This document shows, piece by piece, positions 1-44,773 of a stretch of DNA of 44,773 nt. Below the pieces are notes generated by a model, which did not search any database, was not told where the DNA came from, and was given only the letters and a program-made list of their open reading frames with translations. The position numbers were made by a program, and so were the translations under genes. Within the stretch, counting starts at the first letter, position 1. The number at the start of each line of letters is the position of its first letter. The stretch is taken from assembly GCA_035299845.1 (NCBI GenBank), contig DATGVY010000398.1, positions 1-44,773 on the forward strand, in the 5' to 3' direction. Source of the stretch: Streptosporangiaceae bacterium. GTDB taxonomy: Bacteria > Actinomycetota > Actinomycetes > Streptosporangiales > Streptosporangiaceae.

Positions 1-2
1 GG

Positions 3-416
3 TTAGCGTTCACACGCCGGGCAGTACCTGGCCTGTGGTATCCCGGCCAGCCTCGCGGCGGCGATGGCGGCGCCGCACTGCTCGCACCAGCCGAACCGCC
101 CGGCTGCCAGCCGGGCCAGCGCCGCCTCGATCTCGGCGAGCGCGAGCCGCTCCGCGACAGCCCGGTGAAGGATCGCGCTCGCCCGCCGCCGTGCCGCCAG
201 GCGCGCATCCCGGCCGCTGCCGGCATCAGCGGCGGCTTCCTCGGCGTCGTGATAGGCGAGGGAGAATTCGGTGACCCGCTCCAGCCGTTCCCGCCAGCGG
301 AACCCGAGCAGGGCACGCCATTGCGGCAGCGCCGCCGGGTGCAGGTGCCGAGCCTCGGCCGTCGGGCTGCGCCGTGCCGCAGCAGGCGGCGGGAAGATAG
401 CCAGATCAGCCGTCAT
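3..416 (-). CDS. TraR/DksA family C4-type zinc-finger protein
   Basis: 137-aa ORF with a C-terminal CEQC-x17-CPAC four-cysteine motif. An Ala/Arg-rich helical region precedes it, typical of DksA/TraR. A GGGAAAGGAA purine run lies just upstream of the ATG on the minus strand. Confidence 0.8.
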   Translation of the reverse strand: MTADLAIFPPPAAARRSPTAEARHLHPAALPQWRALLGFRWRERLERVTEFSLAYHDAEEAAADAGSGRDARLAARRRASAILHRAVAERLALAEIEAALARLAAGRFGWCEQCGAAIAAARLAGIPQARYCPACER

Positions 417-736
417 CAGCGTTCCTTTCCCTCTCGGTGCTCACGTCCGGTCGCGGGCGCCGGCAGCAAGGTCCAGCAGATCACTGTTTCCTGCAGGCCA
501 GCTGAAGCCGACGCTTGCAGGCCGCTGTGAATACCGCTGTGAACACCGAGCCGGCGGAAACGGACTCCCCGGTACACGCTGACGCCGTGACCTCGCGCCA
601 GATGTTCGTTCAAGTGCGCCGCGGACGGCCATCCTGGCCGACCAGCAAGGCGCACAGATCGAAGCCTCAAGTGTGGTTGATTCAGTTTCCGGGGTCGCTG
701 TCGGTGGCTAGTCACGGTGAGTGCCGGGGCTGGTTG

Positions 737-1492
737 TCAGCTGCCGAGGCTCCGGCCGCCGTCGACGACGATGCGCTGGCCGGTGATGAAGCCGGCGGCT
801 TCGGAGGCGAGGAAGCTCACGGCGTGGGCGATGTCGGCGGGGGTTCCCATCCGCCCGGCGGGCACCGAGGCGAGGTAGGCATTCCTAATGTCGGCAGGGA
901 CGTCGGCGTGGCGCTCAACGGGGACGAAGCCGGGCGCGACCGTGTTCACGGTGATGCCGGCCGGGGCGAGTTCGCGGGCCCAGCTGCGGGCCAGGCCTAT
1001 CTGCGCGCTCTTGGCGGTGGCATAGGCGGACCTGCCGGGGGGCGGCCGGCCGGCGACCTCGGAGTCGATGTGCACGATGCGGCCGTACCGCCGGGCCACC
1101 ATCCCGGGCAGCACCGCGCGGCCGAGTAGCACCGGGCTGTTGACGAAGAAGTTCAGCTGGGCGAGGTGATCGGACCACGCCACCTCGCTCACCCGGGCTT
1201 CGGGCTGCGGGCCGGTGGCGTTGAGCACCAGCACATCAACCGGGCCGAACCGGCCGGTGATCGCGGCGACCAGCCCGGCAACCTGCTGCTCATCGGTGAC
1301 ATCGGCGCCGGAGGCCTCGGCGACGCCGCCGTCATCACGGATGCTGCGGCCGACCTCACGGGCCCGCCCGCCGCCGCGCCGGCCGTTGACCGCGACGGCG
1401 AGGCCGTCCTGAGCCAGCCGCCGCGCGATCGCGGCGCCCAGACCCCGCGAGCTACCCGTCACCAAAGCGACACGACCATGCGCAACCGGCAT
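737..1492 (-). CDS. SDR family oxidoreductase (FabG-like short-chain dehydrogenase)
   Basis: 251 aa. It has the TGSSRGLG cofactor-binding motif (TGxxxGxG), the catalytic YATAK (YxxxK), and C-terminal ITGQRIVVDGG. Confidence 0.9.
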   Translation of the reverse strand: MPVAHGRVALVTGSSRGLGAAIARRLAQDGLAVAVNGRRGGGRAREVGRSIRDDGGVAEASGADVTDEQQVAGLVAAITGRFGPVDVLVLNATGPQPEARVSEVAWSDHLAQLNFFVNSPVLLGRAVLPGMVARRYGRIVHIDSEVAGRPPPGRSAYATAKSAQIGLARSWARELAPAGITVNTVAPGFVPVERHADVPADIRNAYLASVPAGRMGTPADIAHAVSFLASEAAGFITGQRIVVDGGRSLGS

Positions 1493-1713
1493 GTGCCGAT
1501 CATCCCACCCCGCTCAGCGCACCGGGCGGCTCCAGCGCCGCGCTGGCCAACCCGGGACGCAGGCCACGAACCCGGCCCGGTTCTGGCTCCGGACCATGGT
1601 CTTGCCCAGCGTCTCGGTGGCGAAGGCCCCGGCCCGCCATAGGTCTCCTCGCTGGTCAGCAAGCTCGCTGGTCAGCAAGGAGGGGGTCAGCTCGACCAGC
1701 CTAGACTCTGGCT

Positions 1714-2196
1714 ATGCTCTCGTTGCGGCGTGCGGTCAGTGCCGACGTGCCCTCGCTGGTCAAGCTCGCATACGCGGCGTACGGAAGGTACGTAGCGCGC
1801 ATCGGACGGCCGCCGGCTCCGATGACCGCCGACTACGACAAGCTCGTGGCTCAGGCCGAGATATGGGTCACCGAGGACGAGACAGAGCTGGTGGGCCTGC
1901 TGGTCGTCATCGAGAATCCCGGTCATCTGCTGCTGGACAACGTGGCCGTCATCCCCTCCGCTCAGGGCCGCGGTATCGGCGCAGGCCTCCTTCGCCATGC
2001 CGAGAAACGGGCGCGGGAGCGCGCGCTGGCCGAGATCCGGCTTTACACGAATGCGGCCATGACCGAGAACCTGGCCTACTATGCGCGCCACGGATACGTT
2101 GAGACTCACCGCGCCGAGCAAGACGGCTTCCAGCGGGTGTTCTTCAGCAAGCAGCTGGGAACTGGCGGCCCGAGCCGCGTGGGATGCCCCACGTGA
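1714..2196 (+). CDS. GNAT family N-acetyltransferase
   Basis: 160 aa. VAVIPSAQGRGIGAGLL is the acetyl-CoA-binding motif A (Q/R-x-x-G-x-G/A). ARHGY lies near the C-terminus. Confidence 0.85.
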   Translation: MLSLRRAVSADVPSLVKLAYAAYGRYVARIGRPPAPMTADYDKLVAQAEIWVTEDETELVGLLVVIENPGHLLLDNVAVIPSAQGRGIGAGLLRHAEKRARERALAEIRLYTNAAMTENLAYYARHGYVETHRAEQDGFQRVFFSKQLGTGGPSRVGCPT

Positions 2197-2371
2197 TCAA
2201 GCCGACGCGCCGGGCCTGCTCCACAATGCGTCAGCGGACCCGATGCCTTGTCGCGCCGACGGCCCAGGCGCCTTCACGGGAGCCAAAGATCACGAGCGCA
2301 TTTGGCCGGGATGCTGGTGACGAGGAAGGTGTCGGGCCTTATGACCTCTCGTGATCGCTTCGGGCAACGCG

Positions 2372-2587
2372 TCAGCCTTTTGCCGGCCCCTTCTTACCCT
2401 TCCTGCGCGGATGCTCGATGGTCGCGTCCGGGCCGGGAAACACCAGGCTCGTGTGACCGTCGTCGAAACGCACCAGGTAGGGCGGCTCGCCGCCCGCTCC
2501 GCGGACCTCGACTATCTCGCCTGTCCGCTCCGGCTGGCCCACGATGTTGCCGCGCACGTGGAACCGGTCCCCGACGACTGCCTGCAT
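2372..2587 (-). CDS. DUF1918 domain protein
   Basis: I take the start at the internal Met (MQAVVGDRFHV...). The sequence GDRFHVRG...GEIVEVRGAGGEPPYLVRFDDGHTSLVFPGPDA matches the small DUF1918 family as I remember it. The longer 84-aa ORF only adds an Arg-rich extension. Confidence 0.7.
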   Translation of the reverse strand: MQAVVGDRFHVRGNIVGQPERTGEIVEVRGAGGEPPYLVRFDDGHTSLVFPGPDATIEHPRRKGKKGPAKG

Positions 2588-3175
2588 CCGCCACCTCCTC
2601 CTGCGTTCCCGCGCTACCCGATGCACCGGACACGGTCATGGTGTGCCCGCATTGCCACAGCCAGTATCCACCCTGAGGCCGATCGCTGGTACCGGTCCCG
2701 CCCAGCCTGCTTAACCCACTCCCGAACGCCGTCTCGGTCAGGTCAAGTCCCTCGCGACCTGACCCACTGACCGGTCTCCCTGCGGGCTAGAAGCGCGCCG
2801 GATCAAAAAGGGCTACCCCCCCGGGCCGGACCCGCCTGAGATCGGGAATGGCTCGGCGTGGGCCGCTACCAAGTCGCGATAGGAGGCGAACTGTACGATC
2901 TGACCCTCTCGCTGCACCGCCCCATGACCCCTGGGGCTAGGATCCGGGCGTGAGAACGCCGCAGGACGTCCTCGCGTGGCGAAGGGCGCTATTTGCCCGA
3001 TTCCTGATCACCGATCGCGCCAGCGCGGCCGACGCCGTAGGCCCAGGCGATCACACGTGTCCTGTCGCCCCGGAACAAGTCTGTCGAGTAGGGCAACCAT
3101 AGACCGCGGCCTTCCGGCGAATGTGGGTAGCCGCATGGCGCGGGGTGGCCAGGGAAGGGGCGCGCGTGGCGTGTC

Positions 3176-4033
3176 TTGCTGACCAATGACGACGGGGTTC
3201 AGGCGGCCGGGATCCGGGGAATCCGCGCCGCACTCGCCGAGCGCTGCTCCAGCGTGATCACGGTCGCGCCGGAAGGCGACTGCAGCGGCTTCGCGCGCAA
3301 ATGCACCTTCAGCCGGCCGGTCAGCGCCCGGCGCATAGAGGGCGGCGAGCATCCCGTCTACAGTTGCGATGGAACCCCCGCCGACTGCGTTCGCGTGGGA
3401 CTGCTCGGCGGCCTGGCGGCCGATGCCGACCTGGTCGTCAGCGGCATCAACCATGGGGCGAACCTTGCCGACGACGTCACCTACTCCGGCACCGTCGGCG
3501 CGGGGCTCGAGGCGGCCATCCTCGGAACCCCCGCGCTGTGCCTGTCCCAGCAGACGCCGACCGGCAGTTTCTCTGTCAACTACAACGAAGACCTCACAGA
3601 GCAAGGGCTGACGTACGACTTCGGCTTCGCTGCTCGGCACGGCGCGGCCCTGGCCGAGTCCATCACGCGGGCTGGCCCGGGCGAACCGGTCGTGCTCAGC
3701 GTCAACTACCCAGCGGTCATGACCGATGCGACGATCGTGCTTACCCGGGCCGGACGGCGCGACTACCCGCGCGCCTCAGTCCGCGACTGGGCCAGCGACG
3801 GCGAGGTCCACTCGCTGTACCTGTTCGGTGAACCCGGCGAGGTCATCCCGGACGCCGACGGCATCTGGGGCACCGACATCGCAGCCCTGCGGGCCGGGCG
3901 CATCTCCGTGACACCACTCTCATTCGCGGTCGGACTTGGCGACCTATCGCCGGGACTGCAGTCGTTTCTCGGACGTCTCGCGGCCAACTTCGCTATGAGA
4001 GACGCCATCGGACGCCCGCTCGGCTGGACCTGA
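3176..4033 (+). CDS. surE: 5'/3'-nucleotidase SurE
   Basis: N-terminal LLTNDDG, then GINHGAN and YSGTVGAGLEA motifs in SurE order. The ORF opens with a TTG start; the true start may differ by a few codons. Confidence 0.85.
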   Translation: MLTNDDGVQAAGIRGIRAALAERCSSVITVAPEGDCSGFARKCTFSRPVSARRIEGGEHPVYSCDGTPADCVRVGLLGGLAADADLVVSGINHGANLADDVTYSGTVGAGLEAAILGTPALCLSQQTPTGSFSVNYNEDLTEQGLTYDFGFAARHGAALAESITRAGPGEPVVLSVNYPAVMTDATIVLTRAGRRDYPRASVRDWASDGEVHSLYLFGEPGEVIPDADGIWGTDIAALRAGRISVTPLSFAVGLGDLSPGLQSFLGRLAANFAMRDAIGRPLGWT

Positions 4034-4144
4034 CGGCGATGAGTGCACCCGTTGAATCGCTTGCTCCGCGGCTCGGCCGACAACCGTCAGGAAATTTATG
4101 TAACCGCGACGTCCGACACCGGAGCAGCGGGCACGGGAGTCACC

Positions 4145-7100
4145 TCACGGCACCCGGGAACCGAGGAACGGTCGCAGGCTCTCAGCGATTTCGTCAACGG
4201 GGCTTAGCAGTACCGCCTTGACGTCAAGCTGCTCCAGTACCTCCGGCCGGAAGTCCATATCGGATTCTGTCACGGCAGCGATGAGTTCCTGTAGCCGGTC
4301 GCTCGTCGAGGACATGGCTGCGAGCAGGTCCCGGGTCGGCGCATGCTCGCGCAGCGTCACGTGAACGACAGCGAGCCCCGCGAGGTCTGCACCCTCCTGC
4401 TCTGGCAGCACGAAGACGATGCGGCCGTCGCGGCGACCGTGCAGCAGGCGTGGCGCGCGACTCCGGCCGATCAGCTTCTTCGAGCCCGTCAGAGGCGCCC
4501 ACTCCTCGGCGCGGCTCTGCAGATCGGCAGCTACCCCTGTCTTGGCCGTGACCTTGATCTGCTCGGGTGGCCCGATCCTGACCCGATACCGGGTAACTCC
4601 GTCGACCTGCTTGACGACCTTCGCGTGTGCGCGCAGGGCCACGAGGACAAGGTGACTGAGAACAGCCTCGGCGTCCGTGCCAGCAGCACGCAACGCCCTG
4701 ACGAGGTCGTTGTCGTAGAGGTCGGCGTCACTGCGCGACGTCCCTACGGTGACGGTCTTCGCCTGGTGCTTCACGGTATCGATGGAGCGGGTCATCTCAT
4801 CTACGGCCGCGGTGAGCGCGGCGCGAAGAAATTTCGTGGGATCCTCCGCTTGCGCCAGCAACACCACGGGCGACGCCAGGCGGGCTTGCGGGGATCCCAC
4901 AGCCGCGACAGCGAGGCGAAGGGCACTGAGACTGCCGAGCACGCCCTGCATTTCGCCGGAGTAGATCCGGTCGAGGGTCCGGACGACGTATTGGTGCACC
5001 TCGGGAAGCCAGTCCGCCCGCGCCCGCTGCGGGTTCTGGACCCCGGCCTCGAGGGTGTCCAGAGCCTTCCGCAGGTCATCAGCGCAGGCGTCGATGCTGA
5101 CCGCCGCATGGTAGGCAAACAGGTGTGCTGCCGCCGTGCTGAGAATCCAGGCCAGCGCGGGGTGCGCTGCGGGGACACGGATCACGTGCTGCGTCGCCCA
5201 GGGAAGATCTGGGCCAGCGTCGGTGATGACGACCGGCTGATTGCGATGCGAAGCGAGAATCTCCACCTCCTTGAGCAGATCGCCCAGCTGGCCGGATGGT
5301 GCTCCTGCGGCACACACCAGCACGAGTGCCTCGGCCGAGAGATCGATGTGCTTCTTGTCCTCTACGGCGTCAGTCGAGACCGTCCGGTAGCACAGCTCCG
5401 ACAACTTGATCCGGGCTTCGGCTGCCGCGACGCGATTGGGACCGGATCCGACGACGGCCCAGTACCGGTGCCGGGGAGCGGTGGCCCGCGCGATCTCGGC
5501 GATGTCCGCTTGAGCGTCGTAGACCTGCTGAAGGTGCTGTGGCATCGCTTGGAGGGCACGGAGCATGGCCGCCTCACGCTCGGCGGTGACGCTGCCCGCA
5601 ATCCTTCCCATCTGGACTCCGAGGAGGCAGCCCGCCGCGACCTGCGCATAAAACGCCTTCGTTGAGGCGACGGCCATCTCCACGTCACGGCCGTCAGATG
5701 TATAGAGGACGCCGTCGCTCTTGACGGTCAGATCGCTGTCGCGCCGATTGACAATGGCGATGACCGATGCGCCACGTGCCCGCGCGAGGTCGACGGTCCG
5801 ATTGGTGTCGGTGGTGGAACCTGACTGGCTAACGGCGATGACGCACGTGTCGGAGAGGTTCTCCTCAAGGCCGTACGCGGAGAACTCGCTCGCCGGCATC
5901 GACTGCACTGTGATGCTGGTCGGCAACAGCGAGCGCAGAGTCTGCGCGATGCCCTGGGCCGCGACACCGGCCGTGCCCTGTCCCAGCACAGCGACGCGCC
6001 GCACCTCGTCGTTCGCGATGCGTTGTCGCAGCGCCTGCGGCAAAGCTGAGGTCGGCAGATCGACTGCCGGGAGGTCGTCGGCGGTGTGCACTCGCCCACG
6101 CAGCGTCTTGCGGAACGAGGCTGCCGCCTCCCGGATTTCCTTCTCGAGGTAATGCTGGGCAGCGCCGCGGGCCAGGTCGCTGGTGGTGATCTCTGGGCAG
6201 CGGAGTTCCTCATCGCGGACTGGATTCGGCCTGCCCGCGCCGTCCAGCCGCTCCACGCCGCCGGTTAGATTCGTTCCGTCACGGGTCAAGGTGACTACGG
6301 TGCCAGGCGTCGCAGCCCCGGACCAGACGCCACCCTCGAGACGGAGGTAGCGGTCGGCTGACGCCACTAGCCCGTAGACCTCGCTCGCGACGAACAAGCC
6401 AGTCTCGGAGAAGCCGACATAGAGGCCTTGCCCGCTCCCCTTAACGGCGAGCAGCAGGCTGTCCGGCTCATCACCCATCTGAGCCGCGATGGCCATGGAC
6501 CCCTGGAAGTCGGCGAGGCACGACGCCATTGCCGCGGAGGTCGAGCGGCCTGCCGCGCGTTCGACCAGCAGCAGCGGAATGAGCTTCGCATCGGTGGAAA
6601 TCGTGTCCTCGCTGCCCGGGTACTCAAGCACCGCCCGCAGCGAGACGTGATTGTCGATGTCGCCGTTCAGCGTCGCCAGCGCAGTGCGGCCGGAGGGGGC
6701 ACCGTCGCGGACGCTGTCAACGGGGTGCGCGTTGGCCTCACAGATCCGGCCGACGCTGGCCCATCTTGTATGAGCCAGAATCGTCACCCGGGCTGACGGC
6801 CTGGCCAACGCGCTCTGCAGGTCTTGGTCCCAGGTGACCGCGGCTCGTATGTGAGCGGCATTGTCGCCGAGCTTGCCGATTATGGCCGCGCGTTTGTAGA
6901 CGAAGACGACCCCGCTGCTCGTCACTCGGGTGCTGCCGTGTCGCAACAAGGGGTCAGCCCGCTTCCACACGGCATCTCCGAGCAGCCGCAGGTCGTCTGC
7001 GTCCAGGCGCACGAATACGCTGATGCCGGCCGAGTCGCGGCCGCGGACCTCAAGGCGGTCGAGCGCCGCAAGGACCCCGTCCAGGGCAAGGTAGCCGACG

Positions 7101-7561
7101 ATTTGCCGCTCGTCGACCGCTCCCGCCAGCACGGAGAGCTCGGCGACCCGGCCGACTGGCGACAGCCTGTCGTGGCGTAGCGCGTACGCTACGTCCGTGG
7201 CGGCCCGCAGCGAACTCTGCAGCCGCTCCGTGGTGCCGGCTCCCCAATCGCGGCTGTGGTCGTCCGCAGCGGCATCCAGCTGGGCGAGCTGGCGTAGCAG
7301 ATCGTCTGCCCTCGCCTCCAGAATGCGTCGCGTGTCCGGTTCTCGCAGCAGAACCGCCGCCGCACCAGGCCGGGCCAGCAGCCGCACAGCTGCCTGGCAA
7401 TCGCGCACGAGGCGGTCCAGGTCAGCGGTGATCAGATCGGGCTCTGCGAACCGCGGCTGGGAGCCGGGGCCCGCCGGGATGGCATCCCGCACAGCGAGCG
7501 GCTCATGCGGCCGGAGCAGATCCGCGTCGTAGCTAGGGAGCGCAGCGACAATCCCGCACAT
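4145..7561 (-). CDS. GlmS-like class-II glutamine amidotransferase / tandem SIS-domain protein with an internal insertion and a C-terminal extension (1138 aa)
   Basis: I set the start at MCGIVAAL (Ntn Cys directly after Met; GGAGA sits about 9 nt upstream). RLEVRGRDSAGIS, HTRWAS and NGDIDNH are GATase-II motifs. YLEKEIREAAASF is the GlmS linker. SQSGSTTDT and VASTKAFYAQ mark SIS1, followed by a second SIS. KHQAKTVTVG resembles the GlmS C-terminal tail but is followed by about 215 more residues. Confidence 0.8.
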   Translation of the reverse strand: MCGIVAALPSYDADLLRPHEPLAVRDAIPAGPGSQPRFAEPDLITADLDRLVRDCQAAVRLLARPGAAAVLLREPDTRRILEARADDLLRQLAQLDAAADDHSRDWGAGTTERLQSSLRAATDVAYALRHDRLSPVGRVAELSVLAGAVDERQIVGYLALDGVLAALDRLEVRGRDSAGISVFVRLDADDLRLLGDAVWKRADPLLRHGSTRVTSSGVVFVYKRAAIIGKLGDNAAHIRAAVTWDQDLQSALARPSARVTILAHTRWASVGRICEANAHPVDSVRDGAPSGRTALATLNGDIDNHVSLRAVLEYPGSEDTISTDAKLIPLLLVERAAGRSTSAAMASCLADFQGSMAIAAQMGDEPDSLLLAVKGSGQGLYVGFSETGLFVASEVYGLVASADRYLRLEGGVWSGAATPGTVVTLTRDGTNLTGGVERLDGAGRPNPVRDEELRCPEITTSDLARGAAQHYLEKEIREAAASFRKTLRGRVHTADDLPAVDLPTSALPQALRQRIANDEVRRVAVLGQGTAGVAAQGIAQTLRSLLPTSITVQSMPASEFSAYGLEENLSDTCVIAVSQSGSTTDTNRTVDLARARGASVIAIVNRRDSDLTVKSDGVLYTSDGRDVEMAVASTKAFYAQVAAGCLLGVQMGRIAGSVTAEREAAMLRALQAMPQHLQQVYDAQADIAEIARATAPRHRYWAVVGSGPNRVAAAEARIKLSELCYRTVSTDAVEDKKHIDLSAEALVLVCAAGAPSGQLGDLLKEVEILASHRNQPVVITDAGPDLPWATQHVIRVPAAHPALAWILSTAAAHLFAYHAAVSIDACADDLRKALDTLEAGVQNPQRARADWLPEVHQYVVRTLDRIYSGEMQGVLGSLSALRLAVAAVGSPQARLASPVVLLAQAEDPTKFLRAALTAAVDEMTRSIDTVKHQAKTVTVGTSRSDADLYDNDLVRALRAAGTDAEAVLSHLVLVALRAHAKVVKQVDGVTRYRVRIGPPEQIKVTAKTGVAADLQSRAEEWAPLTGSKKLIGRSRAPRLLHGRRDGRIVFVLPEQEGADLAGLAVVHVTLREHAPTRDLLAAMSSTSDRLQELIAAVTESDMDFRPEVLEQLDVKAVLLSPVDEIAESLRPFLGSRVP

Positions 7562-7613
7562 GTGCCCTGTCTCCGTACTCCGGCCTGTAGCCGGTCGCAA
7601 ATTTCAGGCGTGC

Positions 7614-7677
7614 CGTCCCACGCTCTGGCCGAGACGCCAGACGATCGTCCCACGCTCTGGCCGAAACGCCAGACGAT
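7614..7677. repeat. Perfect-but-one tandem duplication, 2 x 32 bp, in the leader/promoter of the GlmS-like gene
   Basis: Units 7614-7645 and 7646-7677 (cgtcccacgctctggccgaRacgccagacgat) differ only at 7633 versus 7665. Each unit contains the inverted repeat TCTGGC-N6-GCCAGA. Confidence 0.95.
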
Positions 7678-7747
7678 GCTGTGTCGATGTGAGCGGCGGC
7701 GTCTCAATGTCCGCCTGGCTGATACCTTCACCGTAAAGCACAACTAC

Positions 7748-7803
7748 GCTAGTCGTGCACAGCTAGTCCCAGGTTACATGCCGCTAGTCCCACCTTGCAT
7801 GCC
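7748..7803. repeat. Three tandem GCTAGTC-initiated units (14 + 21 + 21 bp) in an AT-richer intergenic patch
   Basis: The units are gctagtcgtgcaca, gctagtcccaggttacatgcc and gctagtcccaccttgcatgcc, read directly from the sequence. Confidence 0.9.
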
Positions 7804-8223
7804 CACGGCCTGAATTACTGATTGACGCAGCACAAGACGTGTCATGTAATAGCGGGATAACAAGCCTGGCAAGGGACTGGATCAGGTCCGCAACCCAGTA
7901 CTGTACATGCTCGGGACTTTATTCTAGACGAATATGTTGGACTGCCCGAAGGGCACCCCCAGTCAAATAGTGCAGTCATCCGTCGGCAGTTCACCGACGG
8001 GGTTGATTTCGCCGCGGGCGCCGTACCGGGACTAGCCGGAAACACATCTGATCTGGTGGCTGAGTGCGCGAGATTCGAACGGGCCATCGCCGGCGCTGGG
8101 GCATCGATATACAAATCCCAGGCGTAGGGAGAGAGCGCTCCCTACTCACCCTGCCGCGGGGCGGCGTCGCGGTCGACGAGCGGAGATTCGACACATCCGA
8201 TGGGCTGTAGCTTGTACCGAGCC

Positions 8224-8661
8224 TTACTCATCCATCCGCCTCTCGCTCGCTTGCGGCACCGCACGTCGGTAGCCAGCTTGGCGCATCAGTCGCTGAGCAC
8301 CACCCAGGTCGAGCTGGCGGAGGCGCTCAGGATCGGCGAGCATGCCGATTCCGGTGATCTTCCCGTGCGTGATGGTGAAGCTGAATACGACGCGCGGCCG
8401 GCCGCCCGGCGCCCAGACAGCTCCGGCGGCTCCGTTCACGAGGGCCGGCTGTCCGGCCCGAGCACGCCCGGAGAAGGTGCCGACCACCGTCGGCGCGCCG
8501 CGGACCTCCCTCGACGCGCCCGCCTGCACGGCTGTGCGATCGGCCCGGAGCACGACGTCTGGGTCGAGCATCGCGAGAAGCGCGTCGAAGTCACCATTGC
8601 GCGAGGCCGCGAGGAAGGCGCCGACGGCTATGATTCCTTCCTGCTGCGGAGGCCGGCGTGA
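8224..8661 (-). pseudogene. C-terminal (SnoaL-like) fragment of a SigJ/ECF41-type sigma factor; the sigma regions are missing
   Basis: The frame is open only from 8661 (in-frame TGA at 8662-8664). The translation ...GAFLAASRNGDFDALLAMLDPDVVLRADRTA...VRGAPTVVGTFSGRARAGQPALVNGAAGAV...ITGIGMLADPERL matches the C-terminal domain of SigJ-like ECF sigma factors. No sigma-2 or sigma-4 region lies upstream. Confidence 0.5.
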
Positions 8662-8719
8662 TCATCGTGCTTGAAACGGCTACGGCGGCATCACGCCGCC
8701 CGGCCCTGGGGGGCCGTTG

Positions 8720-9196
8720 ATGCCGCGCTTAGCGGTGTCCGGGCACCGCAACCTGCCAGCCGGCTCGATGCGCCTGGTCGACGAGGCGATCAGGTCGGCA
8801 CTGTCCGATGGCGCACGGAACGTGACGGGACTGTCCTGTCTTGCCGACGGCGCCGACCAGATCTTCGCCCGCGCGGTCCTCGACCTCGGCGGCGACATCG
8901 AGGCAGTGATTCCTGCGGAGAAGCACCGTGACGGGCTGCCCGGGCAGGCACGCGAGGAGTATGACCGGCTGCTGGCCAAGGCGGTCGCCGTACACCGGCT
9001 GCCGTTTACCGAGTCGACGCCCGAAGCGCACATGGCCGCCGGCGAGTTCATGATCGGTGAAGCAGACGAGCTGTTCGCAGTGTGGGACGGCAAGCCCGGG
9101 CGAGGCTTCGGCGGAACCGCAGACGTCGTCGCCCTCGCGCGCGAGCGCGATCTGCCTGTCCAGGTAATCTGGCCAGACGGCGCGCGGCGCCACTAA
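8720..9196 (+). CDS. SLOG/DprA-LOG-superfamily-like Rossmann protein (function unknown)
   Basis: 158 aa. VSGHRNL near the N-terminus, then LSCLADGADQIFARAVLDLGG, then VWDGKPGRGFGGTADVV. This glycine-rich pattern is like the YpsA/LOG-type SLOG domains I remember. The family assignment is tentative. Confidence 0.4.
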   Translation: MPRLAVSGHRNLPAGSMRLVDEAIRSALSDGARNVTGLSCLADGADQIFARAVLDLGGDIEAVIPAEKHRDGLPGQAREEYDRLLAKAVAVHRLPFTESTPEAHMAAGEFMIGEADELFAVWDGKPGRGFGGTADVVALARERDLPVQVIWPDGARRH

Positions 9197-9215
9197 CGCC
9201 GGTCGCGGTGGGCTA

Positions 9216-9767
9216 TTAGGCCTCGAGCCGTTTCAGCACCAGCTTCAGCACGTCCGCGCGGCGGCGTGCGCCGTGATCGGCGGCGATGAAGTGGCTGCCG
9301 ATCCACAGCGAGTAGAACACCATGCAGCGGGCCTCGACCTCGTCCTCGTCGGGGCAGAAGGCACCGAACAGCGAGCGCAGGTAATCCATGCGCCGGTTGT
9401 CGACGCGCCGGAGGCGGTCGGCGACCGTCTGCTCGCGCCGGGCCCAGTCGCGGACTGCGAGGTCGATCCTCAGCGGCTCGTCGCTGGAGGCGGCGAGCGC
9501 GGACAGTCGCCGCAGCTTGGCCCGCGCGGCCCCGCCCTCGCTCTCGACGCGCTCGATCACCTTATCGACGCTCACCCGCTCCCACGTGTCGAGTATCTCC
9601 TCCAGCAGCGCGCGCCGGTCGTCAAAGTGCCAGTAGAAGCCGCCCCTGGTGACGCCGAGCGCGCGCGCCAGCGGCTCGATCCGGACGGCGTCCGGGCCGC
9701 CGGCGGCGAGCGCCCGCAGCCCCTCTTCGATCCAGCTGCTGCGTGGTGTGCGTGTCGGAGCGGACAT
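9216..9767 (-). CDS. TetR/AcrR family transcriptional regulator
   Basis: 183 aa. The N-terminal HTH is IEPLARALGVTRGGFYWHFDDRRALL. Confidence 0.9.
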   Translation of the reverse strand: MSAPTRTPRSSWIEEGLRALAAGGPDAVRIEPLARALGVTRGGFYWHFDDRRALLEEILDTWERVSVDKVIERVESEGGAARAKLRRLSALAASSDEPLRIDLAVRDWARREQTVADRLRRVDNRRMDYLRSLFGAFCPDEDEVEARCMVFYSLWIGSHFIAADHGARRRADVLKLVLKRLEA

Positions 9768-9822
9768 CGCCTATCAGTATCGCGTCCCGCACGGAGTGGA
9801 CAGCGCCGCGGATGATGGCTAG

Positions 9823-9854
9823 CCTTCATCCATACAGTGCTGTATGGATGAAGG
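9823..9854. promoter_or_regulatory. 32-bp perfect palindrome, probable TetR operator
   Basis: CCTTCATCCATACAG-TG-CTGTATGGATGAAGG lies between the divergent TetR gene (start 9767) and the membrane-protein gene (start 9980). Confidence 0.7.
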
Positions 9855-9979
9855 CCAACGATGAAGACCACGACGACCCTCCTCGGCGAGGTCCTCCCCG
9901 AGTTCGTCGTCAATGTTTTCAGCGGATGGCAGCGACGAGACTTCCCGCACGGGATCGCTCGGATCGCGGAGGGCTCGGC

Positions 9980-10390
9980 GTGAACATCCCGCTGATCGTC
10001 GCCGGATCCCTCGCCATCCTCGGCACCGCCATCCACGGAGTGGCAGGCGAGGTCCTCGTGGTGAGAAAGCTGTCGCCGGGAATGCTGCCGTCCAGTCCCT
10101 TCGGTGGTCCGAAGATGACCAAGAGCATGATCCACGTCACGTGGCACATGACGACCATCGCCTTTCTCACCGTCGGATCCGCGCTCCTCCTGTCAGGCTC
10201 GGTCCTCCACGGCGATACGGCCCGGGGGATCGGCCTGGTCGCCGCCGCCGCGTCCACCGGCTTCGCCGCGATAGCGGTGGGGCTGGGGGCTGCCTACACG
10301 AAATCGAAATCCCCTCGGTCCCTGTTCCTCCACCCCGGTCCCGCCATGCTCATCGCCACCGCGGCGCTGGCGTGGTGGGGAGCTCTTTGA
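9980..10390 (+). CDS. Small 4-TM membrane protein, divergent from the TetR gene
   Basis: A GTG start at 9980 gives 136 aa with four hydrophobic segments (NIPLIVAGSLAILG..., MIHVTWHMTTIAFLTVG..., GLVAAAASTGFAAIAVGLG..., PAMLIATAALAWWG). The longer ORF from 9743 would read through the operator palindrome. Confidence 0.6.
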   Translation: MNIPLIVAGSLAILGTAIHGVAGEVLVVRKLSPGMLPSSPFGGPKMTKSMIHVTWHMTTIAFLTVGSALLLSGSVLHGDTARGIGLVAAAASTGFAAIAVGLGAAYTKSKSPRSLFLHPGPAMLIATAALAWWGAL

Positions 10391-10493
10391 AGAAGATGCG
10401 TGTCGCGGCGACGGCGTACGACCTCCCGCATGGCCCTCGATGAGCTCTGGCGGGCACCGGGCTGCGGCGGGCCAACCAGGCGCATCGCGGAGA

Positions 10494-10581
10494 GCTGACC
10501 GGCCGCCGAAACTGACCCGGTCGCCAAACTGACCCGGCCGCCGAAGCCGACCAGCCGCCAGAAAGCCCAGCGGCCGCCAGC
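10494..10581. repeat. About five degenerate 17-18 bp tandem units (consensus RCTGACCCGGYCGCCRAA)
   Basis: The run gctgaccggccgccgaa / actgacccggtcgccaa / actgacccggccgccgaa / gccgaccagccgccagaa / agcccagcggccgccagc is read directly. It lies upstream of the E1-like gene. Confidence 0.6.
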
Positions 10582-10758
10582 GGCGGACTTCCGCTGGCTC
10601 CGTCGCGCCCTCCGCGCGAGCTCGCCGGCGAGCAGGAACATGCCGGTGGGCATTTGACAAGGCCCGTTGCCGGAACTGCAATGACCGCCAGGAGACAAGC
10701 TCCTGCGGCCGGCGCACGGGCCGGGCCGATGCTACCTGCCGGAGGCTAGGAGCGCCAC

Positions 10759-13143
10759 ATGACAGTCACCGAGGCGGGCCGCAGTGCCGCGGGCACTGAC
10801 CTGGCCGTCCTTGAGGAGATCCAGCAGCGCGTGCTGTGGCTCGCGACCCGGATAGTGGACGCGGCCAACCACGACCGTGACACCGGCGACGGCGTCAAGG
10901 TCGGCGGCCACCAGGCGTCAAGCGCCAGCCTGGTCACCGTCATGACCGCCCTGTACTTCGCGCACCTGGACGCCGCGGACCGGGTCAGCGTCAAGCCGCA
11001 TGCCTCCCCGGTCTTCCACGCCATCCAGTACCTGCTCGGCAACCTGGACCGCAGCTACCTGCCGACGCTGCGCGCGTTCGGCGGGCTGCAGTCCTACCCG
11101 AGCCGCACCAAGGACCCGGACACGGTCGACTTCTCCACCGGCTCGGTCGGGCTCGGCGCGGCCGCGCCGCTGTTCGCCGCGGCCACCCGCCGGTACGTCG
11201 ACGCGCACTTCGGGGCCAGGCCGCGCAGCAGGTTCGTGGCGCTGATCGGCGACGCCGAGCTGGACGAGGGCAACATCTGGGAGGCCGTCGCCGACCCTGC
11301 CACCGACGGCCTCGGCAGCGTGATGTGGATCATCGACGTGAACAGGCAGTCGCTGGACCGGGTCGTGCCCGGGATCCGGATCGCCCAGTGGGAGCAGCAG
11401 TTCCGCGCCGCGGGCTGGCACGTCGAGGAGGCGAAGTACGGCCGCAGGCTGCAGGCGGCCTTCGCGCGCCCGGGCGGAGACTCGCTGCGGGCGTGGATCG
11501 ATCAGATGCCGAACGAGCATTACCAGTCGCTGTTCGGGCTGCTTCCCGAAGGCTCCGTTAAAGCCCGGTTTCTTGACGGTGCGCCGGATGATGTCCGGCA
11601 ATTCTGCGCTGGCCTGGCCAGCGACGGCGAGCTGGCCGGTCTCGTGACTGATCTTGCCGGGCATGACCTGGGCGCGCTGCTTGACGCGTTCGGTGCGTGC
11701 GACTGCGAATCCGGCCGGCCCAGCGTCGTATTCGCCTACACCGTCAAGGGCTGGGGGCTGCCGATGGCCGGCCACCCGCGCAATCACTCCGCGCTGCTGA
11801 CCACGATCCAGATCGACGAGATGCGGGAGCGGCTTGGCCTGACCCGGGGCACCGAGTGGGACCGGCTGGACCCGATGACGCGGGCCGGGCAGTGGGTGGC
11901 GGCCCGGCGCGAGCACCTGGCCCGCCCAGCGCCCGGCCGCCCGCCCGTCGTCGCCGTGCCCGACTCCACCGGCATGCGATCGGGCCGGCCGATCTCCACC
12001 CAGGAGGCGTTCGGCCGGATCCTGGTCGAGCTGTCACGCGACGACCGCGTGGCGCCGTATCTCGTGACCACCGCGCCGGATGTAGCGACATCGACGAACC
12101 TGGCCGGCTTCATCAACAGGAAGGGCGTGTTCAGCCCGGCGGCGCGGCGCTCGTGGAGCGAGGACCCGGTGCTGAAATGGGCGGAGGGCCCGCAGGGGCA
12201 GCACATCGAGCTCGGCATCAGCGAGATGAACCTGTTCCTGCTGCTCGGGCAGCTCGGCCTGTCCTGGGACCTGTCCGGGCAGCCGCTGCTGCCGGTCGGC
12301 ACCGTGTACGACCCGTTCGTGCTGCGCGGGCTTGACGCGTTCATCTACTCCGTCTACTCGGGCGCGCGGTTCGTGGTGGCCGGCACGCCGTCGGGGGTCT
12401 CGCTGGCGCCGGAGGGCGGCGCCCACCAGTCGACCATCACCGCGTCGGTCGGCCTGGAGCTGCCGAATGTCACGTTCATCGAGCCCGGCTACGCGGCCGC
12501 GCTTGACTGGCTGATCTGCGGCGCCCTGCAGTCGATCGCGGTCGCGAACGCCACCTCGGCCGGGGCTGCGCTCACCGAGGATGGCTCCTACTACTTCCGG
12601 CTGACCACGCGGGGTATCGACCAGGGGCCGTTCGCCCGCGCGCGGGACCGGCTCGGCGACGCCATCCTGCGCCGCCAGGTGCTGGCCGGCGGGTACCGGC
12701 TCGCTGACGCGTCCGAAGCTGCCGGGGGCGGCGCGCCATCGGTGTACCTGGCCGGCTGCGGCGCGGTCCTGCCTGAGGTACTCGCCGCCGCCGCCGAACT
12801 CGGCGAGGAGGGGATCGCCGCGCACGTCGTCGACATCACCTCTGCCGACCGGCTTTACCGTGCGTGGCAGCGGACCCTGCGGCAGGGAGTACGCAGTGCC
12901 ACGGCGCCGTCCATCCCCGGAGCCCTGCGGACCGTATTTCCCGACCGGGCGCCGGTCGTGACGGTGCACGACGCCGCTTCGCACTGCCTGAGCTGGCTCG
13001 GATCGGCCCTGGGGGTGCCGGCCGTCAGCCTCGGCGTCGACACCTTCGGCCAGTCCGGCGCCGTCAGCGACCTGTACCGGGCGCACGACCTCGACGCCGG
13101 CTCCATTGTCAACGCCGCCCTGGCCGCGCTGTCGCTACGCTGA
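10759..13143 (+). CDS. Pyruvate dehydrogenase E1 / transketolase-like ThDP-dependent enzyme (794 aa)
   Basis: GGHQASSASLV, the ThDP-binding GDAELDEGNIWEA, and the later SEMNLFLLLG and GTPSGVSLAPEGGAHQS are typical of homodimeric E1 (AceE-like) proteins. No E2 or E3 gene is adjacent. Confidence 0.8.
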   Translation: MTVTEAGRSAAGTDLAVLEEIQQRVLWLATRIVDAANHDRDTGDGVKVGGHQASSASLVTVMTALYFAHLDAADRVSVKPHASPVFHAIQYLLGNLDRSYLPTLRAFGGLQSYPSRTKDPDTVDFSTGSVGLGAAAPLFAAATRRYVDAHFGARPRSRFVALIGDAELDEGNIWEAVADPATDGLGSVMWIIDVNRQSLDRVVPGIRIAQWEQQFRAAGWHVEEAKYGRRLQAAFARPGGDSLRAWIDQMPNEHYQSLFGLLPEGSVKARFLDGAPDDVRQFCAGLASDGELAGLVTDLAGHDLGALLDAFGACDCESGRPSVVFAYTVKGWGLPMAGHPRNHSALLTTIQIDEMRERLGLTRGTEWDRLDPMTRAGQWVAARREHLARPAPGRPPVVAVPDSTGMRSGRPISTQEAFGRILVELSRDDRVAPYLVTTAPDVATSTNLAGFINRKGVFSPAARRSWSEDPVLKWAEGPQGQHIELGISEMNLFLLLGQLGLSWDLSGQPLLPVGTVYDPFVLRGLDAFIYSVYSGARFVVAGTPSGVSLAPEGGAHQSTITASVGLELPNVTFIEPGYAAALDWLICGALQSIAVANATSAGAALTEDGSYYFRLTTRGIDQGPFARARDRLGDAILRRQVLAGGYRLADASEAAGGGAPSVYLAGCGAVLPEVLAAAAELGEEGIAAHVVDITSADRLYRAWQRTLRQGVRSATAPSIPGALRTVFPDRAPVVTVHDAASHCLSWLGSALGVPAVSLGVDTFGQSGAVSDLYRAHDLDAGSIVNAALAALSLR

Positions 13144-13205
13144 GCGGGGCGCCATGCCCCCGGCGCACGGAACGGAGCTGGCGGCCGGCTGGCCGAGGAG
13201 GCATC

Positions 13206-14108
13206 ATGACTGACTGCTGGCGAGGCTCGCGGATCGCCCCGCCCGGCCCGGCCCTGGCGCTGGCTGCGATCGCGGGCTGCCTGGTCACGTCGGCGTGCGG
13301 CATCAGCGCCGGGCATCAGGCCGCCGCGGCGCAGACGGCGATCGGGGCGAGTCCGGCGGCCAGCGCCCGGCCGTCCGCAGCCGCGCGGCCATCGGCGGCC
13401 ACCCGGCGGAAGGGAAGCGCAGGCAGTACCCGCGGCGCCGCCGCCAGTCCGCTGGCCGGGAAGATCATCGGCATCGACCCGGGACACAATGGCCGCAACA
13501 ACACCGACCCGTCCTATATCAACCACCTGATCTGGAACGGCCGGGAGTGGGAGACCTGCGATACGACCGGTACGCAGACCGATAGCGGTTACACCGAGGC
13601 CCGGTTCAACTGGCGGGTCGCCCGCTTCCTGCGCGCCGACCTGCGCCTGGCCGGCGCGCGGGTGGTCATGACGAGGAACAACAACAGGGGCGTCGGGCCG
13701 TGCGTGAACCGGCGCGCCAGGATCATCAACCGCGGGCACGCGAAGGTGGCGGTCGACATTCACGCGGACGGCGGGCCTGCGTCGGGCCGCGGGTTCGCGA
13801 TCCTCGAGCCGGTCAGGGATGGCCCGAACGACAAGGTAATCAGGTCCTCGGAGCGGTTCGGCCGGGACGTGCGGCGGGCGCTGCTGCGCCGCACCTCGAT
13901 GCCGGAGAGCACGTACGACGGGGTGCACGGCATCGCCCACCGCGATGACCTGGCCGGGCTGAACCTCACCCGCGTCCCGAAGGTGCTGATCGAGTGCGGC
14001 AACATGCGCAACGCCACCGACGCCCGGCTGCTGACGTCCGCTCGTTTCCAGCGGCGGATAGCCAGCGCGCTCGAGGCGGCGATCATCCGCTTCCTGCGCG
14101 GGCGATAG
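13206..14108 (+). CDS. N-acetylmuramoyl-L-alanine amidase (Amidase_3), probable lipoprotein
   Basis: I set the start at MTDCWRG. The signal ends in LVTSAC (lipobox-like). IGIDPGHNG, VDIHADG and ECGNMRN are amidase_3 zinc/catalytic motifs. The ORF-track N-terminal extension overlaps the E1 gene. Confidence 0.85.
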   Translation: MTDCWRGSRIAPPGPALALAAIAGCLVTSACGISAGHQAAAAQTAIGASPAASARPSAAARPSAATRRKGSAGSTRGAAASPLAGKIIGIDPGHNGRNNTDPSYINHLIWNGREWETCDTTGTQTDSGYTEARFNWRVARFLRADLRLAGARVVMTRNNNRGVGPCVNRRARIINRGHAKVAVDIHADGGPASGRGFAILEPVRDGPNDKVIRSSERFGRDVRRALLRRTSMPESTYDGVHGIAHRDDLAGLNLTRVPKVLIECGNMRNATDARLLTSARFQRRIASALEAAIIRFLRGR

Positions 14109-14124
14109 CCGGACGTCCGGCCGC

Positions 14125-14196
14125 GCTGTCAGGTCCGGCGGCACTGTCAGGTCCGGCGGCGCTGTCAGGTCCGGCGGCGCTGTCAGGTCCGCCGGC
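14125..14196. repeat. 4 x 18-bp tandem repeat (RCTGTCAGGTCCGSCGGC) immediately after the amidase stop
   Basis: Units at 14125, 14143, 14161 and 14179, with one substitution in each of units 2 (14143, a for g) and 4 (14191, c for g); units 1 and 3 are identical. There are no intervening spacers. Confidence 0.95.
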
Positions 14197-14753
14197 CAGC
14201 GGCGGCGGCCGCGGCTCGCGGGGTGCAGCGGGAAAGGCGGCATGCCTCTCCACCTGATGCTTCCAAGGTCAGAAAACCGGCATTTCCCATCAGGAATGCA
14301 AAATCCAGGTAGTTTACGAGCACAGAGGTATGATTGTGTCCGGGGAGATGAGTTTGACGGACCTGGAGCGGGCAAATCTTTGTGTGCCGCAAAGTGCAGG
14401 TTAGCCCAGATAACTGGTCTTGTACTGAGGTAGCGTCCACGGCACGAGAATCGCCCGGCGGGACTCGGCAGATCCCAGCGGGCCCGAACGGATATCACCG
14501 CAGGACTGAACGGATTGCTAGGTGCGGATCCACGGCCGTAGGCTGCACCTATGATCACAGCGGTGCACACCGGCCGCAGGCACCCGTCCGGCGCGGCTGC
14601 GGAGGGGTTGCGCCGGCGTTACCGCTTGACGCGGCTTCCTGGCCGGCAATGGAATAGCACCCTTGGACCATATGAGCGGCGCGAGTCGCTGTTCATAAAT
14701 CCGAGTCCGTGGGGCCGACTGATGTTTGCGCTGGAAGGGCCGAAAGACTTGTC

Positions 14754-15362
14754 ATGGACGCTGACTACCAGCCTCGATGCGAACACGAGCTGACTCTTGT
14801 CCCGTTACTCACAGAAGTGCGCCGGGCACGGCGGTTCGCCCGTTACGTTCTCCAGGAACGCCACGTCGCTCCTGAGCGGATCGGTACGGCTGAGCTTCTT
14901 GTGTCGGAACTGGTGACGAATGCCATCAAAAATGCCAGCGGCGCGAAGCCACCCGCGCCATACCGGACGGTTCATGATCAGTTTCGGCTCATTCGCTTAC
15001 GGCTGAGCCTGATCGCGCGCAGCGTGGTCATTGAGGTACGGGACAGCTCGGACAGGCCTCCGGTGCTCCAGGAACAATCCCCTGATTCCGAAGATGGCCG
15101 TGGCCTGCTCGTGGTGGAGTCAATGAGCGCACAGTGGAATTACTTCCAGCTCAGCAGCGGCGGCAAGGTCGTGTGGTGCGAGCTGCACATTGCGTGCCCG
15201 GCAGTTGCGGACGACCTGGCGGTCCCGCCCAAGCCGCTGCCGCGGCGGATCCGCAACGGCCGGCCAGTATGGTCGGCGATGGTAAGGCACGATCCGGAGC
15301 TGCTGCGGCGCGTGCGCGACGGCCTGCTCGCGCTCGACGATGGCGAGGAAGCCGCACAGTGA
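14754..15362 (+). CDS. RsbW/SpoIIAB-like HATPase (anti-sigma-factor-type serine kinase) with a C-terminal extension
   Basis: ELVTNAIKNA is N-box-like. IEVRDSS...DGRGLLVVESMSAQWNY is G-box-like. About 60 extra C-terminal residues have no recognisable motif. Confidence 0.7.
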   Translation: MDADYQPRCEHELTLVPLLTEVRRARRFARYVLQERHVAPERIGTAELLVSELVTNAIKNASGAKPPAPYRTVHDQFRLIRLRLSLIARSVVIEVRDSSDRPPVLQEQSPDSEDGRGLLVVESMSAQWNYFQLSSGGKVVWCELHIACPAVADDLAVPPKPLPRRIRNGRPVWSAMVRHDPELLRRVRDGLLALDDGEEAAQ

Positions 15363-15466
15363 TACGGGCGGGTCGTGCGCCGTGATGGTCATGTCTTCGA
15401 CGCCAGCGCTCGACCGGGCCAAGCGTATGGTTCATTCATATGCCGAGAACATGGGCCAATTCGGGC

Positions 15467-15828
15467 GTGGACCTGCTGCTTGAGCCGCGCGGCACACGGC
15501 GGCGGGCAGGCCTTGAGTCCGCTTTGCGGGACGCCGTGCGCAGCGGCCGCCTGGTCCCAGGGACTCTCTGCGCCAGGCCGACGAGGCCGGGATAGTGAGC
15601 CGCGCCGCGCGGGCCGGCCTGACGATCCAGGGGCTTGGCGAGTTCCGCTACCACCACGACCCCGGTGACTGGCCTGGTCACGGCGCTGGCTGTAGCCCCG
15701 CGTCCGGCGATGACCCGCGCCACGGCCCGGCCACCGAACTGCCGGCTGCGCTCGTCATCGGCTACGGCACGCCGCCTGACCACGCGTTCGCTGGCGCCAT
15801 CGATACGCTCTGCGACGTGCTCCGCTGA
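15467..15828 (+). pseudogene. Internally deleted, frameshifted MocR/GntR-aminotransferase-type regulator remnant
   Basis: One frame reads VDLLLEPRGTRRRAGLESALRDAVRSGRLVPGT (MocR N-terminal wHTH-like) and runs into a stop. Another frame reads ...LTIQGLGEF...AALVIGYGTPPDHAFAGAIDTLCDVLR (C-terminus of a fold-type-I aminotransferase domain). The roughly 350 residues between them are absent. Confidence 0.45.
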
Positions 15829-15883
15829 GTCCGTACCCGGCGCGCATCGGCCCTGTGGGCGGCCGCCCGGCCGGCCGAGCCCG

Positions 15884-16597
15884 TCAGCCTGCCACGTCCA
15901 CATACAGGCGGCCGGGCAGCCTGCCGACCCGGAACGCGGTGGCCCTTTCCAGGCCGACCGCGATGCTGACGACGCCTTCGAAGTCACCAGTGACCGCGTA
16001 TCCCCTGAGCATCGGATAGGTCGTCGCCGCCGACAGCGGCGAGATCGTGCTCACGCCGGACAGGGAGTGGCCCTGAGCAGGGTGAATCGTGATCAGCAGG
16101 TAGCTGTGCCCGGGAACGGTGACGGCCGTGCCTGATGAGCCGGTGGCCACCTTCGAGACGTACCTGATGTCGTACCCCGGCATCGGCCCGCGGAAGTCGA
16201 CGACGATGCGGTCGTAGCCGCAGTCGGGATGAGTTCCGATCCTGATGGCGGTGACGATGGGCACCGGCGGCACGGCGAGGTGCCGGGTCACCTGCACCGG
16301 CGCGGTCCGCCATGGCTCGGCGTCGCAGCCGGCCGGCGGACTCGGCGGGAGCGGCGGATGCGGCGCGGTATGCGCGGCGGGTGACACGGACGCGGCCGGC
16401 GATGATGGCAGCGGCGTGGCCGGGGCGGACCGCGACGGCGGCCGCGATGTGGCCGGCGACGTGCCCGGCCCGGGCGCCGATCCCTGACCCGGCAGCCTGA
16501 CCGTCGTCGTGCTGCCCGCAGCACATGACGCGGTCGATAGCGCGGCGGCGAGAACTGCCGCCAGCAGTGCCATCGAGTGCGTAGTCGGGCGCTGCAT
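15884..16597 (-). CDS. Secreted lipoprotein with a Pro/Ser-rich linker and a conserved C-terminal domain (unknown function)
   Basis: The signal ends in LSTASC (lipobox). About 70 residues of P/S/A-rich linker follow, then a globular domain ending GRLPGRLYVDVAG. Confidence 0.65.
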   Translation of the reverse strand: MQRPTTHSMALLAAVLAAALSTASCAAGSTTTVRLPGQGSAPGPGTSPATSRPPSRSAPATPLPSSPAASVSPAAHTAPHPPLPPSPPAGCDAEPWRTAPVQVTRHLAVPPVPIVTAIRIGTHPDCGYDRIVVDFRGPMPGYDIRYVSKVATGSSGTAVTVPGHSYLLITIHPAQGHSLSGVSTISPLSAATTYPMLRGYAVTGDFEGVVSIAVGLERATAFRVGRLPGRLYVDVAG

Positions 16598-16691
16598 CGT
16601 GACCTCCGTTGCGCCAGCCGCCGCGGCCGGCGTCCCGCCACCGGGGCTGCCGGCCCCGCCATGCCCCGGCAGGTCATGGCGGGATAGTAGG

Positions 16692-17126
16692 TCAGGCGAT
16701 CGGCGCTGTCAGCTCAAGCTGGATGTGGTCCGGGTCGCGGAAGGGAAGGACATAGATTCCGAACGAAGGCAGCGCGGTGATCTCTCCGTGCGGCACGCCG
16801 TTCTCGTCAAGCAGGCTGACCGCCTGATCCAGGTCGGTACGGCTCGGCACGCTGAAGCTGAGGTGATCGAGGCCAACCCGGTTGTCGTCGAACCGGTCGC
16901 CGGCCGGCGCGACCGGCCGCAGGCCCATCAGCAGGTTCCCCCGGATCATGACAATTCCGCCGAAGAGCACCTTGTACGTCTCTTCGGCCGAAGGGTCATC
17001 ATCGGGCGGCGACTCCACCGCCACGTCGAAGCCGAGCAGGCCCGTATAGAAGGCGCGGCTTCGGCCGAGGTCGGTCACGGTCAGCCGGAGGTGGTGGATA
17101 CCGCCGGCCGGGATCTGTGCTGCCAC
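16692..17126 (-). CDS. VOC family protein (glyoxalase/bleomycin-resistance/dioxygenase fold)
   Basis: A GTG start at 17126 is preceded by GAAGGAGGAG. IHHLRLTVTDLGRSRAFYTGLLGF and GLDHLSF are paired beta-alpha-beta-beta-beta module motifs. Confidence 0.85.
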   Translation of the reverse strand: MAAQIPAGGIHHLRLTVTDLGRSRAFYTGLLGFDVAVESPPDDDPSAEETYKVLFGGIVMIRGNLLMGLRPVAPAGDRFDDNRVGLDHLSFSVPSRTDLDQAVSLLDENGVPHGEITALPSFGIYVLPFRDPDHIQLELTAPIA

Positions 17127-17372
17127 GTCACTCCTCCTTCGCGTTCGGCGCCGGAACCCGGGCGCCATGAACTCAGGCGCACCGCCGGGCGTCGCGAACG
17201 CCGCGCTGGGGCCACTGATTCCCGCATCGTCGCACGAGAATCCTGCTACATCACCCGTTCCGCCCGCACCCGCCGGTCATGGCCAGGAACGGCCAGGCCG
17301 CCCCGCCGGACTGACTCGCCGTCAGCGGTTAAAATTCGTCCGGTTCCTGCCGGACAGTACTTAACCACTAAC

Positions 17373-17420
17373 CTCGTTGCCGACGCCCTGGCCCCATCTC
17401 GTTGCCGACGCCCTGGCCCC
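17373..17420. repeat. Direct repeat, 2 x 23 bp (ctcgttgccgacgccctggcccc) separated by 2 bp
   Basis: The copies at 17373-17395 and 17398-17420 are identical. The repeat ends 13 nt before the ATG of the retropepsin-like gene. Confidence 0.95.
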
Positions 17421-17433
17421 GTTAGGGGAACCG

Positions 17434-18543
17434 ATGACCCTGCACTGGCGGCTACCCGCCCGGCGGCTGGCGGCATGCTGTGCCGTCCTTGCCGCCGGGG
17501 CAGCACTCACCTCGTGCGCTGGCGGCAATAGCGCCGGCGGCAGTAGCGCTAGCGGCAATAGCGCCGACGGCACCGCAGGCAGCAGGATCAAGACGGCCGG
17601 TATCGTGCAATTCGCACTGCCCCCCGCAGGCCAGGGCTGCACCGGCGCCAGGCGGCTGGCCGGCGGCGGGACCAGAATCGGCGTCACCGTCAGCACCCGG
17701 CAGTCCCAGGTCGCGGCGATAGCCAACGTCTGCATCGACGGGAAGGGCCCGTTCCCGTTCGTTATCGACACCGGCGCGCAGGGATCAGTCCTGACGGCCG
17801 CACTTGCCCGCAAGCTCAGGCTGCCCGGGATCGGGCCGCCGGTGCTCATCGGCGGCGCGGGATGCTCGGCCAAGGCTCAGCTGGCCAGGATCGCTAGCTG
17901 GAACGTGGCTGGCCTGACGTTGCGGCCGCAGTACGTCACCGAGCTGCGGATCCCGCTCTTCGGCGGGCGCGGCCAGCCAGATGGCCTGCTCGGATCGGAT
18001 GTCTGGAGCCGGTTCGGCGCGATGCGCCTCGATTTCGCCCGCGGCAGCCTCACCGTCCCCGGGCCGGAGCAGCCCGGGCCCGCTCGCAAGACCACCATCT
18101 CGCAGCCGTCGGCCGCGCCGGTTCCCGCCGCCCTGCTGCACGGCAGGCCCACGATCATCGTGCCGATGAAGGTCACGAGCCAGCCCGGCAGTACCGCGAT
18201 CTCTGTCGAAATCAGATTTGGTACCCGGTCTCCGCTGAATTTCACGCCCGACACTGGCGCATCGCAGTCGGCTGTGGACCCGGGCGTGGCCCGGCGCAGC
18301 GCCCTGGCCAGCGCGCATGCCAGGGTCCGGCAGGGCACCGTCTGCACTATCGGGACGTTCCCTGAGGTCAAAACGGGGCCGTGGTCGGCCGCCGGGCACC
18401 CGCTCCACCCGCAGGTTGCCGGGGTCATCGGGCTCGAGCGCACGACCGGCACCGCCGGCCTGCTCGGAGCCGATCAGATGAGCAGGTTCGGATCGGTGGT
18501 CTTTGACTACGCCGGCGGGCGGCTCATCCTCGGTGCTGGCTGA
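17434..18543 (+). CDS. Two-domain retropepsin-like aspartic protease, lipoprotein
   Basis: The signal ends in LTSCAG. There are two D-T-G-A motifs (FVIDTGAQGS at nt 17767-17778 and FTPDTGASQS at nt 18250-18261), each inside a domain of about 120 aa. Confidence 0.75.
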   Translation: MTLHWRLPARRLAACCAVLAAGAALTSCAGGNSAGGSSASGNSADGTAGSRIKTAGIVQFALPPAGQGCTGARRLAGGGTRIGVTVSTRQSQVAAIANVCIDGKGPFPFVIDTGAQGSVLTAALARKLRLPGIGPPVLIGGAGCSAKAQLARIASWNVAGLTLRPQYVTELRIPLFGGRGQPDGLLGSDVWSRFGAMRLDFARGSLTVPGPEQPGPARKTTISQPSAAPVPAALLHGRPTIIVPMKVTSQPGSTAISVEIRFGTRSPLNFTPDTGASQSAVDPGVARRSALASAHARVRQGTVCTIGTFPEVKTGPWSAAGHPLHPQVAGVIGLERTTGTAGLLGADQMSRFGSVVFDYAGGRLILGAG

Positions 18544-18577
18544 CGGCGCTGGCCGCCCCCCTGCGACACTGGGCGCC

Positions 18578-19564
18578 ATGAGCGACGCCACGGGTGCCCG
18601 GTGGGGCATCACCGTTCCCTTTGACGCTCCTTTGCATGATCACCGCCGCTGGTTCGAGCTGCTGGAGGAACTCGGCTACACCGATGCCTGGTCCGGCGAG
18701 GCGGACGGCCTCGACGGCTTCTCGTCGCTGCTGCTCGCGGCCGCATGGACGTCCTCGCTCCGGGTGGGCCCGGCCGTCATCCCGGCCTACACCCGGGGCC
18801 CCGCGCTGATCGCCCAGAGCGCCGCGGCGCTGGCCGAGGCGGCGCCCGGCCGGTCCGCGCTCGGCATCGGCACGTCATCCGACGTCATCGTCGAGGCGTG
18901 GAACGGCATCCCGTTCACCGACCCGTACCACCGGGTCAGGGACACCCTGCGGTTCCTCAGGGACGCCCTGGCCGGCCAGCGGGTCGACCGGGACTACGGC
19001 ACGTTCGCCGTGCACGGCTTCCGGCTCGCCCGGCCGGTGCCCGACCCGCCGCCGCTCTACCTTGCCGCCCTCCGGTCGGGCATGCTGCGCCTGGCCGGGC
19101 GCGAGGCGGACGGAGTGATCGTGAACTGGCTCGCCGCGGACGACGTCCCGACCGTGGTCGCCGAGATGCGGGCCGGCGCGGGCGCGCAGGCATGCCAGCG
19201 GACCGTCGCCGCCCGGGTTTTCGTCTGCCCGAGCGAGGACGCCGCCGCTGTCCGCGCGGTCGGCCGCCGGGCGATCGCCGCGTACCTGAACGTGACGGTT
19301 TACGCGGAGTTCCACCGCTGGCTCGGGCGGGCGCCGGTGCTCCAGGGCATGTGGGACGCCTGGCGGGCAGGCGACCGCAAGGCCGCACTGGACGCGATCC
19401 CCGATGAGCTGGTCGACCAGCTCATCGTGCACGGCCCTGCGCAGGCCTGCCGCGAGCACATCCGCCGCTACGTGCGCGCGGGCGTCGATGTGCCCATCAT
19501 CGCCCTGATCGGCCCCTACGGCGACCTTTCCGCCGCGATCCGCGGGCTGGCGCCCGGGCAATGA
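18578..19564 (+). CDS. Luciferase-like monooxygenase (LLM) class flavin/F420-dependent oxidoreductase
   Basis: WGITVPF..., GYTDAWSGE, LGIGTSSDVIVEAWNGIPF and LAGREADGVIVNW are characteristic of the LLM TIM-barrel family. The start is set at MSDATGARW. Confidence 0.8.
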   Translation: MSDATGARWGITVPFDAPLHDHRRWFELLEELGYTDAWSGEADGLDGFSSLLLAAAWTSSLRVGPAVIPAYTRGPALIAQSAAALAEAAPGRSALGIGTSSDVIVEAWNGIPFTDPYHRVRDTLRFLRDALAGQRVDRDYGTFAVHGFRLARPVPDPPPLYLAALRSGMLRLAGREADGVIVNWLAADDVPTVVAEMRAGAGAQACQRTVAARVFVCPSEDAAAVRAVGRRAIAAYLNVTVYAEFHRWLGRAPVLQGMWDAWRAGDRKAALDAIPDELVDQLIVHGPAQACREHIRRYVRAGVDVPIIALIGPYGDLSAAIRGLAPGQ

Positions 19565-19872
19565 CCGGACGCTGCGGCCGCTGGTTCAGCCGCCCCCGGG
19601 CAGGCTCGCGCGGCGCGGGCATTGCAGCCGCCGACCTGGGGCGGATCTTCGGCCGGTTCTCCCGGATCGACGCGGGCCGCAGCCGGGAGGTCGGCGGGTT
19701 CGGCCTCGGCCTGGCCGTGGTGAAGGCGATCGCGGAGGCCCACCACGGTTCCGTGCAGGTCCGCAGCACGCCGGGCAGGGGCTCGGTGTTCGAGCTGCAG
19801 CTGTCCCCGACCACGACGACGGCGGCGGCCGTGTCGAGGGTGCCAGCGGACCGGCGGCCGGTGCCGAGGTAG
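19561..19872 (+). pseudogene. C-terminal fragment of a sensor histidine kinase (HATPase_c G1-G2 region only)
   Basis: GAGIAAADLGRIFGRFSRIDAGRSREVGGFGLGLAVVKAIAEAHHGSVQVRSTPGRGSVFELQL matches the last ~65 aa of an OmpR-partner kinase. No DHp domain, N-box or TM region is present. The start overlaps the LLM stop (ATGA). Confidence 0.65.
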
Positions 19873-19878
19873 CCGCGG

Positions 19879-20100
19879 TCACGGGCAGCTGGTCTGGGAG
19901 ACGGAGACATCGTCGAAGTCGATGTCGTAGGTCCGTGCGGTGGACGTGTCTCCCAGCTGCAGGCCGGTGATGAGGCTGGTCCCATGTCTGGCCAGTGAGG
20001 CCCAGGTCGAAACGGGTGCCCGTCGAGGGACACGTCGAAGCTGCTGGCGGCCCGGCCGGCCAGGCCATGGGTCCCTGCGGTTTGCCGATACACTTCCGCC
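19879..20100 (-). pseudogene. Frameshifted C-terminal remnant of an unidentified protein
   Basis: One frame ends GTSLITGLQLGDTSTARTYDIDFDDVSVSQTSCP-stop, which reads like a beta-sandwich C-terminus. The upstream continuation (FDVSLDG...) is in other frames. There is no intact ORF. Confidence 0.3.
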
Positions 20101-21105
20101 ATGCGCATGCGCGCAGGACTTGTTACCGCCGCGCTGCTAACGGCGGGACTCGCGATTTCGGTAATCGTGTTCGCGCTTCACGGTCACGGCGGACGGCCGC
20201 CGGCGTGCATCACCGACCGCCAGCAGCTACAGCCGGCGGCGGCCGCATCGCGCACCGCGGAGGCGGCAATCATCGCCCGGCGACGGCCGCCGCGCCTCTC
20301 CCACGTCGTGCTGATCGTGATGGAGAACCGCGAGTGCGGCCAGATCATCGGCAGCCCTGACGCTCCCTACCTGACCGCGCTGGCTCACCGCTACGCCCAG
20401 CCGCGCGCCTTCTACGGCACCACGCATCCGTCGCTGCCCAACTACCTCGCGCTTACCTCAGGCGCGACGTTTGGCTTCACCGACTCATGCTCAGGCTGCT
20501 CGGTGCGAGCCAGCAATTTGGTGGACGAACTCGAAGCGGCCGGTATCTCCTGGAAGGCATACATGGAGGGAGCGCCCAGCCCATGCTTTCAGGGTCGGCG
20601 CGCCGGGCTGTACCGTCGCCGTCACGACCCGTTCATGTTCTATGACGACATTGCCCACAACCCGGCGCGCTGCGCCAAGGTTGTGCCACTAAGCCAACTC
20701 GCGATTGACGAAGCCCGCCACGCGCTGCCCCGGTTCGCCTGGATCAGCCCCAACTTGTGCCACGACATGCACGACTGCGCCACCCGGGTCGGTGACACCT
20801 TCCTGTCCCGGTTAGTCCCGCCGCTGCTGCGGGCGGTAGGCCAGCGGGGGGTGGTTATCATCACCTGGGACGAGGGCGGGACCAAGCGGGGCTGCTGCTC
20901 GAAGGCCCGCGGGGGAAACATCCCGACGATCCTGGCCGGGCCGTCCGTCCGCCCCGGCCTGCGGTCTACGCTGCCCTACGACGCATACTCGATCCTGCGC
21001 ACGATCGAGGACAGCTGGGGCCTGCCGCGCCTGGGCGGCGCAGCCTGCCGCTGCACGCCGCCGCTGACGGCGCTATTCCGCACGTCGCTCACCCGCCCGT
21101 CCTAG
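20101..21105 (+). CDS. Phosphoesterase family protein (PLC / acid-phosphatase AcpA-like), N-terminal membrane anchor or signal
   Basis: After an N-terminal hydrophobic segment come HVVLIVMENR, THPSLPNYLALTSG, SWKAYME, RHDPFMFY, SPNLCHDMHD and IITWDEGG. These are the ordered motifs of the phosphoesterase (PF04185-like) family. Confidence 0.8.
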   Translation: MRMRAGLVTAALLTAGLAISVIVFALHGHGGRPPACITDRQQLQPAAAASRTAEAAIIARRRPPRLSHVVLIVMENRECGQIIGSPDAPYLTALAHRYAQPRAFYGTTHPSLPNYLALTSGATFGFTDSCSGCSVRASNLVDELEAAGISWKAYMEGAPSPCFQGRRAGLYRRRHDPFMFYDDIAHNPARCAKVVPLSQLAIDEARHALPRFAWISPNLCHDMHDCATRVGDTFLSRLVPPLLRAVGQRGVVIITWDEGGTKRGCCSKARGGNIPTILAGPSVRPGLRSTLPYDAYSILRTIEDSWGLPRLGGAACRCTPPLTALFRTSLTRPS

Positions 21106-21414
21106 CTCCTGCTATCGCGGACTTCGCCGCTGGACTCAGCAAGCTCGTGATCCGCTGCGCGGCCCTGCTGCCGTTCCCGCATCGGGCCGCCGGGGTGCAT
21201 CGCGAGCCCGCTGGGAGCGATGAATCCCTCAGGCATCTCGCCGCCTGCCTACCTTGCCATCACACCTCGTGAAGCGCGTGCCCACGGGGATGCAGCAAGG
21301 ACTGTTCGGTATCCAGTGCGTCAAATGACTGGCCACGAGGTACGTCGTTGATCGTAGGTCTGCCCAGTCATGTGTAGATGGCAGGCGGTCCGGCCTTGCG
21401 CCCACTATGGCGAG

Positions 21415-22290
21415 ATGAAGGAGGACCAGCGGCCAGCTAGACGGGCATTGCCATCTCCGGTGCGGACTTTGGAAGCGCCTGGCGGCGCTGCGCGCTCTGT
21501 GGTGCCACTGCCGCAGGATCACTACGTAGTGACCTCCTCCGGGTGGCGAGGCCGCATCTCCGTGGTCATCCCGGCGTACAACGAGGCTAACAATCTGCGG
21601 TGGCTCCTGCCACAACTCGCCAACGTCGACGAGGTAATCGTCGTTGACGGCGAATCGACTGACGGAACCAGTAACGTCGTACGGGAACTGTGCCCGCACG
21701 CGACGCTCATCCGGCAGCGGCGGCAGGGTAAGGGTGCGGCACTGCGGGCCGGGTTCGCCGCCGCCGTGGGTGACGTCATCGTAATGCTCGACGCCGACGG
21801 AAGCATGGATCCGCTAGAGATCGATACCTTCGTCGCACTGATCGCCCGCGGATTCGATGTCGTGAAGGGGTCGCGCCACTCGTGCGGGGGCGGGTCGGAG
21901 GACCTGACCTTCATCCGCCGGGTAGGTAACCGGCTGTTCGTCCGGCTCGCCAATCTGCTGTACAGGAGCAGCTGGAGCGATCTGTGCTACGGCTACATCG
22001 CTATGCGCCGGTCGGCACTGGACCGGCTGTGCCTGCACTCCGACGGGTTCGAGATCGAGACCGAGATTTGCGTGCACGCGGTGACCGCAGACCTTGCCGT
22101 GGCTGAGGTGCCGAGCTATGAGCTCAACCGCCGCTCGGGAGTGTCCAACCTGCACCCGCTCAGGGACGGGTGGCGCGTGCTGAAGGTACTGCTTCGCAAC
22201 CGGCTGCGTCGGCGCACCGAAGTCGCCCGATGGGCCAGGGTCGGCCAGATTCCGGTTGAGCATGCGGGGCTTGAGCCCGCAGACGGGTGA
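21415..22290 (+). CDS. GT2 glycosyltransferase, Dpm1/GtrB-like (polyprenyl-phosphate sugar synthase type)
   Basis: ISVVIPAYNEANNL, VIVVDGESTDGT, GKGAALRAGF and MLDADGS (DxD) are present. The start could instead be ATG 21370. Confidence 0.85.
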   Translation: MKEDQRPARRALPSPVRTLEAPGGAARSVVPLPQDHYVVTSSGWRGRISVVIPAYNEANNLRWLLPQLANVDEVIVVDGESTDGTSNVVRELCPHATLIRQRRQGKGAALRAGFAAAVGDVIVMLDADGSMDPLEIDTFVALIARGFDVVKGSRHSCGGGSEDLTFIRRVGNRLFVRLANLLYRSSWSDLCYGYIAMRRSALDRLCLHSDGFEIETEICVHAVTADLAVAEVPSYELNRRSGVSNLHPLRDGWRVLKVLLRNRLRRRTEVARWARVGQIPVEHAGLEPADG

Positions 22291-23312
22291 TGGGTGTGTC
22301 CGCTGAGGTCGCGGCCGACTATCTGTCGGTGGTCGTCTGCACATATGACGAGGGACGCCGCCCGCTGCTGGAGCGCGCGCTCGAGGCACTGAAGCATCAG
22401 GAGCAGCCGCCCGCCGCGGTCATCGTCGTCGTCGACCACAATCCGAGGCTTCTCGGCGCGCTGCAGGCAGACCACCCCCAGCTCGCTGTCGTGCCCAACG
22501 ACATGAACCGCGGATTGTCGGGGGCGCGCAACTGCGGCCTCGCGCTAACGGCTACGCCCGTCGTCGCCTTCCTCGACGACGACGCGGTTCCGCAGCTGGA
22601 CTGGGTTGCCCGCCTTGCGCAGGCGTACGGAGCGGCCGACGGGCAACACATCCTCGGGGTGGGTGGTGCGATCGTCCCTTACTGGGCACAAGGGAGGCCT
22701 TCGTGGTTCCCGGCCGAGTTCGACTGGGTTGTGGGCTGCACCTACAAGGGTGCCAGGACCGACCCGGGGCCAGTGCGCAACATGCTCGGCGCGAACATGT
22801 CCTTCCGGACCGCAGAGCTGCGCCGGATCGGCGGATTCCGCGAAGGTATCGGGCGGATCGGCGCAGTGCCGCTCGGCTGTGAGGAGACCGAGGCATGCAT
22901 ACGCATGGCTCGTGAGTTCCCGGGCGGCCAGATCCGGTTCGAGCCCACCGCACGGGTGCATCACCACGTACCAGCCGAACGAGCCGGTTGGCGTTACCTG
23001 CTGCGCCGGTGCTGGGCCGAAGGGCTTTCGAAGGCGCACGTCACCGCGCTCGCTGGACGCTCCTCCGCGCTCGCGAACGAGCGGGTGTACGCGACGCGAA
23101 CACTCCCAAGGGCAATCGCTCAGTCGTTCAGCGAATCCGTGCGCAGCATGCGTATGGCGCCACTCGGCCGGGCAGTCGCCATGGTGGTCGGCCTCACAGT
23201 GACCACCGCAGGGTTCGTGGCGGGCCGACGGAACTCTGCGCGGTCCGTGAGCTACGCCAGTATCCAGCCGCACGATCTTCAGGAGGGCCTTTGCGGGGAC
23301 AGCTATGACTAG
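22290..23312 (+). CDS. GT2 glycosyltransferase with a C-terminal membrane segment
   Basis: LSVVVCTYDE, VIVVVDHNP, RGLSGARNCG, FLDDDAV (DxD) and GANMSFR are present, plus a C-terminal hydrophobic AVAMVVGLTVTTAGFVAG. The GTGATG start region overlaps the preceding TGA. Confidence 0.85.
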   Translation: MGVSAEVAADYLSVVVCTYDEGRRPLLERALEALKHQEQPPAAVIVVVDHNPRLLGALQADHPQLAVVPNDMNRGLSGARNCGLALTATPVVAFLDDDAVPQLDWVARLAQAYGAADGQHILGVGGAIVPYWAQGRPSWFPAEFDWVVGCTYKGARTDPGPVRNMLGANMSFRTAELRRIGGFREGIGRIGAVPLGCEETEACIRMAREFPGGQIRFEPTARVHHHVPAERAGWRYLLRRCWAEGLSKAHVTALAGRSSALANERVYATRTLPRAIAQSFSESVRSMRMAPLGRAVAMVVGLTVTTAGFVAGRRNSARSVSYASIQPHDLQEGLCGDSYD

Positions 23313-24432
23313 ACGGCCGACTTTCCGGCGAACATCGCGACGTACGCTCCGGGCCACCGCCATCGTCACGGCCGTGAGTGCCCCGTTGCTGGCAGTCGGC
23401 GCCACAGTAGCCGTCTCGTCCGGGTCCGTCTCGTCCGGTGCGCCTGACATCGTCTCATGCATTGTCCGGCAGCTGCCGACACTCGGCGGTCCGTACGGCA
23501 ACGTAACTGCCGCCGCGGCGAATGGTGACATTGTCGGCATCGCTGAGGACACTGCGGGAGTCGCCCAACCGGTCCTGTGGCGGGCTGGGAAACCCCAGCG
23601 AATCCGCACGGGCCTGGCCGGCAGCGTCCCCGCCGGCCTCAACGCCCATGGAGACGTCGTGGGCAACAGCCCGAACGGGGAAAACACACTGGGCTGGGCA
23701 TGGACAGGGCACCGGACCGTACGGCTCCGGGGCACGGGTAAGCTGACCGCCCTGCCCGCTGCCATCAGCAACAGCGACATCGTCGTTGGCGCACTTGAGA
23801 CGACAGAAGGAACGCCGGCCGAGGGAGACAACAAGCCGGGGACGTCAGAAAACGAGCAGGCGGCCGTGTGGCGGTCGCTGACCGGTCCACCGCAGATGCT
23901 CGCCCCGCTGCCTGGCGATCAGGGTGCCCACGCGTTCGCGGTCGCCGACGACGGACGGATCGGCGGTATCTCGGAAGGCCATCGTTTCCGCCCCGTCGTG
24001 TGGGACCTCGCCGGAAAACCCCACGCGCTGCCCGGACTGGGCGGCGGGTATGGCATCGTTCGCGCGTTCGGTCCAGGCGGCGTGGCGGTCGGTGACGCCG
24101 TGGCCAAGGACGGAACGGACCACGCGGTGAGGTGGGGCCCGGGCGGGCGGATCACCGATCTTGGCCTGCCGGCCGGGAGCCGCACGGCACAGGCCAGCGG
24201 CGTACTGCCTGGCGGAGTCGTCGTGGGCACGGCCCAGCTGCCCGCGCCTGGCGGCGGCGTACTCACACAGGCCGTGCGCTGGCCCGCAGCCGGGCAGCCG
24301 CAGCTGCTCGGGAGGCAGGAGGGCCCCAGGCAGGCCATGGTGGCCGGCGCCGCCTCGGCACAGACTGCGGTGGGCTATCGAACGGACGCCACGGGCGGCC
24401 GGCACCCGGTGAAGTGGCGGTGTGGGTCATGA
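23305..24432 (+). CDS. Secreted seven-repeat (beta-propeller-like, HAF-repeat-like) protein
   Basis: The N-terminus is Arg-rich (RRPTFRRTSRRTL) and followed by a hydrophobic signal. There are seven units of the form G-[DG]-[IV]-V-G...W (NGDIVGIAED..VLW, HGDVVGNSPN..WAW, NSDIVVGALE..AVW, DGRIGGISEG..VVW, GGVAVGDAVA..VRW, GGVVVGTAQL..VRW, QTAVGYRTDA..VKW). Confidence 0.7.
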   Translation: MTRRPTFRRTSRRTLRATAIVTAVSAPLLAVGATVAVSSGSVSSGAPDIVSCIVRQLPTLGGPYGNVTAAAANGDIVGIAEDTAGVAQPVLWRAGKPQRIRTGLAGSVPAGLNAHGDVVGNSPNGENTLGWAWTGHRTVRLRGTGKLTALPAAISNSDIVVGALETTEGTPAEGDNKPGTSENEQAAVWRSLTGPPQMLAPLPGDQGAHAFAVADDGRIGGISEGHRFRPVVWDLAGKPHALPGLGGGYGIVRAFGPGGVAVGDAVAKDGTDHAVRWGPGGRITDLGLPAGSRTAQASGVLPGGVVVGTAQLPAPGGGVLTQAVRWPAAGQPQLLGRQEGPRQAMVAGAASAQTAVGYRTDATGGRHPVKWRCGS

Positions 24433-26201
24433 AGCGCGTCATGATTGTGCTGACTACGGTCGCGCTCGCTTGTTCGGCCGTGGTCGCGGCGACGGTATGG
24501 CCGCACGTTCGTGCCAAGGCGGCCACCGCGTTCTCCTTCGCGGTCGCGGGCGATCTCGGGGCGAACGGCAACACCTCCGCAGTGCTCAATGCCGTGGCCT
24601 CCAGCGGGTCTCAGCTGTTCTGGCCCATGGGTGATCTCAGTTACAGCCAGGTCACCCCGGAGTCGGCGTGGTGCGATTACGTCCACGCCCGGCTCGGTGC
24701 GAGCTACCCCGTCGAACTGCTCGCCGGCAACCACGACGACAACGACGGGCCCGACGGATTCATTGGCAACTTCGCGTCGTGCCTGCCCGACCAGATCGGC
24801 GGTGTGCAGGGCACCTACGCGGAGGAGTACTACGTGGACTATCCGGCCACGGCTCCGCTCGTGCGGTTCATCATGATCTCGCCAGGCCTCGACCTGAATG
24901 CCAACGGCACCAACTGGTCGTACAAGCAGGGCACGGCCCACTACAACTGGACGGCGAACGCGATCGATAGCGCCCGGGCGGCGGGGATCCCGTGGGTCGT
25001 CGTGGGGATGCACGAGTACTGCCTGTCGCTCGTGAACCACTCCTGCTTTGTCAGCGACGACCTAATGAACCTGCTCGTCTCCAAGAAGGTCGACCTCTAC
25101 CTCCAGGCACATGACCACGCCTATTCACGGAGCAAGCAGCTCGCGCTGGGCCCCGGCTGTTCGGCGATCTCTAGCACGAGCTTTAACTCCTCCTGTGTCG
25201 CCGACGCCAATCCCGCGTCCAGCTACACTGCGGGAAACGGCACCGTGATCGCGACCGTAGGCAGTGGCGGGGTGTCGATCAACTCACAGGATCCGACGCT
25301 GGCCTGGGCACCCTACTTCCAGACCTACATGGGGTCCAACAACAATGCCACCTACGGGTTCCTCAAGGTCAACGTCTCGGACAGCCAGCTGTCGGCGCAG
25401 TTCGTCCGTGGGTCAGGCGGTAGCTACACCGACTCGTTCTCGCTGACCAAGCCCCTGGCGACGTCATCCCCCACTCCCACGGTGACACCAACTCCCACAC
25501 CAACTCCCACATCGAGTTCGACGGCAGCGCAGGCGTCCGTCCGCAGCAGCGCGACCTACGCCAGCACCGCGAGCGAGTCGTCGTCCACCGTGCCGATGCC
25601 AGCGGGATGGCAGCCCGGCGACGTCGTGTACGTCGGCTATGAGCTGACCAGCAGCACTACGTCGATTACCGTACCCCCCGGCTGGGTTGAGGCGGTACCA
25701 CAATTCCGGTCGGCCAGTTCCACCAGCTCGCTGAGCGGTGTGCTGCGGCGCGTCATGCAAGCAGGCGACCCGAACAGCCTCACCGTCAGCCACACCTCCG
25801 GCCGGTTCGCTGCCATATCAGCCGCTATCCAGGCCACTGACAACACCACTCCGGAAGACGTCGCCCCAACCGCCGATAACAACACCGGCGTCGCTTTCCC
25901 CAGCGTCGAGATCCCGTCCATCACCCCCGTGCAGCAGGACGCGCTACTGCTCACCTTCGCCGCCATCCGCAACGGCACCAACGGGTCCGTCACCACCTTC
26001 ACCCCGCCCACAGGGATGACGGGAGTGGCGCAGGTCTCCAGCGCCGTCTCCGGGACCTCCAACGCCGCCATCGAGATGAGCTACGCCGCGCTGTCCTCCA
26101 ACGCCGCGACCGGGATCATTGACGCCACCATCCAAACCTCAAGCGGCACCTCCGCCAACCCGATGGGCTCCACCATCGCGGTCCGCTCGGCGGGGGGGTA
26201 G
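24429..26201 (+). CDS. Secreted purple-acid-phosphatase-like metallophosphoesterase with a Thr/Pro linker and an unknown C-terminal domain of about 230 aa
   Basis: The start MKRVMIVLTTVALA is a signal peptide and overlaps the upstream gene by ATGA. The five PAP-type motifs occur in order: AGDLG, GDLSY, GNHDD, VGMHEY, AHDHAY. Next comes the linker TSSPTPTVTPTPTPTPTSSS, then a Ser/Thr/Ala-rich domain with no motif I recognise. Confidence 0.8.
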   Translation: MKRVMIVLTTVALACSAVVAATVWPHVRAKAATAFSFAVAGDLGANGNTSAVLNAVASSGSQLFWPMGDLSYSQVTPESAWCDYVHARLGASYPVELLAGNHDDNDGPDGFIGNFASCLPDQIGGVQGTYAEEYYVDYPATAPLVRFIMISPGLDLNANGTNWSYKQGTAHYNWTANAIDSARAAGIPWVVVGMHEYCLSLVNHSCFVSDDLMNLLVSKKVDLYLQAHDHAYSRSKQLALGPGCSAISSTSFNSSCVADANPASSYTAGNGTVIATVGSGGVSINSQDPTLAWAPYFQTYMGSNNNATYGFLKVNVSDSQLSAQFVRGSGGSYTDSFSLTKPLATSSPTPTVTPTPTPTPTSSSTAAQASVRSSATYASTASESSSTVPMPAGWQPGDVVYVGYELTSSTTSITVPPGWVEAVPQFRSASSTSSLSGVLRRVMQAGDPNSLTVSHTSGRFAAISAAIQATDNTTPEDVAPTADNNTGVAFPSVEIPSITPVQQDALLLTFAAIRNGTNGSVTTFTPPTGMTGVAQVSSAVSGTSNAAIEMSYAALSSNAATGIIDATIQTSSGTSANPMGSTIAVRSAGG

Positions 26202-26318
26202 TACGACGCTGGCAATCCGCCGCGGCCGGCCGGCCGGCCCGGCGACCCGCTGTTCGCTCAGCGGTGGCCGCGACTCGACCTGCGGCGAAGCTTCTGCATC
26301 ATTTCCCCGGAAGGCGCG

Positions 26319-26351
26319 CCCGCCTCAGCCCGTGCTCACGGGCGAGGCGGG
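26319..26351 (+). terminator. Strong GC hairpin (14-bp stem, one bulge, 4-nt loop) between the two island sub-operons
   Basis: cccgcctcAgcccgt-gctc-acgggcgaggcggg, starting 117 nt after the stop at 26201. There is no U-tract, which is common in high-GC actinobacteria. Confidence 0.5.
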
Positions 26352-26447
26352 GGCAGATCTCAGCTAAGTAGATTCCCTCGATTTGCGTAGTCCCTCTCGT
26401 ACATACGGGCGTGCCAGGTGCGTGACCCGGCCACCCATAGTGGCCCC

Positions 26448-27560
26448 ATGACAAGAAACCCGGTCGCGGACACCGGATGGCTATCTTTCGACCTGCACGG
26501 GCGGGCACGCATGGGAGTGGCCCGGAATGCGCCGACCGCCGCACAGCTGCGTACGATGTTCGCCGACTTCCTGACGGAAGACGGCAACGGGCCGTTCGAC
26601 CTCACGGTCACTGGGGAAATGCAGCCGGTCCACGGGGTCGCCTACGCCGAGGACGCCTTCTCCTATACGCCCAATGCGATCTGCCTGCGCACACCCCCCC
26701 TGCAGATCCTTCGCAACGGCACAGGCCTGCAGCTGAACGGTCCTGGAGAATTGCTCACCACCGTGCTTCCCCTGCTGGACCGGATTCTGGTCGAGCGCGA
26801 CGTCGCCATGATCCACGCAGCCACCGTCAGCATCGACGGCCACGGCGTCGCGCTGCCGGCGGCCGGCGGAGTCGGCAAGACAAGCACGATCGCGAAGCTG
26901 ATGCGGTGCCCCGGGGTCGGCTTCATGGGCGACGACTGGGCTTTCGTCTCGGCTGAGGGGGAGCTGCTCGGGTTCGCCAAGCCGATGTTCATAAAGCCGC
27001 ATCACCGCACGATCTACCCGCATCTTTTCCACCGGATGCGCAAACCTCTGGTGCCGAAGAGGCTGTCGCGACCCATCGGCCGGCTTACCACCGTGGTGCA
27101 CCCCGTCGTAGTGCGCTACCCGCGGCTGGCCGCCTTCACCAGGCGGTGGTCGCCTGAACACATGATCATCTCGCCGCAGGAGGCGCTCCGCGGCTCCCCC
27201 ATCGTGCGGTCCGCCCCGCTGTCGGCCGCGGTATACGTCGAGCGGTACGACGGCGCGGAGCCGCAGTTGGCCGAACTCGACCGGACCGCAATGGTCGCCC
27301 GGATGCTTGGCAATTTCCACATTGAGATGACCCCTCATTCGCGCGAGGTGCTAAATCTCCTCGGCGCGACCGGGCAGATACCACTGCAGGACATCTTCGC
27401 CGACAAGGCCACGATCCTCGGCAAGGCGCTCCAGGACGTGCCCACGTTCCTGCTCCAAGTGCCCGTCGGCTACGACGCGGACCATGCCTCCGATGTCATC
27501 GTTGACCAGCTAGCGGCGGTGATCGCTCCACTCGGTGTGTCAGTCGAGAGCAGGTCATGA
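26448..27560 (+). CDS. HPr-kinase-like (HprK C-terminal / PEPCK-fold) P-loop protein
   Basis: IHAATVSIDGHGVALPAAGGVGKTSTIAKLM is a Walker-A motif in the HprK arrangement. GFMGDDWAFV follows and corresponds to the HprK xxADD segment. The start could instead be GTG 26418. Confidence 0.6.
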   Translation: MTRNPVADTGWLSFDLHGRARMGVARNAPTAAQLRTMFADFLTEDGNGPFDLTVTGEMQPVHGVAYAEDAFSYTPNAICLRTPPLQILRNGTGLQLNGPGELLTTVLPLLDRILVERDVAMIHAATVSIDGHGVALPAAGGVGKTSTIAKLMRCPGVGFMGDDWAFVSAEGELLGFAKPMFIKPHHRTIYPHLFHRMRKPLVPKRLSRPIGRLTTVVHPVVVRYPRLAAFTRRWSPEHMIISPQEALRGSPIVRSAPLSAAVYVERYDGAEPQLAELDRTAMVARMLGNFHIEMTPHSREVLNLLGATGQIPLQDIFADKATILGKALQDVPTFLLQVPVGYDADHASDVIVDQLAAVIAPLGVSVESRS

Positions 27561-30500
27561 GTGTCGTTGACGACCATGTCCAGCTTGCGGACCTGACGGT
27601 CGTCATACCGGTTCGCAACGCCGAGCGGCTCCTCCCGGCATGCATGGAATCGGCGCTACGGGAGCAACCTCGGGCGGTCATCGTCGTCGACGGGGAGTCG
27701 AGCGACCGCACGGTCGAGATCGCCCGCGAGTACGGCGCCTTGGTGGTCTCCGACGAAGGGCGGGGCCTTCCGGTGGCGCGCAAGCTCGGCGCCGAGTTCG
27801 CAACAACCCCGTACGTCGTCTTGGTCGATGCCGATGTCGTGCTGCACGAGGGTGCCTTGCACAGCCTGCGTCAAGAGTTCGAGGAGGGGAACTACACCGC
27901 GTTGCAGGCCGGCCTGATCAGCACCGGCGGCCCAGGCTACTGGGGCCGCGCGCTCGCACAACACCACCGGTGGGGCCGCAGCAGGAACTGGTTCGGCCTA
28001 GTCGCCACTATCTTCGACCGGGAAACGCTGCTCCGTATTGGCTTCGACGAGAAGTTCATCTCAGGCGAGGACATCGAGCTGCGCTGGCGGTTGCAGCGGG
28101 AGGGCGCACGCGTGGGCGTTTCGGCGCGAACCCTCGTCACCCACCGGTTCGGTGAGGACTCCTTCGCCTTCGCGCGCATGCAGTTCCGCATGGACGGCCG
28201 GGGCCTCGGCAAGATGATCCGCAAGCATGGATGGCGGGGTGCGCCCCTGCTGGCGTTGCCCGGCGCTGCTGCCGTTCGGGGCATCGGGCTCAGCCTGGTT
28301 CGGCTCCGCCCGCAGTGGATCCCCTACTATCTCTGCTTCGCCATCTTCAACTACCTGGCGATGATCGCCGAGCTGGCAACTGCCGCTCCCCAGGTAACGG
28401 AGCGGCTGGTGCGTCGGGTCCTGGGTAAAGGGGCGATGACCAGCGACGCGATCGGCCTGATCATCGGTCGCATGGCCTCGCTGGGCCTCGGGTTCCTGTT
28501 CTGGCTGGTCGCCGCCCACGTGGCCAGGCCAGCGCAGGTCGGATTCACAGCCGCCGTCGTGTCCGCGATGATGCTGTGCACACAGTTCGCCCAGCTCGGC
28601 ACGGGACAGGCCTTCATTAAGCTGTACCCTCGGCACCTCAAGAAGCCGGCCCCGTTGCTTGACAGCGTGCTCTCTATGGCCATGATCGGGGCGATTGGGG
28701 TCAGCCTGGCCTTCTTGTTGTTCGCCCGCACCATGTTTACCCAGCTCGATCATGTGGCGCACGATCCGGTCTGGGCGGTCGCGTTTCTCGCCCTGTCGGT
28801 GTTTGGCACCGCGCAGATCGTCTTCGACCAGATCTCGATGGGTCTTGAACGCGGCGGCCAGGCCGTTACTCGCAACGTCGCCTGCGGCCTGCTCACGCTC
28901 GCTCCGCTGGCTGTGCTGCCCGCCCTCGGTATCGGGGTGTCCAGATTGGGACTCTTCCTGGCCTGGGTTCTGGGCGGCGCGGGCACGGTCACGTTCGGTC
29001 TCTGGCAGCTCCGGAAATCGTGCGGTGGTTACCTGTACCGGCCACGGCTCGTGCGCAGCCTCATTCCAGCAATGGCGACGACCGGCCTCGCCAATCACAC
29101 GCTCACGCTCACCGAGCGCGTACCCGGACTGGTATTGCCGATCGTGGTGGCCGAGCTGCTCTCCCCCCAGGCGAACGCATACTGGTACGTGATCTGGATG
29201 AGTGCCTGGGTAGCGTTCATCACACCGCTTTCGGTAGGTATCGCGCTATTCGCCGAGGGCTCCCATCGGCCGACTACCATGTCCACGGCCACCACCCAGG
29301 CCCTGCGGGTCTCGCTGATCTTCGGCGGCGGAGGCGCGGTCTTGCTGTGCCTGCTCGCCAGCCCGGTGCTCGACCTGCTCGGTCATGACTACGCGCGGGC
29401 CGGCGTGACGCCGCTGCGCATCCTGCTGCTCGGCGTGATCCCGATGGCGTTCACCAGCGCCTACTACGCCGGATGCCGGGCGCGGGGGCGGCTGGGTGAG
29501 GCGATCGTCATCGGTATCCTCGGCGGCCTGGCGGCCATCTTCGTCACTGCCATGGCAGGCGTCCACTACGGCCTGACCGGCATGGCCGTCGCCTGGGTTG
29601 CCGTCCAAGCGATCGTCGCCTGCTGGGCCGGACTGCGGCTGTGGGCGGCGCGGGTGGTAGAAGCACCCGCAGGCGTCAAGCCGACACTGGCACCAACGCG
29701 GCAGACGTCACGCCGCCCGGCGATGCTTGAGCAGCTGCGCTTCCTCGCGCTGCCAGTCGCGGCGGTCGCGTGCTGGGCCTGGTCGCTGCCGCGCATCCAC
29801 GCCGGGGCGATGAACGATCTCGGCCTCGTCTCTGTGCTCCCATGGCAGACGTGGCTGGCGTTCGGCCTGCTCACCGTCGGCTTCATCGCCTGCTGGCGGC
29901 GCGCTGAACGGACAACCTGGCTGCTCCTCGTGCATGTGCTGCTGCTGATTTTCATGCTGTACGGGCTGCCCGGCCTGGTCCTCCACGAGCCGAGCGGGCC
30001 CATCGTGTTCCGGCACGCCGGCATCACCGAGAACCTGATCCGGACCAGGATCGTCAACACCAAGATCGACGCCTACTTCAGCTGGCCCGGCTTCTTCATG
30101 GGCATGGCCACGCTGGTCAAGCTCGGCGGGGCATCGAGCGCGCTCACCTTCGCCACCTGGGCGACCGTCGCCTTCAACCTGCTGTACCTGGCACCGCTGC
30201 TGCTCCTGACGCGGGCGCTGACGCGGGATCCGCGGCTGGCGTGGGCCACCATATGGATCTTCTACGCGGCGAACTGGATCGAGCAGGATTACCTGTCGCC
30301 GCAGGCCTTCACCTATCTCCTCTACCTGACGATCCTGGCACTGCTGCTCACGTATCTCCGCCCCCGCGATAGCGACCCCGACGCAGGCGGCCGGTGGGGG
30401 CGCAAGCTGCGGGCGCTGCTCCGGGTACGCATGGCTGACGTTCCGGTTCCCGTGGTCTCCCGCTGGACGACCGCGGCCGTGGTGGCGCTGGTGGTGCTGC

Positions 30501-31579
30501 TCTACACCGCCACCGTAGCGAGCCACCAGCTCACGCCGTTCGCGATCCTGATCAGCGTGGTGGCGCTCGTCGCCATCGGCCAGTGCACCGCACGTGGGCT
30601 GCCGCTGCTGATGGCGGTCATCGTCGCGCTGTGGGTTACCTTCGTCGCGCATGGCTACATCTCCGGGCATTTCGGCCAGATGGTCGGCAGCCTTGGCGAC
30701 CTGACCAGGGCCACCTCGGCCAACGTCACCGCGCGGCTCACCGGCAGCCCGCAGCACCTGATCGTGGTCCGGGAGCGGCTGCTGCTCAGCGGGATGCTGT
30801 GGCTGCTCGCGCTGCTCGGCGGCATCCGCCGGTTCCGGGCCGGCTATGCCGACCAAGCGGCCGCCGCACTGTGCCTCGCGCCGCTGCTGATGTTCGGCAT
30901 GCAGGTGTACGGCGGCGAGATGCTGTTGCGCATCTACTTCTTCATGCTGCCCTTCGTGGCATTCTTCGCAGCAGCCGCTCTCCGGGTGAACCGGGTGCCG
31001 GGCCGCAGGCTGCGCGCTCGCCTGCCCGTCGCGCTGCGCGGCAGCGCCACCGTCACCGCCCTCGGCCTGCCCATCACCGTCCTGCTGGCCGGCTGCCTAC
31101 TGGCGCGGTACGGGAACGAGCGCGCGGATTACTTCACCCCGAGTGACCGGGCCGCGTTCAGCTTCCTATACGCGCAGGCGCTGCCAGGTTCCACGTTCGC
31201 GGTCGAGCAGCCGTACCTGCCGTGGAAATACCAGGGATACGACCAGCACAAGTACCTGTCGGTCGAGTCAATGCTCGGCCAGCCGAACTCGCCCTCGCCC
31301 GCTCAGGCGCTGGCCCTGGTCACCCGCGCGCTCCGGCCGTTCCCCGGGCACCCAGCCGGATTCGTGATCTTGACCCGCTCGCAGCACGTGTACGCCCAGA
31401 TCTTCGGCGGCGTGCTCTCGCTGAGCTACATCGACAAATTCGAGCACCTGCTGTCGAAATCGCCGCGGTTCCGGCTCGTTTACGCCAGTACCAGCGCGCA
31501 GGTCTACGTACGACAGCTCTACCAGCGGCATCCCGCACTGGCTCAGCCACGACGGCCGGAGTTGAGGCATGCACGATAG
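27557..31579 (+). CDS. 1340-aa fusion: GT2 glycosyltransferase + MOP/Wzx-like flippase + GT-C-like polytopic domain with a C-terminal soluble module
   Basis: Residues ~1-240 are GT2-like: LTVVIPVRNAE, VIVVDGESSDRT, LVDADV (DxD), SGEDIELRWR. Residues ~290-690 contain about 12 hydrophobic helices with a Wzx-like layout. Residues ~700-1190 contain about 12 more helices (NDLGLVSVLPWQTW, DAYFSWPGFF). Residues ~1190-1340 are soluble and end FRLVYASTSAQVYVRQ. The reading frame is uninterrupted with high GC3 throughout. Confidence 0.75.
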   Translation: MSVVDDHVQLADLTVVIPVRNAERLLPACMESALREQPRAVIVVDGESSDRTVEIAREYGALVVSDEGRGLPVARKLGAEFATTPYVVLVDADVVLHEGALHSLRQEFEEGNYTALQAGLISTGGPGYWGRALAQHHRWGRSRNWFGLVATIFDRETLLRIGFDEKFISGEDIELRWRLQREGARVGVSARTLVTHRFGEDSFAFARMQFRMDGRGLGKMIRKHGWRGAPLLALPGAAAVRGIGLSLVRLRPQWIPYYLCFAIFNYLAMIAELATAAPQVTERLVRRVLGKGAMTSDAIGLIIGRMASLGLGFLFWLVAAHVARPAQVGFTAAVVSAMMLCTQFAQLGTGQAFIKLYPRHLKKPAPLLDSVLSMAMIGAIGVSLAFLLFARTMFTQLDHVAHDPVWAVAFLALSVFGTAQIVFDQISMGLERGGQAVTRNVACGLLTLAPLAVLPALGIGVSRLGLFLAWVLGGAGTVTFGLWQLRKSCGGYLYRPRLVRSLIPAMATTGLANHTLTLTERVPGLVLPIVVAELLSPQANAYWYVIWMSAWVAFITPLSVGIALFAEGSHRPTTMSTATTQALRVSLIFGGGGAVLLCLLASPVLDLLGHDYARAGVTPLRILLLGVIPMAFTSAYYAGCRARGRLGEAIVIGILGGLAAIFVTAMAGVHYGLTGMAVAWVAVQAIVACWAGLRLWAARVVEAPAGVKPTLAPTRQTSRRPAMLEQLRFLALPVAAVACWAWSLPRIHAGAMNDLGLVSVLPWQTWLAFGLLTVGFIACWRRAERTTWLLLVHVLLLIFMLYGLPGLVLHEPSGPIVFRHAGITENLIRTRIVNTKIDAYFSWPGFFMGMATLVKLGGASSALTFATWATVAFNLLYLAPLLLLTRALTRDPRLAWATIWIFYAANWIEQDYLSPQAFTYLLYLTILALLLTYLRPRDSDPDAGGRWGRKLRALLRVRMADVPVPVVSRWTTAAVVALVVLLYTATVASHQLTPFAILISVVALVAIGQCTARGLPLLMAVIVALWVTFVAHGYISGHFGQMVGSLGDLTRATSANVTARLTGSPQHLIVVRERLLLSGMLWLLALLGGIRRFRAGYADQAAAALCLAPLLMFGMQVYGGEMLLRIYFFMLPFVAFFAAAALRVNRVPGRRLRARLPVALRGSATVTALGLPITVLLAGCLLARYGNERADYFTPSDRAAFSFLYAQALPGSTFAVEQPYLPWKYQGYDQHKYLSVESMLGQPNSPSPAQALALVTRALRPFPGHPAGFVILTRSQHVYAQIFGGVLSLSYIDKFEHLLSKSPRFRLVYASTSAQVYVRQLYQRHPALAQPRRPELRHAR

Positions 31580-31919
31580 ATGGCTGCGGCCCGGAATAGT
31601 CCTCGCCTCCGGGACCGCCCTGGTAACGGTGATAGCCACCGGGATCGGCGCCCCCTGGCGCACGATCCTGGCCCTCTGGTTCGTGCTCGTCTGTCCGGGT
31701 GTGAGCCTGGTCGGCGTGCTCGGCCTGCGAGACCGCCTGGTCGAACTGGGCGTGGTGGCGCCGCTGAGCCTGGCGCTCGTGACGCTCACCTCGGTCGCCC
31801 TGTTCTACGGGGGTGTCTGGTCCACCAAGGCGGAGTTCGGCCTGCTGCTCGGGCTGTGCCTGATCGGGCTTGCCTGGTCCCACCTCCGCTCTCGTACTGA
31901 CGTGAAGGGGGAGGCATGA
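31569..31919 (+). CDS. Small 4-TM membrane protein (116 aa)
   Basis: High-GC3 frame with four hydrophobic segments. It overlaps the upstream gene by 11 nt and the downstream gene by ATGA. Confidence 0.6.
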   Translation: MHDRWLRPGIVLASGTALVTVIATGIGAPWRTILALWFVLVCPGVSLVGVLGLRDRLVELGVVAPLSLALVTLTSVALFYGGVWSTKAEFGLLLGLCLIGLAWSHLRSRTDVKGEA

Positions 31920-32143
31920 GCTATCTGCTAGCGAGCAATCCGCTGCAGCTCAGGGAAATCACTCCCGTCTACTTCGTGCCGATCGCCGCGTTACTTGTCC
32001 TGCTCGTGGAGCGGGAGATGATCCGCACCAGGCCGGGAACGCCGAGGGCGACGGCGCACCATGTGATCGATCTCGCCATCGTCCCGCTGATGTCCCTGTT
32101 CCTGATCTTCGTCGGCCTCCGCGCCGTCACCGTGCTCGGGTGA
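31916..32143 (+). CDS. Small 2-TM membrane protein (75 aa)
   Basis: High-GC3 frame with two hydrophobic segments (VYFVPIAALLVLLV and LAIVPLMSLFLIFVGL). It is coupled at both ends (ATGA and GTGA). Confidence 0.55.
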   Translation: MSYLLASNPLQLREITPVYFVPIAALLVLLVEREMIRTRPGTPRATAHHVIDLAIVPLMSLFLIFVGLRAVTVLG

Positions 32144-32973
32144 GCGCCATGACGGTACCCACAACGCTCGTACGACCGCGCCGGACGGAGCGGGCCAGCC
32201 TTGCCCTGGAGGGCCTGGCCTTCGCGACCGCCCTGGCCGGCGCAGAGGCGGTCTACCGCCTGGCCGGCCAGTTCTGGGGCGCCGTCTGCTTCGCCGTGGT
32301 CTTCCTCGCGATCGTCCATGTGGCCGCACTGGTCGGCGCGCGGGGGGTCGGCGCGCGGGGAACCGCTAATTCGGCGCTGACAGTACTCATCGCGGCGGCC
32401 AGCCTGGTCCCGCTGGAACGGCTGCTCGTGCTCAGCGCGCCCACGCTGACCTTCCTGCGGCTCTACCCGAATGCTCTGTGGGTGCTGCCCATCGGCGTGA
32501 CCGGGGGGTACGCCTACCGGGCCCGCTGGATCCCGGGGCCGCGCCCACTGGTGCTGCCCCCGCCCGGCGGCCGACGGCCGCGCGCCGTCCAGGCGGCCGT
32601 GCTGGTGACGGGTGCCGGGCTCGGCGTGCTTGGCGCCGTTATCGTTCCCTATGCTGGCCCGCATGTGCTGGTGCACCAGGACGCGGCGAAGTGGGTCGGG
32701 GCAGCGCTGTTCGCGCTGGCCGGCGCGGCGGAAGAACTGGCCTGGCGCGGCGTCCTGCAGTCGTTCGCGGTCAACGCCGCCGGCCCGGCGGGGATCGCAT
32801 TCTCCTTCCTCGCGTCCGCATACGTCTCGGTGGCCTGGATGGGCCCGATAGCGGCCGTGCCGGTCATCGCCCTGTCGACGGTGACCAGCGTGGTCGTCTA
32901 CCGGACTCGCTACCTGGGCGGGGCCGTGGCGGCCCACTTCCTGCTGAACCTGCTGCTGCTGACGCTACGGTGA
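32140..32973 (+). CDS. CPBP family intramembrane glutamic endopeptidase (CAAX protease/Abi-like)
   Basis: A polytopic membrane protein with AAEELAWRG (the EExxxR motif) and AAHFLLN (the HxxxN motif). Confidence 0.75.
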   Translation: MSAMTVPTTLVRPRRTERASLALEGLAFATALAGAEAVYRLAGQFWGAVCFAVVFLAIVHVAALVGARGVGARGTANSALTVLIAAASLVPLERLLVLSAPTLTFLRLYPNALWVLPIGVTGGYAYRARWIPGPRPLVLPPPGGRRPRAVQAAVLVTGAGLGVLGAVIVPYAGPHVLVHQDAAKWVGAALFALAGAAEELAWRGVLQSFAVNAAGPAGIAFSFLASAYVSVAWMGPIAAVPVIALSTVTSVVVYRTRYLGGAVAAHFLLNLLLLTLR

Positions 32974-34058
32974 GCGAATCCACGCTCGTCATCACCAGCG
33001 ACCTCCACCTCGGTGGAGGCATTCCGGCTGAGGCCTGGGGTCCAGGATTCAGCGACGAGTTCACCGACGACCAGGCCTTCAGCGACTTCCTACGCTGGCT
33101 CAGTCAGCGCCGGGGGTGCCGGCTGGTGTTCCTCGGCGATGCCTTCGATTTCCTGCGGGTTCCGGTGACCGGTGCGCGTACCGGCCTGTTCGCCCGCTGC
33201 GACGCCGAGGCGGTCGCCCAGCTTGACCGAATCGCCGCAGCCCACCCCACCGTGGTCAAGGCCCTGTCGGCTGCGCTCGCCGCAGGAGTGCATGTCGACT
33301 TCGTGTCCGGAAATCACGACGCTGAGCTCATTCGGCCAGCGGTACGGGAACGGCTGTGCGCGCTACTCGGGGCACAGGTCAGCTTTCACTCATGGATTCT
33401 GTACATCCCCGGGTTGCTCTACGCCGAGCACGGTCATCATCACCACGACATCAACACGTTCGTTCGCCCGCTGTACCCGTATGCGAAGAACGACGGACGC
33501 CTCGAGCGGCCACCCGCGGCATGGCTCGGTGACCTACGGCGCTTTCCTGCGAGCCCTAGCCATTTGTGGCGGGATGCCATGACAGGGCTACGCGGTCGCC
33601 CCTCGGCCAGGGGGCGCGCCGAGTACCTCGCCGGGCTGGCTCCGACGCACGCGGACGAGATCGGACTCCCGGAGGGCGTCTTGGCGGAGTTGCACCAGCT
33701 GGCCAGCTTCTCGCCGTTTGGAGTCGGGTGGCGGCTGGTCAGCACGCGACTGCGGCGCGGCGACCGCCGCGGTTACCTGCCCACCGCCGCTGCCGCCGTA
33801 CACGACCTGCTGGCCCGCAACCAGCTTGCCGTGCCGTTCTACGCGTTCGGCCACACGCACGCCGCGATGCGATTGCCGCTGGGGACGAATGCGTGGTATC
33901 TCAACAGTGGCACCTGGTCGAGGATGACCTGGGGCAGCGCCCGGGCCCGCAGGACATGGATTGAGATCACGGTAGGCGAGGCGCCTGACGCTGGCGCGCG
34001 GCTGTTCCACTGGACCGGCACCGCGGAGCCGCATACCGACCGCAGAGTGCCCATCTAG
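32970..34058 (+). CDS. Cytoplasmic calcineurin-like metallophosphoesterase (LpxH-like layout)
   Basis: The GTG start at 32970 overlaps the upstream TGA (GTGA). ITSDLHLG, FLGDAFDF, SGNHDAE, AEHGHHHH and AFGHTH are metallophosphoesterase motifs I-V. There is no signal peptide. The ORF-track extension from 32478 overlaps the CPBP gene. Confidence 0.8.
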   Translation: MSESTLVITSDLHLGGGIPAEAWGPGFSDEFTDDQAFSDFLRWLSQRRGCRLVFLGDAFDFLRVPVTGARTGLFARCDAEAVAQLDRIAAAHPTVVKALSAALAAGVHVDFVSGNHDAELIRPAVRERLCALLGAQVSFHSWILYIPGLLYAEHGHHHHDINTFVRPLYPYAKNDGRLERPPAAWLGDLRRFPASPSHLWRDAMTGLRGRPSARGRAEYLAGLAPTHADEIGLPEGVLAELHQLASFSPFGVGWRLVSTRLRRGDRRGYLPTAAAAVHDLLARNQLAVPFYAFGHTHAAMRLPLGTNAWYLNSGTWSRMTWGSARARRTWIEITVGEAPDAGARLFHWTGTAEPHTDRRVPI

Positions 34059-34744
34059 GACCAGGATGCCATCCTGGGACGCCCTTCACGCAGCTGTGCT
34101 CGGCGGGCGAGGGCGACGGCCTCCAGAGTGGTGTGGACCCCCAGCTTCGCCATCAGGTTTTGCAGGTGGCTGCGGACCGTATTAGCGGACAGGTGCATAC
34201 GCTCAGCGACTTCACGTCGGCCGATGCCTTCGGCCAGATATGAGAGCACCTCTCGCTCGCGAGGAGTGAGGCTCCCGAGCGGCTGCTTCAAGGATGCCTG
34301 CCGCTCGTCGCGCTCGTAGAGGAGCAGCCGCAGGACGGGGCCCACCGCCGCTGCCGGGAACCATGTTTCGTCGCGCATCACGCCCCGGATAACGCCCAGC
34401 AGCTGCTCGATCGACTCCTCCTTTGGTACCCATCCGGCGATCCCGGTGCGGAGCGCCTCCACGATACGCGTGGCCTCTGGCACCGTTCCCAGCATGATCA
34501 CCCGGACGGGCTGTGGGGTGGTGGCGCAGATGCGGGCCAACTCGTCGGCGAGGTGGAGACACTCCGTCAATTCGCTGTCAAGCAGCACGACGTCGACGTG
34601 TCGACCAACGAGCAACCTGCGCGCAGCCGCCGCTGACTCTGCGGCCGCTACGAGCAGCAAGCCGGGCTCAGCTGCGAGTCGGGAAGCGAGGGCGTCGGCG
34701 AAAGTACGCTGGCCGTCGACCACAGCCACGCTGATCTGGGTCAT
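34055..34744 (-). CDS. NarL/LuxR-family response regulator (slightly atypical receiver)
   Basis: The receiver has VVDGQ (DG in place of the usual DD), LLDSEL (phospho-acceptor Asp) and a conserved K in WVPKE. The C-terminal LuxR HTH reads LTPREREVLSYLAEGIGRREVAERMHLSANTVRSHLQNLMAKLG. Confidence 0.8.
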   Translation of the reverse strand: MTQISVAVVDGQRTFADALASRLAAEPGLLLVAAAESAAAARRLLVGRHVDVVLLDSELTECLHLADELARICATTPQPVRVIMLGTVPEATRIVEALRTGIAGWVPKEESIEQLLGVIRGVMRDETWFPAAAVGPVLRLLLYERDERQASLKQPLGSLTPREREVLSYLAEGIGRREVAERMHLSANTVRSHLQNLMAKLGVHTTLEAVALARRAQLREGRPRMASWS

Positions 34745-34807
34745 GCCGACAGCGTGACCTTCCTGCGGGGGTGGCGGCACCTCAGGATGTGCGTGGATTT
34801 CTACGAT

Positions 34808-35470
34808 TTATGTAGGAGAGCACGCATCGTGCGGAACCACGTCCACCAGTTGAGCCCGGACTGCGATAGCCGACGCCTCGAGCCGCGAGTGGGCGCCGAG
34901 CTTGGTTAGCGCGTTCTGTGCATAGGTTCGAACCGTGCTAGCCGCGATCTGCATCGACCGCGCCATCTGCTTGGTGCTTTCGCCGGCGACGATTCGGCGG
35001 AGCACCTCCAGTTCCCGGACGGTGAGGTAGTCCCACGGTTCCTTGCGCGGCTGCGAGGTCAGGTGTCGTACGACATTTCGGACCAAGTCGGTCTGGAATA
35101 CAAACCCGCCGGTGGCTGCCTGCAGGAGCGCGGCCGCGATCTTGTCGACGGTCTGGTCCTTGCGGATGATCCCGGCGACGCCGAGATCGATCACCTTGGA
35201 GAGGAGCCGCGGATCTGCCACGCCCGACAGGATGAGAACCTGCGTATCGGGGTGACTCGTCTGGATAGCTCGCGCCGTCTCCAGGCCGTCCTCTCGCCCC
35301 GGTAAGTAGAGGTCCAGCAGGCACACGTCCGGGTGGGCCTTGGCGACCGCTCTCAGACATTCCTCCGGCGTCGTCGTCGCCGCGAGGACATCGTGGCCCC
35401 GCGCCTGGAGGGCAACCTCGAGCGATTCAACCAGAATCCTCTGATCATCGCAGAGTACGAGACGCATCAT
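34808..35470 (-). CDS. NarL/LuxR-family response regulator
   Basis: LVLCDDQ, CLLDLYLPG, LILSG and IRKD are receiver motifs. LTVRELEVLRRIVAGESTKQMARSMQIAASTVRTYAQNALTKLG is a LuxR HTH. Confidence 0.9.
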   Translation of the reverse strand: MMRLVLCDDQRILVESLEVALQARGHDVLAATTTPEECLRAVAKAHPDVCLLDLYLPGREDGLETARAIQTSHPDTQVLILSGVADPRLLSKVIDLGVAGIIRKDQTVDKIAAALLQAATGGFVFQTDLVRNVVRHLTSQPRKEPWDYLTVRELEVLRRIVAGESTKQMARSMQIAASTVRTYAQNALTKLGAHSRLEASAIAVRAQLVDVVPHDACSPT

Positions 35471-36345
35471 TGCACCTCACATTCAGCTGTCGACGGACTG
35501 CAGCGCGACAATCGCCCGCACGCCTTCCATCTGGCTGCGGCTGTACTCACGTAACTCTTCAGACTTCGTGCCACGGCCCGCGGACCAAGGCCGACACCTC
35601 GGCGGATCAGCCCCAAGCCAGCTCCGGCGTCGTCGACCGTCAACAAGACGCAATCGGCGACGCGGCGCAACTCGACGACCACCCTCCCTTCCGGTCCCGC
35701 CGCCCGGGTCGGTTGCTCAGCAGGTTGAGGATCGCGCGGCGAAACTCGATCCAATTTCCCAGCACGCACATTTTGCCCCCGTTCCTGCCCCCCCAACACC
35801 GACCCCGAACGCACCGCGGGAGCAGGCCAGCCGTTCGCGCTCTGGGGCGATCGAAGCCCATGGATCCCCTTGAGCTGCCCGCTTCCCACGAGCGGGCGAC
35901 TCAAGGTCAGCAACCGGCAACAGGAGCCGGACGCCGCGGGTCGGGCTGACCTAGGCAGGTCGCTGGCCAAGTCGCTGACGGCTCATGCCTGGGGGGCATT
36001 CGCCGACCCACCAGTACTCAAACATAAGTTCGCTCCCTCTGGTTCTGCGGATACTGCTAAGACTGGCCGTAACGCCGCTGGCCGACAAGGGAGTCGGCGG
36101 TGATTGGGCGCTCAGGTTTCTGAGCGCACAGCTGGCCCGCCGGACCGGGCGACCCCAGCGAGTGCCGCAGCCGCCGGGGGTGGGCGGATCCCGGCATCGG
36201 CGACCGCGAGGACGACCTGCGGCGGCCCGCGGGGATGGAGGTCGTTGGCCCGGTAACCGTCGGCTCTGGCGCGGGCGGCGGGCGACGCGGCGTCTTCGTC
36301 GCGGACCGCGGCGACGAGCCCGGGACTTGCTGCAGGGAACTGCAA
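35467..36345 (-). pseudogene. Frameshifted paralogue of the sensor-less histidine kinase at 38571-39344
   Basis: One frame reads WIEFRRAILNLLSN. The adjacent frame continues TRAAGPEGRVVVELRRVADCVLLTVDDAGAGLGLIRRGVGLGPRAVARSLKSY. Together they align by eye to LRRIVANLLSNATRAAGPAGMVMIEVGSHGGLALLMVDDSGPGFGQIQAGLGLGLPAVARSVIKY of the paralogue, with a 1-nt shift near 35710-35715. Further upstream, an H-box-like NDLHPRGPPQVVLAVADAG lies in yet another frame (ORF 36112-36345). The stop overlaps the downstream RR start (ATGA). Confidence 0.5.
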
Positions 36346-36357
36346 CCAGCCATCCGC

Positions 36358-37026
36358 TCAGGGTCCGGAACGCCGCCGGAAGAGCGCGACCGCGGCGGTG
36401 CGATCGGCGACATCGAGCTTGCGCACGATGGCGGCGATGTGCACCCGCACTGCGCTGGAGGACAGCACGAGCCGCTGGGCGATCTTGGCAGTTGACCATC
36501 CTCGTGCGAGCAGTTCGAGCACCTCCCATTCGCGGCTCGTCAGGTGCCGTTCGAGAAACTCGTCAGTGACGGGCTGCCGCCAGCGCGGCTCCCGCCCGTG
36601 GAAGCGCTCGAGCACACGCGCCACGAGTTCTGGCGGCATGGCCGCCGCGCCTGCGCAGACGCTGTCAAGCGCATCAGGGAGTCGCTTCAGGTTCATCGTC
36701 TTCAGCAGGTACCCGGCGGCGCCCGCCCGCAGCGCGGCGAAGAGGTCGGCGTCCGCGTCGGAAACGGTGAGCATCACGATCTTCGCCTGCGGCAGCCTGG
36801 CCGTGATCTCCCACGCAGCGGCCAGGCCGCTGCCCGGCATCCGGATATCGAGCAGGCAAACGTCGGGCCGCTCGCGCACGGCAGCGTTGACGGCCTCGGC
36901 GGCATCCGCCGCCGTCGCGCAGACCTCGAACCGCACGTCCCCCTCGAGTGCGCGCCACACGTCTTCGCGGGTAGGTGCATGGTCGTCGGCAATGAGCACC
37001 CGTCGCCGCTCCGCCATTCCGCTCAA
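36358..37026 (-). CDS. NarL/LuxR-family response regulator
   Basis: VLIADDH, CLLDIRMPG, VMLTVS and LLKT are receiver motifs. LTSREWEVLELLARGWSTAKIAQRLVLSSSAVRVHIAAIVRKL is a LuxR HTH. The start overlaps the kinase stop. Confidence 0.9.
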   Translation of the reverse strand: MSGMAERRRVLIADDHAPTREDVWRALEGDVRFEVCATAADAAEAVNAAVRERPDVCLLDIRMPGSGLAAAWEITARLPQAKIVMLTVSDADADLFAALRAGAAGYLLKTMNLKRLPDALDSVCAGAAAMPPELVARVLERFHGREPRWRQPVTDEFLERHLTSREWEVLELLARGWSTAKIAQRLVLSSSAVRVHIAAIVRKLDVADRTAAVALFRRRSGP

Positions 37027-38504
37027 ACAGCGACCTCCACCTGGCTGCCCCGTCCGGGAGCCGAGGAGATCCGCAAGTCACCGCCGATCGATCGGGCCCG
37101 CTCGCGCATCGAGATGAGCCCGAAGCCGCCGCCCGGCGCGGCGGTGTTGAAACCCCGCCCGGCGTCGCTGACCCGTAGCCGCACGCGGGAACCGTCGCGC
37201 ACGAGGCTGAGGCTCACCCGGCTCGCGCCGCTGTGGCGAGCAACGTTGGTGATCGCCTCGCAGGCGATCCGCACCAGCGCCTCTGCTCGGGCTGAGGACA
37301 GCCGGACCTCGGTGATGAGATCGAGTTCCAGATCCAGATGAAAGCGTTCCGCGATCGCGGCGGCCGCTTCCGCCAGCGGGGCCTCGAAGGTTTGCGTGCT
37401 GGGCGCCGCGAGGGTGTTAATGGCCTGCCGGGACTCGAACTGCGCCCTCTCCACAGCACTCCGCAGGCGCCTCAGCACATCCTCGTCGGCCTCTCCCTCG
37501 AGCACCGCAAGGTTGCGGGCGAGAAAGGCCAGCTCCTGCGCCAGTCCGTCGTGCAGGTCGCGCGCGATTCGCCGTCGCTCATCCAGCACGGCCGCATCCG
37601 ACAGTGCTCCCCAGTATGACCGGATCTCCCGCATGGACCCTGCGAGCAGAACCATGTAGGCCGCCAGTCGGAAGCCATCCCCGGTATAGACCCACTGTGA
37701 GTATTGCGATGGATACATTACGTAATTGACATGCGAGGCGGCGGCCAGGACAGCGGCGATCGCGAGCCACCCGAAAAACTCGTCAGCGAGCCGCCGCGAG
37801 CGGAGCAGGAACCCGACCGCGGCAAGGCCGTACAGCACCGCCATCACGAGCTGCAGTGTGACGAGGGCCGAGTTGGCGCGAGGATCGGGCAGTGTCGACG
37901 GCCCTGGCGGAACGGTAGCGGTGAGGCCGAGCGGCAGTGGACCGGCGAACGCACGTACGAAAACAGCAATCAGCAGCACGGCTGCGGTCACGCCGGCGCC
38001 GCCCGCGGCCATCAAACGCCGCGACCGCCGCGATCGGCGACGTGGCAGGAAGGCAGCCAGCGCAAAGAGGAGAGCGCCAAGCAACCGGCCGAGGAGCGCC
38101 GACCAGACCGTGAGAGCGTTCGGCACCTGTCCGGCAAGCGTCGGAATCGTCACGAAGAACAAGTTCGACAGCGCAAGCACCGCGAGCGCACAGGCCAACG
38201 CCAACTCGTTCAACCGGCTGCGCCGCTGGAGCCGACCGAAGACGAGGAAACCAGCGAGCAGTGCAATGAGCGACGCCGCGGTCTCGAGCGCCACGTGCAG
38301 CGCCGACCGTCGGTAGCCGACCTGTAGTTGCGGGACCAGCACGGAGGCGACGGTGATGGCACCCGAGACCACCGCCGTCGGGAGCACGGCGGCGCGCGTA
38401 TCCCCCATCGCGCCAGCGCAGTAGGCGACGACGGACCTGAAGAAACCTCGATAGCCGACCGCGGGCCGGCGAGACGCCACCGAATCGAACAGCCCCGCGC
38501 TCAT
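37023..38504 (-). CDS. Membrane sensor histidine kinase, HisKA_3 (NarX/DesK/LiaS) type
   Basis: About 7 N-terminal hydrophobic helices. The H-box is ERRRIARDLHDGLAQELAFL, the N-box is CEAITNVARHSGA, and the G-boxes are VSDAGRGF and GGFGLISMRERARSIGG. GGAGGT sits 8 nt before the ATG. Confidence 0.9.
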   Translation of the reverse strand: MSAGLFDSVASRRPAVGYRGFFRSVVAYCAGAMGDTRAAVLPTAVVSGAITVASVLVPQLQVGYRRSALHVALETAASLIALLAGFLVFGRLQRRSRLNELALACALAVLALSNLFFVTIPTLAGQVPNALTVWSALLGRLLGALLFALAAFLPRRRSRRSRRLMAAGGAGVTAAVLLIAVFVRAFAGPLPLGLTATVPPGPSTLPDPRANSALVTLQLVMAVLYGLAAVGFLLRSRRLADEFFGWLAIAAVLAAASHVNYVMYPSQYSQWVYTGDGFRLAAYMVLLAGSMREIRSYWGALSDAAVLDERRRIARDLHDGLAQELAFLARNLAVLEGEADEDVLRRLRSAVERAQFESRQAINTLAAPSTQTFEAPLAEAAAAIAERFHLDLELDLITEVRLSSARAEALVRIACEAITNVARHSGASRVSLSLVRDGSRVRLRVSDAGRGFNTAAPGGGFGLISMRERARSIGGDLRISSAPGRGSQVEVAV

Positions 38505-38570
38505 GGTAATGACCTCCGGAGTGTCCCCGATCTGGCTAGCGTTCTGGTCGCTCTCACCAACGTTCTAGCC

Positions 38571-39344
38571 CTAGCAGGATGCGGCGTCATCGCCGACTCC
38601 GGTAGCGGCCTCCTGCCAGCACGCAGGCGTGCGCGGCGGGGATTGCGTCAGACCGAACGAGTCGCGTTGTCTGGTGCCCGGCGGCTGGCTGGGCGCCAGC
38701 GGCAACAACAGCTTGACGCGTGCTCCGCCCAGGGGACCGCGGCCGCATTCCAGCCTTCCTCCGTACTTGATCACGCTTCGGGCCACGGCCGGCAAGCCAA
38801 GGCCGAGTCCTGCCTGTATCTGCCCGAAGCCCGGGCCGCTGTCATCGACCATCAGCAGGGCGAGGCCCCCATGGGACCCGACCTCGATCATCACCATGCC
38901 GGCTGGTCCGGCCGCCCGCGTCGCGTTGCTGAGCAGGTTCGCGACAATGCGCCGCAGGGCCACCGGGTGGACAGCGATGCGGACTGGCTCAGCAGGCCGG
39001 ACCAGGTTTATCTCGCCTGGCCAGGTTAGGCGCTCTGCCGCGGCAGCCTCGCTGGCAATCCGTATCGCGTCACTCTGATGCGGCGCCGCCTCACCCGACT
39101 CGCATAGCAGCCCATGCTGGATCATGTCTGCCAGCCATTCGGCCTGCTCGACGATCTGTTCCAAGCGCCTCCGCGCTGCGATTGAGAGCTCGGGCGCGGC
39201 CAGCACGGCCCCTGCGAGCGCGAGCACGCCGGCCACCGGCTGCCGCATATCGTGGCACGTCTCCCGCAGCCACTGAGCAATGCCGGGCGAGTCCTGGGAT
39301 TCGATCTCAGACACGCGCCACCTCCCCCGCCGTCGCCGGACCAC
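38571..39344 (-). CDS. Sensor-less (soluble) histidine kinase
   Basis: The H-box-like ETCHDMRQPVAGVL lies within 35 aa of the N-terminus. The N-box is IVANLLSNATRAA, and the G-boxes are VDDSGPGFG and GLGLGLPAVARSVIKYGG. There is no TM or sensor domain. Confidence 0.7.
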   Translation of the reverse strand: MVRRRRGRWRVSEIESQDSPGIAQWLRETCHDMRQPVAGVLALAGAVLAAPELSIAARRRLEQIVEQAEWLADMIQHGLLCESGEAAPHQSDAIRIASEAAAAERLTWPGEINLVRPAEPVRIAVHPVALRRIVANLLSNATRAAGPAGMVMIEVGSHGGLALLMVDDSGPGFGQIQAGLGLGLPAVARSVIKYGGRLECGRGPLGGARVKLLLPLAPSQPPGTRQRDSFGLTQSPPRTPACWQEAATGVGDDAASC

Positions 39345-39685
39345 GCAGCCCCCGGCGGCTGCTGCCCCCAGCCGCCCGGTAGCACCGATTATTCGGCTTC
39401 AGCACTACTTAGTCTATATTCAAGGTAAATTTTGTATGACGACACTATGACGCGTGAGTTACAAGCATGGTTTACTGCAACCGCCAGATAGCTCGATGCG
39501 GTGCTAACCCGTATTCCGGTATGGTGCCGCCCCTGATCATCTACCGGGACAGCTGAACCTGTCATGAGCAGCGCGATCCCTCGTTGACCTCGCGGGTGGC
39601 AGGACCAAGCGCGCCCACCCGCGCTAGCGCGGATTTCCATGCCAGTTATTTCAACGGTGTAACCCCCGAGACGGAGGAGACACCA

Positions 39686-40417
39686 GTGACTGACGTGACG
39701 ACCAGCCAGGGCCAGGAGCCGGCAGAGCTGCCGGCGGCCGATGAGCAGCTGCTGCGGGAGCTTACCGAGCGGGCGCGCGAGGGCGGGCTGCGGCTGACCG
39801 GCGAGGGCGGGCTGCTCGGGAAGCTGACGAAGATGGTGGTCGAGGGCGCCCTGGAGGGCGAGCTGGACGATCACCTCGGCTACGCCAGGCACGACCCGGC
39901 GGGCCGGAATGGCGGGAATTCCCGCAACGGCCATCGCGCCAAGACCGTGATCACCGAGGCCGGGCCGGCAGTAATCACCGTGCCGCGGGACCGCGATTCC
40001 AGTTTCGAGCCGAAAATCGTCACCAAAAGGCAGCGGCGGCTGACCGGAGTCGACGAGCTGGTCATTTCCGTGTCGGCCAAAGGGCTGACGCACGGGGAGA
40101 TCTGCGCGCACCCGGCCGAAGTGTACGGCGCGGAGGTCTCGAAGCAGACGATCACGGCGATTACCGACCGGGTTATGGAGGGCCTGGCGGAATGGCAGAG
40201 CCGTCCTCTCGACACGGTTTACGCTGGGGTCTTCATCGACGCGATCCAGGTGAAGATCCGCGAGGGCCAGGTCGCAAGCCGGCCCATCTACCTCGCCCTG
40301 GGCGTCACCGTGGACGGCGAGCGCGACGTGCTGGGCCTGTGGGCCGGGGAGCACGGCGACGGGGAGGGTTGTGGGACTCCCACAGGTTCGTTTGGGTCTG
40401 TTCCTGCTGGTGCCTGA
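39686..40417 (+). mobile_element. IS256-family transposase gene, 3'-truncated (N-terminal ~230 of ~410-440 aa)
   Basis: A GTG start follows GGAGGAGA. LLRELTERAREGGLRLTGEGGLLGKLTKMVVEGALEGELDDHLGY...NSRNGHRAKTV...VPRDRDSSFEPKIV...AKGLTHGEI...FIDAIQVKIREGQV...LGVTVDGERDVLGLWAGEHGDGEG is the conserved IS256 (Transposase_mut) N-terminal half. Similarity stops near 40370, and the catalytic DDE half is missing. Confidence 0.85.
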
Positions 40418-40589
40418 GGTTATGCGCGCCTGGCGTGACTTGTGGTATTCATGGTGAGGCATTGATCTTCCAGGTGCTGCCTTGAGATCGCTGGTGCGAA
40501 GAAGGTGTGCGCGTGGCAGATGCCCGGCTTCGTCTTGTGAGGGCCTGCTCGTCCCGGCCGGGCTGTCGGCTGACCCGCTGGTGTTCCAG

Positions 40590-40922
40590 TCCGAGTGCAT
40601 GGAGGCGTTCGTCGCCTCGTGGGCTGCCCAGGGGTTCGCGGCCAGCACGATCGATAACGACATCGGGGTGCTGGAGCGCATGCTGGAGGCGCTGGGCAGG
40701 CCGGCGTGGGAGGTCACAGCCGAGGATGTCGACCGGGTCGTGGGCGACCTGGCCCGCACTGGCCGGGCGACGTCGACCTGCCCGCAACTACCTGCAGGCG
40801 TTCAAGGCTTCCACCGGTTCCTGGAGGTCTGCAAGGCCGTCGAGATCGAGGTCGCATTCGGGGTCCGGCTGGCCTGCCCGGTGGATGAGTACAACTCCTC
40901 CCGGCAAGTCAGCAGCGACTCC
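40590..40922 (+). pseudogene. Frameshifted N-terminal (SAM-like core-binding) fragment of a tyrosine recombinase/integrase
   Basis: [57 protein letters not shown] continues in another frame as ...[13 protein letters not shown]. It then returns to the first frame as [32 protein letters not shown]. No catalytic R..HxxR..Y domain follows. Confidence 0.55.
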
Positions 40923-40949
40923 CTTCGGCATAACAACGGTGTCGGCGTA

Positions 40950-41105
40950 ATGCAGCAGGCACAGCGCGTCTCCCGCCGCTGCGCCTTCTTCCTGGCCAGC
41001 GAGGACACCCCCGGCCTCATCGTGGAGTCCGGGCCGACCCAGCAGCTATTCGACGCGCCGGCCGACCCCCGGACCGCCGACTACGTGCATGGCCGGTTCG
41101 GCTGA
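40950..41105 (+). pseudogene. pstB: 3' remnant of phosphate ABC transporter ATP-binding protein PstB
   Basis: [51 protein letters not shown]-stop matches the characteristic PstB C-terminus (..MQQAARVSD.TAFF....G.LVE.G.T..IF..P....T.DYI.GRFG). The Walker A, signature and Walker B regions are absent. Confidence 0.7.
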
Positions 41106-41174
41106 GCCCTGCTCGGCGCCGTATCCGGACGCCGCGGCCGGTGGCTGGCCGCTGGGCAATGACCGGCTGGCTGC

Positions 41175-41906
41175 CTAGCTGCCGAATGCGACGTTGTTGC
41201 CGATCACGCGGATGCTGATGCCGGCCGCGGTGACCGCCACGCTCTGGATCTTCATCCCGAGCGGCAGCTTGGGAATCGGCACCGACATGTTCTGCACCGA
41301 GCTGAGCAGGCCGGCCGGAAGCCCGTGGCTACTGACCAGGTGCACCCTGATCTTGGTGGCGTTGACCCTGGTGACCCGCCAGGTCGCCGAGCCGCTGCTG
41401 ACCAGCAGGTTGATGGACGCCCTGACCTCATCGCTGCCGACCGGCTTCAGCTTCAGCCCAGCCCCGCCGACGAGCGAGGCGACGGGCCCGCCGACCAGCG
41501 ATCCGAGCGCGTTCGACAGGCCGGCGAAGGTAATCACCCCGGCGCCGGTGAGGTGGCCGACCGTGCCGCCGCTGAAGCCGGAGTTCATCTTGACGTCGCT
41601 GAGATTGGCGTTGATGCTCTTGATCTCGACCGGCCCCTCCTTCACCCGGCTGGAGCTGATCTGGACATCTTGGAAGCTGCGGCTGACCACCTGGGTCAGG
41701 AACGGGAAGCCCTTGATGGACACGGTCGGCTTGCTGGGGAAGCCCTGCTTCTGGATCTGGGAGGCGATCCTGCCCTGCACATAGAACACCGCCAGGCGGT
41801 CGATGCCGACGAGGACGATGAGCAGGGCGACCAGCACGATGATCGTGTTCCTGAGTCCGTGGCCGCGCCGCCGGCCCTGCCCCGGCGGGGCTTGATAGGT
41901 GCTCAT
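41175..41906 (-). CDS. DUF2993 (LmeA-like) membrane-anchored protein
   Basis: The start is at MSTYQAPP. An N-terminal TM (IIVLVALLIVLVGI) is followed by the GFPFLTQVV motif typical of DUF2993. The start overlaps the kinase stop (ATGA). The ORF-track extension to 42437 overlaps the kinase gene. Confidence 0.8.
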   Translation of the reverse strand: MSTYQAPPGQGRRRGHGLRNTIIVLVALLIVLVGIDRLAVFYVQGRIASQIQKQGFPSKPTVSIKGFPFLTQVVSRSFQDVQISSSRVKEGPVEIKSINANLSDVKMNSGFSGGTVGHLTGAGVITFAGLSNALGSLVGGPVASLVGGAGLKLKPVGSDEVRASINLLVSSGSATWRVTRVNATKIRVHLVSSHGLPAGLLSSVQNMSVPIPKLPLGMKIQSVAVTAAGISIRVIGNNVAFGS

Positions 41907-44401
41907 GGCAGGTGGGCGATGGTTATGGCCTGGAGCTGGCCTGAGCCGTAGTTGGTCACGAGCAGCGTCTTCCCTTCCGCCGTGAGCTGGCGCGGCAATG
42001 TACCCGTCTTGATCTGGCCCAGCAGCGCGGGCTGGTGGGCCAGCGCCTGGGTGGTGCTGACCAGGCTGAGGAACGGGCTCGCGCCAAGGACATTCTTCAG
42101 GTTGGAATCGGCCACGACGATCCGCCTCCCGTGCGCGACGAAGGTCAGGCCGATCGGCCCCTCGCCCACGTCTACCCTGGCGATCAGCGAGTGCGTAGGA
42201 TCCTTGGGCATTTTCGCCGCTGAGAACCCGAGCAGCGCGTTGCTCTCCCGGGCGGTGACCCACACCACGCTGCCGTCCTTGGAGGTGATCACGCGAACCG
42301 GGCTGCAGCCGGCGGTGACGTTGCTGACCACCGACTTGGCCGGCTTGCGCTCGGCCTTGCGGAGGTTGACGACGCTCACGAACCCCTTGCTGGGATTGAC
42401 GGCGTTGACCTTCCGCATGCTGGTCACATACAGCCATTTGCCGTCGGGCGACGCAGCGATGCCCACCGGCTCGTCCCCGGTAGGGATCATCCCGACGTAG
42501 CTGGGCTGGGTGAAGTTGCTGGCCAGGGCCTGCTGCAGGTTGAAGACCGCGACGCCGCCGCTGCTCTGCAGCGTCACGAAGGCGAACTTGTCATTGCTGG
42601 ACACATCGACCTGGACGGCGCCGCGGCCGGCCGGGCTATTGAGCGTCCCGGCCACAACGACGCTGCCCTGCTCGGCGGCCGCGACGTTGATTACCTTGGC
42701 GCCGCTGCCGGCCGCCAGGATCAGGTACTTCCCGTCCCTGGTGAACGCCTCGCCCTTGCTCGCGCCTGGCACCGAGAGGGTGTGGACCAGCTTGGGGGCC
42801 GGCCCGCCGCCATTCTTGAGCACCGCGAGGGAGTCGCCGAACGTCACGAATGTATAGCTGCCGTCAGGCGTCGCCTGAACGGCGAAGGGATGCCCGGTGA
42901 GGCTGAGCGAGGAACTCGTGATCTTGTTCAGCGTCTTGGCCGATGCTACTGCCGTGGTGCACCCCGGGATCTTCGGCGCGGCCGCCGGGGTACCGCCGCC
43001 GCGGTTTCCGCCACCGGTGAGGCCAGCACCGCCGACGGCACCGCCGATCAGGACGTAGGCGCCGCCGATCATGACGATGACCACGGCGGCAGCAGCACCA
43101 GCCATCACGCCGCGGGACCGCCACCATGGCCTGGCGGGCTTGCCGTCGCCCGGCTGCGGGCCGTAGCCCTGGGCCGGCCCGAAACCAGGGACCGGGCCGT
43201 AACCCGGCCCGGTGGCGCCTGGCGGCGGACCGTAGCCGCCAACTGCCGCCGACGGCGGCGTGAGCCCGGGCGAGGTCGAGCCCACGGCTCTGGCGATAGG
43301 AGCCGCCTCAGTCGGCGGCCCGCCGGCACCGGGCGAGCCGGCCGGCCGGGCCTGAGCCGACGCAGCGGGGCCTGGCGCCGCGGCCGGGCCGGATGCCGCG
43401 GGCGGGCTGGTTGCCGCGGGCGGGCTGGATGGCGTGGCCACCTCGGTGGGCGGCCGCGGCCGTGCGGGCCGCCCGGCAGCGCCAGGAAAGGGCGGCGGCT
43501 GGCGGCCCGGGTCCGAGGAATCCTCTGGCCTGAGGCCGCAGGCCTCCCGTAGCGCCGCGGAGAAGTCCAGGCAGTTGGCGTACCGGTCGCCCGGGGCCTT
43601 GGCCAGTGCCTTCGTCATGACCTGGTCGATGGCTGGCGGGAGGTCCGGACGGCGCTGGGTGAGGCGTGGCGGCTGCTCGGAGATCTGCGCCCAGAGGATG
43701 GCCAGGCCCTGATCACGCTTGAACGGCGGCGCCCCGCCGAGCATCTCGAATGCGGTGCCCGCCAGCGCGTACAGGTCGGTCCGGCCGTCTACCGCCTTGC
43801 CTTCTATCTGCTCCGGCGCGACATAGTCGAGGGTGCCGAGGAACTGGCCGGTGCCGGTGAGGCCGGAAGACGAGAGTGACTGCTTGCTGAGCCCGAAGTC
43901 GGACAGGTAGACGTGGTCTGGCCGACCGCTTCCCGCCGTCGCGTCGAGCAGCATGTTGGCTGGCTTCACGTCCCGGTGGACGAGGCCGTACGCATGCGCG
44001 GCATCCAGCGCCGAGGCCACCTGGGTGACGATGCTGACTACCCTGGCCGGGGGCAGCGTGCCCTGCTCGTCCAGCAGCGTCCGGATGTCCCTGCCCTGCA
44101 CGTAGCGCATCGCGATGAACAGCACGCCGGCCGCCTCGCCGGCCTCGAAGACGGGAATGATGTGCGGGTGGTCGACGGCCGCAGCCGCTCTCGACTCGCG
44201 GATGAACCGCTGCCGGAATGCGTCGTCGCGGGCAAGCTCGGGCGCCAGGATCTTGAGTGCGACCATCCGGTCCAGCCGGGGGTCGTGCGCTCGGAAGACA
44301 ACGGCCATCCCGCCGTGGCCGATCTGCTCCTCCAGCCGGTAGCCGGCAATCTTCGAGCCAACGGTGAACCCGCCGGGTGCCGAAGGGATCTCGTCACTCA
44401 C
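41903..44401 (-). CDS. Ser/Thr protein kinase with a Pro-rich linker, one TM and an extracellular beta-propeller (YVTN/lactonase-like repeats)
   Basis: The start is GTG. The Hanks kinase motifs are GHGGMAVVF, VALK, HRDVKPANMLL, DFGLS and APE. A ~130-aa P/G/A-rich linker follows, then the TM GVMAGAAAAVVIVMIGGAYVLIGG. Repeated blades come next (FVTFGDS, LILAAGSG, AFVTLQSSG, LYVTSMR, VWVTARES, IVVADSN, LLVTNYGSG). Confidence 0.9.
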   Translation of the reverse strand: MSDEIPSAPGGFTVGSKIAGYRLEEQIGHGGMAVVFRAHDPRLDRMVALKILAPELARDDAFRQRFIRESRAAAAVDHPHIIPVFEAGEAAGVLFIAMRYVQGRDIRTLLDEQGTLPPARVVSIVTQVASALDAAHAYGLVHRDVKPANMLLDATAGSGRPDHVYLSDFGLSKQSLSSSGLTGTGQFLGTLDYVAPEQIEGKAVDGRTDLYALAGTAFEMLGGAPPFKRDQGLAILWAQISEQPPRLTQRRPDLPPAIDQVMTKALAKAPGDRYANCLDFSAALREACGLRPEDSSDPGRQPPPFPGAAGRPARPRPPTEVATPSSPPAATSPPAASGPAAAPGPAASAQARPAGSPGAGGPPTEAAPIARAVGSTSPGLTPPSAAVGGYGPPPGATGPGYGPVPGFGPAQGYGPQPGDGKPARPWWRSRGVMAGAAAAVVIVMIGGAYVLIGGAVGGAGLTGGGNRGGGTPAAAPKIPGCTTAVASAKTLNKITSSSLSLTGHPFAVQATPDGSYTFVTFGDSLAVLKNGGGPAPKLVHTLSVPGASKGEAFTRDGKYLILAAGSGAKVINVAAAEQGSVVVAGTLNSPAGRGAVQVDVSSNDKFAFVTLQSSGGVAVFNLQQALASNFTQPSYVGMIPTGDEPVGIAASPDGKWLYVTSMRKVNAVNPSKGFVSVVNLRKAERKPAKSVVSNVTAGCSPVRVITSKDGSVVWVTARESNALLGFSAAKMPKDPTHSLIARVDVGEGPIGLTFVAHGRRIVVADSNLKNVLGASPFLSLVSTTQALAHQPALLGQIKTGTLPRQLTAEGKTLLVTNYGSGQLQAITIAHLP

Positions 44402-44773
44402 CGCGCCTCCAGCGGTTGCCTGCCCGTCTCGTTCCCGCCGGCGGCCCTGCGCCGCCGCGGTGGCCGGCGCAATGGTCGCCCGGGGCCAATCGCAGGATGA
44501 CCGGGGTGGTCCCAGTATCCGCGTCTCCGGCCGCCCGCGCCATGGGCACCTGTTTCTCGCCGATGCTCTAGTTTGATCTTGGGATAGTAATCCCGACCGT
44601 ATCTGAATCCGGCGCGCGCAACGGCAAGAAGACTACGTTCCGTCCGGGACTTCGCCCGGAAGGAATGGCCCCTTCGGGGCAGTTCGCCTGACGGTAAGCG
44701 ATGAAGGTGACACGTTCAGTGCGTGGCTGATGACTTCGCGGCGCGGTATGCAGAGCTGCTGACAGGCTCGTAT

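Follow-up and report, generated by a model that had tools for sequence, protein, structure and literature searches.

AglG of Haloferax has a Dol-P-linked sugar as its substrate. An earlier note on this DNA had pointed to the combination of a GT2 polyprenyl-phosphate-sugar synthase, a flippase and a GT-C enzyme, the logic of Gtr-type and PMT-type systems, and this logic holds. We describe here a conserved gene set without a database name. Its most likely task is to assemble a short sugar chain on a lipid carrier in the membrane, to move it to the other side and to attach it to a cell-envelope target, with the participation of a kinase-like enzyme and a phosphoesterase.

The window, that is, the whole stretch of DNA analysed, comprises 44,773 nucleotides. 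The source contig is soil actinobacterial. According to the ORF listing of the window, the region 20101-34058 contains 11 ORFs on the plus strand. Thirteen same-strand genes had been counted before; the common strand is correct, and 13 is reached only as a number of functional units, when the 1340-aa protein is tallied as three domains. All domain calls could be reproduced (the HAF repeats by eye; for the label "purple-acid" see below), and all eight start/stop overlaps were found again:

20101-21105, + strand: PLC/AcpA phosphoesterase (PF04185, E 4e-31)
21415..22290, + strand: B, GT2a, polyprenyl-phosphate hexose synthase-like, DPM1/AglJ/ArnC/GtrB type (PF00535, E 1e-29)
22287-22292, + strand: overlap GTGATG, GT2a/GT2b junction, read from the sequence
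22287..23312, + strand: C, GT2b, AglG-like glycosyltransferase with C-terminal membrane anchor (PF00535, E 2.5e-19)
23305-23312, + strand: overlap ATGACTAG, GT2b/D junction, read from the sequence
23305..24432, + strand: D, secreted protein with 7x HAF-type repeat and Tat-like signal (repeats by eye)
24429, + strand: overlap ATGA, D/E junction
24429..26201, + strand: E, secreted calcineurin-like metallophosphatase (PF00149, E 5e-8)
26316-26354, + strand: GC-rich imperfect hairpin 3' of gene E, ~16 bp, bulged
26379-26447, + strand: conserved 5' region of F (spacer alignment with relatives)
26448..27560, + strand: F, soluble P-loop phosphotransferase, predicted PEPCK/HprK superfamily (AF2/Foldseek)
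27557, + strand: overlap ATGA, F/G1 junction
27557..28411, + strand: G1, GT2c domain, fusion residues 1-285 (PF00535, E 4.8e-21)
28412..29656, + strand: G2, Wzx/MOP-type flippase domain, fusion residues 286-700 (Polysacc_synt)
29650..29654, + strand: GCGGG run, one G more than in close relatives (alignment with L090, L008)
29657..31579, + strand: G3, predicted GT-C(A)-fold membrane glycosyltransferase (AF2/Foldseek)
31569-31579, + strand: overlap of 11 nt, G3/H junction
31569..31919, + strand: H, 116-aa membrane protein with 3-4 TM helices (TM prediction)
31916, + strand: overlap ATGA, H/I junction
31916..32143, + strand: I, 75-aa, 2-TM protein (TM prediction)
32140, + strand: overlap GTGA, I/J junction
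32140..32973, + strand: J, CPBP/Rce1-like intramembrane protease (PF02517, 37 bits, cut-off 22.4)
32970, + strand: overlap GTGA, J/K junction
32970..34058, + strand: K, cytoplasmic LpxH-like metallophosphoesterase (family motifs and profile)

Judged by sequence comparison, the conserved core is GT2a-GT2b-[F]-GT2c-Wzx-like flippase-GT-C-small membrane protein-LpxH-like metallophosphoesterase. The orthologues are not dispersed: the core genes are strongly co-localised in two phyla, Actinomycetota and Chloroflexota, and the gene set is also present in culturable Arthrobacter. The species-genome collection contains 215 confirmed places with a relative of F. Among 53 well-flanked F-anchored loci of the two phyla, we found G1 and G2 in 51 each, K in 49, G3 in 47, H in 46, GT2b in 42 and GT2a in 40. 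The genes F-G1-G2-G3-K are colinear in 39/53 loci; GT2a and GT2b lie directly upstream in 20/53 and elsewhere within the locus in others. Nucleotide-sugar synthesis genes or a glycan acceptor are not encoded within the cluster. The earlier note could map the genes onto no named pathway. We likewise found neither a named pathway nor an NCBIfam equivalog for F or the GT-C protein in the databases and in the part of the literature that was covered, and the source annotation calls both "hypothetical protein".

The island of 13 units is not a single system, as several of its genes are optional or unlinked. The PLC/AcpA gene was rejected as a member, since it lies beside just one related cluster (L093). 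D, with seven repeats seen by eye and a HAF_rpt HMM match below threshold, was met together with the cluster in close relatives and otherwise only in L158 and L116, where its position differs. E has an N-terminal hydrophobic signal and a Pro/Thr linker followed by a Ser/Thr-rich C-terminal domain. It had been called a secreted purple-acid-phosphatase-like enzyme; the secreted metallophosphatase stands (PF00149, signal peptide), whereas a "purple-acid" N-domain was not detected in E. It also occurs near the cluster at other positions (L100, L158, L168). D and E are located between GT2b and F in the lineage of the window and elsewhere in others, and they are an optional pair outside the core. 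The same is true for the CPBP gene, whose start codon is uncertain (32140 or 32149), and the 75-aa gene. J is present in 13/87 loci (nine once the window's own contigs and duplicates are set aside), always between H and K, and I in 12/87, every one with the CPBP gene; they form an optional sub-module.

The spacer between E and F (26202-26447) has 246 nt and contains the hairpin, both as described previously. The hairpin (dG -35.2 kcal/mol by folding) has no T-run or U-tract, and in the spacer comparison it is not kept in relatives; it is probably the terminator of the B-E block. The 5' region of F, on the other hand, is kept in 7 close relatives, while the remaining spacer diverges. It comprises a 28-nt box at 26379-26406 and CATAGT at 26436-26441, 6 nt ahead of the ATG of F; ATAGT and ATGAC are invariant in 9/9 sequences. 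From this conservation we infer a promoter function, with the box and CATAGT as candidate operator and -10 element of a leaderless transcript. Instead of one coupled operon, the two blocks thus resemble separate transcription units.

The first two glycosyltransferases are most similar to known enzymes of lipid-linked sugar chemistry. GT2a, which could start at 21370, 21415 or 21562, matches the NCBIfam models AglJ (141 bits) and Dol-P-hexose transferase (82 bits), and GT2b matches GtaseAglG_Halo over its full length (E 3e-59, 201 bits, cut-off 440), all of these family matches being below the equivalog cut-offs. The nearest solved relatives of GT2a are without exception polyprenyl-phosphate glycosyltransferases, the best being Pyrococcus Dol-P-Man synthase (5mlz, E 1e-18), ArnC and GtrB. 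GT2b is predicted to extend the lipid-linked monosaccharide.

The third glycosyltransferase, GT2c, is a separate gene of ~280 aa in most genomes and here part of the 1340-aa fusion. The flippase domain G2, for which multiple TM helices are predicted, scores 29.6 bits against Polysacc_synt when scanned alone (cut-off 28.2). In close relatives G1-G2 is a 700-aa protein, and a TAG shortly after the insertion site closes the flippase ORF. The alignment shows that the flippase ORF was joined to the GT-C ORF by the additional G in the GCGGG run, which only this strain has; 4 assemblies contain the identical fusion protein. The fusion as a feature of the family was ruled out.

The AF2 model of G3 (pLDDT 86, pTM 0.88) retrieves by Foldseek STT3 (2e-7), AglB, AftA, ArnT, DPY19 and PglB with E 2e-7 to 1e-4 and probability 1.0; against ArnT the TM-scores are 0.48/0.55. 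On the basis of this model we are confident that G3 is a GT-C(A)-fold enzyme, of a family without Pfam model. D55, D212 and YGGE are invariant in 48 sequences. The candidate catalytic Asp is in the first external loop after TM1 (fusion residue 754, nt 29816-29818). H follows directly downstream of G3 in 65/87 loci (iterated HMM) and is fused to a cytoplasmic nucleotidyltransferase in sister clusters. H is a core component, either a partner of the GT-C enzyme or a small carrier-lipid flippase.

F is listed in the precomputed annotation as PF27840 "ScmC" and matches HprK_rel_A weakly. Its model (AF2, pLDDT 84) is most similar to ATP-PEPCK (E 1e-8, TMq 0.51) and HprK/P (E 6e-6) and thus predicts a P-loop fold of the PEPCK/HprK superfamily. 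The motifs GGxGKT, FMGDDW and KPxFIKPHHR are invariant, the P-loop being intact, and the start at ATG 26448 is backed by conservation. With 47.8-65.9% identity across phyla (median 52%), F is one of the most highly conserved proteins of the set. Independent natural fusions exist as GT2b-F (P0242-P0245, P0252, P0292), GT4-F and GT2-F, and distant homologues are found in classic polysaccharide loci of Bacteroidota and in another assembly. Some homologues have degenerate P-loops; F may act on a nucleotide, lipid or protein rather than as a glycan kinase.

K of the window matches no Pfam model. In its family the five MPE motifs (DxH, GD, GNHD, H, GHxH) are invariant, motifs IV and V being set apart by an inserted domain, and the best PDB matches of the family profile are LpxH of several species (E 3e-6). 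Neither a TM helix nor a signal sequence is predicted for F or K. Both are present in 6 and both absent from 11 of 18 G3-anchored loci, K alone being found in one; this co-variation has a Fisher p of 4e-4 with loci counted regardless of phylogeny. Sister clusters have swapped the F/K pair for a nucleotidyltransferase and a 2H phosphoesterase, likewise an NTP-dependent transferase with a phosphoesterase. The kinase-like protein and the cytoplasmic phosphoesterase are integral to the system. The proposal that three phosphoesterases serve one chemistry shrinks to this single conserved pair, because the PLC/AcpA gene is unlinked and the secreted metallophosphatase optional.

Folds and families, conserved synteny, GT2b-F fusions and F/K co-variation are established here. 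We suggest that the core is an assembly line which carries a glycan from the cytoplasm to the outside on a polyprenyl monophosphate carrier. GT2a would make polyprenyl-P-hexose. GT2b and GT2c would then elongate it at the cytoplasmic face to a short lipid-linked oligosaccharide. F, as ATP-dependent P-loop phosphotransferase, and LpxH-like K could add a phosphate-containing group to the lipid-linked intermediate or modify one there, a role which we propose only tentatively and for which we would not give even odds. The Wzx-like protein would flip the product, and finally the GT-C enzyme with H would transfer the glycan to an extracytoplasmic acceptor, which might be a cell-wall polymer, a lipid or a secreted protein. 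The order of natural fusion, that is, cytoplasmic GT2, flippase, GT-C, fits the proposed orientation. Carrier lipid, order of steps, substrate of F and K and acceptor are what we infer. We assign the general scheme of lipid-linked assembly, flipping and GT-C transfer a probability of roughly 0.6, the product most likely being a polyprenyl-phosphate-linked oligosaccharide with phosphate chemistry.

If the GT-C enzyme were an oligosaccharyltransferase that moves the lipid-linked glycan en bloc onto secreted proteins, the targets would include the HAF protein, the Ser/Thr/Pro-rich metallophosphatase and Big_5/CBM96 proteins of other genomes. The top Foldseek matches of G3 (STT3, AglB), the similarity of GT2a and GT2b to AglJ and AglG, the PT linker and Ser/Thr-rich domain of E, and the unrelated secreted proteins which differing lineages carry inside the operon would agree with this. 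G3, however, has no STT3 Pfam match, its external C-terminal domain has only ~110 residues, and ArnT is the structure nearest to G3 when TM-scores are normalised to the target. Moreover, the secreted neighbours bear glycan-binding or -cleaving domains (CBM96, GH16, beta-helix), which suit enzymes more than substrates. Protein glycosylation seems unlikely to us. These neighbours could instead remodel a secondary wall polymer, which might be acidic and carry phosphate and which the GT-C enzyme would make by ligating or polymerising flipped repeat units. In 39 loci the neighbourhood includes a secreted protein with Big_5 or fn3 plus CBM96, and in ~21 it includes GH16-type proteins; CBM96 is defined in PMC9971899 as an alginate-binding, that is, polyuronate-binding module. 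GT2b resembles a glucuronosyltransferase, and distant F homologues lie within capsule/EPS loci. Against a wall or exopolysaccharide pathway, which we consider possible but doubtful, the cluster has no initiating phosphoglycosyltransferase, Wzy, chain-length regulator or exporter, and we know of no GT-C enzyme that polymerises oligosaccharide repeat units.

In a Gtr/Arn-like decoration system, H might flip a polyprenyl-P-monosaccharide made by GT2a, and the GT-C enzyme would attach single residues to a polymer that already exists, leaving F, K, the Wzx-like protein and the remaining GT2s to a separate co-located pathway. GT2a is indeed GtrB/ArnC-like, G3 resembles ArnT, and H, always encoded behind the GT-C gene, is like GtrA or ArnE/F in size and in number of TM helices. 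But H matches none of the Pfam and NCBIfam models, GtrA included, and in 37/40 G3-anchored loci whose upstream sequence was long enough the Wzx-like gene accompanies the GT-C gene (its position being read immediately upstream of G3). In relatives, start/stop coupling links the flippase ORF to the GT-C ORF, and in the window the two are fused, which argues that both serve one pathway. Such decoration is quite improbable in our view. On a further reading F would phosphorylate a small peptide, as lasso-peptide kinases do, and F weakly matches the HprK-related kinase A/B and ScmC models of peptide-modification cassettes. The CPBP protein could then be a protease or immunity protein of a RiPP-type modification, its gene adjoining two small ORFs in the window. 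These ORFs, however, encode conserved polytopic membrane proteins rather than precursor peptides, genes for a cyclase, PqqD and radical-SAM proteins are all absent, most clusters have no CPBP gene, and F is fused to or embedded among glycosyltransferases in several phyla. We hardly expect a peptide substrate.

AglJ and AglG are enzymes of Haloferax N-glycosylation, to which GT2a and GT2b of the window are similar proteins. STT3 carries the WWDxG motif, which G3 does not have, and G3 is similar in fold to ArnT, an enzyme that modifies a lipid.

The core of the cluster at 20101-34058 consists of eight genes which encode the glycosyltransferases GT2a and GT2b, the kinase-like protein F, a third glycosyltransferase (GT2c), a Wzx-like flippase, the GT-C domain G3, the small membrane protein H and the metallophosphoesterase K; the remaining genes are variable. 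This follows from a scan of species genomes (one genome per species) anchored on F, in which relatives were confirmed by tblastn at 215 places. We took the 80 best of these 215 loci as the F-anchored set. They belong to Arthrobacter, Pseudarthrobacter, Georgenia, Sinomonas, Acidimicrobiia, Solirubrobacteraceae, Thermomicrobiales, Chloroflexia and Anaerolineaceae, and 53 of them have enough flanking DNA for counts. With the window proteins as tblastn queries, GT2c and the flippase were each found in 51 of the 53 loci, K in 49, G3 in 47, GT2b in 42 and GT2a in 40. The earlier note had proposed a search for gene-neighbourhood conservation, and the order is indeed kept, since F, GT2c, flippase, GT-C and K are colinear in 39 of the 53 loci. 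In 65 of 87 loci the GT-C gene is immediately followed by the gene for an H-like small membrane protein, as an iterated HMM shows.

Other genes of the region are not part of this set. The CPBP protease gene, listed by the earlier note among the contents of the island, is present in only 13 of 87 loci; the gene for a 75-aa protein occurs in 12 of 87, each of which also has the CPBP gene. The HAF propeller and the secreted metallophosphatase are confined to close relatives or, in a few lineages, stand elsewhere in the vicinity of the cluster. We rejected the PLC/AcpA-type phosphoesterase as a member of the system, to which it had earlier been assigned: none of the 80 F-anchored genome loci has it, and among the loci found via the GT-C family it is present in L093 only, the matches in L118 and L159 being weak (33-35%). 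The notion of an accessory island can be retained in part. The patchy distribution fits an accessory trait, but the mobile unit is the eight-gene core and not the region of thirteen units.

Genes for secreted proteins are frequent neighbours, and they differ from lineage to lineage. A protein of about 700 aa with Big_5 or fn3 and CBM96/DNRLRE domains is encoded in or beside the operon at 39 loci, and GH16 or beta-helix proteins at about 21. In the Thermomicrobiales such genes interrupt the operon 3′ of the kinase-like gene. No match exists for the first ~470 residues of the CBM96 protein.

Secreted Big_5/fn3 plus CBM96/DNRLRE, GH16 or beta-helix neighbours in related loci
L029, 16637-18886
L012, 6871-9507
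L040, 8863-9666
L007, 11425-20641

The window contig has a high GC content (66-74%) and derives from an uncultured actinomycete of a soil metagenome. The identical 1340-aa protein (GT2c, flippase and GT-C in one chain) with the same neighbours is found on Ga0099828_10000116 and Ga0137388_10001005 (JGI), on WNEZ01001642.1 (a MAG) and on one ENA contig. Within 20101-34058 we find 11 open reading frames, all on the plus strand. All eight start/stop overlaps described before were found again, as was the 246-nt spacer (26202-26447), whose imperfect hairpin at 26316-26354 has a dG of -35 kcal/mol and lacks a T-run. The domain assignments, too, could each be reproduced or sharpened. Pfam supports the three GT2 domains, the PLC/AcpA phosphoesterase, the secreted Metallophos protein and the CPBP protease, which falls into the CPBP/Rce1-like family (PF02517, 37 bits against a cut-off of 22.4). 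Scanned as an isolated domain the flippase reaches 29.6 bits for Polysacc_synt (cut-off 28.2). The profile score of the seven-repeat propeller (HAF) is sub-threshold, yet the sevenfold repeat is visible by eye.

Single-sequence searches of solved structures with F, G3, the flippase domain and K returned nothing useful; for these four only profiles or predicted folds were informative. For G3 we modelled the C-terminal 641 residues of the fusion with AF2 and 48 homologues (pLDDT 86, pTM 0.88). The top 24 PDB matches in Foldseek are all GT-C enzymes (STT3, AglB, AftA, ArnT, DPY19, PglB, AftD; probability 1.0, TM 0.40-0.55), and the polytopic membrane core superposes on STT3, ArnT, AftA and DPY19, as the GT-C(A) fold demands. 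D55 (within MNDLGL), which stands straight after the first transmembrane helix and thus in the first extracytoplasmic loop, does not vary among 48 family members; a second invariant aspartate, D212, belongs to the conserved loop motif that follows. We infer that the conserved acidic residue of G3 would be catalytic. There is no STT3 Pfam match for G3, no WWD motif among the conserved columns of the 48 members, and the external domain of the model is not large (about 110 residues). G3 thus has the GT-C(A) fold and is not an oligosaccharyltransferase of the STT3 family. More than 1200 members of the G3 family are present in the protein collection, without Pfam domain and all named "hypothetical protein". 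Context for a putative polyprenyl-phosphate-linked donor of G3 is given by a GtrB/DPM1-like GT2 and a flippase in the cluster.

The 1340-aa fusion has to be abandoned as a hallmark of the family. GT2c, flippase and GT-C are three separate genes in most genomes (about 280, 445 and 620-650 aa), and in the clade of the window GT2c and flippase form a fused protein of 700 aa. In contigs of 94% identity the flippase frame stops at a TAG that overlaps the start of the GT-C gene; just 5′ of this site the window strain carries one additional G in the run 29650-29654, by which the TAG is lost and the GT-C frame is joined. A second triple fusion exists in L102. The order of the fused parts fits the expected topology, with a cytoplasmic GT2, a flippase with cytoplasmic ends and a GT-C enzyme with a cytoplasmic N-terminus.

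The AF2 model of the kinase-like protein F (26448-27560; pLDDT 84) has its best structural match in ATP-dependent PEP carboxykinases (E = 1e-8, about 400 aligned columns), followed by HprK/P. As modelled, the fold of the whole protein is nearer to ATP-PEPCK than to HprK/P. The invariant motifs GGxGKT, FMGDDW and KPxFIKPHHR agree with the P-loop/DD arrangement of the PEPCK/HprK superfamily. With 16 bits for hpr-ser (cut-off 240) and 29 bits for HprK_rel_A (cut-off 200), F falls outside the HPr kinase/phosphorylases; the precomputed annotation of many 80-94% identical homologues lists PF27840 ("ScmC"). Neither a transmembrane helix nor a signal sequence is predicted for F or K. With the F profile, 1679 relatives were retrieved among 1.84 billion cluster representatives. 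They include independent natural fusions of a GT2b orthologue with F, several in number and 43-51% identical to both window proteins, as well as a single GT4-F fusion and another fusion of the GT2-F type.

Fusion proteins of an AglG-like GT2, a GT4 or another GT2 with the kinase-like domain
P0242-P0245, P0252, P0292, P0280, P0291

Distant homologues of F (about 20-30% identity; Chryseobacterium and other bacteria) sit within ordinary polysaccharide loci with Wzz, UDP-glucose dehydrogenase, Wzx, GT1/GT4 and Bac_transf. Two full-length homologues, P0266 and P0270, have lost the glycine and lysine residues of the P-loop, which suggests that they are non-catalytic paralogues.

The metallophosphoesterase K has no Pfam match. 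Its cytoplasmic metallophosphoesterase assignment is nevertheless borne out by the motifs DxH, GD, GNH[DE], H and GHxH, all invariant in 10 orthologues, and by LpxH as the best PDB match of the family profile (E = 3e-6). The LpxH equivalog model gives 23 bits and thus does not reach its cut-off of 134. By its size, its number of transmembrane helices and its conserved position the 116-aa protein H could be a small flippase of the GtrA/SMR type; it has no Pfam or NCBIfam match.

A second scan, this time of metagenomes and anchored on the GT-C family, showed that this family extends beyond F. Of 18 well-flanked loci, 6 contain all three of F, GT2c and K, 8 contain none of them, 3 have GT2c alone, and 1 has GT2c and K without F. 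Fisher's test for F against K in these 18 loci gives p = 4e-4, uncorrected for phylogeny. In a sister cluster without F such as L146 the order is GT2a, GT2b, polysaccharide deacetylase, GT2, flippase and GT-C, followed by a fusion of an H-like membrane domain with a Pol-beta/ANT-type nucleotidyltransferase, a LigT-like 2H esterase and a GH16 protein.

Sister clusters without F and K
L146, 6230-14692
also L124, L125, L126, L133, L141, L142 and L145

The nucleotidyltransferase occurs in 8 loci without F and the 2H esterase in 4, and neither was found in any locus containing F. Two different pairs, each of an NTP-dependent transferase and a phosphoesterase, thus stand in the same system. These alternating pairs are the best available hint of phosphate chemistry on the glycan or its carrier at the cytoplasmic side.

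Seven close relatives share the last 70 nt upstream of F; the remainder of the spacer, with the hairpin, diverges. This suggests termination after the metallophosphatase gene and a separate promoter for the genes from F to K.

Elements 5′ of the kinase-like gene, conserved in relatives
26379-26406, plus strand, 28-nt box
26436-26441, plus strand, CATAGT, 6 nt before the ATG

The stretch 26379-26447 looks like an operator with the -10 element of a leaderless transcript, and the promoter would probably be leaderless and activator-dependent. Scans for sigma-70 and terminator consensus sequences stayed at background level. The Rfam and tRNA scans found nothing; hence there is no riboswitch and no island bounded by a tRNA. 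In the window and in several other genomes the cluster is bordered by histidine kinases and response regulators of the LuxR type; similar two-component genes stand beside it in L005, L007, L008 and L029.

Flanking genes in the window
4145-7600, minus strand, GlmS-like GATase+SIS gene in an over-long open reading frame
19561-19872, left side, C-terminal histidine-kinase fragment (HATPase_c) of 103 aa, overlapping the stop of a luciferase-like monooxygenase gene
34055-39344, minus strand, directly downstream, three LuxR/NarL-type response regulators, a MASE3/HisKA_3 histidine kinase and a second kinase fragment
39584-40417, right side, shortened Mutator-family transposase (profile positions 18-207 of 379)
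41903-44401, minus strand, 832-aa Ser/Thr protein kinase with C-terminal lactonase-like beta-propeller

The kinase-propeller gene and the GlmS-like gene seem to have nothing to do with the cluster beyond being ordinary neighbours. In the secreted metallophosphatase (24429-26201) the 245 C-terminal residues (~346-590) after a (Thr-Pro)n linker are rich in Ser, Thr and Ala and match no family; a 62% identical copy lies on the opposite strand in L076.

The logic of the system is a familiar one, in which a glycan is built on a lipid inside the cell and flipped, and a GT-C enzyme then transfers it on the outside. Four of its constant parts, the GT-C family, F, K and H, are without characterised counterpart in the queried databases. 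None of the four has an NCBIfam equivalog, a PADLOC model or a source name, and no named pathway was found for F or G3. PADLOC gave no anti-phage defence match for 8 proteins of the region. We found no paper on the cluster; the literature coverage is incomplete, so that "uncharacterised" refers to database annotation, and a characterisation may have been published. The set spans two phyla and is found in easily grown strains of Arthrobacter, Pseudarthrobacter, Georgenia and Sinomonas, which brings its envelope structure within reach of standard genetic and glycan-chemical methods; the loci L051, L075 and L082 of Arthrobacter or Pseudarthrobacter derive from complete genomes. A new GT-C family can be placed within the evolution of the fold, and a widespread "hypothetical" P-loop family, which is also present in capsule loci of Bacteroidota, gains its first functional context. 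The alternation of kinase and metallophosphoesterase with nucleotidyltransferase and 2H esterase is a natural experiment on the addition of phosphate to envelope glycans.

We suggest that the pathway proceeds in the following steps. GT2a would make a polyprenyl-P-hexose, which GT2b and GT2c could extend. F and K might introduce or modify a phosphate-containing group, the Wzx-like protein would flip the product, and finally the GT-C enzyme together with H would transfer the glycan to an external acceptor. The closest solved relatives of GT2a are Dol-P-Man synthase (5mlz, 1e-18), ArnC (3e-11) and GtrB (4e-6); such a GtrB/ArnC-type match speaks for homology rather than for function. Carrier, acceptor, sequence of the steps and what F and K act on are inferred. 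A more far-reaching reading, to which we assign a probability of roughly 15%, is that Actinomycetota and Chloroflexota (Terrabacteria) may have their own Agl-like en bloc pathway: a kinase of the PEPCK/HprK fold would help to build a phospho-oligosaccharide on polyprenyl monophosphate by acting on a lipid-linked sugar, and an unrecognised GT-C family would transfer it to envelope proteins or wall polymers. If true, this would be a new type of bacterial oligosaccharyltransferase and the first glycan substrate of this kinase fold.

Four other readings were weighed against the proposed pathway. A kinase, a CPBP protease and small open reading frames would also be at home in a RiPP or lasso-peptide cassette, but neither the window cluster nor the related loci contain a precursor peptide, macrolactam synthetase, radical-SAM or PqqD-like element, and this reading is the only one of the four that is clearly disfavoured. 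The genes could instead serve the synthesis of a wall polymer or exopolysaccharide. With the Wzx/Wzy O-antigen, capsule and exopolysaccharide loci they share a flippase of the Wzx family (MOP) and several GT2s, and loci of this type in Bacteroidota hold the distant F homologues. Here, however, a GT-C enzyme takes the place of polymerase or ligase, and a Pfam search of the window and representative related loci found no initiating phosphoglycosyltransferase, Wzy, Wzz/PCP chain-length regulator or export component in or beside the cluster. A further reading is a Gtr-like decoration with a single sugar. The Gtr and Arn systems (GtrA/GtrB/GtrC; ArnC/ArnE-F/ArnT) likewise combine a polyprenyl-P-sugar synthase of the GT2 type, a small membrane protein resembling a 4-TM protein and a GT-C enzyme, and by target-normalised TM-score ArnT is the closest to G3 (0.55). 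The present system differs in that homology of H to GtrA or SMR is undetectable and that it adds F, K, two GT2s and, in tight coupling with the GT-C gene, a flippase of the Wzx type; the additional GT2s and the coupled flippase imply an oligosaccharide donor. The last reading is protein glycosylation, and envelope proteins are one of the two acceptors named in the far-reaching Agl-like reading.

Single components also have described relatives. F shares the P-loop fold and the GxGK(T/S)...DD arrangement with HprK/P, ATP-PEPCK and the HprK-like peptide kinases (ScmC, PF27840; HprK-related kinase A/B), but its scores are far under the family cut-offs (29 bits against 200) and its context is glycosyltransferases and not PTS, gluconeogenesis or peptide-maturation genes. 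K shares with LpxH (UDP-2,3-diacylglucosamine pyrophosphatase) the calcineurin-like core and a domain inserted between the catalytic motifs; in K this domain is longer and unrelated in sequence, and the score is 23 bits against 134. To our knowledge lipid A synthesis is not known from Actinomycetota and Chloroflexota, the hosts of K. The cluster lies outside the definitions of STT3 oligosaccharyltransferases, Wzx/Wzy pathways, HprK/P and LpxH.

The nearest described systems are the three-component Gtr/Arn systems and the Agl pathway of Haloferax volcanii (AglJ, AglG, AglI/E, AglR, AglB). We know of no Agl counterparts of F, the LpxH-like K and the small H. The present system is bacterial (Actinomycetota, Chloroflexota), and its GT-C enzyme stands apart from the STT3/AglB family by its small external domain and the absence of WWDxG and of an STT3 HMM match. 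AglJ and AglG are the best NCBIfam matches of GT2a and GT2b, which are homologues and not equivalogs (141 bits against 325, and 201 against 440); GT2b aligns with Haloferax AglG over its full length (E = 3e-59). Common to both is a GT2 of the Dol-P/polyprenyl-P-hexose synthase type, an AglG-like GT2 extending the monophosphate-linked sugar, further GT2s, a Wzx-type flippase and a transferase of the GT-C(A) fold.
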